Origin: Haliotis rufescens
Lineage: Eukaryota
Length of the DNA stretch: 64,000 bases
Assembly (NCBI RefSeq): GCF_023055435.1
Contig: NW_025963857.1
Location: forward strand, 23,808,001-23,872,000
Direction of reading: 5' to 3'
The position numbers and the translations under genes are program-made. Numbering within the stretch: position 1 is the first letter of the stretch; every line of letters starts with the position of its first letter. Shown in pieces: positions 1-64,000 of the stretch. Below the pieces are notes generated by a model. That model did not search any database and had not been told where the DNA came from. It saw nothing but the letters and a program-made list of their open reading frames with translations.

Positions 1-3000
1 TTAAGTTGTGGTTGTTTTTAAATGTAGTAATGAAATCCCTTTGCATGTTATCATTAATAGTGAGTGAGTTGTTTAACGCCGCTTTGAACAGTATTCCAGT
101 CATATCACGGCGTGTCAGCTTCATGTGGGGGGAAAGCCCGAAGTGATGCAGGTCTTATCTTAAGATAACTAGACCTCATAAGAAACGATCTCCAGTTGGT
201 GCAATGAAGATGTTCCTTCATCTGGCGTGCCATAAATTAAAGAGTTCTTCAGTTTTGTTTTTGTTTGTTTGTTTGTTTTAATTGTTTGTTGTTAAACGCC
301 GCACTCAGCAATATTCCAGCTATATGACGACGGTCTGTAAATAATCGAGTCTGGACCAGACAATCAAGTGATTGGCATCATCCACGCAATTGGGATACGA
401 TGCCATGCATCAACCAAGTCAGCGAGCCTGACCACCCGATCCCGTTAGTCGCATCTGACGACAAGCATAGTCGCGCTACGATCGAGCCCAGGAATTCCAG
501 CCTAGTTCTGCAAGGGTGGAAACTGGACTTTCATAGTCAGTTAACTCTCTTGCCTCGGGAAGATGCGTCGGGGTACGGTGATATGAGATTAACCAAATCG
601 CCAAACCCGACCACTGGATCCATTAAATGTACAAGAAACATGTATGTTGCAGGGACCAACTCTGACCCGGAATTCCCATTTGGTTGTTCCTACCCGTGAA
701 GATCCGGGGTAGAATAGGTCTTCAGCAATCCATGCTTGCCGTACAATGCGACTATGCCTTTTGTCAGAGGCGACTAACGGGATCAGATGGTCAGGCTCGC
801 TGACTTGGTTGATGCATGTCATTGTATCCAAATTGCGTAGATCGATGCTTATGATATCAATCACTGTATTGCCTGGTCAAGCATCGATTATTTACAAACC
901 GCCGTCACATATCTGGAATATTGCTGAGTGCCGCGTAAACAACAAACAAACAAACACACGTTTGGTTGTTCCTATAATAACAACATATACTCACGTATCG
1001 TAGGAAAATGCGTAATGCCTGTCACACTGCCTTGAAATGTACACACACCAAGGAGAACACCCACGAAACAGATCCACGTTTCCATATCCTGTCAGTCAGC
1101 TTCGATACTAATCCTACACAATATCGTGACGATGAAATTTTGGCCAGGGAAGGAGATAGTGACGGGACACGGGTAAAGCTATGTGTGATACACATCACGC
1201 ATGTATGATATATACATTGTCTATCACCGTGATAAGATATCACCGTGGTGTGATGTCAGCGGGCCATTGATACGGAGCTGGTTTGACTATGGACGGTTCA
1301 GACTGCATTAACAACACTCCTATGCTGTTTAGTCAGAGCTATTATTTAACAAGGTCAGTGAACATGTGATCAGGATGTAATACGTTTAAATATAAACATG
1401 CGTTTTGACTACGAAGAGATGGATTCATGAATGGAGCTTCGTTATAAGTACAGTTTCACTTCCGCTCGAAATAGAGGTTGAAAGGCTGAATGAATCCTGA
1501 GTACGTCCGCGTATTTTACCAATCATGATGAGTGAGTCAGTGAGTTGGGCTAACGCCACTTTTAACATTATTCCAGTTATATCACGGCGTGTCAGCTTAA
1601 TGTGGGAGGAAAGCCCGAATAGATGCAGGTCTCAGACGTTTACCACTTCGGTGAAACCCACGAGCTGGTGCTGACAAACCTAGAAACATAATCGGGGCGA
1701 ACCGGGATTCGAACCCACAATCATAGGTTTCTGGCGTGTTCAAGGGACGCAACTCTGCACAGCGAATCGCGGCGCCTTAGACGACTCCAAATCATGATGA
1801 GTGAGTGAGTATGGTTTTACGCCGCTTTCAGCAATATTCCAGCAATATCATGACCGGGTACAGCAGAAATGGGCTTCACACATTGTGCGCATTGCGGGAA
1901 TCGAACCCGGGTCTTCGGCGTGACGAGCGAACGCTTTAACCACTAGGCTACCCCACCTCCCCAAAACATGATGAGCTTGGAATAATTAATTTAACCGCAT
2001 TCTTTACAGTGTTTGTTTCTTGGTTGTTTAACACCGCACTCAGCAATATTGTACTTGCCGTAAAAGGCGACTATGCTTGTCGCAAGAGGCGACTAACGGG
2101 ATCGGGTGGTCAGGCTCGCTGACTTGGTTGATGCATGTCATCGATCCCGCATGCGTTGAGCGATGCTCATGATATCAATCACTTGAGTGTCTGTTCCAGA
2201 CTTGATTATTTACATACCGCCGTCACATAGCTGGAATATTTCTGAGTGCGGCGTTAAACAACAAACAAACAAACAAATTTAGTCATATGACGGCGGCAGG
2301 TAAATAATCTGGACCAGACAATCCAGTGATTGATGTTAGGAGCATTGATCCCGATGTTAGAGTACGATGGCATGCAATCATACAAGTCACTGAACCTGAC
2401 CAACCGATCAACAAAGTCGCCTCGGACGACAAGTATGGGTTGAAGGGGACCTATTCTAACCCGAATCCCAAGGATTTTTGTATAGTGGAACCTCGTTTAT
2501 CCGGATGACCTTGTATCTGGAGACCGACTTCAGAGTGGATGCTGGTGGCAAGACTGTAAATTACTCGCCATTGCATCTGATTAAATTAGCCAGCAATCTC
2601 ATTAACATCATATCTTAGTGCTCGCTACCGCTGAAAGTTACGTTTAGCAGTTGTGAAAACTAGATTCTGATTTTAATAAGAATGGATTAACTGGAAATCA
2701 TTACGTCATAATGCATGATGTGACGTTTATCGTCGATCCCGTGACGGTAAAATGCAAATTACACAGGGAAAGTCTACGCACAGCTGTTAAGCTTGTAACA
2801 CATACAAGGTTAAATAGGGTTTAACGTCGCATTCAAGATTATTGCACTTACATGTATATAGCGACGTACATGCACGTGTGTGTGTGCGCGCGTGCGTGCG
2901 TGTGTGTGTGGCTGCCTGTACTAGTCCGGACTAAGGCCGATTTATAGTGCTAGCCAGCTGAGATACCATGCCGCAGTTTAACATGAATACCCCACTCAGA

Positions 3001-3961
3001 CACAGTATACTGACCAGTCCTTGTTTTAATCCCATAATGCCCAGCGCCATGGTAACAACCCGACCTTCCGCTCTCCAGGCGGACGCTCTGCCACTAGACA
3101 ACGGAGGCGTTAGTAACAAATACAAATCCCCGTACGACATATTTTATTCACATTAAAACAGCACAAATATCTCTTGGCACGTTATGAACTTACTTATTAT
3201 GAAGAACGATTACATGCACGCTGATGCATAATTCTTACAGACAGTTGGACGCTGACCATTGGGTTTTTACTGGGGGAAGGATGTGAAGAGCTGATATTTT
3301 TTTAAAGGAATAATTCTTCACAAAAATGTTCACTGAATGGTCACATTAACAACAAATATTGTTTTAAATATGTGTCGAACAAACATCCTACTTCAAACTG
3401 ACACAAACCTATATCATTATCGATATTCAAATTATGTTGAGTGTAATTGAAATATTATTGTCAAGTGTTCAGGAAATAATATCCCTCTCGTTGGCGCACT
3501 TTTAAACTGTCATGACACGAGTTCAGAGACTATTGTTTAACGCCACATTCAGCAAATATTCAAGCTCTCTAAATAATAGGGGTCTGGAATATTGCTGAAT
3601 GTGGCGTTAAACAACAGTTCCACCTCTCTAAATAATCCAGGCGACTATGCATGTCGTAAAAGGCGACTATGCTTGGCGTAAGAGGCGACTAACGGGATCG
3701 GATGGTCAGGCTCGCTGACTTGGTTGATGCATGTCATCGATCCCATCGATGTCAATCACTGGATTGTCTGGTCCAGACTCGATTATTTACAGACCGTCGT
3801 CATAAAGGTAGAATATTGCGGCGTTAAACAACACACAAACAAACTCTAAATAATCGGCAAGCCAGTGATTGATACAACTGCAGCATGCAAACTATCAATA
3901 ATATCGATTATAAAGAATCAGCATGATCATCCACTGTGGAAACATGATCCCCATTAAGTCT

Positions 3962-6900
3962 TTATTGAATCTGCGCGTACAACCGCTGTGCTCTCCTTTT
4001 TTTGATGACGACAATGATGCTCGTCACGGTGACGACACAAAGTATGCCCCCAATAGAGATAATGAGAATCTCCAAAATGCTTAGACGACACGCAGTAGTT
4101 TCATCGGAGTTGTCCCCACAGTCGTCGTAATTGTTACAGATGACGTCGCTGGAAACACAGTTGTCGTTGCTGCAGTGGTACTCATGGTGACCGCAAGAAC
4201 CTGAAGTGTAACATCGAGTAACATTGTGTAACATAGCGTAACATTTGACGGTCAATACAATATAAAAGTAGATCGTATATGTGTGGTTATCAAATCCTTC
4301 GTATAAGGGGGCACGGGTGGCCCAGTCGTCTAAGGCGCCGCGATTCGCTGTGCAGAGTTGCGTCCCTTGGGCACGCCAGAAACCTATGATTGTGGGTTCG
4401 AATCCCTGTTCACCCCGATTATGTTTCTAGGTTTGTCAGCACCATACCCGTGCTCGTGGGTTTCACCGAAGTGGTAAACGCCTAAGACCTGCATCACTCC
4501 GGGCTTTCCTCCCACATTAAGCTGACACGCCGCGATATGACTGGAATACTGTTAAAAGCGGCGTTAAACCCAACTCACTCACTCACTCACTCACTCACTC
4601 ACTCACTCATAAACATAGATGTTCAGGGGGCACATATGGCCCAGTCTTCCCAGCTGTGCAGAGTTGCGTCCCTTTGGTACATCAGAAACCTATGATTGTG
4701 GGTTCGAATCCCGGTTCGCCCCGATCATGTGTCTAGGTTTTTCAGCACCATACCCGTGCTCGAAGGTTTCACCAAAGTCGTAAACGTCAGAGATCAGACC
4801 TGCATCACTTGGGGCTTTCCTCCCATATCAAGCTGACAGGTGATATAATTGGAATACTGTTCAAAGCGATGTTAAACCCAACTCACTCACTCGCTCATAT
4901 ATATTTTTTTGATTGCACCCACTGAAATGTAAATTCTAAACATCACCGCCTGAAGAAGAATAAGTCGCAATTATCTGCAGAATCCATGGGCGTGAAAGCG
5001 AAAACAGTGTTAACGTTATATAAATAGATAACTGAAATCAGATATCACACCAGCCGTTCGTAAACACAATGCTAATCTATGAAGCATGTGAAAAGTTCGG
5101 TTGTATGAAAAAGCAACTACCTTACGTATGATAAAACACGTGCGAAAACTTGTTTTCAATTTAATAGGGCATGGGCATGTTGAACTTTTGGTAGCATATC
5201 TAAAGGTTCTAAATTATTGTGTACGAGTAATTTAAGAAGCAATTGTGGTCTGACATTTTTTCGTCTAAATGAATAAAACAGCGACAGTGAATTAATTTGT
5301 AGTATTATTCTAATTGTTCAGAGATAATTTGACTGGAAAATAATAATAAGTAGAAGATTGATCTTATGCCATCCGCAGTGAGTGAGTATAGTTTAACGCC
5401 GCTTTTTGCAATATTCCAGCAATATCAAGGCGGGGGACACCAGAAATGGGTGAGTGAGTGAGTATGGTTTTACGCCGCTTTTAGCAATATTCCAGCAATG
5501 TTACGGCGGGGGACACCAGAAATGGCCTTCACACATTGTACCCATGTGGGGAATTGAACCGGGGTGTTCGGTGTGATGAGCGAATACTTTAACCACTAGG
5601 CTACCCCACTGCCCTTTGCTATCCATAGCATATCATAACAATATGCATAATTGAATACCTAAAGAAAATTAAGTACTTTAATTTAAATATCTCAAACTAA
5701 AAATAACTAGAGATTTATTCTGGCATCAGGACTTCTGAATAACCAGGTTTCATTGAATTACAGTATGAATAGTCCAATACCTAACGAAGGGGGGGGGGGA
5801 GGAAGCAGTTGTCAGTGAGTGAGTGAACGATTATGGTTTTCGCCGCCTTGAACAATATTCTAGCAATAGCACGACCGGGGACACCAGAAATGGGCTTCAA
5901 ACATTGTCCCTTTATGGTGAATTGAACCCGGGCATTCGGCGTGACGAGCGTACGCTTCAACCACTAAGCTACCCCATCTACCAGTTATGAATGAAGGCAG
6001 CATGTTTTTACCATCCTTAGCGAGTCTGAATGAAGATATGAGAAACTTGAACCCCCCGGGCTCCGTCACACCCTCGTCCTTGTGGTACTCCCACCAGGAG
6101 TAGACCCCGGAGGTGTTCAGCGTGGGTCGGGACAGGTGCTCGCCACATATCCACGGAGGTTCTGGAATGGAGTATTACTGAAAGAATGATATCTAACGCC
6201 GTTGACAGCTAAGTCCAAGCTATATCATGACGGTTTATAAATAATCTAGTTTGGACCAGGCTGGTTGACGGCATGAGCATCGATCGACTNNNNNNNNNNN
6301 NNNNNNNNNNNNNNNNNNNNNNNNNNNNNNNNNNNNNNNNNNNNNNNNNNNNNNNNNNNNNNNNNNNNNNNNNNNNNNNNNNNNNNNNNNNNNNNNNNNN
6401 NNNNNNNNNNNNNNNNNNNNNNNNNNNNNNNNNNNNNNNNNNNNNNNNNNNNNNNNNNNNNNNNNNNNNNNNNNNNNNNNNNNNNNNNAGTATAGTTTTA
6501 CGCCGCTTTTAGCAATATTCCAGCAATATCACAGCGGGGACACCAGAAATGGGCTTCACACATTGTACCCATGTCGGGAATCGAACCCGGGTCTTCGGCG
6601 TGACGAGCGAACGCTTTAACCACTAGGCTACCCGACCGCCCGACAAGAGCAACTGGTCAAGCGTTGTGGCCACCCGTTCCTCAGAGTTGTCTGAGGACTG
6701 TGAATTTGTATATTCTGTCCTATAATCCCAACGGGGAGTTCATTGAATATGTTTGACATGTGAAGATGGCTACAAAATAAAATATTGGAAACGATCTGTC
6801 TTAGGAAGTCGTCTGTCATTTCCGAAATCTGGCGCTTAGATGTCCGGAAGTTGACGTCATCAGTTTCTGTGGTACACGTCATAAAACTGCTCACGCTCTA

Positions 6901-9900
6901 TTTACATAATTTTAATTCTATTCTATAACTTCTGAGAATACAAAAAAGTTGCTATGAACTCCAGTACTATATCTGCCACGTTCTTCATGTTCAATGTTAA
7001 TGGTTATTTACAGTTCTTTAAAAAATAGTGATATATACATGTATGCTTAATCCAAGTCAATCCATGAATTATATACATGATTAGTTGTGCAATGGCGGAC
7101 ATGGTTTCGCGAGCTAGGGGCCAACCATTTGTTATTTGGTAAAATAAATGAACTAATCATTTTGTCAAAGTACATTGTTTATAGATATACACGTTTTAAT
7201 ACATCGCCTTAATTCAACCAAAATTACAACTCGACCAAATACGCTGCATCCTTATATATGCTAACACGAAGTTATTTATTATTTTTTTGTCAAATTGTCA
7301 TTCATTGTTTAGTTGATAACTGTTTAGTTACTATGTAGCTTGTATGCATAACAACATCTGTTATTAGTTATAGATGTATTGACATTGTAATATGCAACGG
7401 GAATTTCTTTTTTTAAATAAAATATAAATAATGGTGAAGATAGATTTCACCACTTACAATCAAGTCTACACTATAATGGAGAAGATATATATGTGCACTT
7501 ACCATGAAGTCTACACTATAATGGAGAAGATATATATGTGCACTTACCATAAAGTCTACACTATAATGGAGAAGAAATATATGTGCACTTACCATAAAGT
7601 CTACACTATAATGGAAAAGATATATATGTGCACTTACCATGAAGTCTACACTATAATGGAGAAGATATATATGTGCACTTACCATGAAGTCTACACTATA
7701 ATGGAGAAGATATATATGTGCACTTACCATAAAGTCTACACTATAATGGAGAAGATATATATGTGCACTTACCATAAAGTCTACACTATGATGGAAAAGA
7801 TATATATGTGCACTTACCATAAAGTCTACATTATAATGGAGAAGAAATAAAAGTGCACTTACCATGAAGTCTACACTATAATGGAGAAGATATATGTCTG
7901 CACTTACCATAAAGTCTACATTATAATGGAGAAGATATTTATGTGCACTTGCCATAAAGTCTACACTATAATGGAGAAGATATATATGTGCACTTACCAT
8001 AAAGTCTACACTATAATGGAGAAGAAATATATGTGCACTTACCATAAAGTCTACAATATAATGGAAAAGATATATATGTGCACTTACCATAAAGTCTACA
8101 CTATAATGGAGAAGAAATATATGTGCACTTACCATAAAGTCTACACTATAATGGAGAAGATATATGTGTGCACCTACCATAAAGTCTACACTATGATGGA
8201 AAAGATATATATGTGCACTTACCATAAAGTCTACACTATAATGGAGAAGAAATATGTGTGCACTTACCATAAAGTCTACACTATAATGGAGAAGATATAT
8301 ATGTGCACTTACCATAAAGTCTACATTATAATGGAGAAGAAATAAAAGTGCACTTACCATAAAGTCTACACTATAATGGAAAAGATATATATGTGCACTT
8401 ACCATAAAGTCTACACTATAATGGAGAAGAAATATGTGTGCACTTACCATAAAGTCTACACTACAATGGAGAAGATATATGTGTGCACCTACCATAAAGT
8501 CTACACTATAATGGAGAAGATATATGTGTGCACCTACCATAAAGTCTACACTATAATGGAAAAGATATATATGTGCACTTACCATAAAGTCTACACTATA
8601 ATGGAGAAGATATATGTGTGCACTTACCATAAAGTCTACACTATAATGGAGAAGATATATATGTGCACTTACCACGAAGTCTACACTATAATGGAGAAGA
8701 AATATATGTGCACTTACCATGAAGTCTACACTATAATGGAGAAGAAATATATGTGCACTTACCATCAAATCTATAATACTATAATGGAGAAGATATATAT
8801 GTGCACTTACCATCAAATCTACACTATAATGGAGAAGAAATATTTCACCACTTACCATAAAGTCTACACTATAATGGAGAAGAAATATATGTGCACTTAC
8901 CATAAAGTCTACACTATAATGGAGAAGATGTTTTTCTGCACTTACCGTTGAGCGGTTTCGCGTCTGAGTTGAGTATGATCAGTGAGGTCTCGTTACAGAG
9001 GTCACTTGTCGTTATATTGATGCTGAGCGGAGTTATGAGGAGTCGCTGTGTCAACTCCTTCGTCATAACGACAACTCTACAAAACATCTCTGTCGAATCC
9101 GTCTCTGTACCGTTGTCTGTGAATTCTAGCAGCATGTCTTTCGTGAAGTCTATAGTGGTGCCACATTCCTGGTCGAAATAATCTGGAAGAAATAATATTT
9201 AAAGCAATAACAAACGTATTAATGAATTCTATCGTGATTAATATGAGCAATAAGGAGAAGCAGTACTAGATTATTCTGTTCAACGTTATTTGTAGTTTAA
9301 CACGTTTAGCGTTAAGGTTCCAACAACGTCCCACGTCATCGGAGTACAATGGCACGCTGTTAACCAAATCATCCATTCTATATCTATTTCTAAAGCTTGA
9401 TTTCGGTCAAGCATTTGTGAGTGAGTGAATGAGTGAGTGAGTTTAAAGCCGCGTTTAACAGTATTCCAGCTGTGTATTCCGGCGTATCAACTTAATGTGT
9501 GAGGAAAGCCCGAAGTAATGCAGGTCTCAGACGTTTACCACTTTGCTGCAATAAGTCCTCTTCACTGTCAACTATACGTTAACTGTCAACAAGTTGTCAG
9601 CGCATTAAAGCCAATCATATAAGCCAAGCATAGATCAGAGCATAGAGCTCTTCTATGTCCAAAGGTGGGAAAATGTTCACTTCTTTCAAACATCCACCAA
9701 CTAGAGGCAGATGAATGGATAATTCTGATGTAATAATCATCTACTTGACAGTAGATCTCAGATCCCTTGTAGTTCCAATATTAACAAATGTTTCCCAAAC
9801 ATATTATGTAAAACTTCCTATTGCATCACCTCAAGAGGAATTGAAAGCTACAATCATGAAGATATACAAACATGTGGTACCTTCACTCACTTTACCGTTA

Positions 9901-10870
9901 TCTTTGATGTTACACATGTTAATGTCGTCACTATATGTTATAAAACGATCTCTCAGACCGTAACACGTAAAATCTGCTGAAAACGAACGATATCATGGAA
10001 TAGCAATAATAGTTTGGCCATAAAGTTGGTTACAACGCCGCTTTGAGTTGTTTGTTTGTTTGTTTGTTTGTTTGTTTGTTGTTAAACATCGCACTTTTCA
10101 TTAATCCAGCTTTATGACGGCGGTCAGTAAATAATCGAGTCTGGGCCAGACAATCCAGTGATTAACAACACAAGCATCTTTCCATGCAATTGTGGCACGA
10201 TGGCATGCATCAACCAAGTCAGCGAACCTGACCACCCGATCCCGTTAGTCGCCTCTTACGCCAAGCATGAGTTGCTGAAGACGTGTTCTTCCCGGGTACT
10301 ATAGGTAGAGACATTGCACAAAATCGTGGTATTGACGTAACATGATTGGCGAGAATCAGCCAAGAGGTCAGCGAGGCTGATCACCCAATCCCGTTAGTCG
10401 CCTCTTACGACAAGCATAGTCGCCTTTTACGGCAAGCATGGGCTGCTGAAGATCTCTTCCGACCCAGATCATCTTTGAACAGTATTCCAGTTACATCACG
10501 ACGTGTCAGCATATTGTGCAACTGAGCCCGAAGTGATGCAGGTTTCAGACTTGTATGACTTTGGTGAAACTCCCAAGTTTGGGTATGGTGCTTACAAGTC
10601 TAATAACATACGCAGGAACAATTTGGGATTCGAACCCCCGATCACCGGTCTCTGGCACAAGAAAGGTCCGTAACTCTGTACAGTTAATTGCGACGCCTTA
10701 GACGACTAGACCACACCTGAAATCACTTGAAACTGACAGCGCATTACAATCCGATATTGTCCTGTCTTAATAAACCAAATGTCATACTCACAGGTCGTTG
10801 GTGTGTAAGTACATCTTCCTAAATTATATAATGCAATGTAACTAAATAGCATGAAGATCCTAGCAGCCAT
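3962..10870 (-). CDS. Cluster gene 1: signal peptide + CUB-like + LDLa + TM + YAQI tail, 234 aa; exons 10870-10792, 9182-8946, 6161-6012, 4200-3962
   Basis: GT/AG boundaries read manually, all phase 1, 705 nt in frame. Exon 1 MAARIFMLFSYIALYNLGRC; exon 2 YFDQECGTTIDF..FCRVVV..QRLLITPLSINI..LCNETSLII; exon 3 PWICGEHL..FKFLISSF; exon 4 CGHHEYHCSNDNCVSSDVICNNYDDCGDNSDE followed by a hydrophobic helix and KKRR. Confidence 0.85.
6290..6488. other. Assembly gap (N run) in gene 1 intron 2
   Basis: Run of n bases. Confidence 1.
7430..8945 (-). repeat. 45-bp minisatellite (~33 units) starting at the gene 1 exon 2 splice donor
   Basis: Minus-strand unit ATGGTAAGTGCACATATATATCTTCTCCATTATAGTGTAGACTTT. 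Confidence 0.95.
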
Positions 10871-11019
10871 GTTGTCGAGACAGTATTCAGTATTTCCTCT
10901 TCATGTTGGTCAAGTTTCTCCCCAGGTCAAACTAGGAACGTTATCGCTACACGTGACGGTGATAAGTTGTCGCAATGGCGGGCAGTTGATGCTACGTCTA
11001 CCTCATTATCTATTGTAGT

Positions 11020-11570
11020 CTATACCTGTTTACACACAACCGATTCGACTTCAACATGCATAATTGCCCCATGTGATTATAGACCTGTTTACACATAACT
11101 GATTCGACATTAATACGCTTAATTGCTCGATAAGATAGTATACCTTTTTACACATACGATTCGACATTAACATGCATAATTGCCCTGTGTGAATGTAGGC
11201 CTGTTTACACATAACCGATTCGACGTCAATATGATTAATTGCACGATATGATAGTAGACCTGTTTGCACATAACCGATTCGACTTTAACATGCATAATTG
11301 CCCCATGTGATTATAGGCCTGTTTACACATAACCGATTCGACGTCAATATGATTAATTGCACGATGTAATAGTGGACCTGTTTACACGTAACCGATTCGA
11401 CTTTAATAATCTTAATTGCGCGATGTGATCGTAGACCTGTTTGCACATAACCGTTTCGACGTGAATATACTTAACTTACCAATAGTGGACATGTTTACAC
11501 ATAAACGATTCGACTTTCCATTGCTTGATACACGAAATAATGGCAGCCGATTTTCAACATAAACGATTCG
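11020..11570. repeat. ~59-bp minisatellite (~9 units) just upstream of the gene 1 ATG
   Basis: Unit ACCTGTTTACACATAACCGATTCGACTTTAACATGCATAATTGCCCCATGTGATTATAG, recurring at 11024, 11083 and onward with alternating variants. Confidence 0.9.
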
Positions 11571-12749
11571 ATTTTAATTGGCTTGATACCTGATGACAGC
11601 CAGCAAAATATATGCAACAGGACATAAATTTCTGTATCCAACGAAACCCTTGCCCAATGGAAAGGTCAAATTCTAAAACGGATACCTTTGAGGTTTGAAT
11701 TTTCTCTAAAATAATTGGACATATAGGGTTATACGTGGCTCAGAAATTTGCGTCCAAAACGCACAAAAGTATAGAATGAACGCAGAAAAGAATATATAGT
11801 GCATCCCGAAAGACGTAAATTAATACTCATTGTTGCAAAATTCTTGGCAAGAAACATAAAAATCCTGTAATTACAGTAATTATAAAATCTTTCAGTACAA
11901 TACATCATTTCATTGCTTTACAGGACCCAGATATTTCCTGTAAGTACTCTTGAAATTAGTAATCATGAAATAAAACGTTCAAGAGAAAATTCTGTATAGC
12001 TATGACCCGTGAAGATTCGAGTTAGAATAGGTCTTCAGCAACCCATGCTTGCCGTAACAGGCGACTATGCTTGTCGTAAAAGGCGACTCACGGGATCGGG
12101 TGGTCAGGCTCGCTGACTTGGTTGATGCATGGCATCGTATCCAAATTGCGTGGATCGATGTTCATGATGTTAATCACTGGATTGTCTGGTCCAGACTCGA
12201 TTATTTACAGACTGCCGTCATACATCTGGAATATTGCTGTGTGCGGCGTAAAACAACAAACCAAACCAAACCAAATCTGTATAGCTATAAGTTCGTGACC
12301 CAATATGCTGTATTAACACGTGACTCTACTGTGATTACCTCTTCAGCAACCCAAGCTTGCCATAAAAGGCGACTGTGCTTAGCGTAATAGGCGACTAATG
12401 GTATCGGGTGTTCAGGCTCGCTGACTTGGTTGATGCATTTCATCGTAACCCAATTGCCTTAGATCGATGCTCATGATGTCAATCACTGGTCCAACCTCGA
12501 TTATTTACAGACCGCCGTCATTTAGCTGGAATATTGCTAAGTGTGGCGTTAAACAACAAACAAACAAGCAAAAATTGTGATTACCTACACCTCATAAGAA
12601 CATCAAAATGGACAAATATTTGGTTTCGTTCATGTGGTGTTTGAAACATTGTAAACAAAGCATTGGTTTATTTCCCCACATACGTACAATGTGTGAAGCC
12701 AGTTCTTGGTGGCCCTGTACTGTTGTATTGTTGACGGTGTCATAAGCCT

Positions 12750-13620
12750 CACTCACTCACTCAAATACCACTCACTCAAACAGTCACTCAAACACCACTC
12801 ACAATCAATCAACACTCACTCAAACATTACTTCATACATTCTCTCAACACCCGAAATACTCAACCACGTACTCAACCGCCAACTAATCGCTCACTCAACC
12901 ACCCGCTCAACCATTCACTCAACCACTCTCAACCCCTCACTCAAATACTACTCATTCACTCAAACACTCATTAAATCACCACTCACTCACTCAAACACTC
13001 ATTCAATCACCACTCAGTCACTCAAACACTCAAACATTACCTCATACAACCGAACTATTCAACCACGCACTCAACCACCCGCTCAACCATTCACTCAATC
13101 ACTCTCAACCCCTCACTCAATTACTACTCGTTCACTCAAACACCCACTCAAATACCACTCATTCAAATACACTCACTCAATCACCATTCACTCACACAAC
13201 ACTCACTCAAACACTCACTCAAACACTCACTCAATCAATCACTCAAACACTCACTAAAACACTAACTCAAACACTCACTCAAACTCTCACTCAATCATCA
13301 CCACTCACCCAAACAGTCACTCAAACACCACTCACAAACACTCAAACATTACCTCATACACTCTCACATCAACCGAAATACTCAACCACGCACTCAACCG
13401 CTCAACTAATCGCTCACTCAACCGACCTCTCAAGTATTCACTCAATCACTCTCAACCCCTCACTAACACACTCACACACTCACTCAATCAACACTCACTC
13501 AACACTCACTCATCTACCCTCTCAACGATTCACTCAATCACTCTCAACCCCTCACTCACTCACACACTCACACACTCACTCAATCACCACTCACTTAACA
13601 CTCACTCTACACAGTCACAC
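12750..13620 (+). repeat. Degenerate (CACT)n/CACTCAA low-complexity expansion grown from a SINE tail
   Basis: Follows a decayed family-B SINE at ~12660-12750; contains internal higher-order duplications. Confidence 0.85.
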
Positions 13621-15454
13621 GTTCCTTCGAGTAGTCACTGTCTGTGAATCAGCAGCCTTCATTCATTCAATTCATGTACATGTCTCTGGTTTTCATCTTA
13701 AAGTGACAAATACATTCACTGTCGCATTAACAATTGCTTTGAATGTCATTTAACTGTTCTGTAAGGTATATTATGAACGAGTACAACACCATTATCGATA
13801 GCCGATGGGCAGATTAAATACGGTCAAAGGTCGACACGTCTCCGAATACATGTCAATTTATAACTACCTCTACTGAACCTAACACAAATCATATTAGTTC
13901 AAAATGTCAACACTTCGGGTGTGTATACGCTGGTTTTTTTGGTTTTTTAGGTGCCGCGTATATTTGAATCTATCAAGACAAGGCTCGTTTAGAATTTAAC
14001 AAGTATGCCTGGCCTGGTAGTGTACGCTCACGGTTGTCGAAATGTTTGTTGAGGACATCATGTTCTGTAATACAATACGCGCACAGTTGTCGAAATGTTT
14101 GTTAAGGACATCATGTTCTGTAATGCGATACGCGACGCACCTTGATATATTTCATTATCGAAACACGTAAGTTCACAGAGTGATCAAGACATGTGCTGTA
14201 TGATTCGTTTATCACCAGAACAATCATCATATGTAGTCTTTCCCATTAGTATCTAACTTCAGAATACATGCATAAATATACCAAATACGCCACGGTTACG
14301 TTTATGTGATCGCTGTGACCGACCGAGTGAGTGAGTTGGGTTTAACGCCGCTTTTAACAGTATTCCAGTTATATCACGGCGTGTCAGCTTAATGTGGAAG
14401 GAAAGCCCCAAGTGATGCAGGTCTCAGACGTTTACCACTTCGGTGAAACCCACGAGCACGGGTATGGTGCTGACAAACCTAGAAACATAATCGGGGCGAA
14501 CCGGGATTCGAACCCACAATCATAGGTTTCCGGCGTGCCCAAGGGACGCAACCCTGCACAGCGAATCGCGGCGCCTTAGACGACTTGGCCACCCGTGCCC
14601 CCTGTGACCGACCGAATACTTGTATCTCCTCTATACCCATGAGTGTGTGTTTGTCGTTTAACGCTGCACTCTGCAGTATTCCAGCTAAAGGATGCCGGCC
14701 TAGAAATAATCGAGTCAAGACCAGAAAATCCAGTGATCGATATTGTGAGCAACGATTAACGCAGGCGGTGCACGATGACAGGCCATACACCATGTGTTCC
14801 TAACATTACCAGACAGCCGAACAATACCATTGCATGTATAACTTGTAGTGTTCAGCCATAAAAGTGAGTATAAACTGTAAAATATAAGAATGAGGGAGTG
14901 AGGTTTTACGCCGCCTATAGCAGATTTCCAGCTATATCACGACGGGGGACACCATGAATGGGCTTCACACATTGCGGCCTTATCGAGAATAGAACCCAGA
15001 TGTATAAATGACTCATCTTGAACCTTGTTGCTCTTTTAAAATCATTCTGTGGACAACAGTCAAGAAATTCCCATCGTTTTTGTCGATGGTACAAGGTTTT
15101 TTAAGATAAAATAAAGTAAATTCTTATAGCAAATTTGATCAATAAGGATTCAACACCATGAACAGTCACAACATGTAATAAAACATCCTTCGCCCAAACT
15201 TCCTGTGGATTCGAACTCGAATCTTGGCCGTGACGAATGATTACAATCGGCCCACATCAAAGATAGGAATTTTGTAAGCGATATATACAACACGACACGA
15301 TATGTTCAATGGTCCGCATTGACTCTCTCCATGTTATCAACGACCTCTCCTTGATTACTTTCAGTGATAACCTTTACACCATATCCAACTAGCACGCCAA
15401 CACTATACCCTGACAGGGAGCGATACGTGAACAATAATAACAGTTTGAAACACA

Positions 15455-18400
15455 ATGGAGCTTTATGTTAGTATTATTTTGCTGGTAATGATAGGCACAC
15501 GTGGGGTCAGTCTGGCTCAGAAAAACACACCAACGACATGTAAGTACTTTTTTGCCTTAAATTAGTGGTGTATTTATGTGTTACACTTAAACCGAAGGAT
15601 TGCTATACTTGCGTAATACAATACGTTAGCCCAGTGGTCTAAATAACATGTCACGTAAGTACTCTATGACATTATATCGGTTTTAGTGAGTATGGTTTTA
15701 CGCCACTTTTAGCCATATTCCAGCCATATTGTGGCGGGGGACACCAGAAATCGGCTTCACACATTGTACCAAAGAGGGGAATCGAACCCGGGTCTTCGGC
15801 GTGAAAGTGAACGCTTTAACCACTAGGCTACCTGTAATCTATGAATACCCTAACCGAAACATGTGCATTCTCGTCTTTTCCGCGACTCTATCTTTTAATG
15901 TTTGCCTTTTTCTAAATACATGTGTTACTCATTCACATATAGTAATCAGGAGTAATGTGTCACGCTGCACTCTGCAATATCCCAGCTATATCAAGACGGC
16001 CTGTGCGGACGATTGGATAACAAATTTGACTCCTAAAGTATCACATTTACGATGCTGCATATATCGGCTAATAATCTTTTTGTATCTGTAAGGGTGCGCT
16101 ATATTGTGACTGTTATATTCCTTATCAGGACGTTTATGCTTCACACTTTATCCTACATTCTATATATGTATGTTTAATGTTGATATGTTATGCTTTATCA
16201 CTTATGTTTTATCCTTTGTCATGTTTGCTTTATCCTTTGCGCAACATCCTTTGTCTTTTATGATTATGCTGTATGCCTTCGAAGACAAACGGGGGCACAG
16301 GTGGAGTTCCGTCCCTTGAGCACGCCAGAAACCTATGCTTGTGGGCTCGAACACCGGTTCGGCTCTATACTGTTTCTAGGTTTGTCAGCACCATACCCGT
16401 GCTCGTGGGTTTCAATAAGTGGTAATCCTCTGAGACCGGCATCACTCCGGGCTTTCCTCCCACATTAAGCTGACACGCCTTGATATAACTAGAATACTGT
16501 TCAAAGCGGCGTTAAACCAAACACACTCACTCACTCAAAGACAATATTATACCGTTCTTATCTTCTTACATCGCTTACTTAGAAGGAGACGTTTCAATGG
16601 TGAATGTCTGTATCCTTTATCCTTTCAGTTGAGCTTTCTGAAGAATGTGGCAATACGATCATTATTTCGGAAGATATGCTTCTCAAATTATCCGTGAACA
16701 ACACCAGGAAGAAACAAGAGAGTTGTAAGACGTTGGTTGAAAGTGACGTTGACGGCAATCGTTTGTTAGTTCGCCTCCTCAGTATTGACATCCCCGACTA
16801 TCCAGATTGCTCGAAAGCCGGCCTCAATGTGTCTCAGATAGAGGGCAAACATGCTTCAGGTGAGACTGGGATGGCCACAGAATCATACCTAGTACACATG
16901 TGTTTCTTTTCGTTCGGCTCCGCGGGGATTCCACAAGATATTTTATGAGATAGCCATTGTATTCGGTAAGGCATCCATATCTTTTATGTGTTTCTCATCT
17001 CCAACCTCACCAGCAAGAGAGCGGGCGGGGGAAGTAAGAAAAAAACAATAAAATTTAAAAATACTTTTTTTACTAATTGTGTGACTTTTTTGAGGACATT
17101 TAAAAGTATAAACCACTTGGTACCAGTCAGTGACAAAACACTCTCCACAAGACTATATGACAAGAGGGATGACTTCAACTTTCCAATCGTCAACCTTCCC
17201 TTCATGTCGAGCAATATTCTTGCAACTCCCGTCTTTGATGTCTATATTTAACAACTTTTGAGGTACAGTCGAGCATGCTCTTTCTACCAAGATTTCAAAG
17301 AGTGCCGTACAACTCAAAATAATATTCAAAATTTTCAATTCTCAAAAGCAGTTCGATAAAGATTACAGTAACGCTTCAAAATGTTTTATGGTAGACATGT
17401 GGAGGACATTTCCAAATGTGACGCATCAGTGACAAAAATCATGTCTGATACAATTCCCTATGTTGACTTGAACCATATGTTCCCGTGTTTTTTCAGTTGA
17501 ACAATTGACTTGCCTTTGCATGTGTTTGTGACGGGTGCCACCGGTGGGGCAGGATACGCTCACCTTTTCGTGAACACCTGGAAACATCACTTAGTCTATT
17601 TGATATTTATTCATAAACACATGCTCATGATATCGTACCATCGACTTGTCATAATATGCAAATATATGGAAAGAGCTTTGTCGCTTTTATGTAAATCAAT
17701 TTACGACGAAGATCGAGTCGCTTGCTTCGGAAGCGAATGTTTAATAGATATAGCTGAAGAAATTTCAAGCTGACCTAGTTTTGTATGAGCGTGCAGTGGT
17801 AGTAGTAATTTTTTGTCACCTCGGAGCATAAGTTGGGACAATTGAGATACGAAAATTGTGTATTGTGTTACGCCGGAATGGAAATTCAGGGCGGGTGGGA
17901 GATGGGAAACTCAGAAAATGTACGGAGAGCCTTGTATCGCTTCGAAGAGGATTGAGGGTTGGAACTGTTCCAGTAACATATGCTGGTCTTACGAGACCAA
18001 ACAATGGCGGATCCAGCATTTCTAAAAGGGCAGGATCCAAAATATCAAAATCCTCACTCAGTCAATTATACTGCCAACACATACTACATTTGGTTTTCAA
18101 AAAGAGAGGGGGTGTCAGGACCCCCTGGATCCCCCCTCTGGATCCCCCCTCTGCATCCACCCTCTGGATCCACCCCCTGGATCCCCCCTCAGGATCCCCC
18201 CTCTGGATCCACCTCTGGATCCACCCCCTGGATCCACCCTCTGGATCCACCCCCTGGATCCCCCCTCTGGATCCACCCCCTGGATCCACCCTCTGGATCC
18301 ACCCTCTAGATCCACCCTCTGGATCCACCCCCTGGATCCACCCTCTGGATCCACCTCTGGATCCACCCTCTGGATCCACCTCTGGATCCACCCTCTGGAT

Positions 18401-21400
18401 CCACCCTCTGGATCCACCCTCTAGATCCACCCTCTGGATCCACCTCTGGATCCACCCTCTGGATCCACCCCTGGATCCACCCTCTGGATCCACCCTCTGG
18501 ATCCACCTCTGGATCCACCCTCTGGATCCACCTCTGGATCCACCCTCTGGATCCACCTCTGGATCCACCCCCTGGATCCACCCTCTGGATCCACCCTCTA
18601 GATCCACCCTCTGGATCCACCCCCTGGATCCACCCTCTGGATCCACCTCTGGATCCACCCCCTGGATCCACCCTCTGGATCCCCCCTCTGGATCCACCTA
18701 TGCCAAATGAGTCATGGTCGGTGACTTGGTTGATTGCGTGTCATCGTACCCGACGGCGCAGATTGTCTGGTTCAGAACACGTTATATAGCAGAACTAAAC
18801 ATTAGCAGGGAATTAAAAACAAACAAACAATTTATGTATTGTATAATTCAAGTATATTATCATCGATTATAGTATGCACGTGTAATCCATGCTGTTCACC
18901 ATGTCGTTCAGGCATCATTTCATCCGCAAGAAATCAGACATCAGATACGAGACCTGTGGGTTTCACGAAAGTCCCAAATGTCTAAAACCTGCATCACTAA
19001 GCGTATATCTGACGCACCGTGTTTAAGCTCTGTTCAAAGCTGCGTTACACCCAAAGAAACTAAGGCGCTCAGTTGACTTCATGATATGTTCATATTCATT
19101 TAAATGTATCTTAAGAAAGCGATATTATGTCCCCAAAATGAACTGCACTGTCGCTTAGTCAGCACTCAAAGAATACTGTACATGGTTTTATTTTTTTAAA
19201 CAAAATAACTTAATACCCAGCTGCCTATGGGTATCTAAGACATCTCATCTTTGAAAATCAATCAGTTTCCTTTTTTGGGGCACAAATTTACAATATTTCA
19301 AGACGATAGGGGCCATGTGGTTGCAAATTCATACCTAACTCCAATCTTCACTTAACTGATGTATTTTTACACAAAATTGCCCAGCCACAGATTACCTTTT
19401 GCAAACTTGCAGGAATGAGTGATGATTAATTAGATATAATAAAATTTAACAACAGTTCTTCAATTTTCAATTATAAAAAAAACAAACTGGGTATACTTTC
19501 TTTTGACCCTCATCCTAACTCACTGGAGCGCTACATATATGTAGACATTTCACATTATCCACCATAATTAATATATAATTGTAGCGTTTATGACATTAAG
19601 CCAATATTTCTTTTTTAATTTCTTCAAGAACGTCTATGTGGTACCAACATAACCACTCCAGTCTTCAACTCCAGCGGTCAGTCAGTGGGAGTTTGGTACT
19701 ATTCCAACCGTGGCGAGCATGAGGCTTCTCGGGACGTCTTCACTCTTCTTATCACGTCCTTTCACGAACAGATAAATGGTATGTGCTACTGAACGCTCGA
19801 GCACTTACACTAGTGAAGATCCGGGGTAGAATAGGTCTTCAGCAACCTACACTTGCTGTAAAAGACGATTATTCTTGTTGTAAGAGGTGACTAACGGGAT
19901 CGGGTGGTCAGGCTAGCTGACTTAGTTGATGCATTTCATCGTATTCCAATTGCTAGGGACCCTTGATAATCCGTAGTAAAATAGGTCTTCAGCAACCCAT
20001 TCTTGCTGTAAAAGACGATTATGCTTGTCGTAAGAGGCGACTAACGGGATCGGGTGGTCAGGCTCGCTGACTTGGTTGATGCATTTCATCGTATTCCAAT
20101 TGCTAGGGACCCTTGATGATCCGGGGTAGAATAGGTCTTCAGCAACCCATTCTTGCTGTAAAAGACGATTATGCTTGTCGTAAGAGGCGACTAACGGGAT
20201 CGGGTGGTCAGGCTCGCTGACTTGGTTGATGCATTTCATCGTATTCCAATTGCTAGGGACCCTTGATGATCCGGGGTAGAATAGGTCTTCAGCAACCCAT
20301 TCTTGCTGTAAAAGACGATTATGCTTGTCGTAAGAGGCGACTAACGGGATCGGGTGGTCAGGCTCGCTGACTTGGTTGATGCATTTCATCGTATTCCAAT
20401 TGCTAGGGACCCTTGATGATCGGGGGTAGAATAGGTCTTCAGCAACCCATTCTTGCTGTAAAAGACGACTATGCTTGTCGTAAGAGGCGACTAACGGGAT
20501 CGGGTGGTCAGGCTCGCTGACTTGATTGATGCATTTCATCGTATTCCAATTGCTAGGGACCCTTGATGATCCGGGGTAGAATTAGGTCTTTAGCAACCCA
20601 TTCTTGCTGTAAAAGACGACTATGCCTGTCGTATGAGGCGACTAACGGGATCGGGTGGTCAGGCTCGCTGACTTGGTTGATGCATTTCATCGTATTCCAA
20701 TTGCTAGGGACCCTTGATGATCCGGGGTAGAATAGGTCTTCAGCAACCCATTCTTGCTGTAAAAGACGATTATGCTTGTCGTAAGAGGCGACTAACGGGA
20801 TCGGGTGGTCAGGCTCGCTGACTTGGTTGATGCATTTCATCGTATTCCAATTGCTAGGGACCCTTGATGATCCGGGGTAGAATAGGTCTTCAGCAACCCA
20901 TTCTTGCTGTAAAAGACGATTATGCTTGTTGTAAGAGGCGACTAACGGGATCGGGTGGTCAGGCTCGCTGACTTGATTGATGCATGTCTTCGTATTCCAA
21001 TTGCTAGGGACCCTTGATGATCGGGGGTAGAATAGGTCTTCAGCAACCCATTCTTGCTGTAAAGGGCGACTATGCTTGTCGTAAGAAGCGACTAACGGGA
21101 TCGAGTGGCCAGGCTCGCTGACTTGGTTGATGCATGTCATCGTATCCCAAATGCATGGATCGATGCGCTTGATGCCAGTCACTGGATTGTCTGGTCCAGA
21201 TAAGATTATTTACATACCACCGTCATATAGCTGGAATATTGCAGAGTGCGGCGTTAAACAAAAACAAACAAACAAACAAAACCAATTGCGTGGATCGATG
21301 CGCATGATGTCAATCACTGGATTGTCTGGTCCAGACTCGATTCTTTACAGACCACCGTTATGTATCTTGAAAGCTTCCCTTAATACCGACTATGCTTGTC

Positions 21401-21902
21401 GTAAGAGGCGACTAACGGGATCGGGTTGCCAGGCTTGCTGACTTGGTTGATGCATGTCATCGATCCCAATTGCGTGGATCGATGCTCATGGTACCAATCA
21501 CTGGATTTTCTGGTCCAGACTCGATTATTCACAACCGCCGTCATATAGCTGGAATATTGCTGAGTGCGGCGTTAAGCAACAAACCAATCCCAAACCAAAA
21601 CCCTTAACACCAGAGTCGCCTAAGAGGATGTCTTTGTTGCAGGGGCGTGTACGTCCTATGACTTCACGTGCAGTAACTCACTCTGCATAGACAGCGACAT
21701 GACCTGCAACAACTACGATGACTGCTCCGATAATTCGGACGAGACGATTGGCTGTAATGCGACCGAAGGAAACCAGCTGGTGAAGAAAGTTGTTATTGTG
21801 TCTGTATGTTGTGGGGTGTTTCTGTTAGCTGTTGTTTGTGTCTTCGCCGTCAAAATACACCGAGCAAGGAACAGACGTGGGTCATATTTACCTATTGACT
21901 GA
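15455..21902 (+). CDS. Cluster gene 2: signal peptide + CUB-like + LDLa + TM + YLPI tail, 241 aa; exons 15455-15539, 16629-16859, 19629-19778, 21643-21902
   Basis: Canonical splice sites, all phase 1, 726 nt in frame. MELYVSIILLVMIG..; EECGNTIII..SCKTLVES..NRLLVRLLSIDI..DCSK; ERLCG..FTLLITSF; CTSYDFTCSNSLCIDSDMTCNNYDDCSDNSDE; TM VVIVSVCCGVFLLAVVCVFAV. Confidence 0.87.
17130..17600 (+). mobile_element. 5'-truncated Penelope-like retroelement fragment (RT C-terminus plus 3' end). Related pieces at ~29300-29400, 33911-34040, 41860-41950(-), 47150-47610(-) plus 47970-48060(-), 49975-50040(-), 59575-59950(-)
   Basis: TRLYDKRDDFNFPIVNLPFMSSNI..VYI*QLLRYSRACS motif and a shared 3' sequence GTTTGTGACGGGTGCCACCGGTGGGGCAGGATACGCTCACC. 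Confidence 0.7.
18005..18700. repeat. GGCGGATCCAG-type MITE whose right end is amplified into a (CTGGATCCACCCT)n array
   Basis: Left GGCGGATCCAG at ~18006; 12-14 bp BamHI-site repeats from ~18120 to 18700 match its reverse complement. Confidence 0.75.
19814..21280 (+). repeat. Head-to-tail array of ~9 x 150-bp 5' modules of SINE family C, ending in a full copy (gene 2 intron 3)
   Basis: Unit GACCCTTGATGATCCGGGGTAGAATAGGTCTTCAGC...CGTATTCCAATTGCTAGG repeats with a 150-bp period. Confidence 0.95.
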
Positions 21903-22653
21903 TTACGTACTAACAGTGTATAACGAGATTCGACTAAGAATTGTGTTAATATTCTTTTTATATCTGATTTCATAAATGACAAATTTGGCTTACTTAATAA
22001 TGTCAAAGCATATATACCATTCGCCACCATCCTTTCAGTAATCTGCAAGAAAAAATCTACTCACATCGATAAATGTTGTGCGCGAAAACGCAAAAAGAAA
22101 CAGTCAGAAAGCTCGTATCATTTGGTTCTCTTTAATAGTTTTCGTTAAAAGGCACAGCTGGTATGTATAGTCAAAGGAACATCTCACTCTAAAGTATATA
22201 CTAAATAAACTTCGAAGTACGTACCCTTCCAGATTCCGGGGTAGAATAGATCTTCAGCAACCCATGCGTGCCGTAAAAGGCGACTATGCTTGTTGTAAGA
22301 GGCGACTAACGGGATCGGGTGGTCAGGCTGGCAGACTTGGTTGATACATGTCATCGATCCCAATTGCGTGGATCGATGCTTATGCTGTCAATCGCTGGAT
22401 TGTCTGGTCCAGACTCGATTATTTTACAGACCGCCGTCATATAGCTGGAATATTGCTGAGTGCGGCGTTAAAGAACAAACAAACAAACAAACAAACAAAC
22501 CCTTCCATACCAAAAGCAGCCTCTGCCTAAATACAGTATTTGTTTTTTCTATTTGTATTGCAAATGTCTAAATTTATATTCATTAACACGTCTATAACCT
22601 TACAATTAGGCATATATATATGTACATCGAGTGTAAACTCATTTAAATGAAGC

Positions 22654-22656
<3 letters not shown>

Positions 22657-22698
<42 letters not shown>
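22657..22698 (+). repeat. (GATA)n microsatellite
   Basis: About 10 perfect units. Confidence 0.95.
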
Positions 22699-22699
<1 letters not shown>

Positions 22700-23319
22700 T
22701 TTATTACTATTTTGGGGAATGCTGGATAAGAAAAGATCGATGAATAAGTAGATGCGCTCGGGGTATATCTACGTTTGTTTGTTTGCTGTTTAACGCTGCA
22801 CTCAGCAATACTCCAGCTATATGACGGTGGTCCATAAATAATTGAATGTGGACCAGACAATCCAGTGATTGACATCATGAGCACCGATCTACGCAATTGG
22901 GCTACGATGACATGCATGAAACAAGTCAGCGAGCCTGACCACCCGATCCCGTTAGTCGCCTCTTACGACAAAAATAGTCGCCTTTTACAGCAAGCATGGG
23001 TTGCTGAAGACCTATTCTACCCCGGATCTTCACGGGTCGAAAATCTGTGTAACATTCTTAACAATTAATACAGTGCCGAACTCTGCGCCAAATCTAACAA
23101 CTCTTCTTTCATTATTTGGGGCATGGGAACCCAGTCGTCTAAGGCGACGGAGTTCGCTGTGAATGTGGGTTCCTATGAGTGTGGGTTCGAATCCCTGTTC
23201 GCCCTGATCATATTTCAAAGTTTGTTAGCACCATACCCGTGCTCGTGGGTTTCACCAAAATTGTAAATGTAAAAGACCTGCTTCACTTCGGGCTTTCCGG
23301 CTTTCCTCCCACATTACCC

Positions 23320-23600
23320 GACCCTTGAAGATCCGGGTTAGAATAGGTCTTCAGCAACCCATGCTTGCCGTAAGAGGCGACTATGCTTGTCGTAAGAGGC
23401 GACTAACGGGATCGGGTGGTCAGGCTCGCTGACTTGGTTGATGCACGTTCATCGATCCCAATTGCGTGGATCGATGCTCATGATATCAATCACTGGATTG
23501 TCTGGTCTAGACTCGATTATTTACAGACCGCCGTCATATAGCTGGAATATTGTTGAGTGTGGCGCTAAACAACAAACCAACCAACCAGCCAACCAACCCA
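23320..23600 (+). mobile_element. SINE family C (no tRNA head, ~265 bp, (AAAC)n tail), representative copy. Others at ~255-470(-), 692-957, 2055-2277, 3640-3843, 10050-10290(-), 12005-12274, 12340-12570, 22230-22500, 22773-23039(-), 35712-35966, 36372-36641(-), 44080-44650, 52292-52554, 53418-53635, 59357-59577(-), 60080-60310
   Basis: Conserved GACCCGTGAAGATCCGGG..TGTCGTAAGAGGCGACTAACGGGATC..GGAATATTGCTGAGTGCGGCGTTAAAC in many copies. Confidence 0.9.
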
Positions 23601-26239
23601 CATTACCCACTCACTCGCTCTTTCATTGTACCCGCAAACACCGGAAGACCTTTAAGTTAAAGTCATATATATATATATATTTTTTTTAGAAAGCTTACAG
23701 TAAGGAAAATAAATGTATAGGCGGGGAGATACTGCAGCTCCTATCTAATGTATTTCAACATCTAGTGATCGCGAGAAGGGCTAAGCCTTCGTTCAGTTTG
23801 TCCCGGAAGAGAACGAGTGGTCCCGAATGGCATTTATAAATGTATCTCTTTAACGACAGGTTCTTTAACGAATCTGCAAGTTATGGTTTTAATAAAATTT
23901 GCAACACCAAATATGAAAATATCTTTAAATGTATAATGCAAACATGCAATGAATAAACGTAATAGGTAGTTATAGCTTTGAGGTTGTTATTGAGAATTTG
24001 ATGCCCGTAAATTCCATTCGGACAGGTAGCCAGAGGTTTTACATGTTAAAATGGCCGATCAAGTGTTCAGATAAATTTTGAACAAATGCGGTATGTTTCT
24101 TACCAACCGAGTGACAAGTTTTTCAAATTCAGGATTGAGCAAAATAAAGATACTTTAGAAACGTAATCATGCGCAATAGAATATTTTTATTCAACAAATC
24201 AGATCGCAGCAAACACTTTTATTCGTTAACAATAAAGTGACAGCCTCCGTGGTGTATTGGATAGAGATTCTGCCCTGAGAGCATGTTAAACTGCGGCATG
24301 GTATCATAGTGGGCTAGCACGATGGAAGCGGCATTAGTGCTAACTTGTACAAGCAGCGACACCCCAATTTACAACAGAGAAGCTATGACCTGTCGAACAA
24401 AATTAAATTCATAATTCCATATCGGGTGTCAACATAACTAAACAGTCCACATCTGTTATTGTATGAATAGCCTGCAAATATCAGCCATGAGTGAGTGAGT
24501 GAGTGAGTGAGTTGTGTTTAACGCCGCCTGAACACTATTTCAGTTATATCACAGCCTGTCAGTTTGGGAGGAAGGCGTCAAATGATGCAGGTCTTAGATG
24601 TTTACCACTTTCGTGAAACACGACTAACCAAGAAACATAATCAGGGCGATTCTGGAATTCGAATCCACGCTCATTGGTTTCGTCCTAAGGGACGCAACTC
24701 TGCATAGCGAGTTCCTCAGACAACTGGGGTGACTAATATTAAGCCATCCAAGTTGAAAATATATCACATTGTCAACAATACAAGTCTAATGTTGTCGATC
24801 AGAAATTGATCAGATATGAATACAACTGTGCCCTGAGCGGATTTTTGTCTCCATTCAGCGATATTTATTTAAAAAATATATCATTGCTGATCGTACAAAG
24901 ACCTCAAGACATCATATGATATGTGCATATCTAAACATGTTTAGGAATGTGTGTAAATCCTAACCAGAATAAACATTTGGTGTGTTCTGTCTAAACACAT
25001 TTAGGGTCTTCTCACAGCCTAAACACCACCTAAACACAACATCCCCATATCTAAACATGTTTAAAATTTGAATTTAAATAACGACAAAGTACATATCACT
25101 GTGTATTACCTTAATTATCTAAATTAAGTGCAAATAATGGGGCATTAATTCAAATATGGATAAGATATTTATTATATATTTGAAATTAGATTCACAAGCA
25201 CATGCATAACACATATACCATCAGGACTTACAACGAACTTGGTATAATATTAACAAGATAATGGGCATAAAAAACTAATGATAATATTGACGAGGACAAT
25301 TTGACATTTGTGACGTAAACTGTCTCGGTAGCGCAGGTGGTAACGTGAAGGACTACCAGTCTAGAGGTTGCAAGGTCGCATCGTAGTTATTACAAGCTTT
25401 ATGTTCAGGAATGAGTGAGTCTTATGGTTTTACGCCGCTTTTAGCAATATTCCAGCAATATCACGGCGGGGGACACAAGAAATGGGCTTCACACATTGTA
25501 CCCATGTCGGGAATCGAACCCGGGTCTTCGGCGTGACGAGCGAACGTTTTAACCACTAGGCTACCCGACCGCTCCTGTTCAGGAATGTGTTGTTGTATGA
25601 CGAATAGTATTTCTATTATACCGGACACGGTACGATACTACGATAGACCCCCAACTTTAAATTTAAATTTAAAGTTACATCTCCCCCCAAACGTCTTTCA
25701 TTGGAGGCTAAAGCACTAAAATATAGTGAGTGAGTGAGTTTGGTTTTACGCCGCTTTAAGCAATATTCCAGCAATATTACGGCGGGTACACCAGAAATGG
25801 GCTTCACACATTGCACCCATGTCGGGAATCGAACCCGGGTCTTCGGCGTGACGAGCGAACGCTTTAACCACTAGGCTACCCGACTGCCCCCTGAAATATT
25901 GTAAGCGCACCTTTTTTAAAATTATCTATAATGAGTTTCAAGGAGGGATTTTAGGTTTGTGATTAGGAGCCAAAGTTATCGTCTTTAACATTAAAATTGT
26001 AGTACGATCATCTCCGGGAATTTCCTTGCAGGGGCCAACCACTGGATACTAGGGGGAAGGGGGTACTTGCACTTTTGGATTTTATTATTATTAACAGAAT
26101 TGTACAGTGGTTATATTTTGTCATACCAATTTGTCATTAACATGCATGTGCAATAGGTTTGTAATGAGAATTATCTGAATAAAAGATGATCCTTATAACA
26201 TCCATATCACATGTTGTATGTTATAGACCTAGTTGTATC

Positions 26240-27850
26240 AGCGTGTTACATGAAGATCAACTTACATTGTCACACAACAGTCATATCACGTGTGCTACAT
26301 GGAGATCAACTTACATTGTCACACAACAGTCATATCACGTGTGCTACATTGAGATCAAGTCACATTGTCATACAACAGTCATATCACGTGTGCTACATGG
26401 AGATCAAGTTACATTGTCACACAACAGTCATATCACGTGTGCTACATGGAGATCAACTTACATTGTCACACAACAGTCATATCACGTGGGCTACATTGAG
26501 ATCAAGTTACATTGTCACACAACAGTCATATCACGTGTGCTACATGGAGATCAAGTTACATTGTCACACAACAGTCATATCACGTGTGCTACATTGAGAT
26601 CAAGTTACATTGTCACACAACAGTCATATCACGTGTGCTACATGAAGATCAAGTTACATTGTCACACAACAGTCATATCACGCGTGCTACATGGAGATCA
26701 AGTTACATTGTCACACTACATTTATATCACGTGTGCTATATGAAGATCAACTTACATTGTCACACAACAGTCATATCACGTGTGCTACATTGAGATCAAG
26801 TTACATTGTCACACAACAGTCATATCACGCGTGCTACATGAAGATCAACTAACATTGTCACACAACAGTCATATCACGCGTGCTACATTGAGATCAAGTT
26901 ACATTGTCACACAACAGTCATATCACGTGTGCTACATTGAGATCAAGTTACATTGTCACACAACAGTCATATCACGCGTGCTACATGGAGATCAAGTTAC
27001 ATTGTCACACAACATTTATATCACGTGTGCTACATTGAGATCAAGTTACATTGTCACACAACAGTCATATCACGCGTGCTACATGGAGATCAAGTTACAT
27101 TGTCACACAACAGTCATATCACGTGTGCTACATTGAGATCAAGTTACATTGTCACACAACAGTCATATCACGCGTGCTACATGGAGATCAAGTTACATTG
27201 TCACACAACATTTATATCACGTGTGCTACATTGAGATCAAGTTACATTGTCACACAACAGTCATATCACGTGTGCTACATGGAGATCAAGTTACATTGTC
27301 ACACAACAGTCATATCACGTGTGCTACATGGAGATCAAGTTACATTGTCACACAACAGTCATATCACGTGTGCTACATGAAGATCAACTAACATTGTCAC
27401 ACAACAGTCATATCACGTGTGCTACATGGAGATCAAGTTACATTGTCACACAACAGTCATATCACGTGTGCTACATGGAGATCAACTTACATTGTCACAC
27501 TACAGTCATATCACGTGTGCTACATGGAGATTAAACTACATTGTCACACTACAGTCATATCACGTGTGCTACATGGAGATCAACTTACATTGTCACAATA
27601 CATTTATATCACGTGTGCTGCATGGAGATCGAGTTAAATTGTCACAATGTGACATGAAGAAAAGAAAATTGATTGTCATCATACACACTGTATCTTCATA
27701 TTACCGGTGCACAGAAGATCTAGCTATATTGTATAACATGATTATATCACGTGTTACATTAAGATCAAGTTACATTGTCATAATACAGTTATATAACGTG
27801 TGCTACATTGAGATCAAGTTACATTGTAAAAATACAGTTATACCATGTGT
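26240..27850. repeat. 49-bp minisatellite (~30 units) containing CACGTG
   Basis: Unit GAGATCAAGTTACATTGTCACACAACAGTCATATCACGTGTGCTACATG. Confidence 0.95.
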
Positions 27851-28751
27851 TTTACACGAGACGTTTGGGCCGACTGCAAAATCGTATGACTAGCGTCTGT
27901 ATACCTATATACACACCAAATGTGTATATATTCCGTTTTGGCTTTAAGTGAGTGAGTGAGTTTGGTTTAGCGCCGCTTTTAACAGTATTCCAGTCATATC
28001 ACGGCGTGTCAGCTTAATGTGGGAGGAAAGCTCCAAGTGATGCAGGTCTTAGACGTTTACCACTTCGATGAAACCCAGGAGCACATGTATTGTGCTGACA
28101 AACCTAGAAACATAATCAGGGCGAACCGGGATTCGAACCAACAATCATAGGTTTCTGGCGAGCCCAAAGGACGCAACTCTGCACAGCGCATTGCGGCGCC
28201 TTAGACGACTTGGCCACCCGCGCCTGTTTTGGATTTAAACTCATTCCGAAACATGTTTAGATCTTAACATTTCTCTTATATGTTTACTTTCTAACATATA
28301 TATTACAGTGTACACGTATTATATTTGCATTTTTAACACGTATTATAAGTGTCCAAATAAATCCCCCTTGCTATTGAATACTGAAATCCCTGCATAATCG
28401 TATGACTAGCGTCTGTACACCTGTATACCTGTAGTGAGTGAGTGAATATGGCTTTACGACGCTTTTAGCAATATTCCAGCAATATCACGGCGGGGGACAC
28501 CAGAAATGGGCTTCACACATTGTACCCATGTCGGGAATCGAACCCGGGTTTTCGGCGTGACGAGCGAACGCTTTAACCACTAGGCTACCCGACCGCCCCC
28601 TGTATACCTGTACCGTCAACTATCACGGAAATGTTGCACCGCGCATCACCCTGATGTCATGAATACAGGTGATCCACACTTGCCCTTTGTCTCATGACTG
28701 CGATTGTGATTGAGCCGCGTGGCCCAGTTATCTCTTGCCTCTGTGTCGACC

Positions 28752-31700
28752 ATGGCTTCTTGCTGTGTAGTTTCCCTGCTGTGTGCGATATTCCTTTCTA
28801 CAGCGTTCGTCTGTGACGGAGAGAAACCCAAACAGGGTACGTACATATGTCGTGTCTATATTCAGTCTATTTCGTGCCCATCGCCTTCAATATGGAGTGC
28901 TGGGACCTGTTCTGCCTAGATATACACATAGTATATATGTTAATGGTCACATCACATCACCATCTTCATCACTTTGTTTGATAACTGACACTGAATCAGA
29001 GAAGAATGAGTACCCAAAACATTGTTTGATGCGAGAGCCGAGTAAATTAGACCAGGTGGTCTGATGCGGTAATGGCGTGACTTCGCATATTTACAGGTCA
29101 CCGTTATATTGCTAGTATGTCATGTGATCAACGTACAGTCACCACTCACTAGATAACGATGATTATTGATGAACCTGTACGTATACAGTGTACAGGCAGA
29201 GATTTCCAGTATATTGGTTGTGGTTCTACAATGATCTATTGAATTCAATCATATATCCTAAACCCATGCGGCCAAGAGAGTGAGTGTTCGAAAAGGAGGA
29301 TTTCTTACTTGACCTTCCCTTGCATGTGTTTGTGGTGGTTGCAACCGGTAGGACAGCATACGCTCACCTTTACGCGAATATTTGTGTCATCACTATTTGA
29401 TAGTAGAGATCATAAACATATGATTATGGAATTGTCACAATGGAGGGGATTTCTTATAGTAATGGGAAGGGTTTGTCTCTTTTACTGATAAAAAAGAGAA
29501 GTTCTTAATCACTTAATGATAAGTAAATACAGATACGATGATTTGAATAAAATTGTCCTATCCGTGCATTTCAAGCACGATATATGTTCGGTTTACATAT
29601 TGCATAAGATAGGAATATGGAAGAGAATTGCAAAACATGCAGAATCACGTTATCACTTGAAAACAAATGCGACATCAAGATCAATGCTAGAATGACTGCA
29701 TGCATTGATACTGCAGTTATGTCATGACTGAGCACATGAATTTGGACATTAGAAATCTAGCTATTTGATTTGCTGGTCGCCGTGGGTCTTTTAAAGAAAA
29801 CATACTAGTCGTCAGACCGGTCAGTACATACATCTTGATGGCATAGTGTTTGACGTTACGTCACTTACTTTTAACGTCACATTTGACCCATAGTGCACGT
29901 TGAATGACCACACTGTGAGTCCGACGGCGTACACCGTTTAGATCTTAATGTCAAGGAAACGTATTTCACCAAGCATTGGACTTCTAACGTGTGAACTCTT
30001 GTATACAAGATCATTCAGCTTTTACAATCTCGTAGTCCTGGTAGCATCTTCCCGAGGCAAGAGAGTTAACTGACTATAAAAGTCCAGTTTCAACTCTTGC
30101 CGAACAAGGCTGGTATTATGGACTTACATTTTGGCTGGACTAACGAGACTATGCTTAATCCAATCAAAATCGCGCACCGAAATCGAAATCCGGTTCGTAA
30201 ACTGTCGAGCAGATTTCGATCGATTGCAGGATTTGCAAAGCATGTGCACCGCCAACTCGTTGTCAGCAGATATTTTCAAAATCTTTTCATGTTTTTAATC
30301 AAGGTGCTCACGTGATTTGATGCATTTCGCGATGTAAGACCCGTTTTATCACAATATAGATCTTGATTATCGATCAGATCGTCTTGTCTTGGCGCCACCA
30401 TTTTGTGTGAAGCAAACGCAAGTGATACGAGAGGTGGAAACTGATTGGTCCATAGGAGGCTTAGAAAGGACATAACTGGTAATAGCCACTGGTGGCGCTA
30501 CGATCGAGCCTAGTAATTCCAGCCTTGTTCGGATAGGGTGGAAACTGGACTTTTAAAGTCAGTTAACTCTCTTGCCTCCGGAAGATGTCCTGGAAGTGAC
30601 ACATGCACTTGTACATATGACACATGTACATGACTCGTAACTCGTAGTCCGATCAAGAACACATGTTCCTTTCTCTTGCCTATTACTGAGATAATATATT
30701 CTTGAAAATACAATGTAGTTGTGAAACTTGTATGTTTCTACAGAGGTGCTGGAGGCAAACTGCAATAACAACATCAACTTTCTAGGGAGCGTGGTCCTAC
30801 TTGTATCAAATCTGACGTCAGTGCAGCAGTGTAATCTTATTATTCAAAGCACCATCGCCAACAACAGACTCCTCATCGACATCACAAAATTAGACCTCGT
30901 CGACAACTGCACGGACACCAAACTCGACATCATCGACGACACCGGAAGTAGCATAGCAGGTATCACAGCGAGGTCCATTCTTCATTTAAGGAAACGGTTT
31001 TGTCGCTCTTACATATGTTTAGGTATAAGACCAGTTGGAAACATATTCGATCGGACCGATCATTTGATATCGTGGGGGCCTGGGAATACATTTTAGAAGC
31101 ACGAGACTTTAACGGCAACTACTTCAAAACGTACAAATATTCTTTCTAAAAGGAGGTTCCGAATATTCATAGATGCATGCATAGATACATGCAAGTCGGA
31201 ATCTATGAATTCTGCTTCTGGCAGAGGTTTTTTGTCATTATGGTTTTGTTGTTTATGTTTTAACAACATATTTTTCATAACATCGTGCATGCCCAGCGAA
31301 CATTTACTTTTTATATAATCAACTGCTGATTGAGAAACATGGAAGAGTTTATGGATGTCAACTTCTTTATGACGAGGAACACAAAGTTTCGGAGTATATT
31401 CTTACTCCTTCATCAGGTGAAACGTTGTGTGCCTCATAATAAAGAAGTTGACATCCGTAAATTATCCTCCTTATGTGTATCACTTCCAAATGCCATTCTG
31501 GGGGTACGGGGGGCCAGTCGTCTAAGGCGCCGCGATTCGCTGTGCAGACTTGCGTCCCTTGGGCACGCCAGAAACCTATGATTTGTGGGTTTGAATCCCG
31601 GTTCGCCCCGATTATGTTTCTAGATTTGTCAGCACCATACCCTCGTGGGATACACCGAAGTTGTAATGGTCTGAGACCTGCATCACTTCGGGCTTTCCTC

Positions 31701-33476
31701 CCACATTAAGCTGACACGCCGTGATATACCTGGAATACTGTTCAAAGCAGCGTTAAACCCAACTCACTCACACTAAATGCCATTCAAAGACATGGAAGAG
31801 TTATTTTCACTTTAACATCTTATCGTTCAGGACCCTTGTGTGAAGAGGAGAACGCAACAGTGTTTAGAGCAGAGAGCAACGTCGCTCAGTTCCAGTACAG
31901 AACCAGCTCTCCGAACACAGCGGGGAAAAAATTGTCTGTCATCATCACTTCATTCAACCTGGGAATAAATGGTAACTATTTACGCCATGATGATTTTCTT
32001 GCTATTGTTAAGTAAGTTAACACTTAATCAAGCATTGCTTCATGAAACATACGACTAACAGGTTAACTAGGAGATCACAGTAAACATGGGGAGCACGGGT
32101 GGCCAAGTCGTCTAAGGCGCCGCGATTCCCTGTGCAGAGTTGCGTCCCTTGGGCACGCCAGAAACCTATGATTGTGGGTTCGAATCCCGGTTCGCCCCGA
32201 TTATGTTTCTAGGTTTGTCAGCACCATACCCGTGCTCGTGGGTTTCACCGAAGTGGTAAATGTCTGAGACCTGCATCACTTCGGGTTTTCCTCCCACATT
32301 AGGCTGACACGCCGTGATATAACTGGAATACTGTTAAAAGCGGCGTTAAACCAAACTCACTCACTCACAGTAAAAATGATAAGCAACGAGACTGTTCAGT
32401 AATAATTTTAGCCAGTATTGCTACCTGGAGTGGTACTAAATATATCATTCATTAATTTATGAAACATTTAGAAGTTAACTTTATTTCTGAAGTAACAATA
32501 AATCCCTTGTCATAAATAGCATGTAAGTTTTAGTTGTGTCACCCCGATTATGTTTCTAGGTTTGTCAGCACCATACCCTTGCTCGTGGGTTTCGCCGAAG
32601 TGGTAAAGGTCTGAGACCTGCATCACTTCGGTCTTTCCTCCCTCATATAAGCTGACACGCCGCGATATAACTGGAATACTGTTAAAAGCAGCGTTAAACC
32701 CAACTCACTCACTCACTCACTAGTTGTATCACGGTTATTCAGGCAACAGACGAGTAAGAGAGATTTACGTACTTCGCCAATCCTGTTATGTCAATACCAC
32801 GATTTTTCTGCAATGTCTCTACCTTTACCTCGTACCCGGGAAGATCCGGGTTAGAACAGGTCTATAGCAACTCAGGGGGCACGGGTGGCCCAGTCGTCTA
32901 AGGCGCCGCGATTCGCTGTGCAGAGTTGCGTCCCCTGGACACGCCAGAAAACCTATGATTGTGGGTTCGAATCCCGGTTCACCCCGATTATGTTTCTAGT
33001 TTTGTCAGCACCATACCCGTGCTCGTGGGTTTCACCGAAGTGGTAAACGTCTGAGACCTGCATCACTTCGGGCTTTCCTCCCACATTAAGCTGACACGCC
33101 GTGATATAATTGGAATACTGTTAAAAGCGGCGTTAAACCCAACTCACACACTCACTCACTATAGCAACTCATGCTTGGCGTGAGAGGCTACTAACGGGAT
33201 CGGGTGGTCAGGCTCGCTGACTTAGTTGATGCATGTCATTGTATCTCAATTGCGTGGATCGATGCTCATGATGTCAATCACTGGATTGTCTGGTCCTGAT
33301 TCGATTATTTACAGACCGTCATCATATACCTGGAATATAGCTGGGTGCGGCTTTAAACAACAAACACACAAGTAAACCTTCACCTAGTAGGGGGTTGAGT
33401 AGCCATTCGGCAATAACGTTGGCATGACAATCCGGGTTGGATTACCCACATGGGCACAATGTGTGAAGCGTGTCTC

Positions 33477-33512
<36 letters not shown>

Positions 33513-33910
33513 ACCCCATCGCGCACCCAACCCACACACCCGAGTAATATTCTTGGAATATTGCTAAAGCGGCATAACGAAGCACTCACTCTGCGACTTT
33601 ATCTATTGGTATATATATGCATGCACATTTCATAAAGTGTCTTGATGGGTTTTTTCCAGGAACATGTGCTTCGATTGAGTACCAGTGCGCCAACAAACTG
33701 TGCATACCCAAAGACTTATTGTGCAATGGATACAACGAGTGTTCTGATAACTCAGATGAGAATGACTGCAGCGGCCCCAATGGCACCCCTCCGGGAGAAA
33801 ACGTGGGACTTATAGTTGGTTTGACATTCGCTTGTTTGTTGGTGGTCGCAGTGGCAGCATTGTGTCTGATTAGGCGACTAAGGCGTCAGCAGGGATATGA
33901 CAGTGTTTAG
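28752..33910 (+). CDS. Cluster gene 3: signal peptide + CUB-like + LDLa + TM + YDSV tail, 230 aa; exons 28752-28836, 30744-30959, 31831-31971, 33660-33910
   Basis: Canonical splice sites, all phase 1, 693 nt in frame. MASCCVVSLLCAIFLS..; ANCNNN..QQCNLII..NRLLIDIT..DNCTDTKLDI; GPLCEE..SVIITSF; CASIEYQCANKLCIPKDLLCNGYNECSDNSDE; TM VGLIVGLTFACLLVVAVAALCLI. Confidence 0.87.
30045..30587. mobile_element. Non-autonomous DNA transposon (MITE) with ~70-bp TIRs and a 9-bp TSD, Mutator-like
   Basis: TIR CATCTTCC(C/G)GAGGCAAGAGAGTTAACTGAC...; flanks TCCTGGTAG / TCCTGGAAG. Confidence 0.85.
32875..33160 (+). mobile_element. SINE family A (tRNA-Leu-like head, ~270 bp, (CACT)n tail), representative copy. 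Others at ~1530-1787(-), 4307-4608, 4626-4895, 10476-10718(-), 14326-14602(-), 16291-16536, 23118-23316, 24489-24730(-), 27948-28224(-), 31500-31772, 32088-32367, 40534-40812, 46059-46343, 46480-46760(-), 55902-56176(-), 62075-62348(-)
   Basis: A-box TGGCCCAGTCGTCTAAGGCG and B-box GGGTTCGAATCCC; TSD CTATAGCAACTCA here and CTGTGACCGACCGA at ~14313/14602. Confidence 0.9.
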
Positions 33911-34049
33911 GGGGCAGGACGCTGACCCATTTCGCGAACACCTGGTGTCGTCACCGATTTTTAGTGGTCCATTCATATCATTGTCTCCGCTGTCTTGCAT
34001 TTTAGGCCCAGTGGAATCTGGGTTTTTTGTCAGATGGTCGATATTTCTA

Positions 34050-34594
34050 CATCTTCCGGAGGCAAGAGAGTTAACTGACTTTAATAGTCCAGTTTCCACC
34101 TTTGCCGAACTTGGCTGGAATTCCTGGGCTCGATCGTAGCGCCACCAGTTGTTATTATGAGTTTTATCCCTTCTAAGCCTCTCCTATGGACCAATCAGAT
34201 TCCGCCTCTCGTATCACTCGCATTTGCTTCAAACAAAACAGCGGCGCCCAGTCAAGACGATTTGATCGACAATCAAGGTCTATATTGTGATAAAACGGGT
34301 CTTACATCGCGAAATGCAGCAAATCACGTGAGCACCTTGATTCAAAACATGAAAAGATTAAGAAAATATCTGTTGACAAAGAGTTGGCGTTGCACATGCT
34401 TTGCAAATCCTGCAATCGACCGAAATCTGCTCGACAGTTTACGAACCGGATTTCGATTTCGTTGCGCGATTTTGATTCGACTATGCATAGACTCGTTAGT
34501 CCAGCCAAAATGTAACTCCATAATACCAGCCTAGTTCGGCAAGGGTGGAAACTGGACTTTTATTGTTAGTTTACTCTCTTGCTTCGGGAAGATG
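34050..34594. mobile_element. Second copy of the same MITE in opposite orientation, just after the gene 3 stop; a one-ended fragment also lies at ~473-564
   Basis: Same TIRs and internal sequence reversed; flanks ATATTTCTA / ATATTTCTT. Confidence 0.85.
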
Positions 34595-36840
34595 ATATTT
34601 CTTCGAACATGCCTTTTTCCAACCCGAACGGAGGGATACTCTAGCTTAAATAAAACAAGTGTTGTATGATATTTAAACCAGATAAACAGGGGTGGGGTGA
34701 GTTCATTTGAATAATTCTGACAGGGGTGAAGGGATTTCGGTATTGTGGTGAACATTATGGTTTGTGTAATTGATAGATAACATGCATAGAATAAATCCCA
34801 AATTACTTATCTTGTATTCGCCTAATCAGGTTTGGAGGAATAACGTTTTCGAAACTTGTCAACTTTTCAAATAAGAAGTGGATTGACAGACATGGACACA
34901 AGGTTCCAAACCTATACATTAAAAACCGGTTAAATTAAGTAGTTTTAGTTCAATTCCCTATTGACACGCACACGTGTTTCCACAAACTGACTGCATTAGT
35001 TCCACAGGCTCACTGTGTTAATTCCACAAGTAAACTGTATTATTCCACAAGTATAATGACATTTTGTTAAGTCCACAGGTGTGCTAATTCCACATGTATC
35101 AAGTTTCCACAAGTTTAAACCAGTATGATGACGCCACGGTATTGTTGTTGCAGATGGTTCTGAGCCTGGAATTCACTGGCCATTTTGAACATGCATTTTA
35201 AACAAGTTTTAACATTTAACCTGACGCAACGAGAGGGCATTATGAAACATTATAGAACTTTTATAACCATAACATGTTTGAAGTCAGAGACGTCACTCGA
35301 ATCATTTGATTCCGGAAGTAGAATCCTTCCGGAGATTGCCGATTCTAGTTCCGGAATCAACAGATTCATATGATTTCTCCCTTACGAACAGTGCTTTTCC
35401 CACAAGTATACTGTTTTAATTTCACATGCAAAACGTGACAATTCCACAAAAGTGCCACGTTAATTCCTCAAAGATTCGCGGAAGTGGCCCTGATAGGTGA
35501 CCGGAACTGTAACTCGATAAAGGGTAGGTAGGTGCCTGCAGTGGTGTATTGTCTTTCCTTGTACACTGAAACTGGTTCTCAAATCTATCAGCACAGTGAG
35601 CAATGTGATGATAGTTTCCGGGTTGGTTTTGAAGTGTGGGTGAATGTTTTCATACAGTGTACCTGGTTTTATTTGTTTTGGGATGTACTCGCGTCTTTTT
35701 ACTTCACATGTGGGGTAGAATAGGTCTTCAGCCAACCATGCATACCATAAAAGGCGACTATGCTTGTCGTAAAAGGTGACTAACGGGATCGGGTGGTCAG
35801 GCTCGCTGACTTGGTTGATGCAGGTCATCGATCCCAATTGCGTGGATCGATGCTCATGATATCAATCACTGGATTGTCTGGTCCAGACTCGATTATTTTA
35901 CAGACCGCCGTCATATAGCTGTAATATTGCTGAGTGCGGCGTAAAACAACAAACCAACCAACCAACAACTCCACATGTATAATATTGCAATAAAGGAAAT
36001 CGGTATGTGTCTGCTTAGTTTCCATTTGTCTTTGGGGGGGGTTCGAGGATACATTTGTTGGTGTGGTCAAAGCCACTGCAATTCGCTGTGCGGAGTATTG
36101 CCCCTCAGTTTGGAATCGCCAGCAGTGGGTTACATCGCCCGATCGAGTTTGATCCTTGGAATGAACGCACGTTATTTTATCACGACGCATTGCCATTATG
36201 ATCAACCCTAGTTTGTCATTTCCGATCAGTTGTATCATGTAGAAATGTTTTGACATTACATTTAGACTTGTAGTATGTCATATCAAATGTATTGTTGCTT
36301 CGTGACAGAAAGACGCAGGTCTTTAGGACATTTAAGCAAGAAGTTGGCACAAACTGTGGCCATCTCTCAGTTTTGTTTGTGTGTGTGCTGTTTAACGCCG
36401 CACTCAGCAATGTTCCAGCTATATGACGGCTGTCTGTAAAATAATCGAGTCTGTACCGTACAATCCAGTGATTTATATCATGAGCATCTTTCCACGCAAT
36501 TGGGATCGATGACATGTATCAACCAAGTCAGCGAGTATGACCACCCGATCCCGTTAGTCGCGTTTTACGACAAGCATATTCGCCTTTTGCGGCAAGTATG
36601 GGTTGCTGGAGACCTATTCTACCCCGGAATCTTCACGGGTCTCATCTCTAAGTTGGGCTGTTTCTTTATGCATATAAATTCGAATATCTACTCGGATTGG
36701 CAAAATAAATCAAGTGAATTTGGACAAGAAGATTAATTGAAGGTATATAGATGATCTGATGTCGTTCAGTAATAGTCAAATAGCCGATTCCCTTCGACTG
36801 ATTTGACCCACATGAATTAGAAATAAACGAGTCCAGTGAA

Positions 36841-37047
36841 GTAAGGATAAGAATTTATGGATGAACAACTTCTTTATAACAATTAAAGAGCGACGTTTTG
36901 TGTAGATTCTAACACCGTTATCAAGCGAGTGATAACGGTGTTAGAACCTACACCGAAACGTCGCTCTGAAATTGTAATAAAGAAGTTGTTCATCCATAAA
37001 TTCTTATCCTCACTTAGTACCCGAACTTCTAAATGCCTATCAAAGGA
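36841..37047. mobile_element. Palindromic Penelope-LTR-like insertion with a variant minimal hammerhead core
   Basis: ~85-bp inverted arms centred at ~36926; TGATAAC-GGTGT..ACACC-GAAACGTC followed by AATAAA; flanking duplication GAGTCCAGTGAA / GAGACCAGTGAA. Confidence 0.6.
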
Positions 37048-37094
37048 GAGACCAGTGAAACCACTTTATTTGTTTCATATATTGATTGAGTGAC

Positions 37095-37450
37095 AACAAA
37101 CTTCAACTTGTCAAAGGCAACTCTTATATGTTGAGCACTATTCCCGTAGCTCCAGCCTTTGGTGACTACAACTTCAACTTGTCAAAGTCAACTATTTTAT
37201 GTTGAGCACTATTCCCGTAGCTCCAGCCTTTGGTGACTACAACTTCAACTTGTCAAAGTCAACTTTTTTATGTTGAGCACTATTCCCGCAGCTCCAATCT
37301 TTGGTGTCTACAACTTCAACTTGTCAAAGGCAACTCTTTTATGTTGAGCACTAATCCCGTAGCTCCAGCCTTTGGTGTCTACATTTCACAACGTTTTGAA
37401 GTACTATCGGGCTTGCTCTTTCTATGAATATTTCAAAGAGCGTCATGCTC
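37095..37450 (+). repeat. 71-bp tandem repeat (x4) derived from a Penelope-like RT fragment
   Basis: Units at 37168 and 37239 among others; translates to ..STNPVAPAFGVYISQ.., matching the RT fragment at 17130. Confidence 0.75.
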
Positions 37451-39349
37451 TTGTTCAAACAAGGCGTTGTAATATTATATGATTATGTAATGTCATTGAT
37501 GACTTTTTATACGTAAACAGAAGATCATAATTATAGTGAAGAAGAAATGCGCTTACATTGTGTTAGAGATGACCAACGCTGAACGACAGGAATAATACAT
37601 GTCGCACGAACTGTATGCTGATTATAACCATCCGAGCGTACCGGGGAGAAAACTCACTGTATACCATTATGTATTTAGCGGTATGCCAGGGCACATAAGG
37701 CAAGAGTTCAGGACCCCTGAATATATGTGATGTCTGCAGGTTCTACGACACCAGATCAGAACCAGTGCAGATCGAGAGAAATATGCAGGCTGTGGTTGGA
37801 GGATATTTTGTAAGATTTTTATGTCTTTTAAATGTAAATTCATCCAGTTAATAAAACTGACCATGTTTTTTCTATATTTAGTACTGTTTTTTTCAACATT
37901 GTGATTTATGCTGAATGCGACCACAGATATTTTAAAGTAGGTGACATTTGGTGCGGAACTGGGGATTAGCATCCTGTACTCGGAAAAGGAGCAGGCTAAG
38001 CTTATCATTTTGTTTTGTTTTTATTGCTGCTCTAAGGCCAAACTGTGCACACACGTACAGGTAATAGCTATTGAATGCTTAGTCATTTTTTTTAAATATA
38101 AAGTTACTATAGAAGTCTATGGGAAAACATTTGGTTGTGTGTAACCTGCAGGAGCGTAGCTAGGAATAAATACAACTGTAGGCACAAAGTTGAATACCGT
38201 AAATGTGAGGTCGCGACGCTCGAGTTGAATAGGGGGCGGGGAAATTAGGGGTATTTCCTCCGCCACCCAAATATTTACTTTTATAGATAGTAGGATATGC
38301 AATTTACTGCTATTTATTTATTTATTACTTATTTATTACCACATCTTGAAACAAATATAACCAAACAAACAGGCTGTAAAAATATTTTTTCATTTTATAT
38401 TTATTATAGTTGGAAATTAATTTACATTATAACATATCATTTAATAATGTTCAGTTTCTGCATCAGTTTCCGTGGTGAAAAAATTAGATATCCTACAATT
38501 AGGAACAACGTTTATGTATTATTATAGGTACGTTTGGTAACCACTTATTTGGCTAGATTGACGATGTGATAGGAGAGTCACAGAAAAGTCTCCTGCTTGG
38601 GAAAGTCACGTTTTGACGAGTCCTATTCGAGACACAGATTAAATTATTTTCATGATATGACAATACTCCATTAATTTGTCTATGTTCATCTTCAATGAAG
38701 TCAAAGCATCTGTTCGCTTCAAACACTTTCCATGACTCTCTCAATGCTGGACCGCCTCCATTGTATAGTGGTAGACCGTCCGCCCGGAGAGCGGAAGGTC
38801 CGGGGTTCGATCCCCGGCCGCGTCATACTAAAAGACGTTAAAAGATGGTACTTGTTGTTACCCTGTCTGGCGCTCGGCATTAAGGGGCTAAAACAAGGAC
38901 TGTATACTTTGTCTGAGTGGGGTATTCATGTTAAACTGCGGCATGGTATCTCAGTGAGCTAGCACTATAAATCGGCATCAGTCCGGACTAGTACAAGCAG
39001 CCACACAAACACAAACACACACACGTACATGCACGTCGCTATATAAGTGCAATAATCTTGGACGCGACGTTAAACCCCATTTCACCTCACCTCACAATGC
39101 TCGCAGGAATGCCTTTGTGCACAAAATTATAGGGAAGATCATTCTCACTAGTTCACTGATATCTAGCCACAAACTTGCCCGAATAGAGAAAGGGCAGCAA
39201 AAACAAACTTTCAAATGGCGCATACACTTCTTCTTCTGTGACTCAAGTTCAATGAGACGTCGCATTAACAGCGTGTATGACCACCCCATGCTACAAAACA
39301 CACAAAAACTCTCCGGCGCACAAAGTAAGTCGTCTGATGACGTCACGTT

Positions 39350-40457
39350 GGATACCCCGCCATTCTTCTTAGAGGGCCTAGATCAGTTCTTGTCGGTTGA
39401 CAGGAGGATGTGGTCGCTGTCGAACACGACAATCCATGCAAACCCCGAGTTGTTCTATTGGGGGCATGTCTGAGGAGCGAGCAGGCCACGACAAGGAAGT
39501 TCTGTATGATTCGGGATGTAGGGAGTCTGGCGTTGTCATGCTAATAAAGGACACTACGTGGCAGCTGCTATAGAAATGGTCGGACAATCGGACGAAGAAC
39601 GTCATCCATGTAACACTGAGCTGTCAAATGTCCGTTAACGATGACCAGTGGTGTTCGCTCCTGCCTACAAATCAATCCCCACACCATAACACCAACTCAA
39701 CCATACGGCACGACCTCCTGAACACAACATGCCGCCGTTCGTTCTTCCCTTCGGCGGTAAACACGCTGTCTTCCATCAGCTCTAAACTGACAGAACTGGC
39801 TTTCATCAGTGAAGACGATGTTGCACTGGCAATAATAGTCCTCTGTAAGGTCTGTAAGCCCTAACTTATTTAGCCCTGGCCACTGCCTGTCGAGTAAGCA
39901 TATACCTTAAGGCATCCGTCGCTGATGTCGTCACTGTCAGGAATCGATTCCAGAGATGCAAAGTACGCAAGTACCGGTCTTTATTAGGCGTAGTTACCCT
40001 GGGTCTGCCTGTTCTTGGCATGTCTGATGTCTGTCCGGTCTGTCTGTAACGTTGCATCAGGTTAGTTACAGCAACACGGGAGCATCAAAAGTTCTAGCAA
40101 TATGGGCATGGGTGGCTCCCATCTGTATCCTACCAAGGGCCCACTCGCGGTGTTCGGGTGTCAGTCGTGGCATTTTTGTGATGGTTTCTTATCAGTGTGT
40201 GTGTCTGACTTGCCATACCGTCTGTATCAGTTACATACCCTTATTGCACGTGTAGTTTCGGCTGCCCAAGCGGCACGTGTTTTTCACCTCTTCGCATTTT
40301 CGGCAAAAAAACATCCCGTGAACGTGTGTCACTTTCTGCAGAGGGCATTGTTGTGTTTGGATGATGTGTTTTGAATTGATCCCGGTCGAACTTGGTTTTT
40401 TTTAATTTTTGCAATTTCATTTTTAAAGTGGCAAAGTTTTTTTTGTTCGGCAGTTTG
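39350..40457 (-). mobile_element. Degenerate Tc1/mariner transposon with a frameshifted transposase
   Basis: Fragments MPRLTPEQREWA.., RYRQTGQTSDMPRTGRPRVTTPNKDRYL, IVFTDES..DGRQRVYRR, VMVWG, WPARSSDMPPIE. Confidence 0.85.
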
Positions 40458-40976
40458 TGTGTGCGTGCATTCGTGTGTGCGAAAATAATGCGTTATGGGT
40501 ATAAAGGTACTTATGAATCACAACAGTGAGGCAGGGGCACGGGTGGCCCAGTCGTCTACGGCGCCGCGATTCGCTATGCAGAGTTGCGTCCCTTGGGCTC
40601 GCCAGAAACCTATGATTGTGGGTTCGAATCCTGGTTTGCCCCAAATATGTTTTAGGTTTATCAGCACCATACCCGTGCTCGTGGGTTTCAGCGCAGTGGT
40701 AAACGTCTGAGTCCTGCATCACTTCGGGCTTTCCTCCCACATTAAGCTGGCACGCCGTGATATAACTGGAATACTGTTAAAAGCGGCGTTAAACCCAACT
40801 CACTCACTCACTACAGTGAGGATTACATATCTTCGTGAAAAGACATGCATCACATGTGTATAATTAAGAAAATTCAACCATACTGATAACAACCTATTAT
40901 ATCAACACAGTCATTTGGCTGTATCGCCGACCCATGTATCTGATACACATTGTCGAAGATGTTATCTCTGTCCAAG

Positions 40977-43907
40977 ATGGCGTCATGTTGTAGGACTCTC
41001 CTCTTGTTCATTGCACTTGTCTCTACCGGATCCGTGTGGGGTCAATCAACACCAGATCAATGTAAGTATGGTGCTGTCTACTCCCGTCTAGTTGTCTACA
41101 GTTTCTGTTTCATATAGACCAAAACACCGTCTTAGATATTTCCACCCACCTACTTCATCTTACGTCATAATGTATATCACACTGCGCGAAGACCTTGATA
41201 CATGGGTTTTTTAGACACTGATAAATACCTTTCTCATCATATACATGTATATATGATTTGAAACTACTTAATCATCAGGTCTCCAATATTGTCAAACCTC
41301 TATCTAAACCTACAAGGAACGTTATGCAATAATTTACGGACCAATCGATGTATGAAACTTATTTCGTGCTAGGGGAACTCATTTGCATATGTATCAGATC
41401 GTGACTCTAAGTTTATCGGATAAGTATATTGCACAAACACTCAGCAGTATGTGATGAATCATTCGATGAAATATAAAGCGTATTTGTCAAACACGAATAG
41501 ATATTCTCTTCACGTGTTTTCAGTTGTGCTGGAAGAGAACTGTGACAGCACCTTGCCCTTTTCCGAGAGCGTGATATTGTTTGCCTCAAACCTGTATTCA
41601 GTGGAGCAATGTAACCTCTCTATTCAGAGCAGCTTGGAAAACGAAAGGCTCCTCATCGACATCACCGTGTTAGACCTCGTGGACAGCTGCAGCAACACGA
41701 GTCTGGACATCCTAGATGAAAATGGAAACAGCATTGCAGGTATGGAGAGTTTTAATTTCAAATGAAATCGACAAACCTCATTACATATTACTCAGATGTT
41801 GATAGTACGATTCTGACTTTATCATGATCATGTGTTTCTGAATAACTATCAAATAGCGACGATACCAGGTGTTCGCGAAAAGGTGGACGTATCATGTCCC
41901 ACCGGTGCCACCCGTCACAAACACATGCAAAGGCAGGTCAATTGGCCAGAATTTCTCATTTCTGTACTTGTCGAAAATAAGTGATGATTGTGATTATACA
42001 TGGTCAGAGTGTTTGGTGCAGAAGCGTCCCTCAGTCGCGCCCCTTGCTAGTGTGTTGCTCTTCAAATTGTTCACAATAATAACTCAAACGAAATTTCTGC
42101 TTTATAAAACATTCGATGAATAATAATGGCATGTTGCTTCATAATACAGGTCCTCTATGTGAGGAGGATAACGCCCAAGTCTTCAAAGCACCGGGCAACA
42201 CTGCTCAATTTGATTACAAAAGTGACTCTCCGAAAACTAAGGGGAAATCATTGTCGATCCTCATTACTTCGTTCAACATGGGGGTTCAAGGTGTGTATCA
42301 AAGTTGTCATATTTTCATTATTTGTTTTACGATCTGCTAACCGATGTGACTCAGGTTTTAATGTGTCTATGTTGCACTTTAATTAAAATATTGTTTATTA
42401 GTATTGTAAAAAGTATAAATCCTTCATCCACGATAGACCGAAGTGGTAAACGTCTGAGACCTGCATCACTTCGGGCTTTCCTCCCACATTAAGCTGACAC
42501 GGCGTGATATAACTGGAATACTGTTGAAAGCGGCCTTAAACCCAACTCACTCACTCACTCATCCACCTTTAGAGCACTTCATTCAATCATTCAACAAATC
42601 ACCAAGCTAAGACGGGACCCAATCGCACACAACGATCTTAACGTTACGACTATCTTAAGTCAATGTTAACGTATTGGGGTAACGATCGTCGTAGAGTTTG
42701 CTTTGTGGACCCAGGTCCCCAGCACTGTATTGCGTTTCGCAGGAGATATTCCATTTACTAATGCTGTTTTGATCCATGTAAGATGTCCATTTTGATGAAA
42801 GTACTAGATACTGCCAGAGACCACATATCAGTATGGAGGCCACACATAACGTTCCCTTCTGTGCATCAAATAATAATTAATACCAGGCACATGTCAACAA
42901 GAACGAAACAGCATCATAACACAGCAACAATATATTAAGTAAACGTTCCAAATGTATATATTTTTACACTTCCGGTCCCTTCGGACAAAACACCAGGCAC
43001 TAAAAAATCACATTCTGTTGCTTTATCGTTATTAGTTCCGAGAAAGAAACATTCTTCCTCTACAATTATTCTTCACCAAGACTGAATAGGCCATACTGTG
43101 CATATTATGAGAAAGAAACATTCTTCCTCTACAATTATTCTTCACCAAGACTGAATAGGCCATACTGTGCATATTATGAGAAAGAAACATTCTTCCTCTG
43201 CAATTATTCTTCACCAAGACTGAATAGGCCATACTGTGCATATTCTGAGAAAGAAACATTCTTCCTCTACAATTATTCTTCACCAAGACTGAATAGGCCA
43301 TACTGTGCATATTCTGAGAAAGAAACATTCTTCCGCTACAATTATTCTTCACCAAGACTGAATAGGCCATACTGTGCATATTCTGAGAAAGAAACATTCT
43401 TCCTCTACAATTATTCTTCACCAAGACTGAATAGGCCATACTGTGCATATTATGAGAAAGAAACATTTTTCCTCTACAATTATTCTTCACCAAGAATAGG
43501 CTATACTGTGCATTGACACATGCTTATTTCGGGGACCGAATTGTAAACAATTTAAACAGTAAGTAAACCAGTAATATTATCGAAGTCAAAAACCTGTTTA
43601 TCTATTGGTATACACGCACATTTCATAAAGTGTCTTGGTTGTTTTTGTTTCAGGGAAATGTGCTTCGATTGAGTACCAGTGCGCCAACAAACTGTGCATA
43701 CCCAAAGACTTATTGTGCAACGGATACAACGAGTGTTCTGATAACTCAGATGAGAATGACTGCAACGGCCCCGATTACATTCCTCTGGGAGAAAACGCGG
43801 GACTTATAGTTGGTGTGACATTCGCTTGTTTGTTGGCGGTTGCAGTGGCAGCATTGTGTCTGACTAGGCTACTTAGGCATCATCGGGGATATGACAGTAT
43901 TAATTGA
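40977..43907 (+). CDS. Cluster gene 4 (mosaic): signal peptide + CUB-like + LDLa + TM + YDSIN tail, 231 aa; exons 40977-41061, 41524-41739, 42150-42290, 43654-43907
   Basis: Canonical splice sites, all phase 1, 696 nt in frame. Exons 1-3 are closely similar to gene 5; exon 4 is nearly identical to gene 3 exon 4. Confidence 0.88.
43040..43515. repeat. 69-bp minisatellite (~7 units) in gene 4 intron 3
   Basis: Unit GAGAAAGAAACATTCTTCCTCTACAATTATTCTTCACCAAGACTGAATAGGCCATACTGTGCATATTAT. Confidence 0.95.
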
Positions 43908-46900
43908 GTAACCGTTTTAAATAAAGCTTATGTCCCAGAGGATTCTGCAACAGGATGAATGCAAGATTTTGTCAGATTGATGATTACCAGCATACATCTG
44001 TGGCCGCTAATATATGACAGTATGCCTTTCGATGCTATATTCTAATTAAAATAATTAACTGGACTACTTTGTATTAGAGGACCCGTGAAGATCCGGGGAA
44101 GGTCTTCAGCAACCCATGCTTGCCGTAAAAGGCGACTGTGCTTGTCGTAAGAGGCGACTAACGGGATCGGGTGGTCAGACTTGCTGACGTGGTTGATGCA
44201 TGTCATCCATCCCAGTTGCATGTTTGCATTATACATTTTTATATGTAGATGGTCACTGTAGTTAACGAGATACATTTATAAATACCATTCGGGACCACTC
44301 GTTTTATTCCGGGACAATCTGAATGAAGCCCTTCTCGCTATCACTAGTTGTTGAAATACATTAGATGGGAGTTGCAGTATCTCCCGTCGACAATATGTAT
44401 CTTCCTTGCCGTAAAAGGCGACCATGTTGTCGTAAGAGGCGACTAACGTGATCAGGTAGTCAGGCTCGCTGACTTGGTTGGTGCTTGTCATCGTATCCCA
44501 GTTACGTAGACCGATGCTCATGATGTCAATCACTGGATTGTCTGGTCCAAACGACAATCCAGTTGGTCGATTATTTACAGACCGCCGTCATATAGCTGGA
44601 ATATTGCTGAGTGCGGCGGGAAACAACAAACAAACAAACAAACAAACAAACTTTGTATTACAGCAATAAGACGAAGGGACATATGTCATGCCTGGTCGGC
44701 TTGAAGGTACATAGTTCCCCGGTTAGAATCCGTCTGATCTGATGAAATAACAAAACTTACACATTATTTAGAATTAAATATGGTATATCCTTTACATGTT
44801 AAACTCTGCATTCTGATTGGTCCACAATCGGTATCGAATCTACTTTAGATCCTACTTTTGTGAATGGCCTATGTATAAGAAAATGTTTCTTTGAAAGCAC
44901 TGTTCTTCAAACACGACCGAAAGGTATTTTCTGGCTTAATCAAAAAAAGTGTGTAATGCTATTTAAACCAAACAAAAACGACGAAAAACGGCAATGTATT
45001 TCAGTACCATAAAATAGCGTGACATTTATATCTTCTCCTATATATTCTGTTCTATTTTCATACAGCTATTTTTACGTGTATACGTTTACGAAATGTACAT
45101 ACAGATTGACATAATTTATAAGCATAAAGAAATATAAAGTTAGACGTTATATCATTAAAGTAAAACCACGTCTAGCACAGCTAGCGCACTGACGTCACAC
45201 AATAAAGGTACGATTAGATAAATGTCACAGCTTGACCTGTCCGTCCTTTGTGACGTGGTACGTCATTTGTATTTTAAGGATTGCTGATTGACGCCCTAAG
45301 CGACATGCCACCTGTCATGCATGTTAAGTCTCAGCTTCAGTGCAGATAGATAAGCATACCATTCGTGACCAACTCGTGTTATTCCGGGACAAGCCGAATA
45401 GCGACTCGTGCCCCTCTCATGGCCATTTTTGTGACTAGGTTCCGCCTTAGCGCAAACGGGCATACCTAAAACAATTGTCAACTCGTTGCGTAATGGTTCA
45501 CGTATATTTCTCCATTTATTATATATATTTCAGATGCAATTTAAAGGACATCGGGACGTGCGGAATTATACAGTATGATTGAACACATTTAACTGTGTCT
45601 TAGGTATATTTTTAGATGCAAGACATATGTAAAATCAAAAATTATTTCTGAGGGATTATTTGACAAAGAACTCGAAATCATACGCGCATTCTGACTGGTT
45701 TGTCGTATTTTCGCACATAGCATTCATCGAGAGGGGGACGAGTCTTCTTGCAGGTTACGGAAAGGGGCGAGTGGTGACGAATGATAATTATACATGTCAA
45801 TCAGGTACAGTTAATTTATTAACGTCCATTCAAATGAAATTGTATAACATTCATTTCTTATATTGTCCAAATCAGCATGTAGTACGTACTTCTGTAAATG
45901 CATTTACTATCATGTGTAAAGCTTTATAATTGTTCTGGTAAGAGAGAAAGGATGGCTGGAGTGACAGTCGACTCACGGGACTCGGGACTCACGGTCCGAG
46001 GCCCCTTGTCTCACGTTTGGTCGACGCTTACCTGTGTCCGAGTTCAAGGCTCCACGGAGGGCACGGGTGGCCCAGTCGTCTAAGGCGCCGCGATTCGACG
46101 TGCAGAGTTGCGTCCCTTGGGCACGCCAGAAACCTATGATTGTGGGTTCGAATCCGAATCCGATGGGTTCACCCCGATTATGTTTCTAGGTTTGTCAGCA
46201 CCATACCCCTGCTCGTGGGTTTCACCGAAGTGGTAAACGCCTGAGACCTACATCACTTCGGGCTTTCCTCCCACATTAAGCTGACACGCCTTGATATAAC
46301 TGGAATACCGTTAAAAGCGGCGTTAAACCCAACTCACTCACTCAAGGCTCCACATACAATAGTCTTGTTCTATCCCATATGGTCCGCCTATGACCTTGTT
46401 ACGCCATTACTTCCTTAACTATACTTAGGATAAGTACGTGTCAAAAGTAACACTATCGTAGGGTCCGTCATGTAGAGCGAGTGAGTGGGTGAGTTGGGTT
46501 TAACGCCGCTTTTAACAGTACTCCAGTTATATCACGGTGTGTCAGCTTGTGTGTAGGAGGAAAGCCCGAAGTGATGCAGGTCTCAGACCTTTACCACTTC
46601 GGTGAAACCCACGAGCACGGGTATGGTGCTGACAAACCTAGAAATATAATTGGGGCGAACCGGGATTTGAACCCACAAACAAAGGTTTCTGGCGTGCCCA
46701 AGGGACGCAACTCTGCACAGCGAATCGCGGCGCCTTAGACGACTGGGCCACCCGTGCCCACCCGTTATGTAAAGATTAATACACGAGTGTCAGTCAGATA
46801 CCATTTATCTTACAGCGAACAGTGGAAAAACAAGTTGTAAGAGAAATTGTAGCCTGTAGTGTGAGTGCAGTAATAGCGGATCACTTTAGCATCGAATCGA

Positions 46901-48124
46901 TGCATTCCGTCTATTCTCATGATTGCAGTGGCGCATTAATACATAACAGGACGGCCATGAGTGACGTCACCCGACCCTAATGTGACCCTACACAAAAAGG
47001 TTTCCGCCAAGTATATGGATTATCAAGGCGATGATGATAATGCAAACTAGATAAGATCAAATGAATAAAGCCACAAAACCCATTCCATATCCAATAGAAA
47101 TCTCAGCACGATTCTGAGTGTATCACGAGCACGTGTTTATGAAACACTATCAAATAGAAATGATACCAGGTGTTCGCGAAAAGGTGAGCGTATCCTGTCC
47201 CACCGGTGGCACCTGCCACAAACACATGCAAAGGCCAGTCAGTTGTTCACCTGAAAAAACACGGGAACAGACATGTATGGTACAAGTCAAAATAGGGAAT
47301 TGCATCGGACATCATTTTTGTCAGGGATGCGTCAAATTTGGAAATGTCCTCCACATGTCTACCATAAAACGTTTTGAAAGCTTTACTGAGGCCTTGAATG
47401 TTGTAACCTTGATCAAACAACTTCTGATCAAGAGCCTTGGTAGAAAGAGCCCGCTCGATTGTATTTCAAAAGTTGTGAAATGTAAACACCAAAGGCTAGA
47501 GATGCTGGAATATTGCACGACGTGAAGGCAAAGTTGACTATTGGACTGTTGAAGTCATCCCTCTCATCATACAGTCTTGTGGAGAGTGATTTGTCACTCT
47601 GAATCATTATGCATAGATGAGGTGAGGTGAGATTTGGTTTAACGTCGCGTCCAAGATTATTGCACTTATTTGGCGACGTGCATGCACGTGTGTGTGTGGC
47701 TGCTTGTACTAGTCCGGACTGATGCCGATTTAATGTGCTAGCTCACTGAGATACCATGCGGCAGTTTAACATGAATATGCCACTCAGACACAGTATACTG
47801 ACTCCGAGCCGACCAGTCCTTGTTTTAGCCCCTTAATGACGAGCGCCGGACAGGATAATAACAAGTACCGTCTTTTAACGTCTTTTGGTATGACGCGGTC
47901 GGGGATCGAACCCCGGACCTTCCGCTCTCCGGGCGGACGCTCCACCACTAGACCACGGAGTCGGCCAGATCTAAATATGAAACAGATGAGGAGGTCCCAT
48001 TGGTCTCCTTTATTTCTAGTTCAGGTGGGTAAATCAGTGGAGGGAAATTAGCTATTTGATTGTTATAGAACGATATCAGATCATCAATATAACTAAAGCT
48101 TAAGTTACTTCTTGACCAAATTAA

Positions 48125-48371
48125 CTTGTTTAGATTTTGCCAATCCTCGCCAGACGGAAGTCCGTATGCCCAACGCGTCGACGATAATCGGCGACGAGCT
48201 GGGCACGATGTGCTTTTTCTCTATTCAAAATTTCGGCTGATAAATCCAGCGAATGGAACAACGAGGGAGGAAAACTTTCGTCAACATATCGCTGGCCAGT
48301 ATAATGTCCATTCACAATAACCAAATCAGTTCGCCTGCCATGTGTGACGCCGCCCCACACCATGACACTAC

Positions 48372-48402
<31 letters not shown>

Positions 48403-49014
48403 ATACCGATCATGGTCAAGAGTTGTTGCCCTGGCATGCCGCTCGCCGCTACGTCTCCAACAACGTTTTCTGCCATCAGTGAATCGTAGGCAACACCTGG
48501 ATGCGTCTGCAAACATGATGTGACGCCATGGCCGCATCAACCAGTCCCTTGTGTTGCCCAGCCTTCATTTTGTTCTACAGAATATTGATAACAGGAGCAG
48601 ATTTGAATCAATTGCGTATTTTTTAGGCCTGCCACGCCCAGATCTCATTGCAACCCCAGCCGTTGGAGGGCACCTGCCACAGAGTCGAGGAATTTAACTT
48701 TCTGATTAACCAAACGTTTGGACAATTTGAAATATTGACGTCCCCCATCTATCGTACCCACACTCCGCCATTTTGTCTGTTCATTGAAAAAGGCATTTTA
48801 AGCGTGTGCTCAGTTCAGTTGTATTAGTTCCATATAGGCGCAAACAGTTTAGCTTCTGTGCGCACGTGCATTACATGTTTTTCATACACGATGTGAAATT
48901 TCATTGTATTTCGACATTGCGTTCAGATGCAACGCCACAGTATTGTAAATGTACACCTCAACGATAGCCGCTTTCAAATCAGCAGATAGATCCCTTATTC
49001 ATTGCTGGTAGTAT
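48125..49014 (-). mobile_element. Second degenerate Tc1-like transposon
   Basis: WRHIMFADASRCCLRFTDGRKRCWRRSGER..YGGG..SVMVWGG..RTDLVIVNGHYTGQRYVDE. Confidence 0.8.
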
Positions 49015-49125
49015 GTACAAATTGGTAACAACCTGATATATGAACACAGTCACTTGATATCAGTGATGTATCGCCGACCCTGAATCTGTAACACTCTGTC
49101 TCAGATGTTATCTCCTGTTTCCAAG

Positions 49126-51970
49126 ATGGCGTCGTGTTGTGAAACTGTCCTCCTGTTCATTGCACTTGTTTCTATCGGATCCGTGTGTACAAAGACACCA
49201 GAGCAATGTAAGTGTGGTGCTGTCTGTTCCCGTCTTGTTGTCTATAGTTTCTGTTTCATATAGACCAAAACACAGTCTGGGATATATCTAACAACCTACA
49301 TCATCTTACGTGTATATCACACTGCGCGAAGACTTTGATATATGTATTTTTTTAAACACTGAAAAATACCTTTCTCATTATATACATGTATACTTAATCA
49401 TCCGGTCTCCAATATTGTCAAACCTCTATCTAAACCTACAAGGAACGTTATGCAATAATTTACGGACCAATCGATGTATGGAACGTATTAAAAGTATTTC
49501 GTGCTGGAGGAACTCATTTGCATATTTATCAGATCGTGACTCTAAGTTTAGTATATTGCACTGACACTCTTAAGTATGTCATGAAACATAAAGCGTATTT
49601 GTCAACCACCAACATATATTTACTTCACGTGTTTTCAGGGGTGTTCGAAGAGAACTGTGGTGGTATCATGAGTTTTTCCGAGAGTGTGATATTGTTCGCC
49701 TCCGACCTGCATTTTGTGGAGCAATGTAACCTCGTCATTCAGAGCAGCTTGGAAAACGAAAGGCTCCTCATCGACATCACCGTGTTAGACCTCGTGGACA
49801 GCTGCGCCAACACCAGCCTGGACATCCTAGATGGAAATGGAAACAGCATTGCAGGTATGGAGAGTTTTAATTTCAAATGAAATCGACAAACCTCTTTCCA
49901 TATATCGCAGAAGTATCTGCGATTGTACGATTCTGACTTTATAATGAGTATGTGTCTATGAATAACTATGAAATAGTGACGACGCCAGGTCTCACCGGTG
50001 GAACCTGTCACAAACACATGCAAAGGCAGGCCAATTGGCCAGAATGTATTTCTGAATTCTGTACTTGTCGCAAATAAGTGATGATTGGGATTATACATGG
50101 TCAAAGTGTTTGGCTAAGTAAACCAAGGTGCAGGAACTTTCTGAGCAGAGTCGCGTCCCTTATTTATGCAAGGACCCAGGGATCATGGTTTGAGTCCTAA
50201 ATTCGCCCTTAATACGATCCTAGATTTGTTACCAGTTACACAGTTTCTTTGCTCGTGGGTTCACCTTTAGCTCTGAATTCATTACAATACCGTTAAATAT
50301 ACTGGTATCCTGAAAACTCATTATGTTGCTCTTCAAATTGTTCACATTAATACTTAAACGAAATTTGTACTTTGTAAAACATTTGATGAATAATAATGAC
50401 ATGTTGCTTCATGATACAGGTCCTCTATGTAAGGAGGATAAGGCCCAAGTCTTCAAAGCACCGGGCAACATTGCTCAATTTGATTACAAAAGTAACTCTC
50501 CAAACACTGAGGGGAAATCATTGTCAATCATCATGACTGCGTTCAACATGGGGATTGAAGGTGTGTATTAAAGTCCTATTTTCATCACTTATGTTACGAT
50601 CTGCTAACCGTGGTGGCCCAAGTTAGAATGTGTCTCTTTAGCACTTTAATTAAAATAGTGTGTATTGTTATTCTAAAAAGTATAATAACTGCATCCACGG
50701 TAGGCGTATTTCATTCATCTTTAATCAACATTACATTCATTCAACAAATCACCTCGCTGAGACGGAGCCCACTTGCACACAACGATCTTAGCATTACGAC
50801 TATCGTACGTCTGGGTTAAAGTACCGCCTGAGTGGTCTAGTGGTAGAGCGTCCGCCCGGAGAGCGGAAGGTTCATGGTTCGATCCCCGGCCGCGTCATAC
50901 CAAAAGACGTTAAAAGATGGTACTTTTTGTTACCCTGTCTGGCGCTCGGCATTAAGGGGCTAAAACAAGGACAGGTCGGCTCGGAGTCAGTATACTGTGT
51001 CTGAGTGGGGTATTCATGTTAAACTGCGGCATGGTATCACAGTGGGCTAGCACTATAAATCGGCATCAGTCCGGACTAGTACAAGCAGCCACACACACAC
51101 ACACACACACACGTGCATGCACTTCGCTATATATGTGCAATAATCTTGGACGCGACGTTCAACCCAATTTCGCCTCACCTTCACCTCTGGGTTAAAGCAT
51201 GGGAGTTACGGTCGTCGTAGCGTTTGCTTTGGGCACGTGCACCCAGGTCCCCAGCACTGTGTTCGAGTTTCGAAGAGGTGACTCTGGGAAGTCCGGCTCG
51301 GCGATTTGTTGATCGCGACGTATCCCGACGGCGTCATCAATCACTGGTTTGTCTGGTCCAAACTCGATTATTTACGGATCCCCTTGATGTAGCTGTTGCA
51401 GCGTGCAATGACATACACTCGCTTGTAAACCTTTGGCCCCTGTTTCATCCCACATGTGCTTTATATTTTTAAGGCTCTCATTCCTGTATGACAGAGAAGT
51501 GTCGCTTATGTCTTCCAGGGTCGTGTTCCGAGCTTGACTTCCAGTGTGACAACAAACTTTGCATCCCGAAGGATTTGGTCTGCAATAACTACAACGAGTG
51601 TTCTGATAATTCCGATGAAACAGCTGTTTGTAATTCAACTCTAACCTCGACAACTCCGCTCTCGACATCTTCTACTTCCTCGACACCTACTTCTTCCTCG
51701 ACGCCTACTTCTTCCTCGACAGCAACTTCTGCCTCGACACCTACTTCTTCGTCAACTCTGTCATCGCCAAAACCGACATCGGCATCTGCTTCTTCTTCGA
51801 CAGCAGCTTCTTCCTCGGCAGCAACTTCTGCCTCGACATCGACTCCTTCGTCTACCCTGTCCCCGCCGAGACCGACATCGGCATCTCCGCCTGCGACTTC
51901 CCCACTAACACAGATATGTATTGTGGGCCTAACTACGGCATCGATTGTTGTCAAGATGAATTTTTACTGA
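49126..51970 (+). CDS. Cluster gene 5: signal peptide + CUB-like + LDLa + Ser/Thr/Pro mucin-like stalk + C-terminal hydrophobic segment, 296 aa; exons 49126-49207, 49639-49854, 50420-50560, 51519-51970
   Basis: Canonical splice sites, all phase 1, 891 nt in frame. LDLa CSELDFQCDNKLCIPKDLVCNNYNECSDNSDE, then ~85 aa S/T/P/A-rich sequence, ending ICIVGLTTASIVVKMNFY*. Confidence 0.87.
50822..51185 (+). mobile_element. SINE family D (tRNA-derived head, ~350 bp, (CACCT)n tail), representative copy. Others at ~2810-3110(-), 38750-39094, 47618-47965(-), 55310-55427(-), 56853-57202(-), 61442-61776
   Basis: A-box TGGTCTAGTGG, B-box GGTTCGATCCC, central GTCATACCAAAAGACGTTAAAAGATGGTAC; TSD TCTGGGTTAAAG at 50810-50821 and 51186-51197. 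Confidence 0.9.
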
Positions 51971-52833
51971 CTGTCCGGCTTGACATTACCGTTGCAAGGA
52001 TAATAATGAAATTGATCACTGTTGCCTTGCCTTAAGAGTACAAATGTTATCAGAGTTGTGATGTATTTTGGCCTCATTAACACAGAGATCATGACTGTTC
52101 ACTATTCGCCCCTGATCACTACGAAGTTGCACTCACAGTGACATCTTGTTAAACAGGAAGCCTCCCATTCTGAACGATTCCTTTTGGGAACTCGACATAG
52201 CCAAAAGGAAAATACTCCTTCTGAATCGTTAATCCGACTAAGAAACCGGCCATTTGATATTGGGGGTGCTGGGTGGGGGAATTTGTATAGAGGATCCGTG
52301 AAGATCCGGAGTAGAATAGGTCTTCAGCAACCCATGCTTGCCGTAAAAGGCGACTATGCTTGTCGTCAAAGGAGACTAACGGGATCGGTAGGTCAGGCTG
52401 CTGGCTTGGTTGATACATGTCATCGATCCCAATTGCGTAGATCGTTGCTCATGACATCGATCACTGGATTGTCTGGTCCAGACTCGATTATTTACAGACC
52501 GCCGTCATATATCTGGAATATTGCGGATCGCGACGTTAAACAACAAACCAACCAAGTATAGAGACTAGCTGTTTTAAGCTACATATGCAAAACCAGCTAT
52601 TTTTTGTCATTAATACTATGAGCCTAAATATATTTTCACAAAAAACAACATTTGCAACGATGTATTTTATGTGACTATCAAGTTCTCTTTTTTCAACTGT
52701 CAGAAGCACAAAAGAATTATTTCAAGACGGCGATTGGGAGGCGATTCATTTTCAGTATATCAACTAGTCGGTTCCTTTAACATATGTAGGAATAACGATT
52801 TCAAAAGGTGTAATGTCTCTTAGGCTCTGCATA

Positions 52834-53008
52834 CAGCAAACTACGGTTAAAACGAACTCAAAGGGACCACTAATTTCAGTTCGTAATAACCGTATGTCGT
52901 TATAAGCATATATAGAGCTTAACTGCAGCAAATATTTGGGACAAAAAAGTAAGTTCGTTATATCCGTCAGTTCGTTATAAGCGTGCTCGTTATAAACGTA
53001 GTTTACTG
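52834..53008. mobile_element. Tc1/pogo-type MITE with TA target duplication
   Basis: TA-CAGCAAACTACG ... CGTAGTTTACTG-TA, with internal TTCGTTATAA repeats. Confidence 0.75.
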
Positions 53009-54399
53009 TATGTATATTTGTAACAATAACTGAATGATGAATGATTATATGGAGAAGCGTAAAGCCGATGTTCTCACACAATGTATCTGACAATGTATTT
53101 TGTGACAAATGTATTTCGCTGTTTCAGATTTTTCTTAAAGAAAACGTCAGTACATTCCATTACATGTATTACATTATAATTATTTGTTATTAAAATTTCC
53201 TTGTGATCTGTTTGCAGATATGTCAGTTTTCACTTAGGTATACTCAATTCACGATGAAGCACATAATATCTCGACATTAAGGGGATAAAACAAGGACTGG
53301 TCGGCATGGGGTCAGCACGCTGTGTTTGAGTGGAATGCCCATGTTAAACTGTGGCATGGTATCTTAGTGTGCTAGTGCTATAAGACGACACAAATCCGGA
53401 CTAGTACAAGCAGACAAGTAAAAGGCGACTATGCTTGTCGTAAGAGGCGACAAACGGGATCGGGTGGTCAGGCTCGCTGACTTGGTTGATGCATGTCATC
53501 GTATTCAAACTGCGTGGATCGATGCTCATGATGTCAATCAGTGGTTTGTCTGGTCCAGACTCGATTATTTACAGACCGCCGCCATATAGCTTGAATATTG
53601 CTGTGTACGGCATTAAACAACAAACAAACAAACAAAAGAATGAACATTTCATCTTGATGTGGAAGGAAGCCAAAACTACTTCGGGTCAAACCTAGAAACC
53701 ATCATGAAATAGAATCTAAGATTCGAACCCATGATCACAGGTTTCTGGTACACCCAAGGGACGCTACTCTGCTCAGCGAACTGCAGCACCTTAGACGACA
53801 GGTCAACCCGTTCTCCTGTTGCGGTATGACCAAAGTGAGCTGCCGTAGTTGTTGATTGTGTATCAACCAAGCATCGACAAGAGGTTTTTTATTGGGTGAT
53901 AAGATAACACTGTGCCAGACACATACGAGATCACAGGCTAGCACTTCACGTTATCATTACGCTTATCTGTTCACACTGGCAAACTGTTTAAAAATGAACG
54001 AATGAATTTTAATACGAGCGACGAGGTCGGTATGTTCTGACTTGGTTCGAATCCCTGTTCGCGTCGATAACGTTTCTTGTTTTGTCAGTACCATACCCGT
54101 GGCGGTGGGTTTTACCAAAGCAGTTAACGTCTAAGACCTGCATCACCTAGGGCTTTCCTAAAAAAAATATATAAAACATTTTTATTAAAAAAACAAAAAA
54201 AACTAGGGCTTTCCCCTCACATTCCGCTCACATTCCGCTCACTCACTCACTCACTCACTCACTCACTCACTCACTCACTCAGACTTATCTGTGTTATCAC
54301 ACGGGCCCATGCGGAGATATCCTTGAATCCACTGTTGATAAAGGTTGTCCTATCTACAGTGCATTCATCAACGTATGCGTCACTGTAAAATTAAATAAA

Positions 54400-57300
54400 A
54401 TGGCTTCCTATACTGTTGTGTTTCTCTCTCTGTGTATGTCAACATGGACCAGCGGCGGTGCCAAGACACCAGAGACATGTAAGTATACACAGACGTCCTG
54501 GTGACCCCTAACCTTCCACCTTCCACCTCTAATATCCATTCTGACCTGATCAAACAGGCAACCTCGGGTCGTCGGCAGTTTAATGATGATACGAGGCTGT
54601 CTGTTCGTCAGGTAAAAATGTCTACCAAGGTCATGGGCTTATTTGAGGAATACTACTATTCCACACAGACCACGAATCCCACGAATTGATAAATTTTAGG
54701 ATTCGTAGTCGAATTTACAATCAGTGAAATTCTTAACTGATTCGCATATATTCGTAGTTAGTTCTTACAATCCTTGAGCTATCGGGAATTCGTGGCAAAA
54801 GTTTTGAGCTGTTCAAAGTTTTGGCCACGAACTCCCGATTCAAAAATATCGTAGTTAATTCGTAACAAATTCGTAATGCATTCTTAGGCATCGTAACTGA
54901 ATCGGTATCGATTCGTAGGCATTCGTAGGTATTCATAAGTCATTCGGGGATTCGTGAATTCGTGGCTTTACGACGAATCGGCTACGAATCTGTCATGAAT
55001 CCCACGAATACACGCCGAAGCTATCTTGATGGAAAAATCCACCCCAAAATTGTCAAGAATAGTCACGAATTCATTTATTTTTCGTACCTGATTCGTACAA
55101 TTCGGCGTATTCTTAACTGATTCGTAACTGATTCCTAACTTTCGTGCAGTATTCCTAATAGCTTCTTGTAAATCGTAGTGAATTCTTGACAATATTCAAG
55201 CGAATCCAGCCGAATCCCACGAATATTCGTAATTATAATATCGTACCTGTATCGTAACTAGATCGTAGAGCGTCACGAATTGAACCAGAATATTTGCTAA
55301 ATTCAATATGACAGGGTGACAACAAGTACCATCTTTTAACGTCTTTCAGTATGACGCGGCCGGGGATCGAACCCCGGACCTTCCGCTCTCCGGGCGGACG
55401 CTCTACCACTAGACCACGGAGGCGGTCTGATGTTTTGGAAAGTGGGTAGGGTGGGCGTCCATTATATTGGATCTCATCGTTATCGTTTTCGCTTGACCAA
55501 ACAGCCTCACGTTCATTGGGCGCGATAGGTAGGCTAGTGGTTAAACGTTCGCTCGTCACGCCTATGGCCAGGGTTTGATTTCCAACAAGTGTGAAGCCCA
55601 TGTCTGGTGTCCCTGTCGTGATATTGCTGCAGTAGAGCTTAGAGCGGCTTAAAACCATACTCACTCATTATATTGTCCAAGTACCTACGGATGCCTATGC
55701 TGCCGGATTAGAGCGGATTGTTATTGTCCTAGTATCTACATATTCCTATGCTTCCTTGGTAGAATAGATCCCACAGACTAAGCTGGTCGCAAGAGGCGAC
55801 TACATATATCAGATGGGTAGGCTCGGTGACGTGGTGAATAGCGTCATGTAGCTGGAACATTCCTGAGTGTGGCGCTAAACAACCAAAGATCTATTTTTTT
55901 TAGTGAGTGAGCTTGGTTTAACCTCGCTTTTTTACAGTATTCCAATTATATCACGGCGTGTCAGCTATATATGGGAGGAAAGCCTGAAGTGATGCAGGTC
56001 TCAGGCGTTTACCACTTTGTTGAAACACACGAGCACGGGTATGGTGCTGACAATACTTGAAACATAATGGGGGCGAACCGGGATTCGAACCCACAATCAA
56101 AGGTTCTACCATGCCCAAGGGACGCAACTCTGCACAGCGAATGGCGGCGCCTTAGACGACTGGTCCACCCGTGCCCCATTTTAATTAGTAAAGTGTGAGT
56201 GAGTATTGTTTTACGCCGCTTTTACATGCACTGTTTTAAAAATAGGCGTACAGCTGGGATGACACTTCACCTCCATCTGAAACGATAAGGCACGGCACAC
56301 AGCCCACCGTTCCATAAGCATTGTTTTTGTAAAAATCACCATCTCTCCGCGAAGCATAAAACCATGCCCTGACCTCAAGTTCCTTTCAGTTACCATGGAG
56401 AGCAACTGTGACCAAACACTTTCCTTCTCCGATAGCATGATTCTGAGGGGGAATCTGTCGTCGTCGTGCAATATGGACGTGGAGACTGATGAAGACGCGC
56501 TAGGCATCCTCATTGACATCACATCCTTCAGCCTCCCCTTGGAATGCAACACCACGCTGGAGATCGTAGATCCGCTCGGGCCTCGAATATCCGGTAAATT
56601 GTTATCATTCTGCAATTGTGTGTCCTTGGGTGAATGAGTAGGTAAGTGAGTATGGTTTTACGCCGCTTTTTAGCAATATTCCAGCATTATCACGGCGGGA
56701 GACACCAGAAATGGGCTTCACACATTGACCCATGAGGGGATTCGAACCCGGATCTATGGCGTGACGAGCGAACGCTTTAACCACTAGACCCCACCGCCCC
56801 GACGACACATTGTGAAACCCCAATCTTGAGAACGTTAGTCAATAGAACAAAGAGGTGAGGTGAAATGGGGTTTAACGTCGCGTCCAAGATTATTGCACTT
56901 ATATAGCGACGTGCATGTACGGGTGAGTGTTTGTGTGGCTGTTTGTACTAGTCCGGACTAATGCCGTTATATATTGCTAGCTCACTGAGATACCATGCCG
57001 CAGTTTAACATGAATACCCCACTCAGACACAGTATACTGACTCCCAGCCGACCAGTCCTTGTTTTAGCCCCATAATGCCGAGCGCCAGACAGGGTAACAA
57101 CAAGTACCATCTTTAAACGTCTTTTAGTATGACGCGGCCGGGGATCGAACCCCGGACCTTCCGCTCTCCGGGCGGACGCTCTACCACTAGACCACGGAGG
57201 CGAACAATAGAACAAAGAAGGCATTGCATTGATGTATTGAGCTTGAAAGTAGTACCTGCTTGGCGACCTCATTTGAATAGTCATCGGATCGTGTTTCAAG

Positions 57301-59234
57301 TTTATCGGATTGGTTTGTCGCATCCATGACTTTAACCATTTATGATAAATACAAGTTGGTCAATACATAGATCTGAAGTACAAAAATGTAGACCAGCCAA
57401 AATGTCAGTATTCATTAAGTTTGTTATGTGATAGTCACGTGAACGAAACTAATATGGATTCCTTCCAGTGCTGGCCGACAGATGGTGTTTCAGACTTACG
57501 TGTTTGGCAAAGTTAGTTTCATTATAACCTTTGTATTATCCATTCCATTTAAAACGGTTGTGAAGAAGTATGGAAAACCGTGTCCGGGGTCCCGTTCCTC
57601 AAAGCGATCTTAGCGCTACGACTGCCGTACGTCTATGTTAAAGCATGGGAGTTACGATCAACTTAGCACTATGATCGCTTTGTGGAACGGGGCCCAGAGG
57701 AGAAGTGTTAACTTGGCGTCCACAAGGATATTATAAGTATTCTGACCTTATTGCACATTACGTTATCATTGGTGACGTCATAACATTGACAAACCCATAC
57801 TCCACTTGATCAAACAGTATAAACATTACGTCAGTTGTGACGTCATATATATTGTGACGTCATTATGTCAACTTAAGTGCAACATGGCGTCTACAAATCA
57901 TTATTATACTATTCTATATATGTTCTACTTTCCACCCAACAGGAACATTGTGCGGCTCCAGATTGGCCACCAAGGTGTTCAACACCTCTGTGCCAGCCAT
58001 AGCTCTGCAGTATGACACGGACACAATAGACTCCGATGCTACCTTCACTATCATACTGACATCGCTCAAACGAGGGCCTATTGGTAAGTTCCCTGTTTAC
58101 TTCTGTGGTACAATGGTAATGACAGTGCACACCTCTACAGCGCGTTATCCACAAAATGGATGTTCAAATGTATCACAGCTTAAGGGAACAGGGTCCATTC
58201 ATTTTGCAGTCTCAGTTCCCCGGGGAGTATACAATCCATGCTGTCTATTTTGCACTGGAAGGTACTGCATTTACGTTTACATCTCATACTACCGGGCACC
58301 CATTGACTGCTGGGTGAATTGAGGCCAATGTATAAGTTGCCTCGACTCAGGAGACGCCACTACGTGTTTAACCTGTGTTTCGGTCATCCTTCGCCATCTG
58401 CTTGTCGGTGTTGGGAGTTATAGAGACTTCTACATTGGCTACTATTAATAAAATATGTTTTAAGATAGATGCATCTGGGTTCTTATACATGTATCTCTGA
58501 TGCGATGGGCTATAATTTTGTTCGAAAATATTCAAGCCGGTATCGGTTTTGATTGGCAAAATGGCGTCCCAAATGAAACCGTCATTCTCATCTTCAAACT
58601 CAAACACGACTTGCTTGTTAATGTGTTCAACAACATCGTTAACAACAACAACAACAACAACAACAACAACCTGATTACGGTACAATCCTTTTTATTCTGG
58701 AAACACATTTGTCCAGGAACTCTCTTCGCTATGGCGTGTCTCGGTTGAGATATTTACAAAATTCATCATGCTGTATTCACGTGTGCATAAAATACTAAGG
58801 AAGGACAAATTAAAGTTAAATCGAAAAATCAAATGTTCCTTTGATCCAAACTCATTTTTCTATTTGTTTTGCTTTGTAAAAACACAAAGTTGTATTTTAT
58901 ATTTAAAAAAAAGTATCAGGAAATAATAGTGAACTAATATAAGTTTTAGCATACTTAACCACTTTTTAGCGTTAAAAGACCACATGGCCAATGGTTTCCA
59001 TTTCCCCAAATTTGTTTTCTTCGTTTTTTAGGAAGCTGCTTCAACGACGCCTTCCAGTGCAGCAACAACTTCTGCATAGCCAAGACGTTAGCCTGCAATG
59101 GTGTGGACGAATGCGCTGATAATTCAGACGAAACTCGCGTCTGCGACAGTTCAGCCCGCCTCTCGTCTGTGCCAGTGTTGACAACGGTTGTAGCATTATT
59201 TGCCGTCATATCGGGTTCAGCCGGACAAAGATGA
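54400..59234 (+). CDS. Cluster gene 6: signal peptide + CUB-like + LDLa + probable GPI-anchor signal, 208 aa; exons 54400-54478, 56390-56593, 57943-58083, 59032-59234
   Basis: Canonical splice sites, all phase 1, 627 nt in frame. MASYTVVFLSLCMSTW..; SNCDQTLSF..SCNMDV..ILIDITSF..ECNTTLEIVD; TLCGS..FTIILTSL; CFNDAFQCSNNFCIAKTLACNGVDECADNSDE; ends DSSARLSSVPVLTTVVALFAVISGSAGQR*. Confidence 0.85.
54665..55300. repeat. Foldback-like repeat rich in ATTCGT/ACGAAT in both orientations (probable non-autonomous DNA element), gene 6 intron 1
   Basis: Dense ATTCGTA and CACGAAT motifs on both strands. Confidence 0.45.
57586..57695. mobile_element. Short hairpin MITE; decayed copies at equivalent positions in gene 4 (~42614-42712) and gene 5 (~50763-51245, split by a SINE D) intron 3
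   Basis: GGGTCCCGTTCCTCAAAGCGATC ... GATCGCTTTGTGGAACGGGGCCC. Confidence 0.65.
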
Positions 59235-60430
59235 TTTCCTGACCTGAATTTTCGATACACTGTTGTTATATGTGTTGTACTCAATACAGAGGTGTGTTCC
59301 TTCTCTGTACAGCCCTTGAATTGTTATGTTTTAATTTAAGGAAGTATTGATTGATGATTGTTTGTTGTTTAACGCCGCACTCAGCAATATTTCAGCTATA
59401 TGACGGCGGTCTGTAAATAATCGAGTCTGGACCAGACAATCCAGTTATTGATATCATGAGCATCGATCCAAGCATTTGTGATACGATGGCATGCATCAAC
59501 CAAGTCAGCAAGCCTGAACACCCGATCCCGTTAGTCGCCTCTTACGCCAAGCATAGTCGCCTTTTACGGCAAGCATTGGAAATGCCTTCTTCATGTCTAC
59601 ATAAGACCTTTTTTTTGAAGGTTTTACTGAGGCCTTGAATGTTGTTACCTTTATCAAACAACTTTTAAGCAAGAGTCTTTGAAATCGCCGAAGAAAAACC
59701 ATGCTCGATTGTTCCTCAGAAGTTGTGGAATGTAAACGCCAAAGGCTGGAGCTGCAAAAATATTGCTCGACATGAATTGAACATTTGCTACTGGAAAGTT
59801 GAGGTCATCCCTCTTGTCATAAGTCTTTGTGGAAAGCGTTTCTCTAAATCTTTATGCATAGATGTAAATATGAAACAGACAAGGTGGTCTCACTGGTCTC
59901 CTTCAGTTCTAGTTCAGGTGGGTAAATCAGTGGAAGGGGATTGGCTATTTAATGATTAAAACACTATAATAACCATCACAACAACCGTCAAATGAGACAG
60001 AGCAAGGACATTTGGGAGCTGTAAAGAATTAGCTGCATATCCATGCCCGTCATAATTAAAAACCAAACAAAAAACATTTGACCCGTGACGATCCGGGGTG
60101 GAATAGGTCTTCAGCAACCCATGCTTGATGTAAAAGGCGATTATACTTGTCGTAAGAGGCGACTAATTGGATCGTGTGGTCAGGCTCGCTGACTTGGTTG
60201 ATGCATGTCATCGTATTCCAATTGCTAGGGACCCTTTATGATCCAGGGTAGAATAGGTCTTCAGCAACCCATTCTTGCTGTAAAGGGCGACTAACGGGAT
60301 CGTGTGGTCAATCAGTGTTACTTTCGGCAATTCTCGTAATAAAACTCATAAAATGAAACCTTAGATATAAAACAAGATGGCTGCCATGATGAGAAGCACA
60401 ACACCCATGTGTATTGCTATAACACACAAC

Positions 60431-60597
60431 GGGGCGGTCGGGTAGCCTCGCGGTTAAAGCGTTCGCTCGTCACGCCGAAGATCCGGGTTCGATTCCCTAC
60501 ATGGGCACACTGTGTGAAGCCCATTTCTGGTGTCCCCCACCGTGATATTGCTGTAATATTGCTAAAAGCGGCGTAAAACCATACTCACTCACTCACT
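60431..60597 (+). mobile_element. SINE family B (tRNA-Asp-like head, ~165 bp), representative copy. Others at ~1799-1962, 5378-5613, 5815-5980, 6489-6642, 15686-15832, 25412-25575, 25726-25891, 28434-28600, 56633-56800, 63476-63636 (all -), and 33400-33590, 55525-55667 (+)
   Basis: Family consensus GGTAGCCTAGTGGTTAAAGCGTTCGCTCGTCACGCCGAAGACCCGGGTTCGATTCCC (GTC anticodon-like loop, A/B boxes) plus the shared 3' tail. Confidence 0.9.
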
Positions 60598-60919
60598 AAG
60601 CATTGGCAACTTCGGTCAACAGGATCTTGAATTCCAACTGTGCAAGTTAGGTCCGGTTGAATAATGGCACGTCACAAATATGCCCGTAAACAGGACGTAT
60701 TGTATCCGTATATTAAATATTTATCATGCATTATGATCAGAAATGTCGGCTTTTATGACATCATCGGGTAATGCGGATCTTTTCTGACCTGAAATCCACT
60801 TGATGATTCTCAGCGAAACTAAAGTGTGAAATTAAAGTTAGTATTACATTGATCGTAATACTAAGTTTAATTTTACACTTTAGTTGGGGGAGAGAGAGTG
60901 TGTGCGTGTGTGTTTGTGT

Positions 60920-60950
<31 letters not shown>

Positions 60951-62466
60951 GGGGGGGGGTTTGATTGACATTGCGCTTATTGTAAGGCGACTAAATTGTT
61001 CGGTATAAGAGGTACAAAATTATTTCAACATAATACATATACATATAAATGGAGAATAGATACAAAACATCTTTGCCGACCATGCATGATATACACATGC
61101 ACAGATTCTCCTGGTAACTATATGTGGGCAATTATATAGGGAGTGAGTTACTTGATAGGTTTAAACAATGAAGTATTGACTGCAAATATGGACAATTTTC
61201 TCAATGTTCCTAATCGTGGATTATTGAAAGGTAAATTCATTTTATACATATTGGGTTCAATGTTGTAGAATCTGTGTAAAAAGTGTGTGTGTTTTTTCTT
61301 TTTCTAAAGATGGACAAATAATCAAATAATGGAATTCATCACCTATGTCAGATAGTTTACAAAGTTGACATTTTCTTTCGGTTACAGCTATTTCCCCATC
61401 TCCCAGTTTCATTAGGTAGATTATGGTTCTAAACTTAAGTGACCGCCTCCGTGTTCTTGCGATAGAGCGTTCGCCCGGAGGGCGGAAGGCCCGGCCGCGT
61501 CATACCAAATGACGTTAAAAGATGGTACTTGTTGTTACCCTGTTTGGCGCTCGGCTTTAGGGGGCTAAAACAAGGACTGGTCGGCTCGGAGTCAGTATAC
61601 TGTGTCTGAGTGGGGTATTCATGTTAAACTGCGGCATGGTATCAGTGAGCTAGCACTATAAATCGGCATCAGTCCGGACTAGTACAAGCAGTCACACAAA
61701 CACACAAACACACACGTGCATGCGCGTCGCTATATAAGTGCAATAATCGCGACGTTAAACCCAATTTCACCTCGCTTCTAAACTTAAGCAAGACTCGCCA
61801 AACGTTTTCCTGCAGTACTTTTTAGTAATATTCAAAATTTAGAATTATCATTTTTTTATGACACAAAACATTGCGCCTTTTGAACGACGTGTGGTTCAAC
61901 ATCAACCACTGGTTTGTTTCGGCCATTATTTACAGGCCGCAATCCGACAGCTGGATAACAATATGCAAACTGCAGTTGAATGTGAATCTCCTGCCTGTAT
62001 GTTTCTGTACATTATAGCTAAATGGATACAATTGTCATAAAATTATCTTGGAAGTATCATAGAATTATCATAGTTAGTGAGTTGGGCTTAACGCCGCGTT
62101 GAACAGTATTCCAGTTATATCACGGCGTGTCAGCTTAATGTGGGAGGAAAGCCCGAAGTGATGCAGGTCTCAGACGTTTACCACTTCGGTGAAACCCACG
62201 AGCACGGGTATGGTGCTGACAAACCTAGAAACATAATTGGGGCGAACCGGGATTCGAACCCACAATCATAGGTTTCTGGCGTGCCAAAGGGACGCAACTC
62301 TGCACAGCGAATCGCGGCGCCTTAGACAACTGAGCCACCCGTGCCCCCGAATTATCATAGAATGTGTGTTCATTGCTTCCGGCTGTGGGATCTGTGCCAA
62401 TTTACACTTGTCAGAGGGGTACACAAAGTACGTGATCTAGACTACCAGTTGTCGGATTTTGTGGAA

Positions 62467-62605
62467 GCTTCGGTGGCTGAGTGGGTTAGCTCGCTGATTT
62501 TGTGTGATGGCGATTAGGTGCCTTACTGTGGCAGTGTGGGTTCGAATCCCAGATGGGACTCAACCCACAAATAAGTACTAGAATCTGTACTTTACTAAGA
62601 AAGTG
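62467..62605 (+). mobile_element. Single tRNA-derived SINE-like element of a further family
   Basis: A-box TGGCTGAGTGG and B-box GGGTTCGAATCCC without a normal cloverleaf. Confidence 0.5.
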
Positions 62606-62896
62606 TTATCCAAGAATAATCATAAAGTATCATAAACTTATCGTAAAATTAACGTAGAATAATCATAACATTATCGTAAAATTATCATATGTCGAAACAT
62701 TAAGAAAGTCTAGTTTTAATCTATATCAACACATGTGATAAAATTGCCACACTTGTAAATAATGCTGATCATGGGACCTATAATGCGGCAGTCGCATGTC
62801 CTTATATGGACGAAGCAGTTAAATATTCAAATACCGGATCTCCCAAGCATATTTAAATGAGTAGACTCTTGTCTCACTGAACATCTTGACTCGAAG

Positions 62897-63446
62897 ATGA
62901 ACACGTGGTGTACGTTCGTGCTGTTGCTACCCCTGCTGCGGGCGTCGCTAACTCATGAAGTCACGGTTCAGCTTGATGAACTCGCGACTGCTGTTGGTGT
63001 TGAGAAGTGTCGTCTACGTCCACGCGGACACGCGTCAAACCAAGAGACGGTTGTCCTCTACGACGACGAGAAATTGATATATAATTTCTGTTTGAAGAAA
63101 AGGAAATCGTTTTCGCTAGAAAAATTGCGGTACTCCAATGACGGCCTGTCGGATCTCCTGACCTTCCATCTTGATTACCAGGAGGTCGGAAGCTGGGTAA
63201 CGCGAGAAAAACGTGGTGATGGTGTATTATGGAACACTATACTGGAAGTCGAAAATTTCGGTGAAAATGTAAGTGTCGAAGCGGGCAATCATCAGTTGAC
63301 GGTCAAGGTGGAGGACGGTGACCAGTATGGGGTAGAGCTGGACTCACTGACCTTCAGCCTGGACACAACAGATGCTGACGACGATAGCCAATGCAGGATC
63401 CCCGGATCACAAGCCATTACGCCTCTCTTCGGAGGATGCGACCCAG
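62897..63446 (+). CDS. First coding exon of a secreted protein with a putative CBM6/CBM35-like beta-sandwich domain; the gene probably continues beyond the window
   Basis: Signal peptide MNTWCTFVLLLPLLRAS; 183 stop-free codons; motifs ASNQETVVL, LRYSNDG, LWNT, AGNHQLTVKV, YGVELDSLTF; donor CAG|GTAAT at 63446/63447. The rest of the listed ORF runs into intron and SINE sequence. Confidence 0.7.
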
Positions 63447-64000
63447 GTAATTTGTTTTTTCTGTCTTCTGAGAGAGTGAGTGAGTTTGATTTTACGCCGC
63501 TTTTAGCAATATTCCAGCAATATCATGGCGGGGGACACTAGAAATGGGCTTCACACATTGTACCCATGTTGGGAATCGAACCCGGTCTTCGGTGTGACGA
63601 GCGAACGCTTTAACCACTAGGATACCCGACCGCCCCTCTGTCATCTGAGATCCCTAGGGAATCCGGGGTAGAATTGATTCCCATCAACCTATGTTTGTTG
63701 TTGGAAGAAATGTGGATCGGTTGGTCCGGTTCGGTGACTTGGTTGTTTGCGTGTCTTCATACTCCTATAGCATAGGCGTTGCTCATAATATCGATCACTG
63801 GTATGTCTGGTTCAGACTCGACAATTTACAGGCCGCCCTCATATAGTTGTATTATTGCTGAGTGTGGCGAATACGAACACCATCATTATATGTGTGTGTC
63901 TTATTTTGCATTTGGGTTGTTTTATAACCTTCATTACAGTGAGTGAGTATAGTTTCAAGCCGCTTTTAGCAATATTCCAGCAATATCACGGCGGGGGACA

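Follow-up and report, generated by a model that had tools for sequence, protein, structure and literature searches.

Candidate endocytic or trafficking co-receptors of the CUB-LDLa type encoded by an old tandem gene array in Haliotis rufescens

Which proteins are encoded by a series of similar short exons in the genome of the abalone Haliotis rufescens, and which function might they serve? The window, i.e., the whole stretch of DNA analysed here, spans 64,000 nucleotides of contig NW_025963857.1 (assembly GCF_023055435.1, positions 23,808,001 to 23,872,000 of the forward strand). An original prediction had placed six four-exon genes with phase-1 introns in it. Using a motif scan for the last exons, which encode an LDLa module and a hydrophobic anchor, and exon boundaries read from the DNA, we found six intact four-exon genes at the predicted positions, with the outermost stop codons at 3962 (minus strand) and 59234 (plus strand). 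One script showed that all 18 introns have GT..AG borders and are in phase 1. There are no internal stops in any exon or split codon, and the total lengths are all divisible by three. The products of genes 1 to 6 comprise 234, 241, 230, 231, 296 and 208 residues, within the range given initially (208-296 residues), and the lengths of exon 2 (237, 231, 216, 216, 216 and 204 nt) and exon 3 (150, 150, 141, 141, 141 and 141 nt) match the earlier values exactly. Each gene has an upstream exon 1 coding for a signal peptide and ending with a phase-1 donor. The proposed plan of a signal peptide, one CUB domain encoded by exons 2 and 3, and one LDLa module with an anchor is thus supported.

Gene 1 is on the minus strand. 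Its exon 1 (10792..10870) harbours the start codon and the signal peptide, with 90% identity to the N-terminus of protein P0127. Exons 2 (8946..9182) and 3 (6012..6161) encode the N- and C-terminal halves of the CUB domain, respectively, and exon 4 (3962..4200) encodes the LDLa module, a transmembrane (TM) segment and a tail with a YAQI motif, up to the stop codon. An assembly gap (6290..6488) lies within intron 2, 128 nt upstream of the exon 3 acceptor. Coding sequence is not expected in this gap, because in three gene 1 orthologues (P0127, P0008 and P0126) exons 2 and 3 are contiguous, with 0 residues missing.

The other five genes are on the plus strand, with the same succession of signal peptide, CUB halves and LDLa module. 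Gene 2 consists of exons 15455..15539, 16629..16859, 19629..19778 and 21643..21902, the last one also coding for a TM segment and a tail with a YLPI motif. In gene 3 (28752..28836, 30744..30959, 31831..31971 and 33660..33910), exon 4 similarly encodes a TM segment and a tail, with a YDSV motif. Gene 4 comprises exons 40977..41061, with an additional in-frame ATG at 40959, 41524..41739, 42150..42290 and 43654..43907, the latter coding for a TM segment and a tail with a YDSI motif. Gene 5 comprises exons 49126..49207, 49639..49854, 50420..50560 and 51519..51970. Its LDLa module is followed by a Ser/Thr/Pro-rich stalk and a short hydrophobic C-terminus, and its translation may start at an alternative upstream ATG at 49105, as in the Haliotis cracherodii orthologue (P0010). 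Finally, gene 6 is composed of exons 54400..54478, 100% identical to residues 1-26 of P0027, 56390..56593, 57943..58083 and 59032..59234. Its LDLa module precedes a tail-less hydrophobic C-terminus that might be a GPI signal or a tail-less TM segment.

These genes are part of a larger set. The tandem paralogous family initially proposed is confirmed, and all six genes described as a cluster are present; however, the cluster extends past the window, with 14 members, counted as exon 2 copies, over approximately 155 kb of one scaffold. Tblastn searches with residues 1-30 of P0005 and P0122 detected the first exon of a further, seventh member of the family (u7) at 996..1085 on the minus strand, with its remaining exons upstream of the window. 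Outside the array, the genome yielded only weak, generic CUB matches. Splice sites and intron phases are kept in 13 array copies. Divergence within the array is greatest for the six window genes.

Are these working genes? Two other array members could suggest decaying copies or chance exon-like pieces instead, namely the upstream copy u3, with an 8-nt deletion in exon 2, and LOC124116359, which encodes a CUB domain only. We consider this explanation extremely improbable, given the intactness of all six window genes, the conservation of splice sites and phases noted above, the spliced transcripts of genes 4 and 5, and the intact orthologues in other species. We rejected a pseudogene status for all six genes in the window; for genes 1, 2, 4, 5 and 6 it was already contradicted.

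The transcript data stem from four contig runs with coded tissue labels. Their RNA label is a guess of the tool, none being recorded as RNA, and we accepted them as such because of their exon-only coverage and GT..AG joints. The contigs are confined to exons, and the depth in introns is almost nil. For gene 4, contig depth is found over exon 1 in run X4, the GT..AG joint 41739|42150 is present in runs from three studies (X2, X4 and X5), contig 19 of run X4 has 0 differences with exon 3, and contigs extend beyond exon 4 to ~44112, in the 3' UTR. For gene 5, exons 2, 3 and 4 are linked in a single contig of 597 nt, and at exon 3 the contig differences are precisely those between genes 4 and 5. 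The junctions of these two genes thus bear out the predicted splicing. Orthologous protein models confirm junctions of genes 1, 2, 4 and 5, and gene 6 matches the H. rufescens RefSeq entry XP_046333620.2 with full identity in every exon. The cluster had been described as hidden, which is overstated since gene 6 corresponds to that entry and orthologues of genes 1, 2, 4, 5 and 6 are annotated in H. cracherodii, Haliotis rubra or Haliotis asinina, some as 'LRP12-like'. For genes 1 to 5, we found no H. rufescens protein on record in the collection searched, and literature searches with the gene identifiers or with 'LRP12-like' in Haliotis returned nothing.

Next, we considered the domain encoded by exons 2 and 3. 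As described in the original prediction, the RLLI/ILI and ITSF-type strands align across the six genes and four CUB-type Cys residues are kept, three in exon 2 (C6, C34 and C62) and one in exon 3 (C5), all invariant in 12-13 paralogues and 17-21 family proteins. Window exons were searched singly, and public full-length proteins, including P0027 and P0127, stood in for the joined products. At the gathering cut-off of the Pfam CUB signature (PF00431, 21.4 bits), there was no match for single window exons, nor for the proteins of genes 1, 4, 5 and 6 or their orthologues. The cut-off was passed by the gene 2 orthologue (23.7 bits) and by upstream paralogues (23.7-29.1 bits), and 13 of 17 family proteins matched at E <= 0.01. 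Similarly, profiles built from the six window sequences alone retrieved nothing useful among PDB sequences, and CUB matches appeared only once upstream paralogues joined the profiles. Among solved structures, the exon 2 profile then matched cubilin only (E 7e-5), and that of exon 3 matched cubilin, neuropilin-2, C1r, TSG-6 and MASP-2 (E 4e-6 to 0.03), in both cases at the matching half-domain. A search of 1.84 billion proteins with the exon 2 profile was led by multi-CUB giants, and the ESM Atlas returned CUB clusters with scores of 0.83-0.86, which we take as a lead only.

The CUB fold suggested for these exons was recovered in two AlphaFold models, one of P0027, which equals the gene 6 product, and one of P0127, an orthologue of gene 1, with pLDDT values of ~90 or higher over most of the domain. 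Both models match solved CUB domains of spermadhesin, neuropilin, Kremen, C1r/C1s, MASP and PCPE-1 (Z 11-15), the best single-domain match being spermadhesin (Z 15.3, rmsd 1.7 Å over 108 of 112 residues). Taken together, the predicted models, the profiles, and the paralogues and orthologue above the Pfam cut-off show that exons 2 and 3 encode one CUB domain, with a predicted jelly-roll beta-sandwich. According to one HMM alignment to cubilin, the Asp residue of the CUB calcium site (C-x-x-D-Y) appears to be replaced by Thr, Ala or Asn in the Haliotis copies, and therefore their binding may differ from the calcium-dependent CUB mode. This Asp is retained in Solemya and Tegillarca proteins and in the transcript-derived protein P0097.

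The last exons all score above the gathering cut-off of the Pfam LDLa signature (PF00057, 24.1 bits), with 32.3-43.8 bits over profile positions 2-37 (32.3, 34.0 and 43.8 bits for genes 1, 2 and 3, respectively). They carry the six Cys residues of LDLa and the SDE motif of the acidic D-x-S-D-E cage, and by these signatures they encode canonical LDLa modules of the calcium-cage type. Genes 1 to 4 encode, in this order, a signal peptide, a single CUB domain, a single LDLa module and a single TM segment, with a YxxΦ motif ~10 residues past the latter. Across the genes, tails are 13-16 residues long or absent. The tail motif of gene 1 is YAQI, YTQI, YKEI or YMHI in four species. YLPI/YLSV, YDSV/YDSI, YRRL and YQRL are found in other Haliotis members, and YQPL in Solemya. 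The chance rate of a YxxΦ motif in a short tail is fair, and the argument is based on the conservation of the motif rather than on the fact that it occurs. In genes 5 and 6, the YxxΦ tail is lacking and the products end with a hydrophobic C-terminus devoid of a cytoplasmic portion.

From the conservation of the YxxΦ motif in genes 1 to 4 and across the family, we infer that the most likely function of these proteins is that of endocytic or trafficking co-receptors. The CUB-LDLa ectodomain would bind either a ligand protein or another membrane protein as its partner, and the resulting complex would be drawn into clathrin-dependent endocytosis through the YxxΦ motif. Paralogues with different CUB surfaces might serve different partners. 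Because they lack the YxxΦ tail, this reading cannot hold as stated for genes 5 and 6, which could represent non-internalising or lipid-anchored variants having lost it.

Comparison with known systems is consistent with such a role. The single CUB-LDLa-TM proteins CULD (CG17352) and Loaf (Lost and found) of Drosophila localise to endocytic vesicles and regulate how other membrane proteins are trafficked (PMC4732287, PMC8205486). Compared by plan, the abalone proteins have the same number and order of domains, and both are small type I membrane proteins; the conserved, endocytic-type YxxΦ motif of the abalone tails may be set, by analogy, beside the vesicular location of CULD and Loaf. In contrast with the latter, the abalone family is arranged as 14 tandem copies and has much shorter tails, with a tail-less hydrophobic C-terminus in place of the TM segment and tail in genes 5 and 6.

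NETO and CULD, both named in the original prediction, are supported as the nearest known kinds. For both models the best whole-length matches are Neto2 chains from GluK2-Neto2 complexes, in which CUB2, LDLa and TM align (for CUB2-LDLa, Z 15.2 over 145 residues, rmsd 2.6 Å, 13-23% identity). The CUB-LDLa-TM plan is common to the array, CULD and Loaf, and the membrane-proximal half of NETO. This likeness to NETO1, NETO2, Drosophila Neto and Caenorhabditis elegans SOL-2, which are auxiliary subunits of glutamate receptors, raises the possibility that CUB and LDLa bind ligand-gated ion channels and tune their gating or clustering. However, the match is one of fold and domain order at low identity, and NETO proteins have two CUB domains, a long regulatory cytoplasmic tail and conserved genes, whereas the abalone genes encode one CUB domain each, with tails of 13-16 residues or none, in 14 fast-diverging tandem copies. 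We therefore consider a channel-subunit function distinctly unlikely.

Other proteins combine the same modules. LRP3 and LRP12 are type I membrane proteins of ~770-860 residues with two CUB domains and several LDLa modules, whereas the abalone proteins, at 208-296 residues, contain a single copy of either. The 'LRP12-like' and 'LRP3-like' names given by NCBI to some relatives are automatic best matches and do not amount to orthology. Vertebrate LDLRAD2, whose molecular function is not known, is likewise a small protein of minimal CUB, LDLa and TM plan, and the literature found on it deals with expression in cancer only. Spermadhesins, the best single-domain structural match, share with the array the existence of a CUB-only protein (LOC124116359), but they are secreted, mammalian seminal proteins without LDLa or anchor, unlike the products of the window genes.

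How old is the array, and is it diversifying? CUB-exon identity among paralogues is 17-30%, and synonymous sites are saturated between most of them, so that paralogue dN/dS ratios are uninformative for most pairs. Orthologues of gene 1 are found in three other Haliotis species. Judging from this saturation and these orthologues, the copies are older than the divergence of these species. Proteins of the same plan are also present in Gigantopelta, Patella, Batillaria, Solemya, Tegillarca and Asterias, i.e., in gastropods, bivalves and a starfish. In the family tree, genes 1 and 2 are on long branches and the deep nodes are left open. The description of a lineage-expanded, birth-and-death family is therefore overstated.

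The low identity of the paralogues, their tandem arrangement and the fast divergence of orthologues (gene 2 CUB ~62% identical between H. rufescens and H. rubra, gene 5 exon 2 85% identical to H. cracherodii) might be expected of a diversifying repertoire for immune, chemosensory or gamete recognition, with the CUB surface as a variable binding site. So might the anchors that vary from copy to copy and the signs of exchange seen among genes 3 to 5. However, the paralogues are old and retained as orthologues across Haliotis. Where measurable, dN/dS is mostly below 1 (0.12-0.34 for exon 2 of genes 3 to 5), values above 1 resting on ~13 differences, which does not support the variable recognition domain initially envisaged, and positive selection was not evident. 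In gene 1, moreover, conservation is highest in exon 3, with exon 2 and the LDLa/TM exon diverging to a similar degree. A recognition repertoire thus appears doubtful. We also regard as unlikely a composite scenario in which an old endocytic CUB-LDLa-TM family gave rise to a fast-evolving and perhaps Haliotis-specific branch, the window genes. This branch would have lost the calcium site usual in CUB domains as well as the PPxY tail seen in relatives outside the genus, and would have split into three types of anchor (a TM segment with YxxΦ, a mucin stalk or a GPI-like end), to form a variable recognition set, e.g. for microbes or gametes, varied by exchange between neighbours.

Our joint reading, to which we assign a probability of roughly 0.8, is that the window genes are real, expressed genes for small type I surface glycoproteins of CUB-LDLa-anchor plan, belong to an old 14-gene array, and encode putative endocytic or trafficking co-receptors. 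The array represents a known but little-studied protein type and opens no new class of system. To our knowledge, few single CUB-LDLa-TM proteins have been studied (CULD, Loaf and NETO relatives), and known partners are scarce. Five gene models (genes 1 to 5) are added for H. rufescens. In this conserved 14-copy array, intact copies neighbour truncated ones and anchors differ from copy to copy, which provides a natural series for determining which parts of such proteins set the choice of partner and which set trafficking.

Scanning all six reading frames for motifs revealed six LDLa-like cysteine modules in the window, one on the minus strand (near 4100-4240) and five on the plus strand (near 21650, 33665, 43660, 51525 and 59060), each located in a stop-free stretch that continues through a hydrophobic segment to a stop codon. 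All-against-all comparison of stop-free pieces showed a second conserved piece upstream of every LDLa module, and a pattern search detected the third conserved piece of each gene. As read in the DNA, the exon 2 and exon 3 pieces end at canonical acceptors with pyrimidine tracts and at GT donors, giving lengths for genes 1 to 6 of 237, 231, 216, 216, 216 and 204 nt (exon 2) and 150, 150, 141, 141, 141 and 141 nt (exon 3). Each exon 2 is preceded, at a distance of 0.4-1.9 kb, by a short exon 1 that has an ATG and a hydrophobic core and ends in a phase-1 donor; a similar '..TP..' stretch closes it in all six genes. Script checks showed that all 18 introns have GT..AG ends and lie in phase 1, that neither exons nor split codons contain stops and that the coding totals are divisible by three; the predicted products comprise 234, 241, 230, 231, 296 and 208 residues, respectively. 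The outermost stops of the six LDLa exons lie at 3962 and 59234. The original prediction had described six intact genes with these exon lengths, phase-1 introns and limits, all of which were reproduced, and its observation is therefore exact.

The assignment of exons 2 and 3 to a CUB domain, also proposed initially, was analysed by several approaches. Pfam searches did not find CUB on single window exons, nor on the gene 1, 4, 5 and 6 proteins. In paralogues upstream of the window, exon 2 matches positions 1-75 of Pfam CUB (E 0.006) and exon 3 positions 76-108 (E 0.044), the two halves being co-linear, and full-length relatives, including the gene 2 orthologue (23.7 bits), score above the Pfam CUB cut-off. 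Against PDB sequences, the exon 2 family profile matched only cubilin (E 7e-5) and the exon 3 profile matched cubilin, neuropilin-2, C1r, TSG-6 and MASP-2, with the third and fourth cysteines aligned in every match. In the library of 1.84 billion representatives, the exon 2 profile retrieved proteins of cubilin size, each matched in as many as 18 stretches. AlphaFold models were built from family alignments for two stand-ins, P0027 (identical to gene 6) and P0127 (the gene 1 orthologue of Haliotis cracherodii), with pLDDT values of ~90 or above across most of the CUB domain. The top Foldseek entries for both models were all CUB proteins, in agreement with the proposed fold, and a second structural aligner gave matches to a spermadhesin (Z 15.3, 108/112 residues, rmsd 1.7 Å) and to CUB2 plus LDLa of Neto2 (Z 15.2, 145 residues, rmsd 2.6 Å). 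Paralogues, full-length relatives, PDB profile matches and predicted structures all identify exons 2-3 as a CUB domain. The LDLa module scores above the Pfam cut-off in all six genes.

In intron 2 of gene 1, an assembly gap of 199 N (6290-6488) is separated by 128 nt from the exon 3 acceptor (6161) further downstream. In the gene 1 orthologues from three other abalone species, the end of exon 2 is followed by the start of exon 3 with no residue missing, and coding sequence is not expected in the gap. The start of the same intron is filled by a 45-nt minisatellite (7428-8946, 33.7 copies) that begins directly at the exon 2 donor; every unit carries a donor-like GGTAAGTGCA, and one frame is open for ~500 codons across the array. 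Other long tandem arrays are found in introns or spacers of the cluster, at 11024-11517 (period 59/118 nt), 18120-18698 (13/38 nt), 19814-21154 (150/451 nt), 26236-27646 (49 nt) and 43040-43513 (69 nt). Dispersed repeats with very deep contig coverage are also abundant in the window, e.g. at 40500-40899, 42300-42699 and 44100-44699.

A search of the whole assembly with a six-sequence exon 2 profile identified four further copies upstream of the window on the same scaffold (C79). Local profile searches of the 108 kb upstream of the window revealed seven more genes (u1-u7) with three matching coding pieces and identical intron positions and phases. With a 12-sequence profile, 14 exon 2 copies were found, all between scaffold positions 23,712,224 and 23,864,592, and only weak matches (E > 0.003) elsewhere in the assembly. 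The 14th copy, LOC124116359 (P0033, C79:23791216-23794768, in the upstream piece L020), codes for 158 residues whose only parts are the signal peptide and CUB domain, and it may have arisen from the receptor array as a secreted CUB protein; a counterpart is retained in H. cracherodii (P0123). Exon 1 of u7 is found on the minus strand at 996-1085 of the window, and this seventh family member crosses the left edge of the window into L021 (C79:23800001-23808000). As u7 and gene 1 are oriented away from genes 2-6, the array contains one inverted two-gene block. At least three upstream copies (u4, u6 and u7) have a fifth coding exon and a longer tail. Exon 2 of u3 (L014:7010-7231, i.e. C79:23737010-23737231) has an 8-nt deletion relative to u1 and u2 that shifts the frame, so that u3 is a pseudogene unless the assembly is in error here.

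No runs were on record as RNA for the window. In 14 small contig sets, 12-20% of the window's words were present, and four of these sets were placed on 40500-46499. Contig depth covers exons 2, 3 and 4 and the 3' end of gene 4, with almost empty introns, and exon 1 in one run (X4). The GT..AG joint 41739|42150 of gene 4 was seen in runs from three studies, and one contig is identical to its exon 3, with no differences. In a 597-nt contig, exons 2 and 3 are joined to a last exon that begins with the letters of gene 5, and the mismatches listed against gene 4 are exactly the differences between genes 4 and 5. From the contigs in the region examined, we conclude that transcription and splicing of genes 4 and 5 follow the models.

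We named relatives by a profile search of the 1.84 billion representatives followed by exact look-ups. When the exon 2 region of gene 5 was used as the query, a single protein was returned, P0001 from H. cracherodii, a gene 4 orthologue that is short at its N-terminus and in which the exon 2/3 and 3/4 joins are visible. Gene 1 has orthologues in all three other Haliotis species examined (P0127 in H. cracherodii, P0008 in H. rubra and P0126 in H. asinina), gene 2 in H. rubra (P0021, named 'LRP12-like'), and genes 5 and 6 in H. cracherodii (P0010 and P0117, respectively). The cluster had been described as hidden, which holds only partly: each exon of gene 6 is 100% identical to the 208-residue H. 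rufescens protein P0027 (XP_046333620.2, LOC124116358), and for genes 1, 3, 4 and 5 no H. rufescens protein was found in the collection searched. Proteins with the same plan are present in Gigantopelta, Patella, Batillaria, Solemya, Tegillarca and Asterias.

Synonymous sites are saturated in most paralogue pairs. Gene 4 (40977-43907) is close to gene 5 (49126-51970) in exons 2-3 (dS 0.07-0.29) and to gene 3 (28752-33910) in exon 4 (dS 0.08), a pattern that fits exchange between neighbouring copies. The dN/dS ratio of exon 2 is 0.12-0.34 among genes 3-5, and values above 1 occur solely in stretches with ~13 differences. Among gene 1 orthologues, exon 3 is the best-conserved part (88-98% identity), and exons 2 and 4 show similar divergence. 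Phylogenetic analysis grouped genes 4, 5 and 6 (support 96/92) and the upstream copies (95/94), without resolution of the deep nodes. As judged from sequence comparisons, the array is old and the CUB-LDLa architecture older still. The tandem family was initially proposed with the correct architecture, but it extends beyond the six genes to 14 copies, is older and is partly annotated.

In genes 1-4, the ectodomain of CUB and canonical LDLa is followed by a transmembrane segment and a tail of 13-16 residues, with a YxxΦ motif ~10 residues past the membrane. In gene 1 of four species this motif reads YAQI, YTQI, YKEI and YMHI, the Tyr and final Ile being constant and the two middle residues variable; other members have YLPI/YLSV, YDSV/YDSI, YRRL, YQRL and YQPL. 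Such motifs are recognised by the AP-2 adaptor through its µ2 subunit, leading to clathrin uptake. P0025, P0102, P0124, P0115 and P0116 (from Gigantopelta, Asterias, Solemya and Tegillarca) have long tails that are rich in Pro, Gln and Tyr and carry PPxY motifs, the usual recruiters of NEDD4-type ligases; unlike these out-of-genus relatives, all six window genes lack PPxY tails. The anchor of gene 5 consists of a mucin-like stalk and a short hydrophobic end, and that of gene 6 of a GPI-like hydrophobic end without a tail. CULD and Loaf, the two studied proteins with the same plan, localise to endocytic vesicles and regulate how other membrane proteins are trafficked. Given the YxxΦ tails and these trafficking roles, we infer that genes 1-4 may code for endocytic or trafficking co-receptors, of which genes 5 and 6 would be non-internalising variants.

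What the first reader, a model, noticed from the sequence alone, without database searches (positions are those of the whole stretch)
40880..43907. Gene 4 is a recombinant: gene-5-type CUB ectodomain joined to a gene-3-type LDLa-TM-tail exon
Seen: gene 4 aligns closely with gene 5 from ~40888 (vs ~49027) through exons 1-3 and their introns to ~42745 (vs ~51278). From ~43598 it instead matches gene 3 (vs ~33598); the LDLa [35 protein letters not shown] is identical. The switch lies in intron 3 (42745-43595), which holds a private 69-bp minisatellite. Inference: unequal crossover or gene conversion in uniformly phase-1 introns recombines recognition and anchor modules, a combinatorial diversification mechanism.
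Basis: partly seen in the sequence, partly recalled or inferred. Interest (0 to 1): 0.75.

Follow-up and report, generated by a model that had tools for sequence, protein, structure and literature searches.

The report
Mosaic abalone receptor gene, real but one-off
One gene in a red-abalone cluster of small cell-surface proteins really is a patchwork, with its outer domain from one neighbour's lineage and its last exon from another's, but this is a single old rearrangement of a familiar kind, not an ongoing mixing system.

Summary
Gene 4 (RefSeq LOC124116356, Haliotis rufescens) matches gene 5 from 40884 to 42742 (79-87% DNA, introns included). From 43597 to 43901 it matches gene 3 (89%; the LDLa peptide is identical). 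Synonymous divergence between genes 3 and 4 is about 1.07 in exons 2-3 but 0.06-0.09 in exon 4. Site patterns switch with Fisher p = 7e-16.

It is not an assembly artefact. Contigs from two other studies bridge both junctions, an RNA-like run covers only the exons, and H. cracherodii has the same mosaic protein. Gene-3-type proteins of H. asinina and H. rubra carry this exon-4 type, so the gene-3 lineage was the donor.

The "private minisatellite" intron stretch is an 855-bp internal fragment of a dispersed repeat at least 1.4 kb long, cut at both ends, with one 69-bp segment amplified. All homology edges abut repeats and the flanks are not collinear. This fits non-homologous joining better than a clean unequal crossover or gene conversion.

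It is the only recent exchange among 14 cluster genes, and orthologues have stayed distinct since speciation. There is no evidence for a combinatorial mechanism. The ectodomain folds as a CUB domain, but Pfam does not detect it.

The parts
40884..42742 (+). Gene-5-type block of gene 4: 93 nt upstream of the ATG, exons 1-3, introns 1-2 and the 5' part of intron 3. It is interrupted by a gene-4-only SINE at 42437-42561.
   Evidence: blastn to 49023-51275 at 79-87%. Non-coding substitution divergence is 126/1038 = 12.1%.
40977..41061 (+). Exon 1 (signal peptide). The RefSeq model starts 6 codons upstream, at 40959.
   Evidence: RNA-like contig X15 record 9 joins 41061 to 41524.
41524..41739 (+). 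Exon 2, first half of the CUB-fold domain.
   Evidence: The fold is CUB.
42150..42290 (+). Exon 3, second half of the CUB-fold domain.
42745..43599 (+). Internal fragment of a dispersed repeat at least 1.4 kb long. It lacks about 900 bp at its 5' side and about 40-50 bp at its 3' end, and it lies exactly between the two homology blocks.
43040..43513 (+). 69-bp unit x 6.9, an amplification of a segment that is present once in other copies of the repeat.
43597..43901 (+). Gene-3-type block: the last 57 nt of intron 3 plus the coding part of exon 4.
   Evidence: blastn to 33598-33907 at 89.4%. 26 substitutions in 304 aligned positions. Map of differences.
43654..43907 (+). Exon 4 coding part: LDLa, short stalk, TM helix, basic tail and stop codon.
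   Evidence: PF00057, E = 7e-11. Model helix 201-232.
43908..44064 (+). 3'UTR of gene 4. It is unlike the 3' flanks of genes 3 and 5.
   Evidence: Single copy in the genome. RNA-like contig 43735-44064. No match.
33598..33907 (+). Counterpart block in gene 3 (donor lineage). It is bounded on the left by a SINE-like 3' end (about 33540-33597) and on the right by a very abundant repeat that starts at about 33911.
49023..51275 (+). Counterpart block in gene 5. It is bounded on the left by a dispersed repeat (48147-49020).

Best explanation
Gene 4 is a genuine, transcribed mosaic member of a tandem family of small type-I membrane proteins (signal peptide, one CUB-fold domain, one LDLa module, TM helix, short tail) in red abalone.

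Its promoter-proximal 93 nt, exons 1-3 and most introns share recent ancestry with gene 5. The last 57 nt of intron 3 and the coding part of exon 4 share recent ancestry with gene 3. The gene-3 lineage is the source, because gene-3-type proteins of distant abalones already carry this exon-4 type.

The join happened once, before H. rufescens and H. cracherodii separated, and has been inherited as an ordinary gene since. All of this is shown.

The following is inferred. The join was made by non-homologous, microhomology-type end joining or template switching, either as the junction of a small tandem duplication or as a patch replacement. A truncated repeat fragment sits at the breakpoint. The uniform phase-1 introns merely allowed the product to stay in frame. 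It swapped a mucin-stalk type last exon (as in gene 5) for a TM-anchored one.
For: - Block boundaries and identities.
- Synonymous divergence: g3-g4 is 1.07 in exons 2+3 but 0.055 (LDLa) and 0.090 (rest) in exon 4. g4-g5 is 0.19 in exons 2+3 and saturated in the LDLa.
- Site-pattern switch: p = 6.7e-16.
- Reads: the left junction is bridged in 2 of 4 runs (X2 42633-42820, X6 42698-43079). The right junction is bridged in 3 of 4 runs (X2 43408-43687, X6 43438-43687, organism-B run X12 43541-43715).
- RNA-like run X15: it lies on the exons and has zero depth in the non-repeat intron bins (41168-41518, 41987-42103, 42689-43624). It does have depth over repeats within introns 2 and 3. It shows the exon 1-2 splice. 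One 131-nt contig has exactly the length of 42194-42290 plus 43654-43687.
- RefSeq proteins: XP_046333618.2 (H. rufescens) and XP_071087759.1 (H. cracherodii, 94% identical) are the same mosaic.
- Trees: in the N-terminal part, the AU test rejects gene 4 grouping with gene 3 (p = 1e-53). In the exon-4 part, gene 4 sits with the gene-3 proteins of four species (support 91/95) and gene 5 is outside.
- Non-homologous junction: the repeat fragment is truncated at both ends relative to other copies. A TTT overlap at the right junction is read directly.
- Single event: plus orthologue comparison.
Against: - Short-exon protein trees are weak. (g4,g5) gets 48/0 in exon 2, and exon 3 even pairs g3 with g5 at 52/36.
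- In the N-part tree (g4,g5) has only 61/91 support, and a g4-plus-all-g3 clade is not rejected (p = 0.18). In the exon-4 tree a g4+g5 clade is not rejected at 0.05 (p = 0.063).
- The two blocks have statistically equal neutral divergence (12.1% versus 8.9%, p = 0.67), so the order of events is open.
- No contig spans the interior of the 69-bp array, and run X12 has no depth at 42689-43039.
- The exon 3-4 splice is supported only by contig-length arithmetic and by the RefSeq models. X15 is only guessed to be RNA.
- All four block edges abut repeats, so the original extents may be hidden.
- The truncation of the repeat rests on five other copies.
Confidence: 0.6

Rival explanations
1. Classical interlocus gene conversion. 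After gene 4 and gene 5 duplicated, a short homologous non-reciprocal tract copied gene 3's exon 4 into gene 4. The repeat fragment inserted later.
For: The gene-3-like block is short (about 305 bp) and bounded on both sides. The donor direction fits.
Against: The left edge lies at a repeat fragment that is 3'-truncated and absent from gene 3. A later insertion would have had to land exactly on the tract edge and also lose its own end. There is no homologous flank on either side of the tract between genes 3 and 4. Before the event the partners were diverged by about dS = 1, which is a poor substrate for homologous exchange.
Confidence: 0.17
2. Homologous unequal crossover in intron 3 between a gene-3-type and a gene-5-type neighbour. 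This made gene 4 the junction gene of a tandem duplication, in the manner of haemoglobin Lepore or hybrid opsin genes.
For: The two blocks are collinear: 33598-33907 then 40884-42742 parallels 43597-43901 then 49023-51275. They are of indistinguishable age. One event would explain everything.
Against: The 5-7 kb between the blocks shows no collinear homology, and gene 4's 3'UTR is single-copy. That said, some cluster-unique intergenic DNA proved to be dispersed repeat, which weakens this argument. Genes 3 and 5 do not carry the junction repeat, so repeat-mediated homologous exchange is not seen. The repeat's 3' end is missing at the junction.
Confidence: 0.12
3. Retroelement-associated exon capture. 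A 5'-truncated repeat copy, together with downstream gene-3 sequence (intron end plus exon 4), was inserted as one piece into gene 4's intron 3, by 3' transduction or template switching during reverse transcription.
For: The repeat fragment is 5'-truncated and directly abuts the gene-3-like block in the same orientation. The whole right-hand part of gene 4 (repeat, block, unique 3'UTR) has no gene-5 counterpart.
Against: Gene 3 has no copy of that repeat upstream of exon 4. The repeat lacks its own 3' end. I found no poly(A) tract or target-site duplication by eye. The class of the element was not determined.
Confidence: 0.1
4. No exchange took place. Exon 4 simply evolves slowly under purifying selection while the ectodomain evolves fast.
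For: The LDLa module is conserved across the family. The near-identity of its 107-nt core relative to the rest of exon 4 is explainable by selection, because few synonymous differences are expected at 9% divergence.
Against: Synonymous divergence for the same gene pair differs more than 10-fold between exons. 57 nt of intron align only here. Gene 5's LDLa is saturated at synonymous sites against both genes.
Confidence: 0.01
5. Assembly chimera: two loci were joined wrongly across the repeat or minisatellite.
For: No single contig spans the 69-bp array.
Against: Both junctions appear in contigs from two other studies, and the right junction also appears in another organism's run. The RefSeq proteins of two independently assembled species show the same mosaic. 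The length of the RNA-like contig fits the exon 3-4 splice.
Confidence: 0.01

Closest known systems
Hybrid genes made at the junction of misaligned tandem paralogues (haemoglobin Lepore, red/green opsin hybrids). Recalled, not from a call.
   Same: The 5' part comes from one paralogue and the 3' part from a neighbour. There is a single switch inside an intron, and the product is in frame and expressed.
   Different: Here the switch is occupied by a truncated repeat fragment. The flanking intergenic DNA is not duplicated, and the 3' block ends at the stop codon.
Mosaic paralogues from interlocus gene conversion (for example RHD/RHCE and MHC genes). Recalled.
   Same: A short patch of a gene has a different, younger ancestry than the rest, and the transfer is non-reciprocal in appearance.
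   Different: There are no homologous flanks around the patch. It is a single old event with no sign of continued homogenisation since the H. rufescens / H. cracherodii split.
Exon shuffling of symmetrical phase 1-1 extracellular modules (Patthy's rule) and L1-mediated 3' transduction (Moran and colleagues, 1999). Recalled.
   Same: All introns are phase 1, and CUB and LDLa are classic 1-1 modules. A repeat fragment lies next to the moved exon.
   Different: The exchange is between close paralogues of one family, not a new domain combination. Transduction is not shown.
Neto1/Neto2 (CUB-CUB-LDLa-TM auxiliary subunits of kainate receptors)
   Same: The order CUB fold, LDLa, TM. The profile matches Neto2 chain 7f56_E over positions 133-225 (E = 8e-11). 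Foldseek aligns about 200 columns to Neto2 chains.
   Different: There is one CUB instead of two, and Pfam finds no CUB hit. The tail is short and unrelated. It belongs to an abalone tandem family with TM, mucin and GPI-like ends. No link to glutamate receptors was tested.

Membership tests
LDL-receptor class A module (PF00057) | Pfam score above the gathering threshold | tested here: met
   42.6 bits against a cutoff of 24.1 for gene 4's exon 4. 3 of 3 exon-4 peptides and 4 of 4 full-length relatives hit.
LDL-receptor class A module (PF00057) | Six cysteines and the acidic D-x-S-D-E cluster (feature recalled) | tested here: met
   Read directly from the translated peptide.
CUB domain (PF00431) | Sequence match to the Pfam model | tested here: not met
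   No CUB hit at E <= 1 for 3 exon-2/3 peptides or for 4 full-length proteins. The PDB profile search matched through the LDLa region only.
CUB domain (PF00431) | Beta-sandwich fold of about 110 residues superposable on solved CUB domains | tested here: met
   In the model, residues about 31-150 have pLDDT blocks of 70-91. The top Foldseek hit is spermadhesin 1spp_B (E = 1.7e-8, TM 0.84 on the target, rmsd 2.0 over 116 columns). Neuropilin, TSG-6, PCPE-1 and C1r CUB domains follow. This is a predicted structure from a 9-sequence alignment.
Neto family | Two CUB domains followed by LDLa and TM | tested here: not met
   There is only one CUB-fold domain.
Neto family | Association with ionotropic glutamate receptors | not testable with these tools
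   No expression-site or interaction data were available.
Interlocus gene conversion tract | A segment whose divergence between two paralogues is far lower than in the rest of the genes | tested here: met
   dS 0.06-0.09 versus 1.07. Fisher p = 6.7e-16.
Interlocus gene conversion tract | The tract is embedded in homologous (older) sequence of the same two genes on both sides | tested here: not met
   On the left is a truncated repeat in gene 4 and a SINE-like end in gene 3. On the right are unrelated 3' flanks.
Unequal-crossover junction gene | A single switch between two neighbouring paralogues, with blocks collinear with the array | tested here: met
   The block ages are indistinguishable.
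Unequal-crossover junction gene | Duplicated, collinear intergenic DNA on both sides of the junction gene | tested here: not met
   Caveat: much of the intergenic DNA is repeat of unknown age.
Phase-compatible exon shuffling (1-1 modules) | All introns flanking the modules are in phase 1 | tested here: met
   Exon lengths are 85/216/141 in genes 3 and 4, and 82/216/141 in gene 5.

The most novel reading that the evidence does not exclude
The truncated repeat fragment and gene 3's terminal exon entered gene 4's intron 3 together, as one repeat-driven insertion (3' transduction or template switching). That would make this a natural, fixed and expressed case of transposable-element-mediated exon shuffling, one that exchanged the membrane anchor of a surface receptor within a fast-diversifying abalone family.
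Probability: 0.1. Interest if true: 0.55.

Novelty: new member of a known kind. Interest (0 to 1): 0.3.

Why it matters
This is a clean, dated example of how a tandem receptor family can swap its anchoring exon between paralogues. The outer CUB-fold domain of one lineage now sits on the TM anchor and tail of another, while its sister (gene 5) carries a mucin stalk. That is useful for annotating the many CUB-type surface-protein arrays in abalone, and for anyone studying anchor switching. It is still one historical rearrangement of a well-known kind. It does not open a new question, and it gives no evidence for a programmed or recurrent combinatorial mechanism.

Tried and rejected
**Tandem duplication including the intergenic DNA.** blastn of 42700-49200 against 27000-42000 found only dispersed repeats, not collinear matches. 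More sensitive searches of the flanks found nothing. I later realised that missing flank homology weighs equally against the conversion model, so it does not discriminate between them. Some 'cluster-unique' intergenic DNA is also dispersed repeat.

**A second, very recent conversion of the LDLa core.** There are 0-1 differences in the 107 nt at 43658-43764, against 19 in the next 135 nt. I rejected this as unnecessary. At about 9% neutral divergence only about 2 synonymous differences are expected there, and the rest of the exon differs mostly at non-synonymous sites (dN 0.156, dS 0.090).

**Ongoing concerted evolution.** Rejected. H. cracherodii gene 4 has a K-to-N change in the LDLa that its gene 3 lacks, and the stalk, TM and tail group by orthologue.

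**Ordering the two blocks in time.** Not possible: 12.1% versus 8.9%, p = 0.67.

**Exon-wise protein trees with in-window outgroups.** These were too short to resolve anything.

**A relic gene-5-type last exon downstream of gene 4.** None was found at E <= 0.01.

**Literature.** Two full-text searches listed nothing on this family or locus. I saw only the listings and read no paper. Supplements were not consulted. The three long proteins (1765-3442 aa) were not examined.
Full report
**What is there**

The window carries six members (genes 1-6) of a tandem family. With the flanking contig fetched, I count 14 LDLa-coding last exons over about 155 kb.

Gene 4 has four exons (40977-41061, 41524-41739, 42150-42290, 43654-43907) with canonical splice sites. 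All introns are in phase 1, as in genes 3 and 5. Names returned by the listing of cluster members identify gene 4 as RefSeq XP_046333618.2 (LOC124116356, Haliotis rufescens, 237 aa). It lies on a contig of the same length as the window's contig. It equals my model plus six N-terminal residues from an ATG at 40959. Gene 3 is XP_046333619.1.

**The observation**

blastn of 40001-44500 against the window gives these matches to gene 5:
- 40884-42016 matches 49023-50113 at 80.9% over 1163 columns.
- 42053-42436 matches 50324-50703 at 86.7%.
- 42580-42673 matches 50729-50823 at 82.1%.
- 42665-42742 matches 51191-51275 at 78.8%.

Then 43597-43901 matches gene 3 at 33598-33907, 89.4% over 311 columns. 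Gene 5 matches only 85 nt of the LDLa there, at 78.8%.

Exon by exon, g4-g5 versus g3-g4 identity is:

| Exon | g4-g5 | g3-g4 |
|---|---|---|
| 1 | 82.9% | 50.6% |
| 2 | 87.0% | 69.4% |
| 3 | 90.8% | 68.8% |
| 4 | 54.4% | 90.8% |

The LDLa peptide is identical in genes 3 and 4.

**More than chance or selection**

For the same gene pair (3 and 4), synonymous divergence is 1.07 in exons 2+3. In exon 4 it is 0.055 in the LDLa part and 0.090 in the rest. For genes 4 and 5 it is 0.19 in exons 2+3 and saturated in the LDLa.

Informative-site patterns (45|3, 34|5, 35|4) are 88/19/13 in exons 2+3 and 1/29/2 in the first 107 nt of exon 4, Fisher p = 6.7e-16. In addition, 57 nt of intron align between genes 3 and 4 only next to exon 4. 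Protein-level constraint cannot produce this.

The trees are weaker:
- Exon-wise protein trees with in-window outgroups are unresolved. (g4,g5) gets 48/0 in exon 2, and exon 3 pairs g3 with g5 at 52/36.
- With nine natural full-length proteins (alignment A4), the N-terminal part rejects gene 4 grouping with gene 3 of the two close species (AU p = 1e-53).
- In the same tree, (g4,g5) has only 61/91 support, and a g4-plus-all-g3 clade is not rejected (p = 0.18).
- The exon-4 part puts gene 4 with gene-3 proteins of four species (91/95) and gene 5 outside. The AU test for a g4+g5 clade there gives p = 0.063, and for a gene-3-only clade p = 0.04.

**Not an artefact**

I laid four runs on 40700-44200 (4 of 4 laid; all are Logan contigs).
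- The gene-5-like|repeat junction is bridged in 2 of 4 runs (X2 42633-42820 with no differences; X6 42698-43079).
- X12 has no depth at 42689-43039, and X15 is RNA-like.
- The repeat|gene-3-like junction, running on into exon 4, is bridged in 3 of 4 runs (X2 43408-43687, X6 43438-43687, and X12 of another organism label, 43541-43715 with 7 differences).
- No contig spans the interior of the 69-bp array.

Run X15 is only guessed to be RNA.
- It covers the exons and has zero depth in the non-repeat intron bins (41168-41518, 41987-42103, 42689-43624). It does have depth over repeats inside introns 2 and 3.
- One of its contigs joins 41061 to 41524.
- A 131-nt contig lies on 42194-42288 with 36 letters unplaced. 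That is exactly the length of 42194-42290 plus 43654-43687. This is arithmetic, not a displayed joint.
- Another contig runs 43735-44064, which defines a 3'UTR.

All 4 runs read T at 43721, where the reference has C. T is gene 3's letter.

Independently, H. cracherodii XP_071087759.1 (193 aa, N-terminally short) is 94% identical to gene 4 and has the same mosaic. That species also has a gene-5-type protein with a mucin stalk and a gene-3-type protein.

**Direction and timing**

H. asinina XP_067651242.1 and H. rubra XP_046550344.1 are gene-3-type throughout and carry the [13 protein letters not shown]-type LDLa-TM-tail. That exon type is therefore native to the gene-3 lineage, and gene 4 acquired it.

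Gene 5's LDLa is as far from gene 3's (29 differences in 105 nt) as from gene 4's (31 differences). That fits gene 5 keeping the older partner exon.

The event predates the H. rufescens / H. cracherodii split. Since then the stalk, TM and tail residues group by orthologue, and H. cracherodii gene 4 has an LDLa change its gene 3 lacks. There is thus no sign of continuing homogenisation.

Neutral divergence of the two blocks is indistinguishable: g4-g5 non-coding 126/1038 = 12.1%, and the g3-g4 intron flank 5/56 = 8.9%, p = 0.67. I cannot say whether gene 4 was born mosaic or became so later.

**Anatomy of the switch**

- The own-genome search returned 29 further matching stretches on other contigs and elsewhere on C79.
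- Five fetched copies align to 42745-43599. Four of the 5 reach 43599. Starts are at 42745 in 2 copies, 42749-42751 in 2, and 42806 in 1.
- In those copies the 69-bp segment occurs once. Here it is present 6.9 times at 97% identity.
- Comparing copy L036 with the other four shows that the element continues beyond gene 4's fragment. It continues about 90-940 bp to the left in 3 of 4 comparisons. It continues 39-52 bp to the right in 3 of 4 comparisons (8 bp in the fourth).

Gene 4 therefore holds an internal fragment cut at both ends. The gene-5-like block stops 2 nt before it, and the gene-3-like block starts at its last 3 nt (a TTT shared by the repeat end and gene 3).

The other edges also abut repeats:
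- Gene 5's block starts right after a dispersed repeat at 48147-49020.
- Gene 3's block starts right after a SINE-like 3' end.
- Gene 3's block ends at the stop codon, where a very abundant repeat begins at about 33911.

Gene 4's 3'UTR (43902-44067) is single-copy in the genome. It resembles neither gene 3's nor gene 5's 3' flank. The intergenic regions 3-4 and 4-5 share only dispersed repeats.

**Mechanism**

A homologous unequal crossover or a classical conversion tract should leave a seamless switch inside shared sequence. Here the switch is a doubly truncated foreign fragment with at most a few bases of overlap. Before the event the partners were diverged by about dS = 1.

I therefore favour a non-homologous, microhomology-type join (confidence about 0.6). 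It could be the junction of a small tandem duplication, which would explain the collinear order and equal age of the two blocks. Or it could be a patch replacement. This is inference.

The rivals are homologous conversion with a later insertion, homologous unequal crossover, and repeat-driven co-insertion of the exon. They remain possible at roughly 0.17, 0.12 and 0.10. The phase-1 introns did not cause the event. They only made its product readable.

**Generality**

Among 91 pairs of the 14 LDLa-coding stretches, g3-g4 is 99.0% identical and the next pair is 81.9%.

The low-copy self-comparison of the 212-kb cluster lists 36 low-copy matches. High-identity matches between the mapped family exons occur only among genes 3, 4 and 5. 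The other listed matches of 80% or more were not checked against exons. The one other triplet I could check (the upstream genes at contig positions 23.714, 23.731 and 23.740 Mb) has the same nearest pair in the exon-2-like and the LDLa exons.

One event, fixed before a speciation, is not evidence for a combinatorial diversification mechanism.

**What the protein is**

Pfam finds the LDLa module (42.6 bits against a cutoff of 24.1). It finds no CUB domain in exon peptides or in four full-length relatives.

An AlphaFold2 model of the RefSeq protein, built from the nine-sequence alignment, has mean pLDDT 65. Blocks over residues about 31-150 score 70-91, and there is a C-terminal helix at 201-232.

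Foldseek places the ectodomain among CUB domains. The top hit is spermadhesin 1spp_B (E = 1.7e-8, TM 0.84 on the target, rmsd 2.0). Neuropilin, TSG-6, PCPE-1 and C1r follow, and about 200 columns align to Neto2. The sequence profile also matches Neto2 from the end of the ectodomain through the LDLa into the membrane region.

The architecture resembles a one-CUB Neto. Membership of that family fails on the two-CUB criterion, and function is untested.

**Novelty and earlier notes**

Two literature searches (listings only) showed nothing on this family. Earlier notes of this scan describe the six-gene cluster and the anchor differences of the last exons. I confirmed gene 5's mucin stalk and the GPI-like end of gene 6's protein.

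**Verdict**

This is a real mosaic gene and a new example of a known kind of event. Interest is modest.

Noticed in passing
window 43721: The reference has C, but all 4 laid runs read T, which is gene 3's letter. In those runs the 107-nt LDLa core (43658-43764) appears identical in genes 3 and 4, and the contig there has roughly double depth in X2. This could be a rare allele, a reference error, or collapsed contigs.
   Followed up: partly
window 43765-43899 versus 33771-33905: In the stalk, TM and tail part of exon 4, genes 3 and 4 differ mostly at non-synonymous sites (dN 0.156, dS 0.090; 17 differences in 135 nt). The counts are too small to call positive selection.
   Followed up: no
window 51519-51969: Gene 5's last exon encodes an LDLa, a Ser/Thr/Pro stalk built from 18-nt and 99-nt repeats, and a short hydrophobic end. 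The H. cracherodii orthologue has the same design.
   Followed up: partly
window 19813-21157: There is an array of about nine 150-bp units related to a very abundant dispersed repeat, just upstream of gene 2's last exon (hits).
   Followed up: no
window 33478-33512 and 48373-48402: Long poly-C runs: one in gene 3's intron 3, and a 30-nt run upstream of gene 5.
   Followed up: no
contig positions 23712227-23802196, upstream of the window (loci L045-L057): Eight more LDLa-TM last exons of the same family lie here, one on the minus strand, giving 14 in about 155 kb. Their ectodomain exons are very diverged.
   Followed up: partly
protein P0012 (H. cracherodii gene-3 isoform X2): This annotated isoform lacks 14 residues at the start of exon 2, including the first CUB cysteine.
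   Followed up: no
window 41062-41523 versus 42291-42436: Substitution divergence between genes 4 and 5 is uneven: 9.3% in intron 1, and 18.2% in the first part of intron 3. This could mean more than one exchange between genes 4 and 5, or it could be alignment noise.
   Followed up: no
window 6290-6488: An assembly gap of 199 N lies inside the gene 1 region. It was left untouched.
   Followed up: no
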